Counted from the first letter of the stretch, positions 1-64,000 are shown. The stretch: 64,000 nt of DNA from Rebecca billardiae RCC1528 (GCA_965240325.2 OZ251233.1:868001-932000), one strand, 5' to 3'. Program-made: numbers and translations. The notes: generated by a model from the letters alone, not told the origin.

Positions 1-2948
1 GAGGCGCGCGCGCTGAAGCTGGCGGCGCCCTGCAGCTGCCGATCGTCCGCAGCCGCGCCGCTTGTCCGTGGCCGCTGAGGCGCGGCCTGGGGTGTCCCTG
101 GGGCGTGCGCATCGGCCGAGGGCTGGCGGGGGAGCGGCGGCTCCCGCGAGGCGTGCGGGTGCGCCGCCGCCGCATCGCGCGTGTCGCCGCCAGCGGCGGC
201 GTGCGCGGGCTCGTACGCGTCGGCGACGTGCGCCCACACGGCCGACCCCGCGGGAGCAGAGCGGCGCGCGACGCGCGCCGAGGAGCCAGCCGCGTGCGTC
301 ACGCGCGCAGACTCGTCGCGGTCGAGCGAGGGGGAGGAGGCCCTGTGCCACTTCGCGGCCGCGCGCCGTGCGGCGGCGTCGATGGCCGCGTCCGCGTCCT
401 CGTCGGCGAGCGCGCCACCGCCCGTGCCGGCAGCGAACGCCACCGAGACGGTGCTCGGCCGCGGCGGAGGGGCGTCCGCGCACGAGCTCGGCGCGTCCGC
501 GCCCGCCGTCAGCGAGCGGAGCCGGTCGGCCGCGCCGCCCGCGAAGCGGTTGACGCAGCCGGCGGTGCCGGGCGGCGAGAGGCCCGGACGCCTGGCCGCG
601 CCGCCGAAGCCAGGCGACGGCGACGGCTCGCGCGGTGGCGCGGCGCCGCCGCCGCCGCGGCCGAAGCTGCTGCCGCCGACGTCGGCGCCATGGTCGCTCA
701 GGCGGGCGGGCCGCGGAGGCAGCGCGCGAGCGGCGCGCATGCTGCCTCCACCGTGGTCGCTCAGACGGCCCGGCCGAGCCGCGATCGGCGAGACCGACAC
801 GCACGCCGCGGGCGAGGGCGGGCGCGCCGCGCGCCCCGCCGCGCCGCCGCCCGCGCTCGATGCGACCGAGAAGGACGCCGCGTGCTCGTGCGCGTGCGCG
901 GGCGGGCGCGTGCCCGGGCGCCTTGGAGGCGTGCGCTGCCGCGCCGCGCCCGCCGATGCGTGCGCGGCAGGGCCGCTCGCGCGCTGCGGGCCGAAGCTCG
1001 CCGAGCGAGCGTCCTCGCCGCCCGCGTGCCGCCCGCCGCCGGGCGGCATCGTCACGCGCCGGGGCCTCAACGAGCTGCCCTGCGAGCCCCGCGCCTGGCT
1101 GCTGCGCCTCGCCTCTCGGCGGCGCGGGCGGAGCGAGCGCGCCGCGCGCGCCGACAGCGCGCCCGCGTCCGCGCCCAGCTGGAGCAGCACGACGTGGAGC
1201 TCGGCGCCGTGCTCGCCCTCGGCCGCGGCAGCGCTGCCTCCCGGCGAGGCGCCCGGCCCCTCCGGCGCCGCCGCCGCGCGCGCCTCGTGCGCCACGTGCG
1301 CCTCGTGCACAATCGCCTCGAGCAGCGCGTCGGCGCCCGAGGCGATCACGTCGCTCGTCTCGTCCGCGCCGCGCTCGAGCGCGGCCGAGAGGGCCGCCGT
1401 GAGAAGCTCGACCTGTGCGTTGGCGTCCGCGGCTCCGCCGCCACCGCCGCCACCGCCGGCGCCGCCGGCGCCCGGCGGCGCGCGCGGCTCCGCGGCGGGC
1501 GCGTGCGCCGGCTCGTCCGCGCCGCCCCCCGCGTCGTGCCGCCGCAGGTAGCCGCGCACGCCGGCGATCAACTTTGCGAGGTCAGACTCCGCCTCCGCTG
1601 CCCACTCACGAACCTCGCGCTCGTGCGCGTGCGCATCGTCGCGCGCGCCGCTCTTGGGCGCATCGGGCGGGCGGAGCCACAGCAGCGGCATCTCGTCGTC
1701 AGAGGAAGACGACGCGCCCGTGCTCGCGTCGTCCGCGGCCGGGGCCTCGGCGGCCGGCGCGCCCGGCGCGCCGATGCCGAGTCTATCGAGGGCCGCGCGG
1801 ATATCCGATGCGATCGAACTGCTGCGAGAACGCGCCGTCGCCGCGCCGCGCGGCGAGACGAGGCCGGTGCCTCGCGGCGACGCGGGGCCGAGGGCGCGCG
1901 GCGACGGGAGCGGCGAGGGCGTGCGCAGGCCCGAGCCGACGCCCGCCAACGGCAGTTGCAGCGACGTGACGCGGCCGTCGCCGAGCGCGCCCTCGCCCTC
2001 GCCCTCCGCGCCCGCCGCGCCCGCCGCGCCGTCCGCGCCCTCCGCGCGCACATCGCCCACGGGCGCGTACGAGCGCGGCGCGTGAGCGAGCGACTTGGCG
2101 AGCTCAAGGCGACGGCGCGCGAACGCGGTCGACGGATCGGCGACCGGCCCAGACGGCCCGCGCGGCGAGCCAACCGGCGCCGCGGGCGGCGGCGGCGGCG
2201 GTGTGAGGAGGCCGGCGCGCAGGGCTGCGCCGGGCGCGGCCGGCCGCGTGACGCGCCGGAACAGCTTCGAGAGGAAGGAGACATACTCGTGCTCGGCCGT
2301 GCCCTCCGTCCACACGTCGGCGAGCTCGAAGAGCCCGGCGCAGAACGCCTCGAGCGGCATGCCCTTTTTCTCGTCGTGCGCGCCCATGTCTGAGCGCCAG
2401 TCGGCGAGGATCAGGCCGCGGCTCGCGCTGCGCGGCGCATGCGGGTCGAGCACGCCGAGCGCGCGGCCAACGCGCTCGTAGATGTCGACGTAGGTAGTCT
2501 CGTGCATGCACGCGCCATACGCCAGGCCGGCGGTCGTCCAGAAGCGCAAAAGCGTCGAGAGCACCGCCGGCGCCGCGAGCAGCGCGCGGCGCTTGGCAAT
2601 GTCGTGAGCGCTCTCCTCCGCGCTGCCAAGCAGATGGTACGGGACGACGCCCCGGTCCTGAGCTTGCCGCGCTCGCTCGAAGTGGAAGCGATCCTCTCCG
2701 CGCTCGGGCTCGCTCGAAACCTCGCGCGAAAAGGCTCTCGCCGCTGAGGGGTCTGAGCGGCGCGCAAGCCGCGCGGCCGCAGCTGCGAGCACAGTCGGCT
2801 CAAGCGCGCCAGCTGGCCTCGAGGGCGGCCCATCGAGCACGACAGCCTCGAGCCGCGCCCGGCTTGCGTCGGCTTCGCCGAGAACGGCGTCATTGGTGCG
2901 CTCGAGTGCGCCCGAGTGGGTGTTGTGGCGCCCGTGTCGCGCGCTCAT
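1..2948 (-). CDS. Hypothetical protein, 3' end outside the window (>980 aa); conserved-looking N-terminal domain followed by low-complexity/coiled-coil sequence
   Basis: Manual translation of 2948->~2250: ATG at 2948 follows an in-frame TGA and reads ...KRRALLAAPAVLSTLLRFWTT...TYVDIYERVGRAL...LILADWRSD...FCAGLFELADVWTEGTAEHEYVSFLSKLFRRVT. The ORF is absent from the track, which I take to mean it has no stop in the window; I did not translate the rest codon by codon. The + ORFs at 105-2393 and 181-1551 look like antisense shadows. Confidence 0.75.
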   Translation of the reverse strand, partial: MSARHGRHNTHSGALERTNDAVLGEADASRARLEAVVLDGPPSRPAGALEPTVLAAAAARLARRSDPSAARAFSREVSSEPERGEDRFHFERARQAQDRGVVPYHLLGSAEESAHDIAKRRALLAAPAVLSTLLRFWTTAGLAYGACMHETTYVDIYERVGRALGVLDPHAPRSASRGLILADWRSDMGAHDEKKGMPLEAFCAGLFELADVWTEGTAEHEYVSFLSKLFRRVTRPAAPGAALRAGLLTPPPPPPAAPVGSPRGPSGPVADPSTAFARRRLELAKSLAHAPRSYAPVGDVRAEGADGAAGAAGAEGEGEGALGDGRVTSLQLPLAGVGSGLRTPSPLPSPRALGPASPRGTGLVSPRGAATARSRSSSIASDIRAALDRLGIGAPGAPAAEAPAADDASTGASSSSDDEMPLLWLRPPDAPKSGARDDAHAHEREVREWAAEAESDLAKLIAGVRGYLRRHDAGGGADEPAHAPAAEPRAPPGAGGAGGGGGGGGAADANAQVELLTAALSAALERGADETSDVIASGADALLEAIVHEAHVAHEARAAAAPEGPGASPGGSAAAAEGEHGAELHVVLLQLGADAGALSARAARSLRPRRREARRSSQARGSQGSSLRPRRVTMPPGGGRHAGGEDARSASFGPQRASGPAAHASAGAARQRTPPRRPGTRPPAHAHEHAASFSVASSAGGGAAGRAARPPSPAACVSVSPIAARPGRLSDHGGGSMRAARALPPRPARLSDHGADVGGSSFGRGGGGAAPPREPSPSPGFGGAARRPGLSPPGTAGCVNRFAGGAADRLRSLTAGADAPSSCADAPPPRPSTVSVAFAAGTGGGALADEDADAAIDAAARRAAAKWHRASSPSLDRDESARVTHAAGSSARVARRSAPAGSAVWAHVADAYEPAHAAAGGDTRDAAAAHPHASREPPLPRQPSADAHAPGTPQAAPQRPRTSGAAADDRQLQGAASFSARA

Positions 2949-3212
2949 CTCCGGGGCGGATGGGCGTCAGCTGCGTGCCCGCCACTGCCCCCGGTGCCGC
3001 CGCCAGCTCAACGAGGGGAGTCAGGCAGTTTCCCGTGGCGCAGCGGCACTCGTTGCATCACCCCTGACGCGGTGACGGCAGCCGCCACTATCTAGTTAGC
3101 GGCAGTAAGTCGGCCAGTGTCATACGGTACCCTGCTACTACTATATATCCGCGACAATGGTGCCATCATATAAGCAGACATGATGATGCAGCATTCGTCA
3201 TGATGCACCGTT

Positions 3213-4430
3213 TTAGCACCTAATAACTTCCCTCAGGGCCAGGCCCAGTCCGGCCAGCTGCAGCGGCTGCGCTGCCACGCCGGCGATGCTCATGCTGTCA
3301 TTGCGAACACCGCGGCTCCTGCGAATGCTGCTGCCGACAACACCGATACCGCCATCAGGCCGTCGCGTCTCTCGCGATGTGGCCCATACCCCAACACGGG
3401 CAGGCGCCGCTTCGGCCGCCGATGGTAGGGCCGTCGCCGTGGCACTGTGGGCCACGCCGGCCGTGCGACCAAGATCGTACTGCGTGTTGGGCAGGGGGTC
3501 AAACGAGCTGCTGTTCCGGAGGAAGGCCAAGTGTGTCCTGTTGGCGATGGCCGGCCTGAGCACGCCAAGCGCCTTGACGGGGTGGAGCAGCACGGCGGTC
3601 TCCCACGGCACGTCGCCCCCCTTGGCGCGTGGGGCCTTCATGTCGACCGCCGCGCGCCGTCTCAGCTTCTCCCAGCGGTGATTCTCGAGCGCAATCACCA
3701 GCGGCGGGAAGGACCCCATGCCCCACAGCTGCGCGCGCGCGTTCTCGGCGAGCAAGGACTCAACGCGTGCCGTCAGGTCCGCGTCGAGCCAGCGCTGCAC
3801 CTCCACGAGCAGCACGCCCGCGTCAAGGCACGGCTCGCCTTTCCACCTGTGCAGGTGCTTCAGCTGTGGTTGGTCAAGGCTGACGACTTTGTGCAGCTTG
3901 CAATGGCTCGTGCTCTGCACCGCGCTGGCCACTGCGTACTGCGTGCGCGCAAAGGCGCGGTCATAGAGCGGGCCCACGTCGCCGACCACGAGCGAGTCCA
4001 CGTCCAAGTACAGGAAGCGGGGGATGCCCAGCCGCGCGAACAGCGCCGGCACGTAGAATCGGAAGTAGTTGGACGGGTGGCGCAGCGCGGCGCGCCCTTC
4101 CCACACGGTGCGATTCGCCGTGACGTCGGCAAACGCGCCAGTGTACACGCAGAGGCGGCGCTCGCCGAAAAAGGCGCGCAGTCGCACGAGGCGCTGCGGC
4201 GTGAGCGTCCCCTCGTCCGAGAAGACGTGGAGGCGCAGCCGCTCCGCGGTGGTGGGCGAGGCGGAGTGGACCGCCGACACCATCGAGCGGATCGCGCACG
4301 CGAGGTACGCGGCGCCGGCGAAGGAGTAGACGACGTGGATCGCCGTGGCTTCGCCCACAGCGGTGGCTGGGCGGGCGCCGACGCTGGCTGTGGCCGCGCA
4401 GGCCGCGACGAGCACGACGGGGACCGCCAT
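3213..4430 (-). CDS. Glycosyltransferase family 8 (GAUT/GATL-like)
   Basis: Hydrophobic N-terminus (signal/anchor); NYFRFYVPALF, RFLYLDVDSLVVGDVGPLY (DxD motif), DAGVLLVEVQRW and GSFPPLVIAL are typical GT8 motifs. Confidence 0.85.
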   Translation of the reverse strand: MAVPVVLVAACAATASVGARPATAVGEATAIHVVYSFAGAAYLACAIRSMVSAVHSASPTTAERLRLHVFSDEGTLTPQRLVRLRAFFGERRLCVYTGAFADVTANRTVWEGRAALRHPSNYFRFYVPALFARLGIPRFLYLDVDSLVVGDVGPLYDRAFARTQYAVASAVQSTSHCKLHKVVSLDQPQLKHLHRWKGEPCLDAGVLLVEVQRWLDADLTARVESLLAENARAQLWGMGSFPPLVIALENHRWEKLRRRAAVDMKAPRAKGGDVPWETAVLLHPVKALGVLRPAIANRTHLAFLRNSSSFDPLPNTQYDLGRTAGVAHSATATALPSAAEAAPARVGVWATSRETRRPDGGIGVVGSSIRRSRGVRNDSMSIAGVAAQPLQLAGLGLALREVIRC

Positions 4431-4522
4431 GCATCAAGCCGTCGTGGTCAGATTCGCAGCTGGGCCGCCATCGTGGTTGGGATGCCGGATTGGTTTCCGG
4501 CGGCGAACGCCGTCTTCATGAC

Positions 4523-6139
4523 ATGGCGCCGGCCGCGCGCGCCGTGCTCCGCGCGCTCGGCGCACTGGGTGCGGTGGCGGCGGTACTGAGCCTGCTCGGC
4601 TCGTCGGCGCGCCACCACGCGCACTCGGCTCCGTCCGCCATCGCTGCCCGCGCTCCGGCGGCCGCCGCCCCCCTTCCGCCGCGCGAGGTGCACCTGCCCC
4701 TCAGCCCGACCGTGTTCCACAAGGTCGGCCAGTTCCAGACGACGCTCACGGTGGGCGGGCGTGAGCTCGTGCTGATGATCGACTCGGGGAGCGCGGACAT
4801 GGTGGTCGTCGTCGATGGCTGCCGCGCCTGCGCGACGAGGCACCGCGAGGGCTACACGCCCTCCGCGCGCGCGTCGCCGCTGCCGTGCGAGCCGCGCCTC
4901 AACTGCTCGTTCTGCGCGCACGGCCAGTGCACGTTCGGCGTGGGGTACGAGGACGGCTCGGGCATCCGCGCGCGCGTGTACATGGACGACGTCCGCTTCG
5001 GCCGCGGCGCGCACGCCGTGCAGGTGCGCGCCGCAGTCGGCGCCGTCTTTGTCGAGTCGGCAGACTTCCAGGTCGCTCACGTCTCGGGCATCTTTGGCCT
5101 CGGCAGGCGCCAGCTCGCGTCGGTGGGCGCGCCGACGGCGCTCGACGCGCTCGCGCCGCTGCTCGGGGCCGACCGGTTCTCCGCGTGCCTCCGACCCGCC
5201 GGCGGCCAGCTTGTCCTCGGCGGCGGCCCGCTGCCGAGCGCGCTGTCCGAGTATCAATCGACGCCCCTGCGGCAGGGGGGCGAGGGCGATGGCGGCTACT
5301 ACTACACGGTCTGGCTCACGGACGTGCGCGTGGACGGGCGGTCGATCGGGCTGCACGCGGACGATCTGAACGTGGGCGAGGCGATCGTGGACACGGGCTC
5401 GTCGGCCGCGGTGCTCACCATGCACGTGCTCCGTGCGCTCGCCTCACAGGTGCGCGCCGCGTGCGCCGCGCGCGGCTCCGGGGCCGCGCTCGCGTGGCAG
5501 TGCGAGCGCGTGGCGGCTGGCGAGTGCCACGAGCTGTCGCAGCCGTTGCTGGCGGCGCTCCCGGACATCTCGTTCGTCATGAGCGGCGGCGCCGAGCTGC
5601 GCCTCGCCCCGGCGGAGTACATGCAGCGGGACCTCTTCTGCGAGGGCATGGTGGCAACGCCCCCGCCCCCCCCGCCGCCGTCGGCGCCGGCCGGAACGAA
5701 CGCGCGGCTGACGCCGGCACCACCGCCACCGCCGCCACCGCCGCCCCGTTCGCCGGCCGGAATCGACGAGTCGCTGGCGCCGGCACCACCGCCACCGCCT
5801 CCGCCGCCCCCTTGGCCGGCCGCAATCGACGAGTCGCTGGCGCCGGCACCACCGCCACCGCCTCCGCCACCCCCTCCGGCGCTCCCGCCGACGCCGCCGA
5901 TCCCACAGCCGCCGCCGCCACCACCGCCACCGCCGCCGCTGCCCAGCGCCGCACATCGGCAGTGGATCTTCGAGGGCGCGGGCAACTCGACAGGCGTGAT
6001 CCTGGGGGCGGCCATGCTGATGCATTTCCACGTGGTCGTGGATCGGAGCGTTGGCGGCTCGTTCAGCTTTGCGCCCCTCCGGCCCGACAGCTGCGGCGGC
6101 CCAGCACCGCCGACTCACATCAGGAGTGACCGTAGGTGA
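4523..6139 (+). CDS. Pepsin-like (A1) aspartic protease with proline-rich insertion, ~538 aa
   Basis: ATG 4523; signal-like N-terminus; catalytic motifs LMIDSGS and AIVDTGSS; flap YEDGS; SGIFGLG; C-terminal VILG...HFHVVVDR...FSFAP. Confidence 0.88.
   Translation: MAPAARAVLRALGALGAVAAVLSLLGSSARHHAHSAPSAIAARAPAAAAPLPPREVHLPLSPTVFHKVGQFQTTLTVGGRELVLMIDSGSADMVVVVDGCRACATRHREGYTPSARASPLPCEPRLNCSFCAHGQCTFGVGYEDGSGIRARVYMDDVRFGRGAHAVQVRAAVGAVFVESADFQVAHVSGIFGLGRRQLASVGAPTALDALAPLLGADRFSACLRPAGGQLVLGGGPLPSALSEYQSTPLRQGGEGDGGYYYTVWLTDVRVDGRSIGLHADDLNVGEAIVDTGSSAAVLTMHVLRALASQVRAACAARGSGAALAWQCERVAAGECHELSQPLLAALPDISFVMSGGAELRLAPAEYMQRDLFCEGMVATPPPPPPPSAPAGTNARLTPAPPPPPPPPPRSPAGIDESLAPAPPPPPPPPPWPAAIDESLAPAPPPPPPPPPPALPPTPPIPQPPPPPPPPPPLPSAAHRQWIFEGAGNSTGVILGAAMLMHFHVVVDRSVGGSFSFAPLRPDSCGGPAPPTHIRSDRR
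5659..5945 (+). repeat. Coding poly-proline repeat with imperfect ~63-bp units (IDESLAPAPPPPPPPPP)
   Basis: aatcgacgagtcgctggcgccggcaccaccgccaccgcctccgcc occurs at 5761 and 5824, with a degenerate unit upstream and further (CCG/CCA)n runs. Confidence 0.8.
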
Positions 6140-6619
6140 TGGTCAGACTGGCAGCATCACTTATATAGCGCGTAGCGCGTCATCATCATCATCGTAGTCG
6201 ATATATCATGCTGACGGCAGAGTATAGTCGTCATCATCATCAGCATCGTCGTCCGCGCGCTGATGACTGTCACTCTACTCCCTCTGTAGTCGTAGACGTC
6301 AGACGATACCGCGCGATATACTCGGCCATACAGCATACCGGCCTGTTGCAAATTGAATAAATACCAACAAATATGTGACGGCGACATCCCAGTGGGAATC
6401 CGCGTGACGCCCGGTTGGATGCAGAGTGTTCTCGACGAGGATGGCGTCTGGACCGCGGGGAACGCGATCGCTGCACCCCTGAGGTTGTCGTGAGTGCAGC
6501 AATCCACTTGCGCCAGGCTGCGGCGTGACCTACGTCGAGAACACTCTGCATCCAAGTGGGCACCCCCTCATGTCCAAGCGGAAGCAGAAGCTCTCCGCGC
6601 GCGGTCGACGCGGCAAGAA

Positions 6620-7290
6620 AGCTCAGAAGGGCTGGAGCTCAAGATTCAGCGCATGCTGCAGCCCGCAAGACGCGTGAGGAGGCGGGCACGAGGCGCTACA
6701 CAAGTCCCGGTCGACCTCGATCTCATCGTCCGAGTCCTCAGCTCCAGCGCCGGCCTTCCGCTGGAGCTGCGCCGTCACGTCGTGCGACGTGCCAGTCGTT
6801 GAGCTCGCTGAAGATGGGGCGGAGCGCGCAGGGACCGGATGTCGGGCGCATGTTGCGCGGGAGCGCGGCACGGCACGGTGCGCACGAGCACGGCCAGCGA
6901 CACACCCACACGCGACCCGCCTGGTCGATGCGCAGGTTGTGGAAGCTCTTCCGGCTTGAGTGCGGGCGCGCTTCTCGTCGCGCGTCGCCGGGTCGATTGT
7001 GTCGTACCCCGGAAAGTCGGGTGATCTCGGCGTAGGGTACCACCACACGATCGCGCGTCCTCGCGAGCTGCGCGCGCGTGCGGTTCATAATCAGCTCCGA
7101 GCCGCCCAGCTCCGTGTTCATCTGCTTGGCCGTCCCCAGCCAGCGCGCGATCTCCTCGGTGAAGCTGATAATGCGGGGCGCCCTCCTCGAGCGCCGCCGA
7201 CTCCGCCGAGGCCCGAGCGCATCAGCTCCGGGTTGACACTGGCTCGCAGAGCGCTTCCTGGACGACCAGCAGCGACGCGTGGCACTCATT
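6620..7290 (-). pseudogene. Possible degenerate DNA-transposase relic
   Basis: Lower-GC intergenic region. The minus-frame peptide KSFHNLRIDQAGRVWVCRWPCSCAPC has an H...R..C.C..C pattern resembling C-termini of some eukaryotic DDE transposases, with an apparent frameshift into an acidic tail (EDSDDEIEVD). No catalytic core or TIRs found. Confidence 0.25.
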
Positions 7291-8157
7291 GAGCCCGGTC
7301 ACAACGGGGCCATCCCAGCCGTGGATGACGCCGGCGGCAACTAGTCTGATGACAGTGAATCCTACGAACGTACTATCTCATTCTCTTGCAGTACTGTCCT
7401 GTTGAGCACCGTTCGGACACTGCGCCGTAAGCTTCTACTGATCCTCGACGCTTACCTCTAGACCCCGACACTGCTTTGGGGGCGTCTGGGGACTGATCGT
7501 GGCTGGCACCGAGGTGGTCGACTTCATCTACTTGGCTGGCGCACCTTCGACTCCTCCAATACCCAGTAGAAGTACCGCGAGCTCTCGTGGTGGCACTCCG
7601 AGGAGCGCTGCACCGCAAGGCGAGCGCAGATTGCAGATGGTGATTGCGAGCGCGCCCGCGGGCGAGACTACGCACAACTCGAGCACGATGGGGAAGGCGT
7701 TGAGGAAGATCCCGGTCGTTCTCTCGGCCGCAGACCACAGCATGATTCTCGACCAGATGGCTGAGCGCGCCGACGCGCTCGATCACAACTCGTGTCGGCA
7801 CTGCACGCGGACGGCGTCGACGAGTGTCGACCTGACTGCCGAGCGTGCCGTGACTGTATAGCATGCAGCGTGGCGCACACTCTGTCTAGAACCGTAGGCA
7901 AGCGTCGACGCGCGTCGTCTGGTGCGACGCGCGCCTCCTGAGCGCCTCCCGTGGCCGCCGCCGCAGCGCGGCAGCGGCCATCATGAAAAAAATTCGCTCG
8001 CCGAAATTCCCTCCGATGTCGCGTTTGGTCTCACTTCAAAATGCAACAAGCCTACCATTGGGACCGCGACGACTCATGCTGCGCGCTGATCGGACGACTA
8101 CGATCCGGGCCACCGGGTGGCGCAGCAGAGACTCTGGTGCTGACGACGCGATACGCG

Positions 8158-10068
8158 CTATGAGCCGATGCCGTCGCCGGCCCCGTTCGACTCGTCGTCT
8201 TCGCCGGACGGCAGGTAGTCCTTCTCCGCCTCCCAGTCCCCCGGCAGGTGGTCGGGCGTCGCGTACACGAGCGCCGTGATGTCTGCGCCCGACGGCAGGT
8301 TTGCGTACTCGTCCTCGACGGGCTGTGCGGGCAGGCCCTTGCCCGGCGGGTGGTGGGCGAGCGAGATGTGCAGCTCGCCGCCCCGGCCGTCGGCGCCGGT
8401 CGTGTGCCTCACCGACTCGCACCGCAGCCGCTGCCACGCGCCCGCCCAGCGCTCGCCGGAGCGGTCGATCGGCTCGCGCACGCGAACGCGCTGCGCGATG
8501 TTTGCTGCGTCCTTGTCGTGCCGGCTGGCGAGGTACACGTACTCGACCGTGTCGTGCGGCGCGCGCGGGTCGTCGCGCGCGAGCGCCGCGTACGTGCGCG
8601 CGTGGTCGTACGCGTACCGCATCGCCTTTGGCAGCGGCGAGAACGTGAACTCGCCGTCGAACCAGAGGCGCGGCTGCCGGTACGACCAGAGGACGCGCGG
8701 CTCCTCCGAGCCGTCCCGGCGCCGCCGCCTGAAGATGTACGTGGGGACGTAGCCCCACGGCTTGACGGTGGCCTGCGGGCGCACGACCTGGTGCAGCGCC
8801 AGCTTGTCGTCCGACTGGTACCCCCGCACCCACCAGCGCACGGAGAAGCCCTGCGCGATCGAGACCGTGCCAATGCCCTTGAGGCGGCACACCGTCTGCT
8901 GCAGGAACCCTGCCTGGTGTGCATGCATCGCGCTCAGGAGCGTGCCCCACTTGGTCGGCGGCGGGAGCGTGAGGTTGCCCATGTGGTGCATCGAGACGAA
9001 CGGCGCGAGCGGGTGCGCCTCGAGCACGCCCGTCGCCGAGCCCTTCAGGTCGAACTGGTGGAAGCCCGCCACATAGGTCGAGTCGACGCCGTGAGGCAGC
9101 GCGCACGTGTGGATTCGAAAGTCGAGGCCGTGCGCGCGGCCGAGGTGGTTGAGGCACGTGTCGAAGTAGGGCACCATGCGCCGGACGAGCTCGGCGCTCA
9201 TCGCGATCCCGCCGCCGCCGAACACCATCGGCCCGAACGCGCGCATCTGCGACAGCGTCTCCGAGTGCCCTCCGATCAGGTACGGCTCCCGCGGGTCGTA
9301 GCGGCGCAGCACCGCGCGCAGGTTGTCGAGCGCAAAGACGGTGTCGTCGTCGGAGAGGACGTACCACTCGGGCGGGTTGGGGCCGGCGCCGTGCTCCTCG
9401 AAGAGCTCGAGGAAGATGCGCGAGCAGCGTATGTGCGCCTCCATCTTGCCGCGGATGTTGGCGTTCGGCTGCGAGCGCCGGAGGAGAGGCATCCTCCGAC
9501 TGGCAGGCGGCGGCCACGGCGTCTGGCAGGCGGGCGGGTCGCCGTCGAGGAAGACCGTGCCCTGCGTCTGCGTCGTCCACCACTGCTCGATCCACGAGCG
9601 CCGCTCGCAGATCGTCTTCGTCGTGCCGCACACGCCGAAGCGGATCGAGTCGAGCGACAGCGGCGGGCGCCGGCCGGCGACACAACGCGCGCCGCCGGCC
9701 GACGCCTCGGCGCGCGGCTCTGGCACGGCGGCGGTGTCGCCCGTCGTGCCGACGCCCTGCGCTGCGCCTAATCGCACGGCGCCCTGCGCCGGCGCGTGGC
9801 GCTGGCCCTGCTCAAACGTCATCATCATCGCTGCGCGCGCGGCAGCGCGGCGGCGGCGGGCGGCGCGGATCGGTGCGCGTGAGCGCGCGACGTGGTCCGC
9901 GCGGCGCGGGCTCGTGCAGCAGGCGCGGGCGAGGCATCCACCATAGAGTATAGACGTCACAGCAGCGCCGACAATCGCCCCAACAACGGTGTAAAAGACT
10001 CTGGTGTCGAGCAGGGCACGGAACCGCCTCGGCGACCTGACCATCGACGCCATTTCGGAATCGCGCAT
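8158..10068 (-). CDS. DUF604 / fringe-like (GT31-related) glycosyltransferase, type II membrane protein, ~599 aa after one intron
   Basis: TM segment VFYTVVGAIVGAAVTSILY; WYVLSDDDTVF (DDD), LRRYDPREPYLIGGHSE, MVFGGGGIAMS and GFHQFDLKG...LEAHPLAPFVSMHH match the plant-type DUF604 signature. Confidence 0.85.
   Translation of the reverse strand: MRDSEMASMVRSPRRFRALLDTRVFYTVVGAIVGAAVTSILYGGCLARACCTSPRRADHVARSRAPIRAARRRRAAARAAMMMTFEQGQRHAPAQGAVRLGAAQGVGTTGDTAAVPEPRAEASAGGARCVAGRRPPLSLDSIRFGVCGTTKTICERRSWIEQWWTTQTQGTVFLDGDPPACQTPWPPPASRRMPLLRRSQPNANIRGKMEAHIRCSRIFLELFEEHGAGPNPPEWYVLSDDDTVFALDNLRAVLRRYDPREPYLIGGHSETLSQMRAFGPMVFGGGGIAMSAELVRRMVPYFDTCLNHLGRAHGLDFRIHTCALPHGVDSTYVAGFHQFDLKGSATGVLEAHPLAPFVSMHHMGNLTLPPPTKWGTLLSAMHAHQAGFLQQTVCRLKGIGTVSIAQGFSVRWWVRGYQSDDKLALHQVVRPQATVKPWGYVPTYIFRRRRRDGSEEPRVLWSYRQPRLWFDGEFTFSPLPKAMRYAYDHARTYAALARDDPRAPHDTVEYVYLASRHDKDAANIAQRVRVREPIDRSGERWAGAWQRLRCESVRHTTGADGRGGELHISLAHHPPGKGLPAQPVEDEYANLPSGADITALVYATPDHLPGDWEAEKDYLPSGEDDESNGAGDGIGS
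9831..9941 (-). other. Predicted 111-nt in-frame GT-AG intron
   Basis: Minus strand TAT G|GTGGAT...GCTCAC...GCGCGCAG|CG ATG. Removal deletes an Arg/Ala-rich stretch and gives ILYAMMM. Confidence 0.65.
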
Positions 10069-10229
10069 GGCTGCCGACACGACGACTTGCTTAGCGCAGA
10101 TTTTCCATTATTGGCGAATCAAAGACGGCCCCGTGCGTGCGTGCGCGCGGGTATTTCGCCGACACGTCCGCCATCCCGGCGTGTTTGGAGCATCTCGCGC
10201 CCGACCACGGTCGCGATCGCCACCCAGCC

Positions 10230-11144
10230 ATGAGCCTGCGCCGCAGCTCGTCTGGCGCCTACTGCATGACGTGCAACGACCCGCTCCTCAACCACGGCGA
10301 GGTCTCCGCGCGCCTGCCCACCAGCCTGTACGACGCGATGCGCGAGCACTGCGAGCGCACGGGCGACAGCGTGCACCACGTCGTGCAGAAGGCGCTCGCG
10401 GCCTACCTCGACCAGGAGCACCACACGCTGTTCCAGGTGAGCACCTCGGGCGCGCTCGTCGAGGGCGTGTACGCCGGCTGCATGCGCGTCAAGGACATCC
10501 TGCGCCACGGCGACTTTGGGCTCGGCACGTTTGACGGGCTGGACGGCGAGGGGATCCTGCACGAGGGCGTGTGCTGGCGCGCGGGCGCGGACGGGAGCGT
10601 GGAGGTGGCGCCCGACGACGCGCTCGCGCCGTTCTGGACGGTCACGCACTTCGTCTCGGACACCACGCTCACGCTCGACGGTGTCACCGGCTGGGAGAGC
10701 CTCTGCGCGCGCCTCGACGCCGCGCGCACCTCGGACAACGTGTTCGCGGCCGTGCGGCTGAGCGGCACCTTTGACGCGCTGCACTGGCGCGTCGCGCGCA
10801 AGTCGGCGGGCGGCGCGGACCTGGTCAGCGCGACTTCGTCGCAGGCGGAGTTCCGCGCCGAGGCGGTCGACGGCGTGATCGTCGGCTTCTGGACGCCCAC
10901 GTACGCGCGCACGCTCAACGTGCCGGGGTGGCACCTGCACCTCCTCTCGACCGACCGCAAGCACGCGGGCCACGTGCTCGACGTGCGCGCGGCGCGGCTC
11001 AAGGCGGAGGTGCACGTGCTCGAGCAGCTGCACGTCGCGCTGCCCGAGACCGCCGAGTTCATGCGCGCCGACCTCTCGAAGGACCCCGCCGCTGCCCTTG
11101 CCATCGCCGAGCAGTCGCGCGGCGGCGAGAAGCCGGAGCAATAG
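10230..11144 (+). CDS. budA: Alpha-acetolactate decarboxylase with N-terminal ribbon-helix-helix-like extension, ~304 aa, intronless
   Basis: TLFQVSTSGALVEGVY, HGDFGLGTFDGLDGE, GVIVGFWTP and VPGWHLHLLSTDRKHAGHVLD (Zn-binding HxH...H) are AlsD/BudA signatures. Confidence 0.92.
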   Translation: MSLRRSSSGAYCMTCNDPLLNHGEVSARLPTSLYDAMREHCERTGDSVHHVVQKALAAYLDQEHHTLFQVSTSGALVEGVYAGCMRVKDILRHGDFGLGTFDGLDGEGILHEGVCWRAGADGSVEVAPDDALAPFWTVTHFVSDTTLTLDGVTGWESLCARLDAARTSDNVFAAVRLSGTFDALHWRVARKSAGGADLVSATSSQAEFRAEAVDGVIVGFWTPTYARTLNVPGWHLHLLSTDRKHAGHVLDVRAARLKAEVHVLEQLHVALPETAEFMRADLSKDPAAALAIAEQSRGGEKPEQ

Positions 11145-11580
11145 GCGCTCTCTCCGCACTCATCTATATCCGAGTGGCGAGCGCGCACGCGCAACGCGAC
11201 TGCTCTGAGATCGCGAACGGAGACACACTAACAGCGTCGTGGCGCAGTCGTCGTCGCGTCGTCAGTATACGGCTCCGGCTCCGGTCCACCCCCGCCCCAG
11301 CGGCCAGCTCCGTTACGTCTCAGTGGCCCCGAGCCGAAGTCACTACCAAGTACCAGCTAGTACCAAGCGGACCATGCAGTAGAGTCCCTTCCGACTCCGA
11401 GTTCCGACCCCGATTCACGCGATTATATTGATGACTTCAACGAGAAATGTCGCGCGCATCATCCGACCACCTCCCGATAGCAGGTTCTTCACACTCTGAT
11501 CTGCTATTTTATTTACTATATATGTAATTTCCCGTCCCTTACGAGTTCACGGATTTCATTTTCAGCACAATCCGACGGGA

Positions 11581-11716
11581 CGGAGCGTTCCGGACACCTG
11601 TATACATATGCGAAAATGATACCCGGATTGGGTATTTAGTTATATATATGTATATAGAAAATAGAGTCGTCTGCTGAACCTATTATTGGTTGGAGGTGTG
11701 GCTGCTGATGATCCAT
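11581..11716 (+). repeat. AT-rich dispersed repeat copy A (inverted relative to 44853-44966)
   Basis: 11585-11638 matches the reverse complement of 44908-44961 at 46/54 positions without gaps. Gapped similarity continues through tatagaaaatagag...tgaac...ttggaggt...gctgatg...ccat. Confidence 0.85.
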
Positions 11717-11929
11717 TTGGCCGTAATAGTAGTATCGTCCAAGGGACCGCCACAGGGGGTGGGCTAGGAGCTATTGTAGATCGTCATCAGAGGCGGCGAT
11801 CCCGCCGATTGCAGTGTCATCAAGATGTAACGCTCCACTGACCGGACGGGGGGGGGTGGACCGAAGCCGGCGGAGCGCCGGTACATCAATTGATGATGAC
11901 GCGACGACGACGACTAACAAGTCGTCAGC

Positions 11930-11962
<33 letters not shown>
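11930..11962. repeat. (TA)n microsatellite
   Basis: atatatatatatatatatgtatatatatatata seen directly. Confidence 0.95.
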
Positions 11963-12619
11963 CGCGCGTCGTACCATCGTGCATGCAGCTTGGAAGGCGC
12001 AGCTCGAGAGCCGCCAAGCCGCACGAGAGCAAGGCACGAAGCACCATCGTGCAGAGGGCATCGCGAAGATGCGGGCCCGGAAACAGCTGCAGCCATCATG
12101 CCAGTGGGCACTTCCGAAGGGCGTTCGCTGCGAGTGAGCGAGAGGCACTGGACTGCGTCGGTTCGCTCGGCGCCTGATGAAAAACCCAGTTCACCAATTG
12201 GCCGTCCTGTGCCGCCGCCAACCTTGCCTGTTTGCCTAAGGCCCAGGAGCATCACAGCGAGTAGGTTGTTCGGGGTCGTTGTGCGAGCGCACAGAGCAGG
12301 CTCGAAAGTCCCTCGTGGCACGAGAAGAGGGTGGCCAAGATGGCAGCCGGACTTGAGCTCGGCCGCCTGGCTCGGGCCGAATGGCAGGCAGGTGTTGATA
12401 CGGCGCATTGCGCTCCCACCGTCCTCTTAGACGATAATCATCAGTTATTTATTGTCGTACGTGCGAATAACCCACATATAGGCATTATAGCGCGTCGTCC
12501 TATATCTCATCCGGTCAGACAGTCCGCCGGTCCGGTCGTCGCATCAGTCGTCTTAAGTTGTCGTCGTGACGTGCTGACCAGCATCTGAGACGACACATAT
12601 ATCCTGCTAGCGTCGATAT

Positions 12620-15600
12620 TCAGAAGGCAGAGAAGCGCTCCCCGACCCCGCCGCCGTCCGACTCGGCGCGGCCGCCGCCGAGCTTGCTGGAGAGCGCGGG
12701 CGGCGCGCCGCCGCGCCGGAGCTCGGCGAGCTGGCCCTCAACGCGCTCGAGCTGCGCGCGCATGCGCACGACGTCGTCGGCGAGCCCGGCGCTCACGCCG
12801 CGCCGCTCCGCCTCGGCCGCGTCGTGCGCGCGCAGCTCGGCCTCGACGGCCAGCTCGGGCATCCGAAGTCCGCGCATGTCGTCGGCGAGCGCGTCGGGCG
12901 GAGAGAGCCAGAACTCGATGGCGGCGTCGCGCGCCGCCTGCGACCAGGGCGGCTGCTCGCGCATCGAGTCGAGCTGGAGGACGAGCGAGACCGCGTCGGC
13001 CGCGCCGCGCATCTTGGTGATCGCCGCGGGCGGCGGCGGCAGCCGCGCCTGCCGCCGCACGAGCGAGCCCACCGAGGAGGACGCGCTACTGCGCCGCACG
13101 CGCCGGAGTGCGGCGCCGAGGCTGGCGCGCGCCGTCGCGCCGAGAGCGCGCACGCGCGTGAGCGCGCGCATCGAGCGCGAGAAGGAGGAGACCTCGAGGA
13201 GGTCGTCGTCGTCGTCCGACGAGCCGCCGTCGAGCGCCGAGACCGAGCGCGTGAGCGAGCGGCTCGAGCGGCTCTTCGCGAGCATCTTGGCCAGCTTGCG
13301 CGCCTGGCGCGGGTGCGCGGCGCTGATGCCGCCCGCGCGGCGGCGGCTGCTGACAGAGTGCGCGCCGCCGCCGCCGCCGCCGCCCGCGCCCGCGCCGGTG
13401 CTCGAGCCGGCGACGCGCTGCGTGAGCAGCTCGCGCACCATGAGCTGGCGCACCTCCTGCGCCCACTCCGTCTCCGCGCGCGCCACGTTCTCCCTGTACA
13501 CCCCCGACACGACGGCGATGAACGTGTTGGCGAGCGCCGCGCAGCCCACCAGCGTGATGAGCGTGCTCGCCAGAAAAGGGATGAGCCCACCTGCGCGCTG
13601 CAGCGAGCGCAGGTCGGCGGCGGGGGTGAAGAAGGCGGTGAGCAGCGCGAACGAGGCGCGCGGCCACGAGCGGAACTGCGGCAGCTGGCTCGAGAAGAGC
13701 ACGTGCGCGAACAGCCCGAACGCCGCGACGACGAACAGCAGCACGAGCCCGAAGGTGTGCACGCGCGGCGCCGACAGCACCGACAACGACGCGCCCATCG
13801 CAGGGCCGACGCGCGGCAGAAGCCGGAGGAACTTGGAGAGGCGGAGCCAGCAGACGAAGCAGGCGAGGGCGACGGTGGTGCGCTGCGCGGCGAAGAGGTA
13901 CGCCACGTCGTGCAGCTCCGCGCGGTACCGCCCGTCCTCCAGGTCGAGCTCCGGCAGCATCGCCCACTCCCCGTACCATCGAAGCCGCCAGCCGGCCCAA
14001 GCGAGCAGACAGGCGAGCATGCTCAGGTCGAACAGGTCGAGGTTGAGCGTGCGCACGAGGCCGAAGCGCGCGGAGAGGGAGACGGCGCCGCCACCGCGCC
14101 GCCGCTTGAGCCGCCGCGCGCGCAGCACCGAGCGCACCGCGCGCACCGCGTACACCGCCGTCGCGAGCCCGACGATGAAGTCGAAGGCGGCGAGAAGCAA
14201 ATGCGAAGCCGAGACGGCGCGTCCCGCGCCCGAAGCGTAAGGAGCAAACATCACGACGCTCGTGGTGCGCACGGCGCCGGAGGCCTCGGGGAGCTCGACG
14301 AGCGCACGCAGCGTGATCACGCGGTGCAGCGGCTCGTTGTACAGGCACGCGAGCAGCACCACCGCGCGCGTCGACGCGTCCACCCAGCCGGACGAGGCGA
14401 GGGCGGAGAGCGCCGCGCGCGCCTCCGTGCCGTTGGCGGGCGCGAGGTCGACGGCATGCAAATCCATCCCGAAATACGAGCGGCCGATGAGGCCCTTGCT
14501 GAAGGCGGAGGCGTGCGCGGGGCCGAGGCGGTGCGCGAGCGACGCCGCCACCTCCTCCGGCGTGCGCGGCCCCGCCGCCGCCTCGCCCTCCGAGCCGCTG
14601 CCAGCCGCGCCGCCCGCGCCACCCGCCGGCGGCGGGCCCACCGCAGAGTCGTTCAGAGCGCCGCCGTCAGCCGTCGCACGCGGCAGCGGCGGCGGCTGCC
14701 CATGCGCGTGCGCGTGCGCGTGCGCATCGGCGTGCTGGGGCGCCGGCGGCTCGGCCGGGCGGTCCGCCCCGCGCTCGGCGAACCGCGCGAACGAGCGCAG
14801 CTTGTTCCAACGCGGGTCTCGGTGCGAGCCGCCGCCGCCGCCGCCGTCGTCGACGCACGCGCGGCCTCGCCCGGGCGCGGAGCAGCGCTCGCGCGCCTGC
14901 GCCACCCTGACCGCGCCGAGCAGCCGCGTGTGCATGTCGAGCTGGCCGTCGAGGCCGGCGCCGTACAGCGCGGGCAGCGCGGTGGAGAGCAGGTACGCCC
15001 ACGTGTCCGCCTCCCCCGTGATGTCCTCCCACGCGAACTGCGGCGCGCGCAGGTGCGGCGCCGGCGCGGCGGCGAGGGTGGCGCCGGGTGCCGAGCGCGC
15101 GCCGCGCGCGCCGCCGGCGCCGAGCGGCGCGCCGCCGCCGTCCGCGGCGAGGGCGGCGTCGTCGTGCGCGACGGCGACCGCGACGACCGTCGCGTCCGAC
15201 CCCTCGCGCCGCTCGAAGAGCAGGTGCTCCAGCGCGCGCTCCGCGTAGTAGTTCAGCGCGTGCGGCGACCACACCATGATGAGCGCCTGCGTCGTGAGCG
15301 CGCCGAGAAAGGCCAGGAAGGCGCCGCCGTCGACCAAAAGGTACCGCAGGATGAAGGCGCGCCGAGCGGCGCCGGCGGAGGCGGCGGAGGCGTCGGGCTC
15401 GTCGGCGCCCTCCGCGCCGCCGCCGCCGCCGCCGCCGGGCCAGCCAAACCCGCCGCGCCGCCGCGCGCCGCCGCCGCCGCCGGCTCCGGCTCGGCGCGCG
15501 TCGTCGTCGTCGTCGTCGTCCTCCCGATGGTCCTCCAGCGCTGACACAAGGAGCTCGGCGAGCTTGGCGCGGCGCGAGAGGAGCGGGTCGGCGGTGGGCT

Positions 15601-18600
15601 GCGTCGCGCTCTGCTGCTGCGCGCGCGCTGAGAGCGCGTGCAGCTGCAGCAGCCCCTGCGCGTACGCGCTCGGCCGCCGGAGCGCGAACGCCACCGACGT
15701 AACGGACGACGTAACCGACGCGCCGAGCCCGCCCTCGGCGGATGCTGAGAGCGCGCCTGCACCGAGGAGCGCGCGCACGCAGCGGAGGCGGCCGTTGCGC
15801 ACGGCGAGGGCGAGCGCGGTCCAGCCGTCCGAGTCCGCCACGTTCGTCGCGCGCGCCAGCTCCGCGCGCGGCGTGAGGCGCAGCAGCAGACCCAGCACCT
15901 CGCCGTTGCCCAGCGCGGCCGCGTAGTGCAGCGCCAGCCGGCCGCGCGCGTCCCGTGCCAAGCAGACGCTCGCGTCGGCGGGCGCGCGCGGCGCGGGCGC
16001 GAGCAGGGGCGAGACGAGCGCGGAGACCGCGTCGAGCGCGCGCGCGCGCACGCGCCCGGCGGCGCCGCCGCCCTGCGCGCCGCCCTGCGCGCCCGAGCCG
16101 CCGCCGCCGCCAGGCAGTGGGTGCGCACGCGCCAGCCTGTGCAGGAGTGTCTGCAAACCTGCGAGCGTGCGCGCGGGCGCGTCGTGCGCGCGCAGCGCGG
16201 CGCTGGCGACGGCGCCGCCAGGCGGCTGGAGCAGGAGCAGGCAGAGGTTGTACGCGCCGAGCTCGCACGCCAGCAGCAGCGGCATCTGCCGCGCGCCGTC
16301 GTGGCCGAAGGGCAGCGCAGGCCACGCCGTCGCGCGCACCGTGCCGCGCGCGCTCTCGAGCACACCGCGCACGCTCGGCGGGAGGGCCTCGCGGCGCGCG
16401 GCTGCGACGGCACCGTGCACGTCCTCGAGCGCCTGCGGTGGTCCGAGGCCCGTGCTGGAGAGCAGGTACAGGCTCGAGCCGCTCATGTCGTGCTCCTCCG
16501 CGCCACCCGCCGGCCCGCCCGCTCCGCCCGCGGCCGCCACGCCCGCACCGCCGCCAACACCGCCGCCGAGCGCGCGCGCGCGGATCGCAACCAGCTCGGC
16601 GATCTCGATGGCGCCCGTGTGCAGCGCGATGGCCAGGGCGTCGACGCCGTCGAGCACGCACGGGCGCGTGACAGACCACGCGTCGCGCGGCGGCGCGCCG
16701 CCCTCCGCCGCGCCCCGCGCCGGCAGCGCGCTGGGTGCCTCCGCGTCAGCCAGGCCCGCGCCGCCGCCCGCGCGCGCGTCAGCCGCGCCGCCGCCGCCGC
16801 CAGTGCCGCCAGTGCCGCCGAGCCCCGCGTGCGCGCGCTGCGCGTGCGCCGGGCCGAGCGCGTGTTGCGCCGCCGCGCTCACGTCCAGTCCAAGCCCGAG
16901 CATCTCCTGCACCAGCGCGAGCACCTCCGCCGGCGGCTGCCACATGGACGCGAGCTCGAGCGCGACGAAGCGTCGGATGGCGAGGACGAGACTCGGGCGC
17001 TCGTCAGGCTGCGCGGGCGGCGCGTGCCCGGTGAGGCTGGCGCTCGACGCGGCGGGGGTGGGGCCTCGGAAGGAGGCGGCGGGCGTGGCGGCGGGCACGT
17101 GCGGCGGCGGTGCCGCGCCGCCGCCGCCGGCACTCGCGCCGCCGCCGCCACGCGCGCCGCCGCCGCCGATCCGCACGCCCTCCCTGTGCGCGCGCGCGTC
17201 CGCGAGCGACACCTCCGGCGTGAAGTCCGCACACCAGCGCCACTTGGCGATGGCGACGTGCACGGCCTCCAGCGCGTCGCTCGTCGAGACGAGCTTCAAG
17301 TCCCATCGCGGCTCGGCCGAGCGGCCGTCGGGCCCGAGCCGCGGCGGACCGCCGACCGCGCGGTTGCGCGCGCGCACGAGATACGCCGCGAGCCGCGCGT
17401 GCCCGTGCGCGATCGCGTAGGAGAGCGGCCGTTGGAAGAACGGGAGTGGGCGCGTCTCGCCGCGGTCGCGCGCGAGCGGGCGCGCGCCGAGCAGGCTGAG
17501 CACCTGCAGCTCGCGGATGGTGGTGGAGCCGCGCAACGCAAAGAGCACGCGCACGTGCGCCGCGAGCACCGCCTCATCGACCGCGCCGCCAAAGCCGCCG
17601 CCGCCGGCCGCGCCGCCGCCGCCGCCAACACCGCCGCCAACGCCGCCGCCCAGCCCGACGCCCGGCAGCGCCTCGGTCATGCGGAACGTCTCGAGGTCGT
17701 GCAGCGCGCTCAGCGCGTCCGCCAGCTTCCGCGTCGCCGCGCCGCCGTGATTCCCCGCGCCGAGGTCGAGCAGCCGAAGCCCGCCGTTCTGCCGGAGGCC
17801 CTCTGCGAGGTGGGCGATGCCGCGCTCGCGCAGCGCGCAGCCGGCGACGCGCAGCGCGCGCAGCCGGCCGCGCGCCGCGGCGGGCGAGGCGAGCAGCCGG
17901 CGCAGCTGCAGCCCGCCGTCCGGGCCGAGCACGTTCCCCGAGACGTCGAGCGAGCGCAGCCGTCCGTGCGCGAGCAGGAAGTTGACCAACACCTCGATGC
18001 CGGCTGGCGTGAGGTCGTTGCGCGCGACGGATAGCGCGGTGAGCGCGCACCGGTCTCGCGCGTTGTACAGCGAGCCGACGAGCACCTCGATGCCCTCGTC
18101 GCGCGCCGCGTTGTGCGCGAGGTTGAGCGCGCGCAGACCCGTCGCGCCGCGCAGCCCGGCGCTCAGCGCGCTCACGCCGTCCACCTGCGCGTGCCCGCGT
18201 CGGCAGTCGAGCGCGGTCAGGGAGCGCATCTCGGCGGCCATTCTGGCGAGCGTCGCGAAGCCCGAGGCGTGGAGCTCGGACTGCGGCACGGCGAGGGTGA
18301 GCACGTCGACGGGCGCGTGGCGCAAGAACTCGCGCACGTACCGCAGGTGCCGCTCCGCCAGCCCGTCCGCCGAGTGCCGCAGCAGCAGCCGGCGGTAGCT
18401 CGGACGCACGAGCGGCGCCCCGCCCTCGTCGTCATGCCGCTCATAGTGGCGGCGCACGAACTCGCGCAGCCGGCTGATGGCGCGGATGAGCGCAGGGTCG
18501 GAGTCGAGCGCGCGCGCGCACTGCGGCGCGCCGTGCGAGGCCCACCACACGCGGAAGTGGGCGTATGCAGAGCGCAGCGCGAGGTACGCCCCGCGCTGAC

Positions 18601-19657
18601 CCGCCGACGGCGATGGCGGCGCGCCGCCGTCCGCGCCGCGCTCCAAGCCTCCGCCGCCGCCGCCGCCGCCGCCATCCGACGAGCGCGGCGAGGTGCGCGC
18701 GAGGTTGGCGCGGCGCGGGCTCAGCAGCGACGTCGACTGCGCGATGCGCGGCTGCGTGCACTGCAGCGCCAGGTGCGCCGCGGTCGCCGACAGGAGAGCG
18801 TTCGCCGCCGCGCGCCGCGCCGCGCCGCGCCCGCCGCCGCCGCCGTCGCCGCCATCGCCGCCGCCGCCGCCGCCATCCTCGTCCTCATCCTCGCCGCTCC
18901 CGTCCGCGTCGAAGCCAAAGTCGCCGTCGTAGTCGAGCTCGCCGTCACGCTCCACGCCGCCCTCCGCCTCCTCGCCCAGCTCGGCCGCGTCCAGCGCCGA
19001 GAGCCCCGCGGCGCCGTAGTACGCCGCCGCCTGTGCGAGCGAGTCGGTGCTGAACACGCCGCCGCCGCCGCCGCCGGCCGCCGCCGCCGCGTCGTCGTTC
19101 AGCTCCGCCTCGTCCTCGTCGTCGGCCTGCCACGCGCCGACGGGCTCGAAGTCGGCGAAGCGCAGCAGCTCCTCCGGCGGCGAAGCCTCGAAGTCGAAGC
19201 ACAGCCGCAGGTTCGGGTGCAGCGACGCCGCGGGCGCGAGCCCCTCGGTCGGCGGGAGCTGCGCGAGCAGCGGTGGCTCGAGCAATACCGCGCCGCCGCG
19301 CTCGCGCGGCCGGCGCAGCACAAAAGAGATCGTGGCGGGCTCGTTGGTGAGGTCGATGGCGACGCCGACGACGGTGCCGCGCCGCCACGTCGTCGCGACG
19401 TGCTCGTGCGCCGACGCCTGCGCCGCCTCGGCGCGCTTCGCGTGGCCCGCGTTGTGCAGCAGAAGCGCGGCGCGCGCGCGCGCGGCCGCGCCGCCGCCGG
19501 CCGGCGGCGCCGCCGCCGCGGTGGGCACCGCGCCGGCGTAACCCCACGAGAGCGCGTCGTCTCCAACGCCGGAGCCGACCTCGTACGAGCCGAAGAAGGC
19601 GCGCAGCCCGACGCCGATCGAGCCCCAGCCTCCCGTCTCGGCCGCCGCCTCGCCGCG

Positions 19658-19690
<33 letters not shown>

Positions 19691-20576
19691 CGCGGCGCGC
19701 GCGCCGGGCGCGCCGCCAGGCGCGCCGTCGGCGCGCGCGCCGCCCTCGCCCTCGGCGGCGGCGGCGTCGCCGAGCTCGAGCGCGCCCGTGTGCGCCGCCA
19801 CGGCCGAGCGCGCGCCCACGTCGTCAGGCTGCATCGCGCTCGACGAGCCCACGCCGCCCACGCTCTCGATCGCCACTTCGTAGTACCAGCAGCCCCGGCG
19901 AAGCAGCACGTCAGCTAACCGCACGCAGCACGAGTCTGCGCCCACGCACTCGACGCGGGTGCCGCGCCCGCTGGCCGTGAGCGAGGTCGCGGCGGGCTCG
20001 ATGAGCAGGTGCTCCGCGCCCGACGTCGCGACCAGCCGCGAGCTCAGCGCCATCTGCGCCGCGACGATGGGCGTGCGCAGCGAGGAGCGCTGCCCGAGCT
20101 CCGGGTGGTCAAGGGCAGAGCTCACGGCGCCGACGGCGGGCGGCAGCGCTCGCGCAAACTGCGGGCCCGTGCGCAGCAGCAGCAGCTGGGTGGAGACGAC
20201 AGGCGGCGCCGAGCCCGCGCCCTCCGCGAGCCCGGGCTCGGGCGGCGCGTGCGAGCGCGCCGCCTCGCGCACGCCCGCCGCCCACTCGGCCGAGCCCGCG
20301 GGCTCGCGCACCGCGAAGCTCGCCGCGGGTGCCACGCCCGCTCGCACGTTGATGCCTCGGAAGCCGACGAAGAAGTGCATGCGGCCGGTCGAGAGCTGCA
20401 CGCCGTACGCCATCGTGCCCGCGCCAGCGTCGATCACGCACGAGACCGGCGTGCCCGGCCGCGCGCGCAAGGCCGGCCAACCCGCCACCGGCTTGCGCGC
20501 GCCCGCGGAGGTGAGTACCATCTCTCCCGACGGCCGAATCAGAAGGCCCCACTCGCCTTCGACGGCGCCGAGCTGC

Positions 20577-20625
<49 letters not shown>

Positions 20626-23600
20626 GCGAGTGGGCGGCGCGCACGCGCGCGCAGCCCACGCTGAGGTACGCGTTCTCCCCGGGGCACTCCGCCTCAAAGT
20701 ACCACAGGCCCGCGGACAGCAGAGCCTCGGCCAGAGTCACGACCGCGGCAGTCGGCCGGCGGCCGTGCGCGGCCGCGGCGGAGCCGGGCGCGGGCACCAC
20801 GGCGGTCGCCGGCCCGCGCGAGGCGTAGGCGACGTGAACGCCCGAGTCTGGTGGCAGCTGGCCGCGGAGCTCGAGCCGCTCGCCGCCGCGCAGCGCGACG
20901 AGCCGCGCCGCCGCGGACGGGCGCGCCGCGCCGAAGAGCGACGGGCGCGCGGAGGGCGAGAGAGCACGCGCGCGTGAGCCTTCCAGCACGGAGCCGCCGC
21001 CGCCGCCCGCCGCCGCGCCGCCCGCCGCGGCGTCGGCGCGCCCCGCGTGCGGCGTGGCGCCGGTGAGCAGCGCGCGCCGCGCGCCCTCCACCACCTCCGA
21101 CAGCGGCCGCACGCCCGGCGGCGGGCCGTACCGAAACGGCACCGCGCCGAAGTTGACAAACGCCGAGAAGCCGATCTGGATCGAGATCGCCGGGATGAGG
21201 CCGTCACCCACGTCGGCCAGGTCGGCGTCGGTGAGCAGGCCCATCGGCAGGCTCGAGTCGCCGTTCAGCGAGCAGAGCAGCCGGCACCGCCCGCGCGTCG
21301 AGTCGAGCTCGCACACGCAGCCGAGCACGTCGCCCGCGCGCCACGCGCGGCCGAAAGGCGCGCGCGCCCCCTGCACCCACTTGCGCCGCTGCCCGTCGAT
21401 CGCCCACGAGCTGCGCGCCGCGCCGAGGCGCGCGCGGCGGTGCTGCTCCGCGTCGCGCGCCGCGCCCGCGCGCGCGCGCTCCGCCCCTCCCGCGCCGCCG
21501 CCGCCGCCTCCCTCGCGCAGCAAGAAGGGCGTTCCCACCCATCCGACGCGCGCCGCCCCGAAAGGCGAGACAGAGCACAGGGCGACCTCGTAATAATACG
21601 CGCCCGAGCGCACGAGCACGCCCTGAGGCACGAGGAGCGGCACCGAGCCGGCGGGCGCGCGCACGAGCCCGCCCGCGAGCATCAGCACCGAGCGGCCCTC
21701 GGGAGCCGTCAGCTCGCCCACCGACGTGAGGCCGCGCGGCGCGACGATCGACACCAGCGTGAGCAGCGCGGACGAGCGCGCGCCGTGCGCCGCCGCCGCC
21801 GCCGCGCGCGCCGCCGCGCCGCCGTCGGCGTCGTCGGCGGTGGCGTCGTCGGCGGGGCCACCGCGGGCGTGCGCCGCGCGCGCCGACGCACCCGCCGGAG
21901 GCAGCGCCGCCGCGCTGCTCAGCTGCGCGAGCAGCCCGGCGTGCAGCTCGGTGGAGACAGCGAGGCCGCCCGCGCCGCCGCCGCCCGCGCCGCCGCCCCC
22001 AACACCCATGCCGCCCGCCGCGCGCTCGGCCGAGGCGATCGAGAGCGCGGCGCCGGAGCCGCGGCGCACGGCCGCGAGCGGGACCACCGCCTTGCCGCCC
22101 GCGCCCGCGCCGAGCAGCGCGACCGTCGAGCGGCGGCGCGCGCGGTTCGGGAGGACGAAGATGTGCGATGGGGCGCGCCGCGCCAAGGATGCGCCGGCGC
22201 CGCCACCGTGCAGCCCCCCGGCGGCGGCGGCGGTGGCGAAGGCGGCGGCGAAGGCGGCACCGGCGTGGTGCCTGCCGAGCGCGCGCGCGCTCGGCGAGCG
22301 GAGCAGCAGCGCGCCGCCGCGCCCGCCGCCGCCCGCCCCCAGCAGCGCGCGCGGCTCGGAACCCTCCGCCTCTCGCGCGGTCGCGAGCGCAATGGCACGG
22401 GCGAGAACGCGCGACGTCACATCGACATCGAGCAGGCTGGTCGCGTGCTGCTGCTGCTGCTGCTGCTGCGCCGCAGTGCCGCTCGAGGCGCGCGGGCGCA
22501 GCAGTCCGTGTCGCGAGCTCGGGCCTCCGGACGGCCGCTCCGCTCCGGCGTGCTCCCGCTCGGCGGCGCCGGCGGCGTCGTCGGCCGCGCCGACGGCGAC
22601 GACGGCGGCTTGGCCCGAGTCTGCCGCGACGCGCACCGCCACCTCCACGAGCGCCGAAGCCTTCTCGGCCGAGCGCAGCACGCGGGCGAGCGAGGCCTCG
22701 GCGGCGGCGCGTGGCACCAGCGTATGCGCGCCGTCGGCGCGCGCGACCACCTCGCGCGCCGCGCCGCCGCTCTCGAGCAGCACGCGCCGCGCGAGCGCCG
22801 CGGCGCGCGCCTCCGCGCCCTCCGCGCCCTCGGGCTCAGCGCCGAGCTCAGCCGCCCCCGAACCCGCCGCGCCGTCCGCGGCCTCTGCGTCTCGCGCGCG
22901 CGCGCGTAGCGCGGACGCGAGCAGCTGCGAGCGTGCCGCGCGGCCGCCGCGCACCAGGGCTGGCCGCGAGGAGCGCGAGTGCGAGCCCTCCGCCGCGTCC
23001 GCTGCGAAGCCGACGCCGCGCGGCGGCGCGCGCGCGCCCGTGTCGCCCGCCGCGGCGCGCACCGCCGCATCGGCCGCCGCGGCCGCCGCGGCGGACGTCG
23101 AGCCGCGGCGCGTGCGCTCGAGCGCGTGCGCCGCTTCGCGCAGCAGCGCGGCCTCAGCGGCGCTCTGGAGCACGAGGCACGGCTCGATCGGCAGGCCGGC
23201 GCTCGGCGAGCCGCCCGCGCCGACGCCCGCGCGCCGGTGGCCGCGCGCGCACAGTGCAAACGCGCGCGCGCGCGTCGCCGGCCGCACCTCCGCGAGCCCA
23301 TGCAGTATCGCTTCGGCCTGCCACTCGGCGGGGTAAGGGTCGGCGGACGCGAGGGCGCCGAGCAGCGAGAGCGCGACGCGCACGCGGCTCGCCGGCTCGA
23401 GCCGCGCCGCGGGTGGCGCCAAGCCGCGGCCCGCGCCTCCGCCGGACGAGCTGGCCTCACCCTCAGCCGAAGCCGCTGCTGCCGCCGCCGCCGAGCCGCC
23501 GAGCCGCTGCGCGCGCAGCGCGGGCGGCATGCCGCGTGCGCCGCGCGCGCCCGCCGCGTCCGCGCCGCCGCCGGCGGCGGCGCGCGCAACGTCGTGCCTC

Positions 23601-24206
23601 GCGGCGCGCAGCGCGTGCGGCGGCTGCATCGGCTCCGAGCTGAGCAGCCGCTCGCCCGACGCCGACAGCAGCTCGAGCGTCGGCCTGCCGTGCGTGCGCG
23701 CCCACGCGCCGGCGAGCAGCAGAGCGCCCTTGATGCACGCGCCCTCGTCCAGAGTCACCGCCGCCGCCTCCACCTCCTGAGCGACGCCGGCGGCGCCGGC
23801 GCCGGCGCCGCTGTGCTGCGCGCCCGGCGCGCCCCCGCCGCCGCCGCCGCCCGCCGCCGCCGCCGAGCGCCAGACGAGCGCGACGCGCGCGGGCCGAAGC
23901 CGCCTCGGCAGGTCTGAGCCCGCCTCCGCCCTCGTCACAAAGTTGGGCGACAGATAGATGCCGGCCAGCGGGCGGCGGAGCTCGGCGGCGGCGGGCGCGA
24001 GCTCGTCCAGCAGGCTGAGCGGCACGAAGCGCGAGCCCGGCGCAGCGGTGAGGTGGCCGACGGACGGCGGCGTGAAGAGTGCCCACTGGCGCATGTGACG
24101 CCGGCGCCAGCGCGCGAACAGCCGCGTCGGCGCCGACGGCGGCGCGCCGCCCGGCTCATCGCCGCCGGATTCGATGGCGGCGCCGAGGTCGCTCACGCCG
24201 CCGCCC

Positions 24207-24237
<31 letters not shown>

Positions 24238-24269
24238 TCGCCGCCTCGGGCCCGCCGCCGCCGCCCGGC

Positions 24270-24300
<31 letters not shown>

Positions 24301-27122
24301 GCGACACCGCGACGCGCTCGGCAAACTCGAGTGCCCGCGCCACCGCTCCCTCGAGCTCTTCCGCGCGGAGGAACGCGCGGAGGAACGGCCGCCAGGGCTC
24401 GAGCTCGGCGCTGAGGCGCTCGCGCAGTGAGGGCTGCGAGACGACGGCGCTGGGCACCTCGACGCGCACGCTGTCGGCGAAGACGCGCACGGACTCGGTC
24501 GCGAGCACGGCGCGCAGCGTCGCGCTGCGCGCCACGTGTTCCGCCGCGCTGCCAAGCCAGAGACCTGCGCTGAACGGCGCGGCGGCGGCGGCGCCGTCGT
24601 CCGCGCCCGCGCCGCCCACGCTCGGGCTTGTTGGCACGGGCGGCGGCGCGGACGAGGGGGGCTGCGGCGACGGCTGCCCGGCGGAGGGCGGCGCGGAGGC
24701 GGCGGCGGGCGCGCCGCCCGCCGCCGCCGGCGCCGCCGCCGCTGCAGCCGGCGCCGCGGGCGGCGGCGGCGTCGCCTCACGCAGCAGCACGACGCGCCCC
24801 TCGCGCGCCGTGCGGATGGCCGCGGCCGCGAGCACTCGGCGGAAGGCAAGCGCGCCCTGCGGCGTCGCGCGCACCGTCGCGGCGAGGACGAGGTCGGCGA
24901 AGGCCGCGGCGAGGCGCGCTGAACCGCGCACGCTCACGAGTCTCTCGTCGAGCGCGTGCGCCCACGTCATCCGGCCGACGGCAACTTCCAGGAAAGTTCC
25001 GACGTCCAGCTCGACGACGGTGACGCCGCCGCCCGCCGGCGGGGGCGCGAGCGCCGCAGACGTGGCGGGCGGCAGCCGCGAGATCGCAGGGCCGGCCGTG
25101 TCGACAATCCAGACGGTGCGCGCGGCCGCGCCGGCGCGCGGCGAGCCACCTGCGCCCGGCCTCGCGCGGAGCGAGACATGGAGCATGGTTGACGTGCCCG
25201 CGGCGCCGCCGCCGCCCGCCGCGCGCAGCGCGCGCAGCCGGCCGCCGTCCGAGCTGAGCAGCTCCCTCGCCGCGGCCAGGATGGCCACCGGGCTGTTGAA
25301 CAGCGTCGGGCCGCCCAGGCCGGCGGCGGGGACGGATGCGCAGGAGGCAGTCCGGCTGATGCTCGGTGGCGACCCCGCTCCGGACGCGCCGCCGCCGACC
25401 GAGCCGCCCGTCGAGGGCGGCGGCGCGCCGAGGCCGGCGCCGGGCCCCTGCCGCGCGCCGCCGGCACCGCCACAGCCGGGAGGCGCCGCGGTGGCGCCGA
25501 ATCGGGAGAAGGCGCGGGGCGAGCCGCCGGCTCGGAGGTGGTGGCTCGGCTCGGCGAGCGGCGGCGCGCCCGGCGGCGCAAACAACGAGCCGCCCATTGG
25601 GCCGAGCTCGAGTCCCCACTCCGCCGCGGCGGTGCGGTCGACGCTCGCCAGTGCGGCGTGCAGCGCGCGCGCGTGCAGACCGCCGACCGACCCGCCGCCG
25701 CCGCCGCCGAGGCCGCCCAAGCCGCCGCCGAACCCGCCGGTGAGCGCGCCGTCCGCCGCCGCGGCCTCGTCCGCCAGCAGCTCCGCGTCTGAGGCCGTGC
25801 GCACGCCCGGCGGCGGGCCGAACTCGCGCAGCACCTCGCGCAGCGCGTGCAGGCGGATCGCGTCGGCGCGGGCTGCTGCGTCGGTCAGCAGCCCGCCGCC
25901 GCCGCCACCGCCTCGGCTCTCGAGCCACAGCGGCGCGGCGCCGGGCGCGGCACCGGCAGGCAGCGCGCGGCGCAGCGAGTGGAGCAATAGCGCGCGCCAC
26001 GACTGCCAGCCGCGCGGGCGCGGCACCGTCTCGGGCAGCGTGGCGCACGCGCGCACGGCAAGCGCGAGCGCATGCTCAGCACTCGTCACGTGCGCATACA
26101 CCGCGGCGGCTGACTGGCCGTGCGCGGCGCGCGCGCGCGCCGCGGCGCGTGCCGCCGCGCCGCCGCCCACCGCCGCCATCGCCTCCGCCGCGCGCGCGGG
26201 CGCGACGAGCACCTCGTCGACCAGCGCGACGTGCGAGAGGTCCTCGCCGCCGACGAACGGCGACCAGAACAGCGGCGCGGCGGGCAGGCGGCCGGCGGCG
26301 CCGTCGCCCACACGGCGCCGCGCGTCGGCGAGCGTCGGCGGCGGCTCGGCGGCTGTGAGGGACAGCAGATAGGCGATGGCCGAGCTGCGCGCCGGGTCGC
26401 GCGCGCGGTTCTCGGCGAAGCGCGCCGCGTGCTCCCGCTCGGCGCGTAGCGAGTTGCGCAGCACCCAGCGCAGCACCTCGACGAGCTCGAGCGCTCGCTG
26501 CGCCTCTGCCGGGCTCGGCGCGTCGGCGGGCGCGCCCGCGCGCGGTGCGCCGCCCGCCGCGCCGCCGCCGGAGCCGCCGCCGCCGCCGCAGCGCGCGCCC
26601 GGCCGCGCGCCCGCGCCCGCGGCGGCGCGCGCGGCGGCGGCGCGGCGCTCTCGCGCGCCGTCCGCCGCGGCGGCGTCGGCGACGCTGCGCTGCACCTCGG
26701 GCACGAGCAGCACGGTCAGCGTCTGCCCCGCGCCGAGCGAGCGCAGCCGCCACGCGCCGCGCGTATACTCCTGGGCCGTGCTGGTGCGCGCGAGCGTGAG
26801 CGCGGCGCGGGCGTCGGGCGGCAGCGGGACGTCGACGCCGGCGGTGTGCAGGTGGTCGAGGAAGACGAAGCGGCGCGCGGGCGGCACGCCGCACCGCTCC
26901 GCGGCCACCGCCGGCCCGCCCGAGCGCAGCACGGCCATCAGCGCGTGCGTCGAGGGCTCGACGAACACGCACGCTTCGCAGCCGCGCAGGCCGCGCCGCA
27001 GCAGCGTGCGCGCCACGCCTTCGTTCGAGATGCCGACGACGAGGGCGCCGGCGTCGATGAGCGCGGAGAGCACGGGCGCGTCCGCGCCGCCGCCTGCGCC
27101 GCCGCCGCCGCCGCCGCCTGCG

Positions 27123-27161
<39 letters not shown>

Positions 27162-28013
27162 AGCGGCGACGCTCCGTGCGCGTCGCCGGCCGCGCCGGCC
27201 GCGCCGGCCGCGCCGCCGCCGCCGCCCGCGCGCGCCAGACTGACGTCAAAGTCGGCGATGGAGGCGGAGGCGACGAGCGCGAGGAGCTTGAGGCTGGACC
27301 ACGGCGCGGCGACGCGGAGCAGCCGCACCACGCGCGGGTCCGCGAGCGCACGCACGCTCCGCGCGTCGGGGTGGCCTAGGCTCGCACACGGCGCCATGCG
27401 CTCAGGCAGTAGCTCCGGAGCGGCGGCGCTGAGCCCGAGGGTGCGCGAGAAGAGCATGGCGGACGCGAGCTCGTACCCGTGCGCGGAGAGCGTGGTGGAC
27501 GCGACGCCACCGCGCCGCGCGGCCGAGCGCGCGCCGCTCTCGCCCTCGTCGCCGCCGGCTTCACCCGCCTCCGAGCCGGCGGCCGCGGCCGCGGCCGATG
27601 CGCCGCCGCTGCCGTCCGAGCGCGCGGCCGCCGACGCCGCCGCGCCGCCGCCGTCGTCGTCGCCGCCGCCGTCATCGTCGTCGCCGCCGCCGCCGCCGAG
27701 CGTCTCGAGGAAGACGAGGCGGAGGTGCTCGGCGATCACGAGCGGCTCGCGCGCGAGCAGCTCGTGCACGCGCGCCAGCTCGACGCCGTCGTCGAGGTCG
27801 AGCAGCTCGAGCGAGCCGAGCGCTGCCGCCGAGCCGGCGGCGGCGGCGGCGGCGGCAGCGGCGGTTTGTGCTGAGAGCGGCGCCGAGGCGGCGGCGTTGG
27901 CGCGGCCCGCGGGCGCGCCACCGCCGCCGCCGGGCGCGGCGGGATTGGGCGGCGCGCCGCGCGAGCACGCGCTGTCCGCCGTGTCCGCGCGCGGCCCTAT
28001 GCCGCCGCCACCG

Positions 28014-28092
<79 letters not shown>

Positions 28093-31000
28093 TGCCGCCG
28101 GCCCCGCTCTCGCCCGCGGCGCGCGCGAGCGCGGCGTGGACCCACGCGCGGAACGTCTGCGCCGCGGGCCTCGCGGGCAGCGGCCCCGACTGCAGCGCGA
28201 GCTGGCTCAGCAGGCGGCCGAGCAGCGCGCGCGTGTCCGACGGCCGAAGCCCCTCCGTGTGATACGCAAGGACAGTCATCGCGATCGCCACGTCCGGAAC
28301 GGCAAACTCGGAGCGGAGCGCCGGGGTGTCCTTCCCTTCGAACGGGACGGCGAGCAGCGCGCGCGAGCGCGGCAGCTCGGCGAACGGGTCGCGCGCGCGC
28401 GCGCCCGCGCCGTGCCCAGCCCCGCCGCCGCCGCCGGCCGCGCCGTGGGCCGCGCCGCCAATCCCCGCGCCGCGCCGCTCGAGCCTTCGACGCTCGTCGA
28501 GCGACCTCGCGTCCGCCTCCTGCACGAGGCCGTAGTCGATGCGCTCGCGCTTCGAGAGCGCGTGCGGGAGCAGCCGCCACAGCCACTGCCGCGTGAGGTT
28601 GAGGTGCGCGAGCGCGAGCGCGCCCAGCCCGTGCGCGCGGTACTTGAGCTTGCCCGGCGAAGTCTCGAGCAGAAAGGCCACGCAGGCAGACTCGCCGCGC
28701 GACGCGGCGCCGCCGAGCCGGAGGTAGACCCAGCGCGCGGCCCACGCGGCGAGCGGCGGGAGCAGGCGCTGCTGGTAGAACGGCACGTCGAGGAGGAGCA
28801 CGCCCAGCCCCGCCGGCGGGCCGAGCACCAGCTTCGCGCGCTCCACGCCGTCGACGAGCGCAGATGCAATCTCGGCCAGGGACGGGTGTCGCAGCGCGCC
28901 GGCCGTGTGCTGCAGGTAGAGCGGCACTAAGCCGCCGCCGCCGCCGTCGGCGCCGCCGAGCCCGGCGGGCGCGTGGTGCACGGAGGCGGAGGAGAGCTGC
29001 GAGACGAGCGGCGGCGGCGGCCGCGCCGCCGCGCCCGGCGGCCCGTGCCCCAGCGTCGGCCCGAGCAACGGGAGCGACGGGCGGCGCCCGCCCGCGGCCG
29101 CGAGCGACGACGGAGCCGACGCGCCGCCTCCGCCGCCCGCGCGGCCGGCGGCGCCCGCGCCGCTGTGCCGCGCGCCAAAGGAGCCCCGCTGCGAGGGCGC
29201 GCGCTCGGCGCCCGCGCCCGCCTCGCCCCCGCGGCTCGGCGCGCCCGCGCCCACCGCCAGCCCCGCGCCGACCGAGAGGCCATCCAGGAAGAACAGCGGC
29301 AGCTCGGCGCGAGCGCTGAGCATCGGCAGCGGCGAGCGCGCACCCACTGGATACGTGAGCTGGGAGGTGGTGGGGCGGAGCTGGAGGTCGACCTCGTCGA
29401 CGAGCGCGACGGCGGCGGTGCGCAGCGTGCGCAGCACGTCCGCCGCGAGCCGCGACTCCTCCGCGTGCGCCGCCGCCGCCTCGGCCGCGGGCGCGAGCAG
29501 CGCGCGCAGCGCGGGTGCCGTGCAGCGCGCGGCGGCGGATGTGCCCGGAGCGGCGCGCGCGAGGTCGGCGCGCGCGGCGGCGGCGGCGCGCTCGAGGTCG
29601 GGCGCGCCGAGCAGCGGCGTGAGCGTCGCCTCGGCCGAGAGCATGTGCACGCACTTGAGCAGCAGCGCCTTGGGCACGCCCGCCGTCGTCGTGATCACCG
29701 CGCGCGCGGCCATCGCGCGCCGCAGCCGCGCGCGCAGTCGCGCGAGCCCGGCGCGCGAGTCCACCGCCGAGCCGCGCTCAAAGGCGAGGGCCTCGACGCG
29801 CCTGGGGAGCAGCGCGGAGAAGGTGGCGCGGAGCGAGGCGCGCGTCTGCGCGAGCAGCGGCTCGGGCGTCACGGTGAGCACCGCCGTGCCGCCGTCCGCG
29901 AGCAGCAGCGCCAGCAGCGGCGCCAACACGGACGTCTTGCCCTCGCCCGCGCCGAGTTGCAGGCAGGCGGATGCGCCGTGCTGCGCCTTCTTGGCGAGCG
30001 CGCGCGCGGCCTCGACCTGCGGCGCGCGCAGGATGAGCCGCGCCGCCGTCTCGAACGCGAGGAAGCGCGGGTCGAACACCACGCGGCAGTTGGGCGCGCG
30101 CGCGCCCACCATGGTGACGTGCTGCCATCGCGCGTCGAGCGCGCCCGCCAGTGCCTCCGCCGCGCGCTCCAGTGCGGCGAGCGCGCGCGCCGTCGCGCCC
30201 GCGGGCTCGTCCGACGCGCGGCTCGCGGCCCAGCCGGGCGGCGGCACGTCGAGCACGCGCACCGTGTTCGCGCCCGAGCCGTCCGCGCCGCCGCCGCTCC
30301 CGCCGCTCGGCCGCGCCGGGTGCACGGCGCGGCGCGCGGCGCCGACGCGCGCCAGCAGCCGACGCTGCGCCACCGAGCCGCCCACACTCTCCCGGGCGGC
30401 GCGCGCGGCGGCGGCCATCTGCTCGGCGGTGGAGGGCTTGAGCGTGCTGCGGTGCAGCTCGCGCGGCGGCGAGCCCGGCGAGCCCGGTGCGCCGCCGCCG
30501 CCGCCGCCGCCTGCGGCCGGCGCGCCGCCGTCGGCCGACGCGGCCGCGTCCGCGGGCGCGCGCCCGAGGCCGAGCGCGCGCCGCGCCGCCACCTCCTCGA
30601 AGCCGCACTCGTGCAGCGCGCCGTACGCGACAGCGGCGAGGACGTGCGCGCCCTCCTGCGCGAGCGCGGGCTCGGACGCCAGCTCGGCGCTCAGCTGCTC
30701 GAGCGCGAGGCACATCCCGCGCAGCCGCACGGCCGCGTCCACCGCGTGGCACCCAGAGTCGTCGAGCGCCGCCGCCAGCATGGCCGCCGTCGGCCGCGGC
30801 AGCGAGGCCTCGCGCCGGAAGCGCGCGGCGAAGTGCTCGCGGGTGGCGGCCTCGGCGAGCGTGAGCGCGCGCGCGCGCGCGGCGCGCGCGAGCGCCGCCG
30901 CCCTGCCCGCGTGCCGCGCGCGCGCCGAGTGAAAGGCTCCCGCGGCCGTGTGCGCGAGCACACCCGCCGCGTCCGCGCCCGGCCGAAGCGCTTTGAGGTC

Positions 31001-34000
31001 GTCCTCGCCCGCCGAGCTCATCAGCGCGCCGAGGAGGAAGGCGAAGGAGGGGCGCGCGCGCGGCGCGGGCGCGCCGAGCCCGCCGCCGCCGCCGCCGCCC
31101 GCCATCGCGTCGCGCGCGCGCTCGATGCGCTCGAGCGCGCGCCGCCCGTCATAGCAGCGGACCTCATCGAGCTGGCGCGCGATCGAGCCGAGGCGCGCGA
31201 TCACGCGCGCGAGCACCGCCGCGTCGGTGGTGGGCGGGCGGAGGCCGTCCGCCCACGCGACGCGGCGGAGGCGCTTGAGCTCGGTCTCGCGCCGCAGGAA
31301 CGCCAGCTGCGCGCCGGCCGTTGGCCGGTGCCGCGTCAAGTCGCGCCCGAGCCGATTGACGAAACCGACCTCCGAGTCGCCCGCGTCCGCTCGCAAGAGG
31401 CCGTCCAGGATGGTGGACGCGTCGACGTGCGAGCCGCCCGTGGCGGCGGTGGGGTGCGGCTGCGGCGGCGGCGGCGCGGTGAGCGGCGCGTCCATCGTCA
31501 CGAGGCACGCGAGCAGCAGCGGCGCGCCCGACGACTCGGCGCTGGCGCCGCCCGCGCGCGCGCCGCGCTGCGCGCCGCCCGCCACCGCGCGCGGCGTCTC
31601 GCGCGGCGTCGAGAAGAGCGCAAACTGGTCGTCGTCGGGGGAGCGCCACTGCGCGCGGCGGCGGCGGCGGGGGGCGAGGGAAGGAGAGATGTCGTCGCGC
31701 GGCGCGGGAGCGGGCGCGCGCGTGAGCACGACGTGGCGCGGGCCGCGCGCTCGGGTGGCGGCGGCGCGGCTGGCGCGCGGCGCCATCCGCGCGGCCGCGC
31801 GCACACCGCCAGGCTGCGCATGTCGAGGGAGAAGACGCTCCTGGCGCTGTCGGTGAGCGCGGGGCGCGCGCGCGCCGCGCCGCCGCCGCCGAGCACGCCC
31901 GAGAGCACCGGCGCGCGCGGCGGCGGCAGGCGCAGCGCGCGCGGCGGCGGCGGCGGCGGCGGCAGCTCAGCCTCTGCCGCCTCGGCCGCGGCGCGCGCGA
32001 CCGCGCACACGCGCCGCGCCCACTCGAGGACGATGGCGGCGGCGCGGCCGTGCGGCCTCGGCCAGAAGGGGACGCCGTGCAGCAGCGGCCCGAGCACCAG
32101 CCCCTCGAGCGCGCGCTCGCGCACGGGGAACACCGGCCAGCGCAGCCGCGCCGCGGCCGCGCTCGGCCGCAAAGCGCTTGCTACACCGACAAGAGCTGCC
32201 AGCGCTCCAACCTCGAAAGGTGCGGCGGGCGAGTCGACGTCTGCGCCGAGCGGCTCGGCGCCGCACGCGGCGACGATGCTCTCGCGCGCGGCGAGCGCGA
32301 AGAACGAGCGCGTCGCGCCCGACACCGAGCGCACCTCGAGCGCGTCCGCCGCGCCGAGCGCGATTGTCCGCGCCGCCGCCGCCAGCGTCTCGCCATCGAC
32401 GGCGTCGCCGTCGTCGCCGCCCGCGCGCGCCGCGGCCGCGCCGCCGTCGGCGCTGCCCGCGGCGGCGGCGGCGCGCGGCTGCGCGCCCAGGGCGAGCGCG
32501 CGGCGCTTGCGCGCCTCGAAGCCGCTCTCACACCCGCCGCCGCCGCCCTCCTCCTCGCCCGCACCGCCCCCCGCACCGAACGGCACGCCGCCGCCGCCGC
32601 TGCCGCCGCCGCCGAGTGCTCGCGCCGCCGCCGCCGCCGAGCGGTGCTCGGCGGCGGCGGCGGCGGGCCGTGCGGGCGCGGAGGACGCGAGGCTGGCCGT
32701 GTCGAGCGCCGACTCGGCGCGCGCGGCGTCGGCGGGGGTGAGCTGCAGCAACACCGCGCCGGTGAGGCAGTCGTACGCGAACGGCAGCCCCAGCTCCGTC
32801 TGCCCGCCCGCCGCGCGCGAGCGTACCTCGGGCGGAGGGATGAGCGCTCCGCGCGCGCGCGCGCGTGTGCACGCCGCGACGGCCTCGACCGGCGCGAGAT
32901 TGCGATCTGGCGGGATGTACCGGAGGAGCGGCGGCAGCGGGAGGGCGGAGCGCAGGCTGCCCTCGGCGAGCCAGCGCCGCCGGCGCGCGGCGTGCCCCTC
33001 CTCCTCCGCCTCCTCCTCGCCCTCCTCCTCCGCCTCCGGCTCCTCCTCCAGCCGACGCGTCGCGTACGCCACAGCAGACGCGCGCCGCGAGCGCAGCTCG
33101 GCGCGCGCGGCCGGCGGCGTGCGCACCGCCTCGGACCACGCGCTCAGCTTCGAGACGCCGGCGCGGTTGATCGCGGCGACGGCGAAGCGGTACTCGGTGT
33201 CGTGCTCGAGCTGGTGCACGTGCCAGGACTGCTGCGCGCCGGGCGTGCACGGCGAGTACGTGTGCGCGGTCACAACGCGCTCGAGCTCAAGGAACTCTGG
33301 CAGGGCCGCCGCCGCGCCCGCCGCGCCCGCCGCGCCGCCGCCGCCGCCGAGCAGCAGCGCGTGCAGGTTGAGCGTGCGCGCGTGCGCGCGCGCGTGCGCC
33401 GCGCTCGAGAAGAGCACAGACGCCTCGCCCGACGCGGCGCGGGCCAGCGAGACGGCGACGATGCCGCCGTCGTCGTCCGCGCCCGCCGCGCCGCCGCCGC
33501 CAAGCGCGAGCGGCGCCGCCGCGCCGCCCGCGCCGAAGAGCGCGCGCACCGCGGCCTCGCTGGCGGGCGCGGGCAGCCCTCGCACGGTGACGACCGCGCC
33601 CGGCTCGTGCGCGCGCCCAAAGTGCGCGGCCGCCTGCGCGCCCGCGCCGAGCTGCGCGCGCGCGCTGGCGCCGCCGGCCAGCCTGTGCGCGCGCGCCTGC
33701 AGCAACTCCCAGCCGCGCTGCTGCGCCGCCAGCGCCGCGCCGCCGTCGGCGCCGCCGTCCGCGCCGCCGCCGAGCAGCACACTTCGCACCAGCACGCGCC
33801 GCAGGCTCGAGATCCGAAAGCCCTCAATCGCAGCGTGGCCGTCGCTCGAGGGCGCGCGGAACAGCAGGCGCACGCGGCGCGCGCGCGCGCCCAAGATCCG
33901 GCCCCACTCGGAGGCGGGCTGAGCGGGCGCGGCGCTCGGTTGTCCGGGCTGCGGCGGCGCGCGCGCCTCAAAGGCGGACTCGAGCGCGCCGAGCTGCCGC

Positions 34001-34125
34001 GGCAGCGCGCGCACGTACGCGCCCACCACGCCGCCGCCGGGCAGGTTGTGCTCCGCATGCGCCGGCACCCACCGCGCCGCGCCGCCGCCCGCGCCGCCCT
34101 CCCCGCCGCCCTCGCCGCCGCCCTC

Positions 34126-34186
<61 letters not shown>

Positions 34187-36238
34187 GCGCACAGGTCGGC
34201 GCACAGCCTGCGCGCGCGCGCGCGCTCGCGCGCCGTGAGCTGCGCCTCCTCGCTCAGCATCCCCGCCAGCTCGTCGAGCCGCTCGAGCTCGCGAGGCGCG
34301 TCGATGCGCGCGCCGAGGCCGTGCGAATCGCAGTCGGCGCACGCGAGAAGCAGCCTCAGCTTGAGCGAACAAAAGTCCGGGTGGTGTCCGGGGTGCTCGA
34401 GCAGGTTGGCGAGGATGGCGGCGCACACCTCGTCGAGCGGCGTGCTACTCGGTAGCAGCTCGACCAATCGGTGCGCCTCCGCCCACCGCCCCGCGTACGC
34501 GTACACGCACATCAGGTAGAGCGTCGCGCGCGTGTCCGCCGGAAGCAGCGCCGCTCCGGAGTCGTGCACCGGAATAAAGAAGCAGCGCACCGCCGAGCGC
34601 ACGGCGCGGCGCCACTCATCGGCGGGCTCGGAGAGCGGCGCGGCGCGCGCGGCGTGCAGCGCGCTCGGCGTGTCAAAATCATAGTCGGCGCACACCGGCA
34701 GCCCGCCCACCCGCCGCGCGACGAGCCGCTCCGCGCCCAGCACCATCGTCAGGGCGCCGTCGTCCGCCTGCAGGAAGACGCAGTGCCGGATGCCGTGCGC
34801 GAGCGCGCGCAGCCCCGGTGCCGCGCCCCAGTCCGGCAGCAGGAAGGCGCCCGCGTGCTCGCGGCACTGCAGCCGGTGCTCCGAGTCAGACTCGAACGAG
34901 AGACCGGCGTGCGCGAGCTGCACGAGCGACACCTCGACCAGAGGGCCAGACCCCATACGCTCGGCGTCCGCGGCCGTGCGACTGTCTACGATCGAGCGCG
35001 ACCACACGAGGACGTGCGAGGCGCAGCCGGCGGTGAGGCGCGCGAGGTGGCGGACCAGCGTGTCGCACAGCCCGCCGCGCGGCGTGCGCGTCGTGTCGAG
35101 CAGCGTCAGAACGCCGTCGCCGCCCAGCCCCGCCGCGTGCACCTCGCGCGCGCGGCGCGCGCCCGCGGGGCCGTGCGCCGCGCCCGGCGCCGCGGCGGTC
35201 GAGTCTGTGTGGGGAGATGCAATCTCGCGCGCCTCGTGGTACGGGACGAGGTGGACGAGGGCGAGCGCGCCGGACGCGCGCGGCTCGTGCGCGCGCGCCG
35301 AGCCCGCCGACTCCGCGCCCGCCGCGAGCCGCCGCCCCGCGCCCTCCGCGCCGCCGCCACCCGCGTCCGCCGCGTCCCCCGCGCCTTCGCTCTCGCCTTT
35401 GGCCGTGAGCTCTGCCGGCGCCAGCGGCAGACACTCGATCAGCAGGCAGCGGTCTGAGAACCACTCGCGGCCGAGCGGCGAGATGGAGCCGTGCGCGCTG
35501 AACTCGTGCACCTCGGCGGCGCGCTGTGCGCGGTGGTAGTCCGCGCGCACGAAGCCCCACAGCAGCGTGTGCGCCTCGTGCGCCGGCAGGCCGTCGGCGC
35601 CGCCGTCCGCGCCGCCGTCCGCGCCGCCGTCCGCGCCGCGGGCGCCGCCGCCGCCGCCCGCGCCGCCGCCCGCGCCGACCGCCGCGCGCCGACCGCCGCG
35701 CGCGGCGGCGGCGGCGGCGGCGCCCGCGGCCCCACCGCCCGCGCGCGCGTCCGCGCCGCCTCCCTCGTCCCTCCACACGTCGAACACCTCCAGCAGCGCC
35801 GCGGGCAGCAGGCCGCAGAGTGTCGCAGTGGGCACGTACGCCTGCGCGCGCGCGTGCAGCCGATGCGCGTCGCGCACCGCCTGCGGCATCCGCTCGCCGA
35901 GGCGCGCGAGCGCGAGCTCCTGCGAACGGCGCTGCGTCTCAGTAGTCTCGCGCGTGATCACCAGCTCCGAGCCGCGCGGCGCGTGCGCCGCGCCGCGCGC
36001 GTCAAAGTAGGGCAGGAGCGGCGCGCCGCGCGCGTGCCGCATCGAGCTGAGACGCGGCGCCTGCGCCATCGCGAGGGGCTCGAGCGCCGCCTGCTCGACG
36101 TGGAAGAGGCCCGTGTCGCACAGCCCGTGCGACGCGCTCGCGTCCGAGGTGAAGACGAGGCAGCGCTGCAGCGACGGCCCCCACCAGTGCAGCAAACAGA
36201 TCTCGAGCAGCGGAGATTGGTGCGCGCGAGAAACTCTC

Positions 36239-36273
<35 letters not shown>

Positions 36274-39200
36274 GCCGTCCTGGTCAGAGCCGCCGTCCGC
36301 CGCCGCGGCGCCGAGCGCAAAGGCGACGTTGGGCGCGGCGCCGGGCGTGCGCGGCGCGCCGAGCGCGCGCCGCACCTCCAGGAAGAGCCCCGGCTTGGGC
36401 AGCCGCGGCCCGCTCGCGTACAGCAGCACGGGCGGCCACTCCTGCCCATCAGAGGCCGCCGCCGCGTCCGCGCGCGGCGCGGCCGAGTCGGCGGCGCCGC
36501 CGCCGCCGCCGCCGTCGCGCGAGGCGGCGGCGGCGGCGCGCGGCACCGCGCCCTGCCGCACGAAGACGTCGGGCACGCCGTCGAGCGAGGCGATCCACGC
36601 GGTCTCGGCGAGCAGCGGCGCCAGCTCGTCCGCGACCCAGCCCAGGCCGGGCAGCGGCGCGCCGTCCGGCCGCGTCGGTCGGAGCAGGGCGACGCCAGAG
36701 CTCACGGCGTGCTGCAGTGACGGGCTCGCACCCGCCGGCCCTGGCGGCACGAGCTCATGCCGAGTGTACTGCACGCCGCCCCACGCGAGCGAGCCGTCTG
36801 TGAGCTGCTCGATTTGGTTCAGCCCACGCACGCGGTCCAAGCCGCCCAGCAGCCGCTTGCCGCCGCCGGCGGCGGCGGCGGCTGTGGCTGCGGCTGTGGC
36901 AGCGGCCGACGCCGCGCCGTGATGAGCGCCAGCCGGGCTGGCGAGGGGCGGGGCGCGCTGCGCGCCCTCGCGCGCGCAGCGCGGCGCGCCCGCCGCCGCG
37001 CCGCCGCCGCCCTCAAAGAAGCTGCGCACGGTGCCCGCGCGCGCGATCGTGCGCACGCGCCCGTGTGTGCCGTGCGAGTGCGCGAAGCTGCGCGCGGCGT
37101 CGACGACGGCCCCGGCCTCCGCGTCGCTCAGCGGGCGCGCGCCGTGCGACGCCACGACGTCCTCGAGGTCGCGCTCGGTGAGCGAGCCGAGCGCGGCGGG
37201 GTGCGTCAGCTCCTCGCGCGCGAGTGCGTCGCACACGCGCGCCGCGAGCGCCGCGGCGTGCGCGCGCCGCGCCGCGCCGTCCGCGGGCGCGCCGAGCAGC
37301 GCGCGCGGCGCCGCGCCGAGCGCGCGCGGCGCCGCCGCGGGCGCGCCCGCGTCCGCGTCCGCGTCCGCGTCGCTGTCTCTGTCCGCATCGCCCTCGCGCG
37401 CGTGCGAGCGCTTCGGCGCGGCGGCCCACGTGTCCTCCGCCTTGGGACGCCGGCGCGCGCGCGACGGCCGCGCCGCCTCCTCGGCCGCCGCCGCGTCCGC
37501 CGCCTCCGCCGCGCTCGACGCCTCGAGGGCGGCCGCGAGCGCCCTATACAGCTCGCGCGAGCCCAGCCGCCCGCGCCCGCCGCCGCTGCCCGCCTCGGCC
37601 GAGCCCACGTCCTCCGCGGTGGCGAGCTGCGCGAGCAGAGCTTCCTGCGCGATGGCGGCGAGTAGCACCGACGGCTCCGGCGGCGGCGGCGGTGGCCACA
37701 CCTCGACAGTCGCGGAGCTCGCGCCTTCACTCGCGTGCGCGAGCGCGTACGCCGCCGCGCGCCGCGTGTTGCACCCGAGCCGCACGCACGCCGCGGGCGC
37801 GGCGCCGAGCGCTCGCGCAAAGTCAACGGCGTACGCCACCTCGGCGGGCAGACGCGCCGAGCCCGCGCCGTGCCGCGTCACGTGGCACGCGTGCAGGTCT
37901 ACGAGCGCGCCGCCGCGCCGCTCGAACACGCCGGACGCGCGCGCGCTCGCCTCCCGCCGCGCCGCTCTCTCCAGCAGCTCGGCCGAGTCAGCGAGCAGGT
38001 AGGCGCGCGCGTGCGCGCGCACAAGTCTCTTCTCGGCGAGCGCGTGCGCGCACATCAGCCGCGCCTGCCGCCGCGGGATCGCGGCGAGCAGCGCGTCCAC
38101 CTCGGGCTCCCGCTGGAGCGCCCTGACGAGATTGCGCGGGATCGGCGCCTCGGCGATCAGCTCGAAGCCGATCTCGACGTCGGAGATAGCGGAGGCGTCG
38201 AGGGCGGGTGGTGGTGGCGGCGCGGCGGCGCCGAGCGGGCCGGGCGCGCCGCCGCCGCCGAGCGCGCCGCCGAGCCCGGCGCGCGCGCCGCCGCCGGCCG
38301 CGCCGCCGAGCCCTCCGCCAAACGCGAACGCGCCGTGCGCGCCGCCGCCCGGCGCGCGCTCGCTCGCCCGGAACTCGACGAAGAAGCGATCCGCCGGGAT
38401 GACGAGCGGCGGCGCGCCGCGCGTGCCGGGCCAAGAGTGCGCCTCGCCGTCGCCCCAGCGCGCGCGCGGCCCCCAGTGCTCCATGCGCAGCCTGTCCTTC
38501 CACAGCGTGAGCCACGCGCCGCGCGGCAGCTCGGTGCGTGGGTCGAAGCTCAGCACCACGTGCGACGCGCCCTCGAAGCAAACCTCCTCGAGCAGCGTGC
38601 AGCACGGCGGGAAGGTGCGCTCTGTGCGCCAGCCAGGCGAGGACAGTGCCTGGCGCGACGCGGGCGCGCGCGACGGCTGCAGCCGCCACGACGCGAGGTG
38701 GCGGCCGCCGAGCGTGGCGGGCGCGCGCGGCCGGCGCGGCGCGCCCGGCGCGCCCGCCGACCCGCCGCCGCCGCCGAGCGCGCCGCCGCCGCCGCCAGCC
38801 GCAGCGTCGGCGTTCGAGCCGGCATAGCGGTGCACCGTCGTGGCGCCGTCGTCGTCGTCCGCGCCGAGCGCGCCGCCGCCGTCGCTGCGGTCGTCGAGCT
38901 CGCTCTCCGACGGGCTGCCCTCGCCGTTCTCGTACGCGCCGCCGCCCTCGCCCAAGCCGCGCTGCGCGGCCAGCTCGCGCGCGAGCGGACTTCCCTCCTC
39001 AGCGCCTCCCTCGTCGTCGCTCACGCCGCCGCCGCCGCCGCCGCCGCCGGCCGCGCCGCCGCCGCCGCGCGGCTCGCCGCCGCCGCCGCCGCCGCCGCCG
39101 CGCCCGCCGTCCTCCGCCGCGCGGCGCAGCGCCACCGCCTCCACATAGTCGAGCATGCGCGCGCACTCGGGCCGCGCAGACTTGAAGAGATGCTCCGCGT

Positions 39201-40930
39201 GCGCGCACGCGAGCGCGCGCTGCCGCCTGTGTAGCCGCGCGCTCGGAGCCGCGACGTGCCACGGCGCGCGCGCGCGCTCGTCGTCCACCCAGGCCTGGAC
39301 GAATGCGATCGAGGCGAGCACCTGCGAGAGCGAGTCTGTGAGGTGCTGCGCGGCGGCGGCGCCCGCCGCCGCCGCGCCGCCGCCGCCGCCGCCGCCGGGC
39401 TCGGCGCCGCCGCCCTCGTCGCCGCCGCGCGCCGCGCCGCCAGCCTCCGCCTCCGCGGCTGGCTCGCGCAGCGTGTGCGCGAGCGCGGCGGCGAGCGCCG
39501 CGTGCACGCCGAGCAACCGCTCGAGGTCGTCCTCCGCGTCCGCGCGGTGGCTCCACTCGAGCAGCCGCGACGCCCCGTCCACGAGCCACGCGCGGAGCCC
39601 CGCAAGCAGCTCGGCCGCACTCGGTCCGCCCGGCCGCGCCGAGCGGTGCGAGTCCCAGGCCACGCCGCCCGCGCGCTCGCGCGCCGCGCTCGCGCAGCGC
39701 TCGACGTCGGCGGCGAGGCTGACGGCGAAGACGAACGCCGCGGCGCGCGCGTGCGCGTAGTCCGCCGCCGGCGCGGCGGCGCGCAGCGCGGCGCACAGCT
39801 CGAGCAGCGGGCGGAGCAGCGCGCACGGCGAGCGCTCGAGATCGGAGGCCAGAATCCCGAGGGGCGTGGCGAGCAGCAGCTGGCGCGCTGGCCCGTCGGT
39901 CGGCGGGACGGAGGCCCAGGGGGCGCCGCCGTCGGCACCGCCGTCGTCCGCGCCCGCCGCCGCCGCCGCCGCCGCCGCCGCCTCGGCGGGCGAGCGCGTG
40001 TCCGCCGCGAGCGGCTCGAAGAGCGCCCGGCGCAGCAGCGCACGGAAGGTCGGGTGTGCGAGCAGCGCGTCCCGCGCGGCGAAGAACTCGAGCAGCAGCG
40101 GGAGCGAGACGAAGGGGGCGGAGAGGAGGGCGAGCAGCGTCTCGGTCTCGTCGAGGGAGAGCCTCTCCAGCGGCCGCGCCACGTTCAGCGCGCGCGCCTC
40201 GACCAGCACCGCCTCCGCGCCCGGCACGCCGTCGCCCAAGCCCTCCTCAACGCCGGCGCCGGCGCCGTCGTCGTCGTCCGCGCCGCGCAGCGCCCGGAGC
40301 GCGCGCGACACGCGGCCGCGCACGTGCGAGCGCCACGCGGCGGGCGCGCCGACAAGCGCGGGCACGGCGGGCTGCCCGCCGAGGCCGACGCTCAGGCTCG
40401 CGCCGTCCGGCCCGACGCGCCACGCGGGCGCGAGCGCCGACGCGTCGAGCGCCGGGCTCGCGAGCGCGCGCGCGTTCGCGCGCCGCAGCGCGGCGCTCGG
40501 CTCGAGCAGCAACTTGACGAGACTGACCATGTCGCGGGCCAGGCCGAGCTCGGGCGCGTCGGTCGCGTCCCAGTTGGCGCACAGCCAGCGGCACGCGCCG
40601 CCGAGCGGGGACGAGCGCACCGCGGGGCCGCCGGAGGACGCGGCGGCGGAGGGCGCGCCGCCCGCAGCCGCGCTGCCGGGCGCGCCGCCGCCGCCGCCGC
40701 CGGGCGCGCCGCCCGCGCCGCGCGCGCCGCGCGGCGGCGGCGGCGGCGGCGGCGGCTCGGCGCCTACGGGCACGCCGATGCGCGCGAGCACGGCGCGCAC
40801 GAACGCGAGCGTCTCGTCGTTGCGCTCGGGCGCGAAGCGCAGCTCCAGCCCCTCGCCGGGCGCGCGGCGCGGGCCGCCTCGCTCGCGCAGCGGCACCGGT
40901 ACGAACCCAAACAAACAGCCGTCTGAGGCA

Positions 40931-40981
<51 letters not shown>

Positions 40982-41317
40982 GCGGCGGCGCCGCCGGCGG
41001 CGCCGGCGAACTCCGACTCGCCCAGGTAGCGCAGCGCGCGCAGCCGCAGCGCCGCCGAGTCCGGGTCGACGACGGGCGAGGTGGCCAGAATGTCCTGCAG
41101 GCCAAGGCCGCTGAACGCAGACGCTGAGAGCGCCAGCGGAGCCGGGAGGCCGTCGCCGTTGAGCAGCGCGCACACGGCGGACTGCGCGCCGCCGAGGTCG
41201 AGACGCGCCGCGCCGCCGCCGTCGCCGTCGGCCGCGCCGCCGCCGCCGCCGGGCACGCCAACGCCGCCGCCGCCTCGCGCGCGCCCCTGCGCGCCCGCAC
41301 CGCGCTCCGCCATCCGC

Positions 41318-41350
<33 letters not shown>

Positions 41351-42756
41351 AACGCTGCCGCCACCGCGGCCGCCACGTCCTCCCCGTGCGCGGCGCCGGC
41401 GCGCGCGTGCCGCGCGGCGCCGCCCGCCGCCGCGGCCGCGCTCGCCTTCGCCCGCGACGGCCGCATCCTGAGCACCGCGTCGAAGAGCGCCAGCATGGCC
41501 GCCGCGCACACGCGCCTCTCCCCTTCGCGCTCAGCGAGGCCCGAGTCCGCCTCCTCGTGCGACTCGCCGTCGGGCTCCTCGCCGTCCGCGCCGGACTCGG
41601 CCTCGGCAGCGGCGCCGCCCGCATCCACGCCGCCGCCGCCGCCGCCCAGAAACCGCCAGTCCTCCGCCGTCACGCACAGGCTCGCGCTCGCGTACGCGCG
41701 CGCAACAGCCAGCAGCAGCCGCAGGCAGCGCCGCTGGTCGACGACTGACTGCAGGTTGTCGAAGGGCGCGGCGCTGCTCGCCGTCCATGGCTCCGGCAGC
41801 GGCAGCGTGCGTGCGAACAGGTCCTCTGCGCGCCGACCGGCCCGGGGGCAGAGCGCAAGCACGCACGCACGCACACGCACGCACACGCACGCACACGCAC
41901 ACGCACACGCACGCACACGCACACGCACGCGCACGCGCACGCGCACGCGCACGCGCACGCGCACGCGCACGCGCGAGCAGCGCACGAACAAAAGCACAGC
42001 CACAAGGAGAAGAAGACAGCACCGCCCAAAGGGTAGGGTCGGGTGCGGCACGACGCGTGAGGACGAGCGCACGCGCGCAGCCGCAGCAGCCGCAGCAGTA
42101 CGGCGCGCGCGCACGCGGCAGCAGCATGGAGCGCGCGCGCACGCGGCCGCGCGCGGCGCACCGATCAGCACGACGACCTGGGCTCGGGCGACGCTCGTCG
42201 GGAGTCCGGCTGTGCTGATCCGGGTGACCGCCTCCTCGCACCAGCGGAGCGAGTCGAGCAGCAGCGCGAAGCTCCAGCGCGGCGCGGGCGCGCGCAGCCC
42301 CGCCGCCGCGCGCCCGCCGCCGCCACTGCCGCCGCCGCGCGCGCGCGCACCCGCGCCGCGCGCGCCGCCGTCCGGCCGGTCCCACCGGAGACCGCCACCG
42401 CCGTCCGCGCCCGCCGCGCCCGCGAGGTGGCCCTCGAAGACCGCGCCCTGCGCCACGCCCATCCCCTCCGCGCGCGGCTGCGCCGAGAGCAGCGCGCCGG
42501 CGTACGCGCCGCGCGGCCGCGCGTCCGCCACCAGCCCGAACCGGGCAAACGGCCGGTAGCACTCGACCAGAGCATATCGCTGCGCGGCCGCGGAGCGTGG
42601 CGCGGCGAGGGCCCAGCCCGCAGAGCCGCCGAGTGCGGGCAGCGGCGGCGGCTGCGCGAGCCCGTCCTCCGTGAGCGGCAGCGCCATCACCGCGGGCAGC
42701 AGCGTCTCCGTGAGGAACGAGGCGAGGGAGGATGACCGAGCCGCAGGCACGGCGGC

Positions 42757-42787
<31 letters not shown>

Positions 42788-42929
42788 GCGTCGGGCTCGG
42801 CGGCGCCGGGCATGAGGGCGCGCTCGAGCGCCGCGTCCTGCTCCGCGCGCAGCAGCTGCGCGCACACGCTGCGCAGCAGCCACTGCTCCGCCCGGTGCAC
42901 GCCCCCCGGCAGCGAGCCGCGGCAGCTGC

Positions 42930-42970
<41 letters not shown>

Positions 42971-44523
42971 AGAAGCAACGATGCGTACGCGTGCGCGCCG
43001 TCGTCCGCGCGCGTGAGCGCGCGGCAGATGCGGCAGTCTCGGAGCACCGCGCCGAGCTCGAGCGCGCCGAGCTCCGCGCGCACGCGCGGCACCTCCGCGC
43101 GGGCGCGCACCGCGCCCACCGCGTGCAGCGCCAGTGCAAAGGACACGAGGACCGTCTCTCGGGACACCGCGCCCTCGGCGAGCGCTCGCGGCCGCGCGCG
43201 CGCGAGCGGGAGCAGCCGGGCGCTGCGCGCGGCCTCGGCGTCGACGGCGGCGCGCAGCGTGGGCGCACCGTCGGCCGAGGCCAGCGCGCCGCCCGCCGCG
43301 AGGTGCGGCAGCAGCACCTCGTACGCGTACGCCTCGGAGCGCACGGGCGCGCCGCGCAGCGCGAGCACGGACGTTTGTAGCAGCGACAGCAGCGCGCCCG
43401 CGTCCAGGCACTCGCGCGGGCCGCGGAACGAGATGGCGATCTCGTACAGCACGGCGCCGGCGGCGCCGTCGAGCGCCGCCGCGTCCGCGTCGTCGTCCGC
43501 CCCGCCCGCCGAGCTGCCAGAGCCCCGGCTGGCAGAAGAGCGCCGCCGCACGGCCGGCGCGCGCGTGGACGGGTGGTATCGGAGCGCGCCTGGGCCGCCC
43601 GCGTTGACGAAGGTGTACAGGAGCTCGTCGGGGGCGGCGGCGTCGGCGGCGGCGGCGGGCGTGCCCGAGGACGAGCGCGCGGCCCCCTGCGCCGGCGGCG
43701 TCGGCTGCGCGTGCGCGTGCGGCGGCGCGGGCGCGGCCGAGCGCGGCGGCGCGCGCTGCACTAGCAGCAGTCCTTGGAAGGGGCCGCGGCCCTCCGAGTC
43801 CACGAGCATCAGCGGGAGGACGACGAGCCCCGCGGGTGCGGCGGGCTCGGGCGAGGCGCCCGCACGCCGGCTGGGCGGCGGGCTCCTCGGCGGCGAGCCC
43901 AACGCGAAGAAGGGCGGCGGCGCGGCGCCGGGCGGCGGCGCGAGCAGGCTCTCGACGTCAGCGTGCGCGGCGCTCAGCACCGCCGCAAGCTCCTGGTGCA
44001 TGCGGCCCTCGACGGAGGCGCTCGCCGAGCGGATGGCGCTCGCGTACCGCGTCGCGCGCTCGAACGCGTCGAGCGCCGCGCGCGCCGCCCTCCGATCCAC
44101 GGAGAGTCGGCTGCGCAGCGCCGCGTGGCTGCCGCCGCGCAGCTCGGGCGCGACGGCACTCAGCAGGGACTCGAGCTCGATGCCGGCGGTCGCCTGTGCG
44201 GTGGAGGCGGCGAGGCCGGGCGTCGCGCCCGTGTACGCGGGGAACATCTGGAGGAACGTCGGCGAGCGCCACACCGGCGCCCACTCCTTGCGCACGCGCA
44301 TCACCAGCTTTGCCTTCCGCTCGACGATCGGGCCGAGCGGCGTACTGTCGGGAAGCTCCCAGCGGCACGGGTCGTCCTCGGCGCAGATGCGCTGGTACTC
44401 GGGCGGGACGACGGGCACCTTCTCGAACAGCTTCGCCTTCAGGTCGCGCACCGTGCGCCCCTGGCCCAGGTCGAGCGTCACCTCCCGGCCCGGCGTCGCC
44501 ACGCGCACGCTGCTCGTCGCCAT
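12620..44523 (-). CDS. Giant multidomain protein (~10,470 aa): Ubl - CUB-like - FN3/RRM - DUF3638/DUF3645 helicase-like P-loop - SCP2-like - 3x SPRY - LRR - ankyrin - polycystin/TRPP channel. Exons 44523-42162, 41825-31807, 31648-12620
   Basis: ATG 44523, stop at 12620. A phase-0 GT-AG intron joins the two long ORFs. Motifs: TVRDLKAKL..PPEYQRI (Ubl); FDPRFLAFE..QLGAGEGKTSVLAPLLALLLADG; LVDEVD; LLAVPFEGKDTPALRSEFAVPDV; ALIDAGAL; GAWRLRSLGAGQ; YYYEV..GW..SWAIDG..WRAGDVLGC..NFG (SPRY); LxxLxLxxN LRRs; GWTALALAVRNGRLRCVRALLGAGA (ANK); RLLGAVRVAQAR, WVDASTRAV..LYN and a series of hydrophobic helices (PKD2-like). Confidence 0.85.
28001..28090 (-). repeat. (GGC)n coding trinucleotide tract, about 30 Gly
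   Basis: gccgcc... run of ~90 nt on +, the longest of many poly-Gly tracts in the giant gene. Confidence 0.9.
31649..31806 (-). other. Predicted 158-nt GT-AG intron joining the 4348-aa and 6394-aa ORFs
   Basis: Minus strand CTG GCG|GTGTGC...GCTCAC...GCGCGCAG|TGG CGC. The donor falls on a codon boundary of the upstream ORF and the acceptor on a codon boundary of the downstream ORF, giving DMRSLA|WRSPDD. Confidence 0.8.
41826..42161 (-). other. Predicted 336-nt in-frame, stop-free intron containing a (GTGCGC)n/(GTGT) microsatellite
   Basis: ATC G|GTGCGC...GCGCGCAG|AG GAC. Removal eliminates RVRVRVRV/ACACAC low-complexity translation and gives VVVLIEDLFARTLPLP. Confidence 0.85.
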
Positions 44524-44852
44524 GATGGCGCGGCGGCAAACCAAGCGCCACCGATTTTCTTTTCGAAAGTAGAAGCTGACGAAACCGGCAACTCGACACA
44601 GCCTCTCGCGGTGAGCAAGCGTTACGCCTGTCAGTCAGTCAAAAACAGTCATCAGTCAGTCAGTAAGTTTATGCCATCATCACTTAACTGGAGCGTAACA
44701 TCTTGACACGGAATTGTCGACGGGATCGCCGGCCTACTCTGATGATCTACAATAGCTGCTACTCAGACCACCCCACTCCCCGGAGGACGGCCAGGCGGTC
44801 CGGCCTATCTATGCCAGACGACTCACGACGGATGGCATCGTAACTGAGCCTG

Positions 44853-44966
44853 ATGGCATCAGCCCAGACCTCCAATAGACTGTTCAGGCTCGTCTATTTT
44901 CTATAAATAAATACCCAGTCCGGGTGCCATTTCCGTATATGAATACACGTATCCGGAACGCTTCCG
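44853..44966 (-). repeat. AT-rich dispersed repeat copy B (inverted relative to 11581-11716)
   Basis: Reverse complement reads cggaagcgttccggatacgtgtattcatatacggaaatggcacccggactgggtattta...tatagaaaatagac..., homologous to copy A. Confidence 0.85.
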
Positions 44967-45586
44967 GGTTGTATTTTGTTTGTAGTCTCACAGTAGTTAC
45001 AAGTTTTTAGTTTTGGTAATAATATGCGTACAACCACAGTTTAATACTAAGAATATGAGCCCGCACTCACAGGTGACACACAAATCGATTTTAGCCGTCA
45101 CCGTAACCTGTGCGCAGCTCCGCCCAGTGGGGATTTGTTGCTGGAGTTTTTTCGGCGTCGCGTTTGTCCGCGCCGAAGACCGGGCCAAGGCCGTTTGAGC
45201 ATGGTCGTTCATGCGCACGCCCGCGCGTTCGAATCGATATATATTCGATGGCCAGCGCGCTCTGAGTGAGCGGCGGGCGTGCGCGCATGACTGCCGCGAG
45301 GCGGGCTGCGAGGCGTCGGCTGGCTTGCCACTGTGACTGAGGCGGTTGCGGGTTGGCGATCCCCGGGGCGTCGTCACCCTCGCCCGCCCCTCCTCGCCCA
45401 CCCTCGCCCCACGGGCGGCGCCACACGACACACGTGACCTGTTAATTAAGATTTGAGTTGGCACGGAGGCCGCCGGCACGCGCGCGGAGAGGCGAGGACT
45501 ATTAAGGTGTTTCGTTCGCGCGGAAAAACGCACCGTCGTCGCATTGATGTGCTCATCACGTCTGAACCGGAAGCGCTCGGCTTTAA

Positions 45587-45612
45587 CTCTCTCTCTCTCT
45601 CTCTCTCTCTCT
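45587..45612. repeat. (CT)n microsatellite
   Basis: ctctctct... run seen directly. Confidence 0.95.
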
Positions 45613-45830
45613 ATCGCTTATTATATACATAGCAGCGATTAAGAACCGGTGCGTGCGTATGTACAGTATGTCAGAATAACCGGAAGCCGGAGCCGGCTGG
45701 CGGCGGGCGGCGGGCCCGGGGCCGGGGCCGGAAGCATCAAGCAAAGTCTATTAGTATTATGGCCCGCGGCCTGCAGGGCGGAGGCCGCGGAGCGCGCAGC
45801 GTGGAGCCCGCACCAGCGGGCCCGAACCAC

Positions 45831-45933
45831 GTTTCAAAAAGATCTTTGATCAAGAAAAAAGGGACGGGTTTCAAAAAGATCTTTGATCAAGAAAAAAGGG
45901 ACGGGGGGCGGCGGAAAAAAGGGACGGGGGGCG
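45831..45933 (+). repeat. Perfect 37-bp tandem duplication plus nested 20-bp duplication
   Basis: gtttcaaaaagatctttgatcaagaaaaaagggacgg at 45831 and 45868; gaaaaaagggacggggggcg at 45891 and 45914. Confidence 0.9.
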
Positions 45934-46689
45934 ATTTTTAGGGCTGGCGGAGACCGAGTTTCGAGTTTTTGAGATCGCATAGAGAGGTCTATTAGGCCGA
46001 AAAAGAGCGCGCCCAGCTGATTCCATAAGTAATCGATGGACGGGACGTGAGCCTGGCCGTGACTTTAGTGTAACGGTTCGTTACGAGCGAATCGTACTCG
46101 TCTTCCCGGATCGCGTGACGTCCGGACTGGGCCACATCCGGATCGTCGGAGGTGACGTGCCCCGGCACGATGGGCGATGGCGGATATGCGGGACGGCGCC
46201 TGCACGTGCCTCCGGACCCGCCTCCCGCTTGCTGCTCACGCAGTCAGCTGCGACCGTGGCGCATGATCGCAGAAGCAGTGCCGGCAGTACGGCCTGCATC
46301 AGCTAGTGCCGCGCCGTCGTGACGCGCGCGGTACGGTTGCGCGTTTGCAGCGCTCGCCGCTCGGCGACGGCACGCGCGTGCGGCTCAGGTGTGTCAAATG
46401 CGGTCTCGTCGGCGCGCTTTCGCCTGCCACCTCGTGCACCCGTGCCGCCAGTTTCATCGTCTTCATGAGGACTGCTGCTGCTGTCGCCATCCGCTCTCCA
46501 TCACCCCGAGTCGCCGGTCGCGCGGCGCGCGCGGTAGGCACTAGGCAGGGCGTACGGTCACTCACCCGTGCAACGGGTCAAGTGGCCAGAGTACGTCTGG
46601 TCGTTGGCTGGCACGGGCCGCAGCGCTAAAGCACCCTGCTGTCACACCCGACTCCTTCAGTACTCCGAGCTCCGCGGCACGACTCACTC

Positions 46690-46835
46690 GGCACGATCGC
46701 GGACGGGTCGGATCCGAGCTGATCAGCCAGAGTTGGACACAGTTTGGCAGCTACTAGTAGTAATTCCGATGCCGATGGCACGATCGCGGACGGGTCGGAT
46801 CCGAGCTGATCAGCCAGTTGGACATTTGGCAGCTA
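46690..46835 (+). repeat. ~60-bp imperfect direct repeat, two copies
   Basis: ggcacgatcgcggacgggtcggatccgagctgatcagcca..gttggaca..tttggcagcta at ~46690 and ~46777. Confidence 0.85.
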
Positions 46836-47172
46836 GTTGTCAGGCGGACGTCCGATTTGACGACCGGTGCCGGGTGCGGTCTCAGGTCCGCTGCTGTGAT
46901 TGTGTGAAGTGTGAATGAGTCTCGCGGTCGCGCAGGCAGGGCGACGGTCGGACTAATAGCTTCAGTCATCTCAGAACCGACTTCAACTGGCGAACTGCCA
47001 CTACAGTACGGCGGAGAGCCGCGATTGCACGGCCACCGCGGGCCCCCAACTGCGTTGATTCTATGCAGAAAAGGACCGCGGAACGCGGTCATACTAAAGC
47101 ATCATGACGATAATAAGGTCTTATAATTACAAGTGTGTCATCAATAATGTGCGTCAGTCAGTCAACGGTCAG

Positions 47173-49467
47173 TCAGTCGTACTCGTCGTCGATCCCGAGA
47201 TCATCATCACTCTCGTCGTCGAGTCCCGCCAGCGCCTGGTCCCCCCACTCCCACGCCTCACTGCCCTCCGAGGGGTCCGACTCGTCGCCGTCGGCGCTGT
47301 CGAGCTCGCCAGCAGCGGCGGCGCCGCGTGGGTACACCTGCTTGTAGAGCTTCTTGCTCGGCGCTTGGCGCGCGTGGATCCGCACCTGCTCCGTGTACAC
47401 TTGCGCCACCAAGCCGTCGTCCTCCGCCCACGTCGCGCGAACGACGTGCGCCGTCGACGGCGCAGGCGCCGCCGGGCATCCGCCCGCGAGCGCGGACGCG
47501 CCGTCGGCGCCGCCGGCGCCCTCGAGCGAGTAGCGCACGTACTCGGCAGGGTCGTCCTCGTCCCGCGCGGGGCCGCCTTCGCACACGTACAGCTCGCGGA
47601 GTGCGCAGAGGTTCGGCAGCGCGCGCACCGCCGCGTCCCCGACGCCGAGGCCCTCCAGGGAGAGCCGCGCGAGCGTGCGCGGCAGGAGCGCGAGGACCTC
47701 GGCGCCGAGGGGCAACCCGCCGGGCGGCGGCGGCTGCTTCGGATTGAGCTGCTTGAAATAGCCGCCCTTGTACTTGGGCTTGGGCTGCTTGTACACGCGG
47801 AGCTCGAGCGACTCGAGCGCCGGCGCGCCCGGCAGCACCTGCGACAGCACGAACGCCAGGTTGTCCGCCGCGTGGTCCGGGTACGTGGGCGTGGCCGCGT
47901 TGCGTCGCAGCGGCTGGCCCCGGTGCAGCGGGCCGAAATCGCTTGGCTCCGTGTCGTTGTGGTACTGCGCCCAGCGCATGCGCAGGCTGAGCGAGCGGAG
48001 CGCGCCGAAGAGCGGCGCGCCGGCGTGCCCGGCGCGCGCCGGCGCCGGGTGCTCGCGGGCCCACTCCTTCGCCTCGCGCGTCTCGCGCAGCCGCGTCGCC
48101 TGCCGCCACACGTCGCCGCACTCAAGCCGCGCGCTCAGCGCGCGCAGGTTGGGCAACGCGCGGCCAAGCAGCAGCAGCGGCCGGAGCTCGAGGCCATCCG
48201 GGTACGGCCCCTTGGACTGGTCGTGCGCGAGCCAGTGCGCGAACCCGGCCCCGCGCACCACCAGCGCGTTGAGCGCGACCAGCCCCGGCGCCACCACCTT
48301 GCCCTGCCGCACGTCCCGGCCACTCGCGCCGCCGCCGGCGAGCGCAGCCACCAGCCTGGCCGCGCTGTCCTCGCAGTTGAGCAGCGCCGTGGGCAGCGCG
48401 AGGGAGCGGAGGCGCGGCGTGGCGCGCAGCACGGCCTCCCACTCGTCGACGCCCATGAACCCCTCCTCCACGTGCAGCGAGAGCAGGCTGCCGAACCAGG
48501 GCAGCTTCGCCATCCCGAGCAGAAGGCCCCCGGGAGAAGCGTGCGCGTGTGCGCTGTACTGCGAGCCCGCGCGCACACGCACGGACGTCACGGCCGAGCC
48601 GAGGTGGCGCGCGATGGAGAGGGCGCGCTTCGCGTCGGGGCCGGTGGCGCCGAGCGGCCAGAACGCTAGCTCGTGCACCGCGCCCGCGGGGATCATCCCC
48701 CGGAGCCGCTGCAGCCCCTCGCTGCTCGGCCAGAAACGGTCGGGGAATTTGAACGCGCTCTCGCGCTTGTCTTGCTCGCGCATCTTGCCGCGCCCCCTCC
48801 GATGGGGGGCGCGCACCTGCTCGAGCTGGCGATCGGCGAGCTCGAGGCAGGTCCAGAGCTCGGGGAACGCGCGCAGCGCGCGCCACTCCTTGCTCACGCA
48901 CGTGGCGCACGTCAGGCGCTCGCGCAGCGGGAGGTGGCCGCCGCCCGCGACGAGCACGAGCACCTGCAGCAGCAGCGGCAGCCCCGCGTCGGCCGGGTGC
49001 GCGCCGTCGACGGCGGCGGCGACCTTGGCGAGCGAGGCGCTGAGCGCGCGGGCGTCCTTCTTCCGCTGCGCTTGCGCCGCCTTCGTCGCCGCCTTCTTCG
49101 ACTCGCGCGCCGCCTCGGCCGCGAGCATGGCGCTCTTGAGCGCGACGAGCGTCGACCGATGCTTCGATCTCGGGATGTCGTCGTCGAAGACGATCTCGGA
49201 CCACGGCGAGCGATCGACGCCGAAAGCCATGAAGCTCTGCTGCACACGGCCGCCGCCCTGCAGCGTGCTCGGCAGCACGCAGCCGAAGCACTTGAAATGG
49301 TTGGACGCGCCGTCGACGCCGGTCGGCCGGTTGAAGCGGAGCTCGCCCGGCTGCATGGCCTTGTGGCATGACTCGCACTTGCAGCTGCGCGGGCCGACGG
49401 TCTGGATGTAGTTGACCCCCCCAAGGTGCTCCCTCATCGGCAGCTCCCAAAACGGCGCGTCCATCAT
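47173..49467 (-). CDS. Protein with PARP-type zinc finger, F-box-like motif, degenerate LRRs and acidic tail (764 aa)
   Basis: RSCKCESCHKAMQPGELRF...NHFKCF (CxxC...HxxC); LPLLLQVL...LPLRERLTCATCVSKEWRAL...PELWTCLEL (F-box-like); repeated LPNLRAL/LESLEL/LARLSL/LRELYV units. Confidence 0.75.
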   Translation of the reverse strand: MMDAPFWELPMREHLGGVNYIQTVGPRSCKCESCHKAMQPGELRFNRPTGVDGASNHFKCFGCVLPSTLQGGGRVQQSFMAFGVDRSPWSEIVFDDDIPRSKHRSTLVALKSAMLAAEAARESKKAATKAAQAQRKKDARALSASLAKVAAAVDGAHPADAGLPLLLQVLVLVAGGGHLPLRERLTCATCVSKEWRALRAFPELWTCLELADRQLEQVRAPHRRGRGKMREQDKRESAFKFPDRFWPSSEGLQRLRGMIPAGAVHELAFWPLGATGPDAKRALSIARHLGSAVTSVRVRAGSQYSAHAHASPGGLLLGMAKLPWFGSLLSLHVEEGFMGVDEWEAVLRATPRLRSLALPTALLNCEDSAARLVAALAGGGASGRDVRQGKVVAPGLVALNALVVRGAGFAHWLAHDQSKGPYPDGLELRPLLLLGRALPNLRALSARLECGDVWRQATRLRETREAKEWAREHPAPARAGHAGAPLFGALRSLSLRMRWAQYHNDTEPSDFGPLHRGQPLRRNAATPTYPDHAADNLAFVLSQVLPGAPALESLELRVYKQPKPKYKGGYFKQLNPKQPPPPGGLPLGAEVLALLPRTLARLSLEGLGVGDAAVRALPNLCALRELYVCEGGPARDEDDPAEYVRYSLEGAGGADGASALAGGCPAAPAPSTAHVVRATWAEDDGLVAQVYTEQVRIHARQAPSKKLYKQVYPRGAAAAGELDSADGDESDPSEGSEAWEWGDQALAGLDDESDDDLGIDDEYD

Positions 49468-49622
49468 CGCCTCAGCGCGCCTCGAGCCCCTCTGTCGGCT
49501 CGATCCGTGGGGGGCGGCGCGCGGCGCCGCGCTTGCCGATCGAGATCGTAGGTATTTGATGGTCCTTTGATCGTACCTAACGCCGATACTGTAAAGTAGG
49601 CACGCTCAATCAAGGGTGTCCG

Positions 49623-50675
49623 CGCTGCGCACAAGCTGGCCGGCATGGTCGACCTGAAGAACCTCAAGTGCGATCACACGGGCTGCACCATGGGGCCTTC
49701 ATTCGGCATGCCGGGCGACGCGCGCGCCAGCCGGTGCGCTGCGCACAAGCTGGCCGGCATGGTCGACCTGAAGCACCCCACGTGCGATCACACGGGCTGC
49801 ACCACGCAGCCTGCGTTCGGCATGCCGGGTGACGCGCGTGCCAGCCGGTGCGCTGCGCACAAGCTGGCCGGCATGGGCGACCTGAAGCACCCCACGTGCG
49901 ATCACACGGGCTGCACCACGCAGCCTGCGTTCGGCATGCCGGGTGACGCGCGTGCCAGCCGGTGCGCTGCGCACAAGCTGGCCGGCATGGTCGACCTGAA
50001 GAGCCGCAAGTGCGATCACACGGGCTGCACCATGGGGCCTTCATTCGGCATGCCGGGCGACGCGCGCGCCAGCCGGTGCGCTGCGCACAAGCTGGCCGGC
50101 ATGGTCGACCTGAAGCACCCCAAGTGCGATCACACGGGCTGCACCACACGGCCTTCATTCGGCATGCCGGGCGACGCGCGCGCCAGCCGGTGCGCTGCGC
50201 ACAAGCTGGCCGGCATGGTCGACCTGAAGAGCCGCAAGTGTGATCACACGGGCTGCACCACGCGGCCTTACTACGGCATGCCGGGTGACGCGCGCGCCAG
50301 CCGGTGCGCTGCGCACAAGCTGGCCGGCATGGTCGACCTGAAGAGCCGCAAGTGCGATCACACGGGCTGCACCATGCAGCCTGCGTTCGGCATGCCGGGC
50401 GACGCGCGTGCCAGCCGGTGCGCTGCGCACAAGCTGGCCGGCATGGTCGACCTGAAGCACCCCAAGTGTGATCACACGGGCTGCACCAAGCAGCCTCACT
50501 GCGGCATGCCGGGCGACGCGCGCGCCAGCCGGTGCGCTGCGCACAAGCTGGCAGGCATGGTCGACCTGAAGAGCCGCAAGTGCGATCACACGGGCTGCAC
50601 CATGGGGCCTTCATTCGGCATGCCGGGCGACGCGCGCGCCAGCCGGTGCGCTGCGCACAAGCTGGCCGGCATGAA
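49623..50675 (+). repeat. 114-bp tandem repeat array, 9 full units plus a partial 5' unit
   Basis: Units start at 49645, 49759, 49873, 49987, 50101, 50215, 50329, 50443 and 50557 and are near-identical at DNA level. Confidence 0.95.
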
Positions 50676-50994
50676 GCGCCATCGGAGTTCAGGTCGGCAC
50701 AAGCGCGGGCTGCAGCAAGACATGAAGAGCCCCAACGAAGTGACGAGCGCCGCCAAGCGACAGCGGAAGCGCGCCAGCAGCACAGCCACTGCTCCGGACG
50801 TTGTGGCAGCGCGACGGCCGCGATCATCGCAGCTGCCGCAGCTGGTCACAGCCAGCGTTGTCTCGACGCCGTCGTGTGTACGACCCGTGGTGATGGCCAG
50901 GCGTGTGACCGGGGGGAGCGGGCCTGAGCAGCAGCATTATCACAGCTGCGTCGTCGTCAGGACGGCAAGGGCACCCGGCACCGTGAGGTACTAG
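49645..50994 (+). CDS. EsV-1-7-type cysteine-rich repeat protein (9 x 38 aa) with basic C-terminal tail
   Basis: Repeat MVDLKxxxCDHTGCTxxPxxGMPGDARASRCAAHKLAG fits the EsV-1-7 pattern (C-x4-C...P.FG...C..HK..GMVD); NLS-like AAKRQRKR. Confidence 0.85.
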   Translation: MVDLKNLKCDHTGCTMGPSFGMPGDARASRCAAHKLAGMVDLKHPTCDHTGCTTQPAFGMPGDARASRCAAHKLAGMGDLKHPTCDHTGCTTQPAFGMPGDARASRCAAHKLAGMVDLKSRKCDHTGCTMGPSFGMPGDARASRCAAHKLAGMVDLKHPKCDHTGCTTRPSFGMPGDARASRCAAHKLAGMVDLKSRKCDHTGCTTRPYYGMPGDARASRCAAHKLAGMVDLKSRKCDHTGCTMQPAFGMPGDARASRCAAHKLAGMVDLKHPKCDHTGCTKQPHCGMPGDARASRCAAHKLAGMVDLKSRKCDHTGCTMGPSFGMPGDARASRCAAHKLAGMKRHRSSGRHKRGLQQDMKSPNEVTSAAKRQRKRASSTATAPDVVAARRPRSSQLPQLVTASVVSTPSCVRPVVMARRVTGGSGPEQQHYHSCVVVRTARAPGTVRY

Positions 50995-52140
50995 GTATAG
51001 GGCTGTCAACCGTCCCTGACTCCCTGATGAGGCCTGAGTCTCTGACTCCGTCACCGGAGGCCCTTCACCGTGATGGCACCGCGTAGCTTGAGTCGCACCG
51101 CGGCCGGGCTGACGGTGCGGCGGTGCCGCCGCGTCGGACGCCTGTCGCCGTGAGCTGCCCACTGATAATGAGCTGCGGTCGGAGCGACGGCGATATCGAG
51201 GGGCCGGCAGACAGAGGCTTGGACCTTATTGCTTGGGTAGGTCTACAGAGGCACTCAGCTTGGACAGGCAGAGGCACTCAGCTGGTCAGCAGTGTCCGCC
51301 AGTGAGCAGACATCATGCAGCGACTGCCGAATTACTATTAATTTACTGCTGGGCCATGCGGGCATGCCGGCGGCACCACGTCCACCGTCCACATCATCCG
51401 TCACTCAATCCGTGCTCGCCACCGTGCTGCAGCTGCTACTCAGGCCACTGCCCGCACTGGCACTGCGCGCTGGACCGGACTGACTGAGTCTGAGACTGAG
51501 ACTGAGAGACAGAGTCTCAGTGTGACGACGAGTGAGAGTCAGCGCATTGCCATTGTCAGCTGACTATATATGTGGGGTTATTGGTACAATAACTGATTGT
51601 CTAAGAGGACGACAAGAACGCCGGGCGCCAGCGCCGCTCATCAGCCACATCGCCCTCTACCAGACCATCGCCTCAAAGCGCTGCTCCCGGACAAACAGTC
51701 TGTCCGGGTTTGTCGCCGCGGAGATCTGCTGTTTCCGGCGCCCCCTGGCTGCTTCGCCAGGCGCGGGCGCGCGAGATGGCTGCAGCCGGGCTCGTGGCCC
51801 TGCGTCGCCGGCGGCGGCGGCTCGCACGCGGGTGGCGCGTCGCGTGCACCGACCAACATCTTTCGGTTGGCGTCGGCGTTCACGAGGACGGCTAGACATA
51901 TATATATACTCAATGCCGACCCACTGCCGCTGCGCATTCCACTGCCCCGCATGCACCCCGAGTCACCTGCAGAATCAAGCTGTATGAGCTGACGATGTCT
52001 GCTGATCCAAACCGCCAGGCCGCCCACCGCGCCGGCCGACCGCCGGCAGCCCACGATCTGGCGGGATCACAGGGATCACTGGGTCGCTGGGATGCGTCCG
52101 CAGTAGATACGACGGATGCCAGGCGCTGCGGCGGACGCTC

Positions 52141-53257
52141 CTACGAATCATCACGCAGCCTGCGCGGCCCAGCAGACGCCGCCGGCCTCGCCGCCGCCGC
52201 CAGCTGGCGCGCGCGCGCCTTGCCCAGCCGCACGTCTCGCACGGACGCGCCAAACTCGAGCGCGGCGCGCGCCTCCTCCGCGTGCGACCTGCCCGGGTGC
52301 ACGCACACGACCATCACCATCTTGGTCTCGCGCGAGAGCGCGCCGCGGAGCAGCTCGGTCAGCCGCGAGCGCCCGTACTCGATCTGGTCGGGCGGCGTGC
52401 GCGCGGCGTGCGCGCGCATCACTTCGCGCAGCGCGCCGAGCGACGCGTGGATGTGCCGCGCCTCCGCCGCGCGCGCGGCCGCGTCGGCCGCGTCGGCGCC
52501 GGGCGAGGCGGCGGTGTGCGCGTGCGGCGGCGCGGCCTCCTCCGAGCCGGCCAGGTCGATCAGGTGCATCCGCCCGCCGAGCCGCGCGCCGGTCAGCCGG
52601 TTGGTGCACGCCGCATGCACGATCAGCGCCGTGTGCGATCGGCTGCTGAGCGTGTTGTGCTCGGTGGGCGCGCGCGCGCGCAGGGAGTTGCCGATGGCCA
52701 TGACGGTCATGATGTCGTCGACGGAGCGGACGCGCGCGCTGAACAGCCCGCCGCGCGCGGGCGCCGCGCCGCCCGCCGCTGGCACCGCCGGGGCGTCGCC
52801 CTCCTCCCCTTCCCACCGCTCGACCGCACTCAGCTCGAGGCGACGGCCGCTCGTGGGCGGCGCGCGCGCCGCGTCGCGCTCGGCCGGCCCCGCGCGCGCG
52901 GCGCCGGGCTCGTCGTCTGCCATCGCCTCGCCCATCAAGTCGTGGCACTCGTCGTTGTAAATCTCGACCATCGAGACGCGCACGCCCACCTCCCACTCCG
53001 CCCGCCTCCGCTCCGCCTCGTCCAGCAGCTCGTGCAGCGCGCGCGGGTTCACGCCACGCTGCGCCACCGGCCCCACCATCGTGTGCGTCTTTCCCGAGCC
53101 AGTCGGGCCGTGCGCGAAGATGCAGACGTCAAAGCCGTCGAGGACGGAGGCGACGAGCGGGCGCACGTGCTCGTACACCTCCGCCTGCGACGCCTGCGGG
53201 CCGAACACCGCGTCGAACTCGAACTCGGCGCCCGCATCCGCGCCGCCGGGCGCGCGC

Positions 53258-53315
<58 letters not shown>

Positions 53316-54348
53316 CCGCCACCGTGCGGCCGCTGCCGCCGGCGCCGGCGCCGGCGCCGGCGCCGGCCACCGCCACCGTGCAGCCGTCCGCGCCGACGGC
53401 GAGCGGCGCGTCCTCGGGGAGCGCGTCGGCGCGGCCGGCGAAGGGCGGGCGCACGCGGCACACGACGCGCACGTTGCCGTGCATGTCCCGCAGCTCGCGC
53501 GAGAGCTGCCGCCGCGCGCCCACCTCGCGCTCATACCGCTCGAGAACGTGCGCGGCGCGCGCGCGCTCAGCAGCGCACTGCCCCTCGGCGGCGCGCGTGG
53601 CCGAGTGCGCGTCCGCGAGCGCGTCGCGCAGGGCGGCGGCGCGCTGGCGCTCGGCGGCGAGCTCGGCGCGCGCGCGCTCGGCCTCGAGCACCGCAGACGC
53701 GCGCGCCTCCTCGCTCTCCGCGAGCGCGCCGCGCAGCTCGGCGGCGGAGCCCTGCTCGGCCTCCAGCTGCACAGACAGCCTTCCGGCCTCGGCCGCGAGA
53801 CGCTCCGTGTCCGCCGCGAGCGCGACGACCTGCTCGGCGAGCTCATCGCGCTCGGCGACGACCGCGCTCAGCTCGGACACGCGCTGCCGCTCCACGCCGA
53901 GCTCGGCGCCCAGACGCTCCGCCTCGCGCCGCCGCGCCGTGTCGCGCTCGCGCAGCTCGTCTCGCTCGCCGACCGTCTGCTGGAGCACGCGCACGCGTGC
54001 GCGCTCGGCGTCGAGCTCGGCGAGCACGCGGTCGAGGTCGGCCTGGCGCGCGCCGACGCGCTGCACCAGCTCCTCCGCGCGGAGCCGCTCGCGCTCGAGC
54101 TCGGCCCCGAGCGCCTCGAGCTGCTCGTCGCGCGAGAGCAGAGCGTCCTCGAGCCGACCAATCTGCTCGTGCGAGCGGCTCACCGAGGCGTTGGAGCGCG
54201 CGAGCGCGGCGCTGAGCATCGAGACGTGGCGCTCGATGTCCTCGCGCGTCCACTCCCCGCCGGCGACGCCGCCGCCGACGCCGCGCGGCGGCGGCGTGGC
54301 GACCTGGGCATGGGCCTTCGCCGCGGAGGGCGGCGTGCACGCAGCCAT
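52141..54348 (-). CDS. Kinesin-14-like protein (N-terminal coiled coil, C-terminal motor), divergent
   Basis: GNVRVVCRVRP neck, FEFDAVF, IFAHGPTGSGKTHTM (P-loop), VSMVEIYND, SSRSH (switch I), LIDLAGSE (switch II). Confidence 0.9.
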
Positions 54349-54461
54349 CCTGTGCCTGTCCGGAGCCGGTGCGTCTGCATGCCGTTTGAACCTTTTTATT
54401 CGATCTTATTTATTTTCTTCTCGGGCCCAGCGGCCGGCGGCCGTTGAGAGCTCAAAGCGGA

Positions 54462-55370
54462 ATGCCCGACGAGCCGTCCTCCTCCGCGCTTGGGCGCGTG
54501 CTCCAGCGGCACGAGAGCTCGCGGGGCTTGGGTGAGGCCCACGACGACGCCGAGGAGGACCAGGACCTGCCTGGCGAGCTACCCGAGCCGGCGCCCGCAG
54601 CGTACGACGACGCCGACCCCCCGGCCGCGTCGCGGCCGGGCACGGCTCGACGGCTCGCGGCGGCGGAGCGCACCGTCGCCGGCGACCTGGAGGAGCGCGA
54701 GGAGGAGCTGCGCGAGTCGCTCGAGCGCGTCCGGCAGGGCTTCGATACGGCGCTCTCCGGCCTGCGCGAGTGGCGCGAGCAGCGCGCGTCGGAGGACGCT
54801 GAGGAGCGTGCGCGGCTCGCTCGCGATCTCGAGGCGGACTCGGAGGCAGCCCTCGGAGGGCAGCCGCCGTCGGCGGCGCTCGAGGCGCTGCAGGAGGAGA
54901 TCCGCGCGTCAGAGGCCGTGCGTGCCGACACGTTGCTCGCAGCGAACGGCGTGCTGCGCGCGCGCAACGCGGCGGAGCGCGTCCACGAGAGCGTCGACGC
55001 CGCAGCCAGCTGGCGGCCGAGGGCGGGCGTCGCGGCGCGCGCACACGCCATCGTGAGCGCGCGCGTCGACGTCGACTCCTCGACGCCTGAGGGCATCGAC
55101 GCGCTCGGCGGCGAGGACCGTGCGCTGCAGCAGACTCTGGAGCGCGAGCTGCTCAAGAAGTACGGGCTGCTCCCGGACGCCGCGCCGGCCAGCGCGAAGC
55201 AGCCTGCGGCCGCGGCGCCGGGCGCGAGCGGCGGCAACATGCGCGAGCTGACGCGCATCAAGCTCGAGTTGTCCAAGTACAGCGCCGGCGTGGAGTACGT
55301 CCTCAGCGAGCTCGGCGCGGATGCTGCGCCCGCACCGGCCAGTGCGCGCGCGAGCCGAGCTGAGACATGA
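54462..55370 (+). CDS. Hypothetical acidic coiled-coil protein (~302 aa)
   Basis: ATG 54462; Glu/Leu/Ala-rich helical composition and G/C-ending codons like neighbouring genes; no recognisable family motif. Confidence 0.65.
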   Translation: MPDEPSSSALGRVLQRHESSRGLGEAHDDAEEDQDLPGELPEPAPAAYDDADPPAASRPGTARRLAAAERTVAGDLEEREEELRESLERVRQGFDTALSGLREWREQRASEDAEERARLARDLEADSEAALGGQPPSAALEALQEEIRASEAVRADTLLAANGVLRARNAAERVHESVDAAASWRPRAGVAARAHAIVSARVDVDSSTPEGIDALGGEDRALQQTLERELLKKYGLLPDAAPASAKQPAAAAPGASGGNMRELTRIKLELSKYSAGVEYVLSELGADAAPAPASARASRAET

Positions 55371-55710
55371 CGGAAGTCACGGAACGCCTTGGACATCAAC
55401 TTCGGTGGCACAGTACAGTTCGTCAGTGCGAGTGATGACAATCATTGTCACCGTCACATTGATTTTGACTCTTTGAGTTTGAGTGAAGTTGAAAGATGAG
55501 TGACGAGTGAAGGTCCGCTGCGGTCCGGTGCGGTCCCGGTCCGGCGGTGCTCCCGGACTGCGGGCCGGCGCCTACCGAGCCGTGCGCATTTGTGCGCAAG
55601 CACGCGATCGACTGCCCAGCTTTGTGATCACAAAGCTCAAAGCGGATGATCGATCGAGATCGCTTCGCACAGCGTCGACTCGTGGTGCTGCGGACGCCCG
55701 CGCGCGAACG

Positions 55711-57540
55711 ATGAAGCCGTGCTCGACGCGCCCGCCGCCGGCAGCGCCGAACGACACGCGCGCGTCGGAGCACGACGATGACGACGGCAAGTTCCGCGTC
55801 GGCATCATCGGCGCCGGCGTCGCCGGCCTTCAGCAGGCGCGCGCGCTCAAGGAGCGCGGGATCGCGTGCGTCGTCTTTGACGGCGCGCCCGCGCCCGGCG
55901 GGCTGTGGCGCGAGAACTACGCGGGGTACGGCGTGCAGGTGCCGTCGCAGCTGTACGAGTTCCCCGACTTCCCCTTCAAGCCCAAGGCCAACGCGCTCTC
56001 CGACCTCTGCAACCAGGACTACCCGTCGGGCGCGGCGGTGCAGGAGTACATCGAGGCGTACGTGGACGACTTCAAGCTCGGCCCGCTGCTCGAGCTGCGC
56101 ACGCGCGTGCTCAAGGTGGCGCGCCGCGCGCAGGGTGGCTGGGACTTCACCACCCAGCGCGTCGACGACTCGGGCGCGCCCAAGGGCGCGCCCCGCACGC
56201 GCCGCTTCGACTACTGCGTCGTCGCGACCGGCATGTACTCGTCCACAAGCGCTTTCGTGCCGGAGATCGGCGGCGTGGAGGCGTTCGCGCAGGCGGGCGG
56301 GCAGGTGCTGCACAGCTCGCAGTTCACCGACGCCGCGCTCGCGCGCGGCAAGCGCGTGCTCATCGTCGGCGGCGCCAAGTCCGCGATCGACTGCGCGATC
56401 GCCGCGGCGAAGGCGGGCGCCACCTCGACGACTCTCGTGCACCGGCACGCGCACTGGGGCACGCCGCGGCTGATCGCGTGGTTCCTCCCGTTCCAGTACG
56501 TGTTCCTCTCGCGCCTCGGCCAGCTCCTCGTCTCGCTCTTCAAGGGCGCCCTCCCCATCGGCGCCTCGGGCTGCCTGCAGTGGTTTGCGTCGCTCTCGCT
56601 CGTCCACTTGTGCATGCGCTTTGTGTTCCGAATTGTCGAGGAGCTCTTCGCGCTGCAGCTCGCGCAGTACGGCTCGTACCGCCCCGAGCTGGACGTGGTG
56701 GCGGACTTCTACGGGTTCGGGTGCGTCCTCTCCCCCGAGTTCAAGAAGATGCGCGCCAGCCGCGAGATCGTGCTCGTGCGCGGCCACGTGGACCGCGTGG
56801 AGACCGGCAGCGATCTCGCGGCGGGAGATGCGGTCGTGCGCGAGCGGCCGGCGCCCAAGTGCTGCTGGGGCGGCAAGGCGGCGTCGGACCGGCTGGCGGG
56901 CGGCGCGCTCGCGTACGCGGAGCTGGAGGACGTCGAGGAGCGCGGCGTGCCGTGCGACCTCGTCGTGTGCGCCACCGGCTTCCACAAGTCGTACGCCATC
57001 TTCTCGGCGGAGGAGCAGGCGAAGCTCGGGCTAGGCGGCGGCGCGCTCGCGGACGGGCTGTGGCTCTACCGGCACATCTTCCCGCCGGACTCGCCCGGAC
57101 TGGCGTTCTGCGGCTCGGAGGTGGCGACCATCTCGAACATCGCGACGCACGCGATCCACGCCGAGTACATCGCGCGCGTGATCAACGCCGAGCTCGACCT
57201 CCCGCCCGCCCCCGAGATGCGCGCCGAGATCGAGTCGATGCAGGCGTGGAAGCGCTCTTGGATGCCGCACACGGCCTCGCGCGCCGGGCTCGTGCTGCTG
57301 CACCAGACGCACTACCACGACCAGCTGATGGCGGACATGGGGCTGCCGTGGGCGCGGAAGGGGAACCCGCTCGCCGTCGCGCTCATGCCGTACCAGCCGC
57401 GCGACTACAGCGGCGTCATCGGCGCGCCGAAGAACGGCGGCGGCAAGAACGGCGGCGGCGCCGCCAAGCCCACCAAGCGCGGCAAGAGCGCGGGCGCCGC
57501 GCCGCCGGGCATTGACAAGAAGGTTTCGTTCAACGTGTGA
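55711..57540 (+). CDS. Flavin-containing monooxygenase (class B, FMO-like), ~609 aa
   Basis: VGIIGAGVAGL (FAD Rossmann), PGGLW, VVATG, FAQAGGQVLHSSQF (FMO-fingerprint-like), VLIVGGAKSAID (NADPH site), VVCATGF. Confidence 0.9.
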   Translation: MKPCSTRPPPAAPNDTRASEHDDDDGKFRVGIIGAGVAGLQQARALKERGIACVVFDGAPAPGGLWRENYAGYGVQVPSQLYEFPDFPFKPKANALSDLCNQDYPSGAAVQEYIEAYVDDFKLGPLLELRTRVLKVARRAQGGWDFTTQRVDDSGAPKGAPRTRRFDYCVVATGMYSSTSAFVPEIGGVEAFAQAGGQVLHSSQFTDAALARGKRVLIVGGAKSAIDCAIAAAKAGATSTTLVHRHAHWGTPRLIAWFLPFQYVFLSRLGQLLVSLFKGALPIGASGCLQWFASLSLVHLCMRFVFRIVEELFALQLAQYGSYRPELDVVADFYGFGCVLSPEFKKMRASREIVLVRGHVDRVETGSDLAAGDAVVRERPAPKCCWGGKAASDRLAGGALAYAELEDVEERGVPCDLVVCATGFHKSYAIFSAEEQAKLGLGGGALADGLWLYRHIFPPDSPGLAFCGSEVATISNIATHAIHAEYIARVINAELDLPPAPEMRAEIESMQAWKRSWMPHTASRAGLVLLHQTHYHDQLMADMGLPWARKGNPLAVALMPYQPRDYSGVIGAPKNGGGKNGGGAAKPTKRGKSAGAAPPGIDKKVSFNV

Positions 57541-58861
57541 GGCGGGCGCGACGGCGGCGCCGGCGCGACGGCGGGTCCTGCGGGGCCCGGCGTGTGCCGC
57601 GGCCGTCCCGCCCGCCGCACAGCCGGCCGCCGCATCAGCCCGGCGCTGGTGCGGATGACACGCCGCCGCCCGCACTGCCGCCCCGGCCGCCCGCGGCTCG
57701 GCCGCAGACGTCAGTGGCGGGTCGGGAGGCGCGCGGAGTCCGAGCAGCTGGGCCAGGCTCCGGGAGGGTGCGCCGAGCTCCGCCGGCCGCAACGGCCGCG
57801 GCGTGCCAGTGAACGCGCAGAGAGCACGGCTGGCACGCGGCGGCTGCGCGCTGCCACGCCGTCCAGGCGAGCGTGGCACCGAGCCGGCGGGAGCCGGCGG
57901 ATTGCAGCAGGCGCGAGGGAGGAAGGGGTGGGGTTGGGTGCATGTGCGTGAGGCGTCATGGCCACGGGGAGTCCGGTTGGCCGGACGCGAGCTCGGTGGC
58001 TGGCGCGCCCGTCCCCCCGCCGAGTGCCCAACATGACGGCCCCTTGCCGCAATCTGCGAGCGGCGCCGTGCGTGGCCCCGCGCCAGCCTGATCCGTGCTC
58101 ACGGCGCACTGCGCGCGCACGGATCAGGCCGGCGCGACCATCTGCACGGCGAGACATCCACGCTCACACGGCATGGGGCTTGAGAAGCAGGGCACGCAGG
58201 GCGGGGTGATCAGCGCGTCCAGTCACATCCAGTCGTGTGCCGGTGGCTTGATGATATATGCTGCGCTGCTGAGTTACTGTGATTGCGGCGCGGCCACGGG
58301 CGCCCAGCGCCCCAGCGGGTCTAGCCGTCTAGGACTAGATGCTGAACGCGCCCGAGCCGCCCGACGGCGACGCGGGCCGACGGCCGGACACGCGTCGTCG
58401 TCACATTATTGACGAGTGGCGGCTGATGCAGACTACGCGACGACTGTGACTAGCAGTCTATAATGAGACGTCCGCGCGGCCGGCCGGCCGGCCGTCCGGG
58501 GGGCCGTTCTGCGCCGCGGCGGCCAGCTGCTGACTCATCACACACGATATCGCAGAGGCCTGCTGTGTTATTTGGTGCTGGCTGCTCCGCACATCTGATC
58601 ACGTAATCACGTCTGATCTGAGATACAGTATGCAGAGATATCGTAGCCAGACAGCATTGAGACACTGCGCTGATGAGCATCATAATGATGACGATGATAA
58701 TGGTGCATTGCATCCCGCCCAGCGCTGCCCCTCACTTGCTCCGCGCCGACGGGACTGCGCACACGCCCGATGCGCTCGTCTCGGGGCCCTCAGCCCTGCC
58801 TCTGATGCAAGTCCGTATTGGACCCATGGCGGACATCCTCGACCTCGCATGAGGCCCCTGC

Positions 58862-59821
58862 TCACGTGCACGCGCGCTCAAACTTGGTCGCCTTCACGCC
58901 GTGCTCGCCGCGCACGTCGAGCGAGGCGAAGCGGTGGGCGTCGGGCGTGTCGAGCGGCGGGGGGAACGGGCGTGCGGACTCGGCGCCGAGCGCCGCGCGC
59001 ATCGCCGCGTACCCCTCCTCGCGCGGCTGCTCCCACCGCTCGCTCACGCCCTCGAGCTTCATCACGGCCGCGTGCTCCGGGTTGGCCATGCTCATCGCGA
59101 AGAGCGCCTTCGCGAACGCGTCGCGCTTGGCGGCGGGGAGGGTGGGCATGGCGTCGAACTGGCAGTGGTCGAAGGGCGGCACCACGCCGTCGATGACGAG
59201 CAGCTGCCCCTTCCCCTTGCCGTTCACGCTGCCGTCCGCCAGCCCTCGCTTCCACATCACGTCAGACACGAAGCCAGCGTCCACCTCGCCCGCGCCAAGC
59301 GCGCGGAGCACCTCGAGCTCGCCCGCGGCGGTGTCGCCGTGCTTGCCGACGTCGCGGTCGAAGCGCACGACGTGCAGGCTCTTGAGCAGCTCCGCGCCGT
59401 CCGGGGCCGCGCTCAGCGCCTGCAGCGGCAGGACGCACGCCTGCGGCGAGTCGAAGCAGCCGAGCGCGAGCCGCTTGCCCTTCAGGTCAGCCACGGCCTT
59501 GATGCCCGCGTCCTTGCGCACGACGAGGTGGGTGCGGAAGTCGCGGTCGCAGTCGCGCATCCCGAGCGAGACCGACTTGCCCCCCGTGCGCTTCTGCAGC
59601 CGCACGTGCGCCAGCGGGCCGTTCCACGCGATGTCAATATGGCCGCCCACCAGCGCCTCCATCTGCCGGTCGTACGAAGTGAACATGACGAAGTCGAAGG
59701 GGACGCCCGCGGCGACGAAGTACTGGCGCATGCCCTCCCAGATCGTGCCGATCGACTCGGCGTACGCCACGCAGCCGAGGATGATCGTCCCGTCGTCGCG
59801 CTTGCTGCTCGAGGCCCCCAT
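58862..59821 (-). CDS. PhnD/SsuA-fold (phosphate/phosphonate-type) substrate-binding protein, bacterial-like, no signal peptide
   Basis: ILGCVAY...IWEGMRQYF...FTSYDRQMEALVGGHIDIAWNGPLA, MRDCDRD, IKAVADLKGKRLALG..DSPQA, VGKHGD, FDHCQF. Confidence 0.8.
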   Translation of the reverse strand: MGASSSKRDDGTIILGCVAYAESIGTIWEGMRQYFVAAGVPFDFVMFTSYDRQMEALVGGHIDIAWNGPLAHVRLQKRTGGKSVSLGMRDCDRDFRTHLVVRKDAGIKAVADLKGKRLALGCFDSPQACVLPLQALSAAPDGAELLKSLHVVRFDRDVGKHGDTAAGELEVLRALGAGEVDAGFVSDVMWKRGLADGSVNGKGKGQLLVIDGVVPPFDHCQFDAMPTLPAAKRDAFAKALFAMSMANPEHAAVMKLEGVSERWEQPREEGYAAMRAALGAESARPFPPPLDTPDAHRFASLDVRGEHGVKATKFERACT

Positions 59822-60035
59822 GCTTCACGAGGTCGTGGAGTCTGGATGCACACGCCCACGCGCCCGGCGAAGAGCCTCGGCCTTCCCGCCCGGCCCGCTT
59901 TTCCGGCGACGCGCGAATAAAAGAAAGCCAGCCATCGTATCCCGTATCCACACCCTCCGTCACGACCTTGTGCCCAGGGCCGCGTGGCCGCGTCCGCCCA
60001 CCTCCGCCCCTTCCAAAACCTCCAGCAGCGTCGGC

Positions 60036-62351
60036 ATGAGCGGGCTCCGGCGCGGGCAACAGCGCGGCGGGAAGGGCAGGCCGAAGAAGACGCCCGGCGG
60101 CTCCCAGCTCGGCAAGGCGCTCACCAACCAGCAGCGCGCCACGCAGCGCGCGCACGTGCTCGTGGCGCGCGAGCAGGACGGCACACTCGAGACTGAGCGC
60201 GGCAAGGGCAAGATGCGCTCGGTGACGGACTGCGACGACCTGGAGGACTTCATGGCGCGCGCATCGCTCGCAAACACCGACTTCACCGCGACCGAGCGCG
60301 CGCACATGGTCGTGCTCCACTCGTCGGTCGTGCAGCGCGGAAGGCACGAGCGCGCGCAGGTGGGGCATGCGCTGCTGCGCGTGCCCCGCCGGCCCGCGTG
60401 GACGGCGGAGACGACGGCGGACGAGCTCGAGCAGCTCGAGAACGAGTCATTTCTCGAGTGGCGCCGCGGCCTCGCCGAGCTCGAGGTGCGCGCCTCTCCC
60501 ACCCGGGGTGCGCACGCGCTCGAGCGCGCGCCCGCTGCGCGCCTGCGCGCGCGCTCGCGCCAGAGCTGAGCGCGCGCACGCACGCGCGCGGTGCCGCCGC
60601 GCGCTCCCGGCGCGCAGGAGGGCGGCGCGCTGCTCACGCCGTTCGAGCGCAACCTCGAGGTCTGGCGCCAGCTCTGGCGCGTCCTCGAGCGCTCCGACCT
60701 CGTCGTCCAGATTGTTGACGCGCGCAACCCTCTCTTCTTCCGCTGCGAGGACCTCGAGCGGTACGCGGCCGAGCTGGGCGGCGCGGGCGCGGCTGCGCTC
60801 GGCGGCGCGGGCGCGGCCGGGCTCGGGACCACGGGCGCGGAGGGCAGCGCGGGTGCGGTGGGCGGCGCCGAGCACGGCGCCGGCGGAGCGGGCGGCGGGC
60901 CTCGGCTCCCAGGCGGAGCGGGCGGCGCGCCTTGGCACCCCAAGCGCTCGCTGCTCGTGTTGAACAAGGCCGACCTGCTGCCCGCGCACCTGCGCGCGCG
61001 CTGGGCGGCGTACCTGCGCGCCCAGGGCGTCGAGTTCGTCTTCTTCTCCGCGCTCGCCGCCGGCGCAGAGATGGAGGTGGCGCAGTCCGCGCTCGCGCGC
61101 GCCGAGGCGGAGGCGGAGGCGGAGGCCGAGGCGGCGGAGGAGGGAGGTGGCGAGGGTGGTGGCGGCGCGGAGGCAGCGCCGCCGCCGAGCGGCGCCGCGA
61201 CGGCGGCGGCGGAGGAGGCGGCTGGCGCGGTGCGCAGCGACGAGCACGTGTACGGCCGTGACGAGTTCCTGCAGCTGCTGCTCGCGCGCTGCCCGGCGCG
61301 GAGCGACGAACCGGCGGGCGGCGGCGCGCCGGGCGCCGCCGGCTCGCACCCGGTGTACCGCTGGAACGTCGGGTTCGTGGGGTACCCGAACGTGGGCAAG
61401 TCGTCGACGATCAACGCGCTGGTCTCGTCGAAGAAGGTGAGCGTGAGCTCGACGCCGGGCAAGACCAAGCACTTCCAGACGCTCGCGTGCCCGGACGAGC
61501 CTCGGCTGTGCATCTGCGACTGCCCCGGGCTCGTCTTCCCCTCGCTCGCCGGCTCGCGCGCGCAGATGCTCTGCGATGGCGTGCTCCCGGTCGACCAGAT
61601 GCGCGAGCACATGAGCGCGGTGGAGGAGCTGTGCGCGCGCGTGCCCGTGCACGAGCTCGAGCGCGCGTACGGCCTCTCGCTCGCGCGCCGCCGGGGCGAC
61701 GGCGGCGGCGGCGGCGGCGGCGGCGGCGTCCAGGGCGCGCAGGAGGAGGCGGACGAGGCCGTCGAAGAGGCCGTGCCCTTCTCCCGCGCGCGCGAGTTGC
61801 TCCTCGCGCACGGCATCGTGCACTCCTTCCTGAACAAGGGCGGGCAGCCGGACGAGAGCCGCTCCGCGCGGCTGGTGCTGAAGGACCTGATCAACGGGCG
61901 GCTGGCGCACTGGCAGACGCCGCCGGACGGGCTGGCCGGGCACGACGAGCTGCGCTTTGGCGCGGAGGCGGGCGGCGCGGAGGCGGGCGGCGCGGAGGCG
62001 GGTGGCGCGGAGGCGGGCGGCGCGGAGGCGGGCGGCGCGGGCGAGCTGGCGCGCCGCCCGCCGCTCACCGTGGAGCGCTACCTGCGCGACGCGAGGTTCG
62101 ACGCGCAGGAGGCGGTGGAGATGGGCCACGCCTGCGGCGGCGACGGGCGGCATGGCGGCGGCGGCGGCGGCGGCGGCAAGCGCGGCAAGGGCAAGAAGGG
62201 GGCGCACCGGAGGGGGCCACACGCCACGGGCGGCGGCGGCGACGACGAGGACCCGATGGCGCGCTTCGCCGTGCCCGTCTCGGGCGGCGGCTTCCCCGGG
62301 CAGCCGCGGCTTCCCGACCGGATGGTCGCGACGGGCCCGTCGATCGTGTAG
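60036..62351 (+). CDS. LSG1: Large subunit GTPase 1 (circularly permuted GTPase, 60S biogenesis), ~727 aa; exons 60036-60485 and 60618-62351
   Basis: LRVPRRPAW, FLEWRRGLA, LTPFERNLEVWRQLWRVLERSD, LNKADL (G4) before GYPNVGKSS (G1), STPGKTKHFQT, DCPGLVFP. Confidence 0.93.
60486..60617 (+). other. Predicted 132-nt GT-AG intron in LSG1 (contains in-frame TGA)
   Basis: CTC GAG|GTGCGC...GCGCGCAG|GAG GGC. Splicing restores the conserved WRR..LA.LEE....LTPFERN spacing. Confidence 0.88.
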
Positions 62352-62784
62352 CCCGGCTCTGCGCGGCTGATTGCGCTCAGTGTCCTCGCGCGCGCGCGAA
62401 GCAGCTGGCACGCCGCCCTGCCGGCGCGCGGGCAGCGCTTGCCGGCCGCGCGCGGGCAGCGCGAGCGGCCGCCCGCCGCGGCGCGGAACAGGCGCGAGGC
62501 GGCGTGGATGGCGCCGAGATCGCACGGCCGGAGGGACGCGAGCACGCTCTCAACTAGAGCAGCCGGCAGGTCGGCCAGCTATCGCGCCACCTCGGCGTCC
62601 CAGCCCCGCCGCCGGGGCCAGCGCCAGTGGGTCCGCCATTGAGCGGGTCCAGGGCCACCCTCGGCCGGCCCGCGCCAAATTTCAGCATCGGGCATACGTA
62701 TCCTGCTTCTATCGTCCGATATTTCGCGAAAAGGCGCTATAAATTGTCACCACGCCGCCGCGACGATTCGTTCGGCCAACCGTG

Positions 62785-64000
62785 ATGGCGGTGGCCCCCG
62801 TGGAGCGCGCGCCATCTCCGCCGGGCAGGGCGAGCTCCTTCCTGGCGGAGCAGCTGCGCGTGCTGGCGGTGCGCGCGCTTGGCATCTTCGTGGCCGTCGC
62901 CTGGTCCCAGTTCCTCGGCAGCCTCTTCGAGGTGGCGACTGAGGACGAGGCGCAGGCGGGCCGCATCGCCACGACCAGCGCGGTGTGCGCGACCAGCTAC
63001 GCGCTCGCCGCCTTCTCGCTGTACGTGTACGCGGGGCGCGGCGACGTGGATGGCGTGATCGTCGTGCTCGTCTCGGTCGGCGAGCTCGTCGCCGTCTCCT
63101 TCCGCGACCTCGCCGAGGAGTGCGTCGGCGTCCTCGACGCCGAGGTCCACGCCAACACAGGCCACATGGTGCGCGCGGCCGAGGCCGACTTTGCGACGGC
63201 GCTGGCGATCTTCGCGCTCGGCGTCGGGATCATCCTCGGGCTCTCGCACGCGCGCGCGCCGCGCACCTCGCCGCTCCTCCACGCCGCCCTCACCTCCGTC
63301 GAGATGGACGCGTTCGGCTTCTGCGCCGGCTGGGCGCTCAACGACGCTTGCTACCACGCTATCCTGCGCAACACGCGCGCCGAGGCGAACGGTGCGCGCG
63401 CGCCCGCACGCCGCCGCGCGGCTGGGCCCCGGGGGGCTGGGGCGGGCGGGCGGCGTGTGTGTGCGCGCGCGCGCGTGCGCGTGTGTGTGCCCCTCACGCC
63501 GCGCCACCGCCACCCCGCAATGTTCCTCCCCCTCCTCCTCCTCCTCCTCCTCCTCCTCCTCCTCCTCCCCTCTCTCTGCTGTGTGTGTGTGTGCGTGTGC
63601 GTGCGCGTGCTGCCCCGCCTCCGCGCGCCGTTGCGCCCGCCCTGCCCGCTGCCGCCCGCCTCCGACTGTGCTCACACCGACCCACGCCCGTGCCTGCTTT
63701 GCGCGCGCTCACTCACTGACTGATCACTCACTGACTGATCACTCACTGACTGATCACTCACTGACTGATCACGCACTGACTGATCACGCACTGACTGATC
63801 ACGCACTGCCTGGCCCGCCATCAGTCTGGGCTTGCTTTGTCTACTGCCTGCTGATGCTGCAGCTCGGCCAGGCGGCCATCCTGCGGGTGGGCCTGGCGCT
63901 GCACCGCCTCCCGCTCGGCTCGGCCACGCTCGACGTGCTCGAGCACCTGCACGGCCACGCGTGGGCGTTCGTGCTCGGCCTTGCGCTCGCGTACTGGCTG
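62785..64000 (+). CDS. Multi-pass membrane protein of unknown function, 3' partial; exons 62785-63391 and 63825->64000
   Basis: Several hydrophobic helices (ALGIFVAVAWSQF, FATALAIFALGVGIILGL). After the predicted intron the frame continues VWACFVYCLLMLQLG...AWAFVLGLALAYWL to the window end. Confidence 0.7.
63392..63824 (+). other. Predicted 433-nt intron with (CTC)n, (GT)n and a 15-bp tandem repeat
   Basis: AAC G|GTGCGC...CATCAG|TC TGG, phase 1 at both ends. Confidence 0.75.
63711..63808 (+). repeat. 15-bp minisatellite AC(T/G)CACTGACTGATC, ~6.5 copies
   Basis: Four actcactgactgatc units, then two acgcactgactgatc units and a partial unit. Confidence 0.92.

Follow-up and report, generated by a model that had tools for sequence, protein, structure and literature searches.

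The window analysed here, 64,000 nucleotides of the Rebecca billardiae RCC1528 genome, contains on its minus strand two giant open reading frames, ORF2 (31498..44544, 4348 aa) and ORF1 (12620..31804, 6394 aa), as described by an earlier sequence-only reading of this DNA. Both belong to a single coding region at 12620..44523 (minus strand, as are all features below), which runs from an ATG at 44523 to a TGA at 12622-12620 and is delimited by in-frame GC3 and GC borders. At both flanks the GC content falls sharply to AT-rich intergenic sequence, and inside the gene there is no comparable drop. In-frame GC3 is 0.86-0.97 in each 300-codon bin over all 31.7 kb. Under a composition-only model, a stop is expected about once per ~110 codons and an open run of 6394 codons has a log10 P of -25; the longest open run in shuffled exon 2 controls was 1280 codons.

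The two ORFs are joined in frame by intron 1 (31649..31806, 158 nt), which starts with GTGTGC and ends in a polypyrimidine stretch and AG. Codon-position GC switches frame exactly at its borders: GC3 in the ORF2 frame stays at 0.98 as far as 31807, and from 31648 onward the ORF1 frame has the same value. GC by codon position reveals no clear codon periodicity within the intron. The merging of the two ORFs through a canonical intron, as first proposed, therefore holds. The second of the two introns proposed (41826..42161) is likely: this predicted 336-nt segment is stop-free, in frame and in phase 1, carries a (GCGTGC)n microsatellite, is the only part of the gene with GC3 below 0.8, and has the ends GTGCGC...AG, sharing a GTG[CT]GC 5' end with intron 1. 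Removing one intron gives a predicted product of 10,581 aa, and removing both gives 10,469 aa (1,045 kDa); residue numbers follow the one-intron model. Approximately 63% of the chain is low-complexity and rich in Ala, Gly, Arg and Pro.

A gene-model artefact would mean that ORF2 (TGA 31500-31498) and ORF1 (ATG 31495 or internal starts) are expressed as separate products, or that the assembly is chimeric. The TGA-cg-ATG juxtaposition at 31500-31493 permits a two-cistron reading, and the predicted protein has no self-match in the protein collections searched. However, the ORF1-frame codon bias begins upstream of ATG 31495 while that of ORF2 has already stopped at 31807, the GC profile lacks an intergenic-type drop, and homologues carry the N-terminal region, ATPase and channel in a single chain. 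Moreover, because the ATPase and the polycystin channel share the uninterrupted 6394-codon ORF, their fusion is independent of the splice prediction, just as the sequence-only reading had argued. We therefore consider an artefact very improbable and conclude that the locus is one gene for one predicted giant protein of ~1.05 MDa. The domain positions given earlier agree with ours almost to the base.

The domain order begins with a ~4,600-residue N-terminal region that has no recognised domain. The ubiquitin-like fold proposed at its start (aa 6-46, 44386..44508) is suggestive only, with a match to ubiquitin (PF00240, E = 0.0023) of 18.1 bits, under the 25.4-bit cut-off. BLASTP revealed a conserved patch at aa 3169-3400 (34324..35019), common to other DUF3638 giants, and further ones at 40006-40167 and 38374-38697. 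These patches are collinear with regions upstream of the ATPase cores in P0026, P0160, P0162, P0001 and P0117, and family searches gave them no assignment.

Pfam, motif alignment and structure comparison place an SF2 helicase-like ATPase core at aa 4740-5900 (26666..30148). DUF3638 (PF12340, 29633-30073, 83.1 bits against a cut-off of 31) is followed by a DUF3645 insert (PF12359, 28274-28372, 47.7 bits against 25), both exceeding the Pfam gathering scores. Together with a Walker A motif G-A-G-E-G-K-T (29933-29953), a D-E-V-D (29387-29398) and a second RecA-like half found by family alignment (26681-27076), these matches bear out the helicase-like ATPase that had been proposed, even with long Gly/Ala-rich inserts breaking up the core. 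In an eight-member alignment the SF2 motifs occur in order (Q-like L-R-x-x-Q, I G-x-G-K-T, II D-E-x-D, III, V and VI Q-x-x-x-R-x-R). G-x-G-K-T and D-E-x-D are retained by all family members aligned, and motif III is degenerate in the R. billardiae copy (L-S-A-A-A-P versus G-F-S-G-T-P in the family). The structure model of the core has a pLDDT of 51; with it, the best Foldseek matches among solved and predicted structures were nearly all SF2 helicases, at E of about 0.2. The nearest structural neighbours, all weak matches, are DEAD-box, Hel308 and SecA motors, with VIA Z scores of 8.0-8.7 against DEAD-box RecA2 and 7.5-7.7 against RecA1, near the tool's background level. Atlas neighbours of one DUF3638 cluster are SecA, ResIII and SNF2. 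Based on its motifs, we assign the P-loop module to the SF2 helicase-type motors, with two putative RecA-like halves, the fold evidence from the models being weak. A STAND/NLR switch identity was ruled out by the ordered SF2 motifs and by Pfam, which matched NACHT or NB-ARC to no piece of the protein. The function of the DUF3638/DUF3645 family has been stated as undefined (PMC12615304).

A linker of ~1,600 residues separates the ATPase from a series of recognition-type modules. Pfam and PDB searches agree with the earlier assignment of two SPRY domains, LRR and ANK: SPRY domain 1 (21116..21598; Pfam, and ryanodine-receptor SPRY at E of about 6e-8), SPRY domain 2 (20300..20710; profile and homologue matches), leucine-rich repeats of the RNase-inhibitor/NLR type (aa 8661-8885, 17711..18385; RNase inhibitor E = 3.5e-15, NLRP14 about 1e-7, LRR_6) and ankyrin repeats (aa 9469-9538, 15752..15961). 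The third SPRY domain of that assignment (19166..19948), which contains an acidic low-complexity insert, is probable. It had no match of its own in Pfam or PDB searches; its motifs, read by eye, are G-C-W-Y-Y-E-V, S-W-G-Y and G-T-V-V-G-V-A-I-D-L, and it matches residues 970-1418 of P0012, a downstream and separately SPRY-positive region of this homologous SPRY-LRR-ANK-channel protein.

Hydrophobic, putatively transmembrane helices are found at the C-terminal end only, where a predicted polycystin-2-like channel of six helices (S1, TOP domain, S2-S6 and pore loop) occupies aa 9672-10292 (13490..15352). The polycystin/TRPP assignment is upheld by a PKD_channel match (PF08016, 33 bits against a 22.4-bit cut-off) and by a family profile whose match to PKD2L1 and polycystin-2 spans the TOP domain through S6 (E = 1e-56); in the PDB search, polycystin-2 aligned across 344 residues. 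The extracellular TOP domain between S1 and S2 (14207-15271) was located by profile alignment over that of PKD2L1, and Polycystin_dom (PF20519) scores 19.4 bits here, under its cut-off, and above it in P0026, P0012 and P0013. The single-sequence structure model of the channel has a pLDDT of 42. Of the coiled coil proposed downstream, what stands is a C-terminal helix in a low-confidence model (aa 10526-10550, 12716..12790) with a 3-4-3-4-3 heptad spacing read by eye, suggesting a short coiled coil.

The S4-S5 P..GP and S6 L-x-N-x-F-I-A-V...Y motifs of the channel are conserved. At the pore-filter position (13613..13633), the R. billardiae copy reads F-F-T-P-A-A-D, versus (L/F)-G-D-(F/W)-D in the family and in PKD2L1 and polycystin-2; T-P-A-A-D includes a one-residue indel, which makes the loop alignment uncertain. 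Because the filter departs from the acidic G-D-x-D, conduction and Ca2+ permeation are only putative. In polycystin-1 the channel-like half is commonly viewed as a non-conducting anchor or platform, and the polycystin domain here could likewise serve for membrane anchoring and tetramerisation while the motor and the SPRY, LRR and ANK modules act on a cytosolic substrate. This would fit the non-canonical filters of R. billardiae and of the Epipyxis homologue P0026 (G-N-S-Y), and also the DUF3638 giants P0002 and, with its neighbouring ORFs, P0160, which are similar in size and N-terminal layout and have no channel; a pore thus seems dispensable for the ATPase machine. However, the TOP domain, S4-S5 linker, pore helix and S6 gate motif are conserved in distant lineages, which exceeds the needs of an anchor, and the clade members P0117, P0003 and P0013 keep the canonical G-D-x-D. 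We regard a purely anchoring role as unlikely, though it deserves consideration.

Three independent collinear homologues were found in other sources. P0026, from the chrysophyte Epipyxis (7,876 aa; genome 34% GC), has the order DUF3638-DUF3645-EF hand-SPRY-LRR-ANK-Polycystin_dom-PKD_channel. The same order recurs in P0117 (7,425 aa), whose channel groups with dinoflagellate channels, and across consecutive same-strand ORFs of a metagenome contig (L007, 59% GC), collinear with aa 4747-10313. In the homologues, EF-hands sit next to the channel or between the ATPase and SPRY domains. A phylogeny built from 106 polycystin-like channel domains unites all four fused members, together with six of the seven SPRY-bearing fragments, in a single 20-member clade (SH-aLRT 96), which includes dinoflagellate, pinguiophyte and chrysophyte sequences. 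Given this collinear layout in three other sources and the single supported channel clade, the sequences lead us to conclude that the fusion is real and old and that the R. billardiae protein belongs to a conserved, previously undescribed family of giant ATPase-channel proteins. The literature searched contained no report of a TRP/polycystin channel fused to a helicase-like ATPase, in agreement with the earlier remark that no such architecture had been described. Most relatives in the searched protein collections are C-terminal fragments; together with the missing self-match, this indicates that automated annotation splits or overlooks such genes.

We propose, with a probability of roughly 0.6, that this giant single-gene protein places a cytosolic ATPase and its accompanying modules on a tetrameric channel, the ATPase cycle setting the gating or the converse. 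By analogy with the TRP/polycystin build, the chain would tetramerise through the channel and coiled coil, and everything before S1, ~9,670 residues per subunit, would be cytosolic. The resulting assembly of ~4.2 MDa would set four ATPase motors under one pore, a 'chanzyme' exceeding the ryanodine receptor, with SPRY, LRR and ANK modules binding partners or adjacent subunits. The ATPase cycle might remodel the cytosolic assembly and thereby set channel gating, which we purely infer; alternatively, ion flux via the pore might set ATPase activity, and the EF-hands of the homologues suggest Ca2+ feedback. Against the one-chain explanation, the modules could be separated by proteolytic cleavage or through an internal promoter.

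The sequence-only reading had offered two functional ideas, an NTP-switch-gated channel akin to NLR resistosomes and a Ca2+ signalling scaffold. In its broader form, the former would make the protein an executor of innate immunity or cell death, in which LRR and SPRY modules sense a viral or other non-self ligand, the NTPase switches, the channel opens and ion gradients collapse. Large viruses infect haptophytes, chrysophytes and dinoflagellates, the NTPase-then-LRR order is NLR-like, the LRRs belong to the RNase-inhibitor/NLRP class, and the weak structural neighbours include the SF2 nucleic-acid sensors RIG-I, MDA5 and Dicer. However, the NTPase has SF2 motifs and not a STAND, NACHT or NB-ARC identity, which leaves no more than a loose analogy with resistosomes and does not support the NTP-switch claim as stated. 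Furthermore, the cores of the R. billardiae protein, P0117 and P0026 had no matches among PADLOC defence models, Pfam searches found no death-fold, TIR or nuclease module, and the family keeps its collinear order in four independent sources, with no lineage-specific expansion among the sequences retrieved. An immune role is thus improbable, and the scaffold idea fits somewhat better because the homologues carry EF-hands.

Known regulators of TRP and polycystin channels are ligands, voltage, Ca2+, lipids and fused kinase or Nudix domains. If ecologically dominant algae share a conserved megadalton ATPase-channel family, it would represent a channel-enzyme of a new type, would place the widespread, functionally undefined DUF3638/DUF3645 proteins in a concrete membrane and ion-flux context, and would offer a tractable system for asking if the gate of a channel can be driven or licensed by an SF2 motor. 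More tentatively, and with doubts that outweigh our confidence, we suggest that a helicase-type (SecA/DEAD-like) ATP motor and a TRP-family pore may work in mechanical coupling within one chain, forming a ~4.2-MDa ATP-driven or ATP-licensed channel that would be conserved across haptophytes, ochrophytes and dinoflagellates. If true, such motor-pore coupling would amount to a new principle by which channels are controlled and would give the uncharacterised DUF3638/DUF3645 giants their first functional handle.

Several known systems share parts of this architecture. NLR/STAND receptors have the same NTPase-then-LRR order and LRR class and, in some plant NLRs, a pore-forming output, but they use a STAND NTPase and an induced helical funnel in place of the SF2 NTPase and built-in TRP channel, and their signalling death domains are absent here. 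The DUF3638/DUF3645 giants of fungi and protists, often automatically named 'ubiquitinyl hydrolase 1', have the ATPase core, over Pfam cut-offs, and a similar long N-terminal region, but the others examined have no channel. In the ryanodine receptor, too, a giant cytosolic part with SPRY domains precedes a C-terminal six-helix tetrameric cation channel (the tetramer being presumed here), and its SPRY is the best solved-structure match to those described above. However, the pore is polycystin-type here, the ryanodine receptor has no ATPase motor, and Pfam and PDB searches found no RIH, RyR-repeat or RyR/IP3R-type pore domains in the R. billardiae protein; the likeness is an analogy and not whole-protein homology. 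The TRPM6/7 alpha-kinase and TRPM2 NUDT9-H chanzymes, the latter among the distant channel matches of the family profile search, also combine a TRP-superfamily channel and an enzyme in one chain, but with a C-terminal kinase or Nudix domain, whereas here an SF2 helicase-like ATPase lies N-terminal, thousands of residues from the channel, in a protein 5-10 times larger. Polycystin-2 and PKD2L1 (TRPP) share the homologous six-helix core, with its S1-S2 TOP domain, S4-S5 linker, pore helix and S6 motif, as well as a C-terminal coiled-coil-like helix. Unlike these channels of 700-1000 residues with short cytosolic ends, the R. billardiae protein has ~9,670 residues, ATPase included, before S1 and lacks the canonical L-G-D in its filter, and the channels of the fused proteins form a clade of their own.

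In Rebecca billardiae, a complete polycystin-type channel shares one reading frame with an SF2-type ATPase whose Walker A and B motifs are intact. Two ORFs, one of 4348 codons (ORF2, 31498-44544) and one of 6394 codons (ORF1, 12620-31804), run along the minus strand between 44523 and 12620, and both are far longer than chance would give. The gene region has a G+C content of ~80% compared with 61-70% in the flanks, and chance ORFs in its other frames reach 1649 codons; a composition-only model predicts one stop per 110 codons and gives a log10 P of -25 for 6394 open codons, while the longest open run in shuffles of exon 2 was 1280 codons. GC3 in the joined reading frame is 0.86-0.97 in each 300-codon bin, with second positions at 0.56-0.75, and the presence of this pattern in all bins demonstrates a continuous coding signature across 31.7 kb. 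The gene boundaries are sharp at both ends, with a start ATG at 44523 (context gccatcATGgcg) preceded by AT-rich sequence, and a stop TGA at 12622-12620 followed by AT-rich sequence. Judged by sequence matches, the flanking ORFs are an ordinary nuclear gene context, with an aspartyl protease (Asp/TAXi; 4490-6136, plus strand), a Fringe-like/DUF604 glycosyltransferase (8161-10080, minus), a kinesin motor (52144-54348, minus) and a flavin monooxygenase (55507-57537, plus). An ATG ORF also lies at 49645-50994 (plus).

The two ORFs are joined by a predicted intron of 158 nt (intron 1, 31806 to 31649, minus strand), which starts with GTGTGC, ends with a pyrimidine tract and AG, and restores the frame. 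Between 31648 and 31499, GC3 reaches 0.98 when read in the ORF1 frame but 0.80 when read in that of ORF2, the final 300 nt ahead of 31807 show the opposite pattern, with GC3 favouring the ORF2 frame, and the 158 nt themselves have no clear codon periodicity. Codon-position GC3 on the two sides of intron 1 therefore indicates a frame switch at the predicted splice sites. At 31493-31500 (minus strand), the TGA of ORF2 and an in-frame ATG of ORF1 lie two bases apart (TGA-cg-ATG), an arrangement that mimics a stop-restart. Codon-position composition rejects the corresponding two-cistron reading, with ORF2 ending at the TGA at 31500-31498 and a second protein starting from the ATG at 31495, and argues that the juxtaposition is a coincidence inside exon 2. 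It is now unlikely that the fusion is an artefact of the gene model.

A candidate second intron of 336 nt (42161 to 41826, minus strand) starts with GTGCGC, ends with AG, is stop-free and leaves the frame unchanged. It is the sole place in the gene with GC3 below 0.8 and consists largely of a (GCGTGC)n / (GT)n-like microsatellite (about 130 nt at 41860-41990, minus strand); its retention would lengthen the protein by 112 residues, part of them a false 'transmembrane' stretch. Both introns open with GTG[CT]GC (31801-31806 and 42156-42161), which may reflect the 5' splice-site consensus of this very GC-rich genome. The product is 10,581 aa long with one intron removed, the model to which residue numbers refer here, and removal of both introns reproduces the 10,469-aa product (1,045 kDa) proposed by the sequence-only reading. 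Some 63% of the residues fall in low-complexity sequence rich in Ala, Gly, Arg and Pro.

Searches of Pfam and of PDB sequences bore out most of the domain map drawn in that reading. DUF3638 (residues 4765-4911, 83 bits) and DUF3645 (5332-5364, 48 bits) were identified by Pfam and are followed by two SPRY domains (around 7590-7750 and 7886-8022) whose closest solved structures are ryanodine-receptor SPRY domains, an RNase-inhibitor/NLRP-type LRR (8661-8885, E = 3.5e-15), ANK repeats (9469-9538) and the polycystin-type channel (9672-10292), the last two found by both searches. Three SPRY units had been proposed; the third (about 8140-8400) gave no independent match in Pfam or PDB searches and is accepted on motifs and family matches only. 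The proposed N-terminal ubiquitin-like fold is hinted at by a match of 18 bits, below threshold. No EF-hand was detected in the Rebecca copy. For the first ~4,600 residues, neither Pfam searches of pieces nor an Atlas search of a conserved patch yielded a family assignment, a weak negative. It should be noted that hmmscan is unreliable on very long biased pieces, as its results vary with where this Ala/Gly-rich protein is divided: SPRY was found at E = 1e-9 in a 3,394-aa piece, was absent in a 3,599-aa piece and returned in 900-aa pieces. This dependence on partition is what weakens the negative Pfam calls for the N-terminal 4,600 residues.

A profile built from the channel and eight related sequences aligns with PKD2L1 and polycystin-2 (E = 1e-56) over the span from TOP domain to S6, in agreement with the earlier identification of a polycystin/TRPP channel. 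Membrane-type helices, as judged by hydropathy, are confined to the C-terminal part, the junk translation of intron 2 aside, which together with TRP topology would place about 9,670 residues in the cytosol. AlphaFold, run on the channel sequence alone, gave a model of too low quality to use (pLDDT 42). The G-D-(F/W)-D filter is kept by PKD2L1, by a 7,425-aa homologue (P0117), by the best channel match (P0003) and by another channel-bearing relative (P0013), while the filters of Rebecca (F-F-T-P-A-A-D) and of the Epipyxis homologue (G-N-S-Y) depart from it. Such a non-canonical filter may mean that selectivity differs, or that the polycystin domain serves mainly as an anchor and does not conduct.

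The alignment of the ATPase core with seven relatives contains, in order, L-R-x-x-Q (about 25 residues N-terminal of the next motif), G-x-G-K-T, D-E-x-D, the DUF3645 block L-A-V-P-F-x-G-K-D-x-P, G-F-S-G-T-P, H-T-T-G-x-D and Q-G-A-W-R-M-R-G-L-G-x-G-Q, of which G-F-S-G-T-P is degenerate in Rebecca (L-S-A-A-A-P). This order is that of an SF2 helicase-like motor, with DUF3645 as an insert within the first RecA half. In the Atlas, the core falls among DUF3638/DUF3645 clusters, one of which has SecA, ResIII/DEAD and SNF2 motors as structural neighbours. An AlphaFold model from the 8-row alignment was weak (pLDDT 51), and Foldseek found no match better than E of about 0.2 among solved structures and reviewed-protein models; at that level, nearly all of the top PDB matches are SF2 helicases (Dicer, Hel308, Hera, CSB, MDA5), which recur among the top predicted structures (reverse gyrase, PRP28, SecA). 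VIA-align Z scores of 8.0-8.7 against DEAD-box RecA2 and 7.5-7.7 against RecA1 are near the background of the tool, and a profile of the core had no matches among PDB sequences. We would thus assign the core to SF2 mainly on its motifs, with structural support that appears weak but consistent. The mechanism of DUF3638 is undefined, according to a 2025 paper (PMC12615304).

Searched exhaustively, the channel region matched numerous long proteins that carry a channel at their C-terminus, including giant proteins that a word-indexed search had missed entirely, probably because low-complexity words dominated it. A single-protein scan of metagenome loci found no relatives. A collinear layout was found in three sources. 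The first, P0026 (7,876 aa; EukProt, Epipyxis sp. PR26KG), matches in order, with DUF3638, DUF3645, EF-hand, SPRY, LRR, ANK, Polycystin_dom and PKD_channel; the Epipyxis genome is at 34% G+C, and RNA hints went into the gene models published for it (PMC7954800). P0117, from a Logan assembly, has the same domains as P0026, arranged alike. The third is a 33.6-kb metagenome contig (L007, 59% G+C) that holds P0003 and carries consecutive same-strand ORFs for DUF3638/DUF3645, SPRY, LRR and an ANK-EF-hand-polycystin channel, collinear by tblastn with residues 4747-10313 of the Rebecca protein. This homologue is divided into five ORFs, with frame changes a few bases apart at 2416-2455, 8952-8955 and 9998-10001; as one of these lies inside the RecA2 domain, the ORFs are pieces of one gene, and the changes would be accounted for by indel errors in the assembly or by introns of very small size. 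The ATPase cores of the Epipyxis and L007 homologues contain fewer low-complexity inserts than that of Rebecca. Exon-1 patches (aa 1453-1506, 1943-2050 and 3169-3400) match P0117, P0026 and three other DUF3638 giants (P0001, P0160 and P0162) upstream of the ATPase and in the same order, providing independent support for joining the two ORFs.

A tree built from 106 channel domains has a 20-row clade (SH-aLRT 96) that contains all four fused members together with six of the seven SPRY-bearing fragments. Within this clade, P0117 groups with dinoflagellate sequences of Prorocentrum/Polarella, Tripos and Polykrikos (support 100) and P0026 with Pinguiococcus and metagenome sequences (support 100). 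The Rebecca channel branch is long and compositionally deviant, making its exact position within the clade unsure. The shorter rows are most simply read as C-terminal fragments of similar genes. By these comparisons the layout is conserved across distant lineages, and the tree is compatible with a single origin of the fusion. Channel-less DUF3638 giants are found as well (P0002, whose contig contains it in full, and P0160 with its neighbours), so that the channel-bearing form represents a single branch within a wider family of giant modular proteins. The Logan giant P0001 (6,406 aa, DUF3638/DUF3645) has an N-terminal region of ~4,000 residues collinear with the Rebecca protein and one SPRY match. 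A channel was not detected in P0001, which could be a truncated representative of the family to which the Rebecca protein belongs. Diplonemid transcripts encode further large polycystin-channel fusions, P0034 (Sulcionema specki, 3,378 aa), in which a ubiquitin domain and a BTK motif accompany ANK, and P0045 (Diplonema japonicum, 3,352 aa). These fall outside the ATPase-fused clade, indicating that large N-terminal extensions on PKD channels arose more than once.

Every non-channel module lies on the N-terminal side of S1. Coiled coils assist tetramerisation in polycystin-2. From what is known of TRP and polycystin channels, we infer that the channel tetramerises, possibly assisted by a short C-terminal heptad helix, and that four arms of ~9,670 residues, all bearing a motor and the SPRY/LRR/ANK binding modules, would hang beneath one pore in an assembly of about 4.2 MDa. 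We propose that ATP binding or hydrolysis would remodel this assembly and set gating; alternatively, the motor might receive feedback from ion flux, and the EF-hands of the homologues suggest that this could involve Ca2+. A role as an executor of innate immunity or cell death would rest on a loose architectural likeness. The NLR-like NTP switch of the sequence-only reading did not hold up, as the core has the SF2 motif order and not that of a STAND/NACHT switch, and PADLOC defence-system models gave no matches for the core.

Full-text literature searches found no description of an ATPase-channel fusion and nothing relevant on polycystin/TRP channels in algal groups; the papers naming DUF3638 or DUF3645 are few, with unrelated titles, and where examined mention DUF3638 in passing. 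By homology, the pore is a TRPP channel and the motor a DUF3638/DUF3645 SF2-like ATPase, and the features that define the NLR and RyR families are absent from the Rebecca protein. What appears to be new is a conserved architecture built from known parts, with a function that is predicted only. By analogy, it pairs an enzyme with a channel, as do the TRPM chanzymes, and sets a giant SPRY-bearing cytosolic assembly N-terminal to a C-terminal pore, as does the ryanodine receptor.
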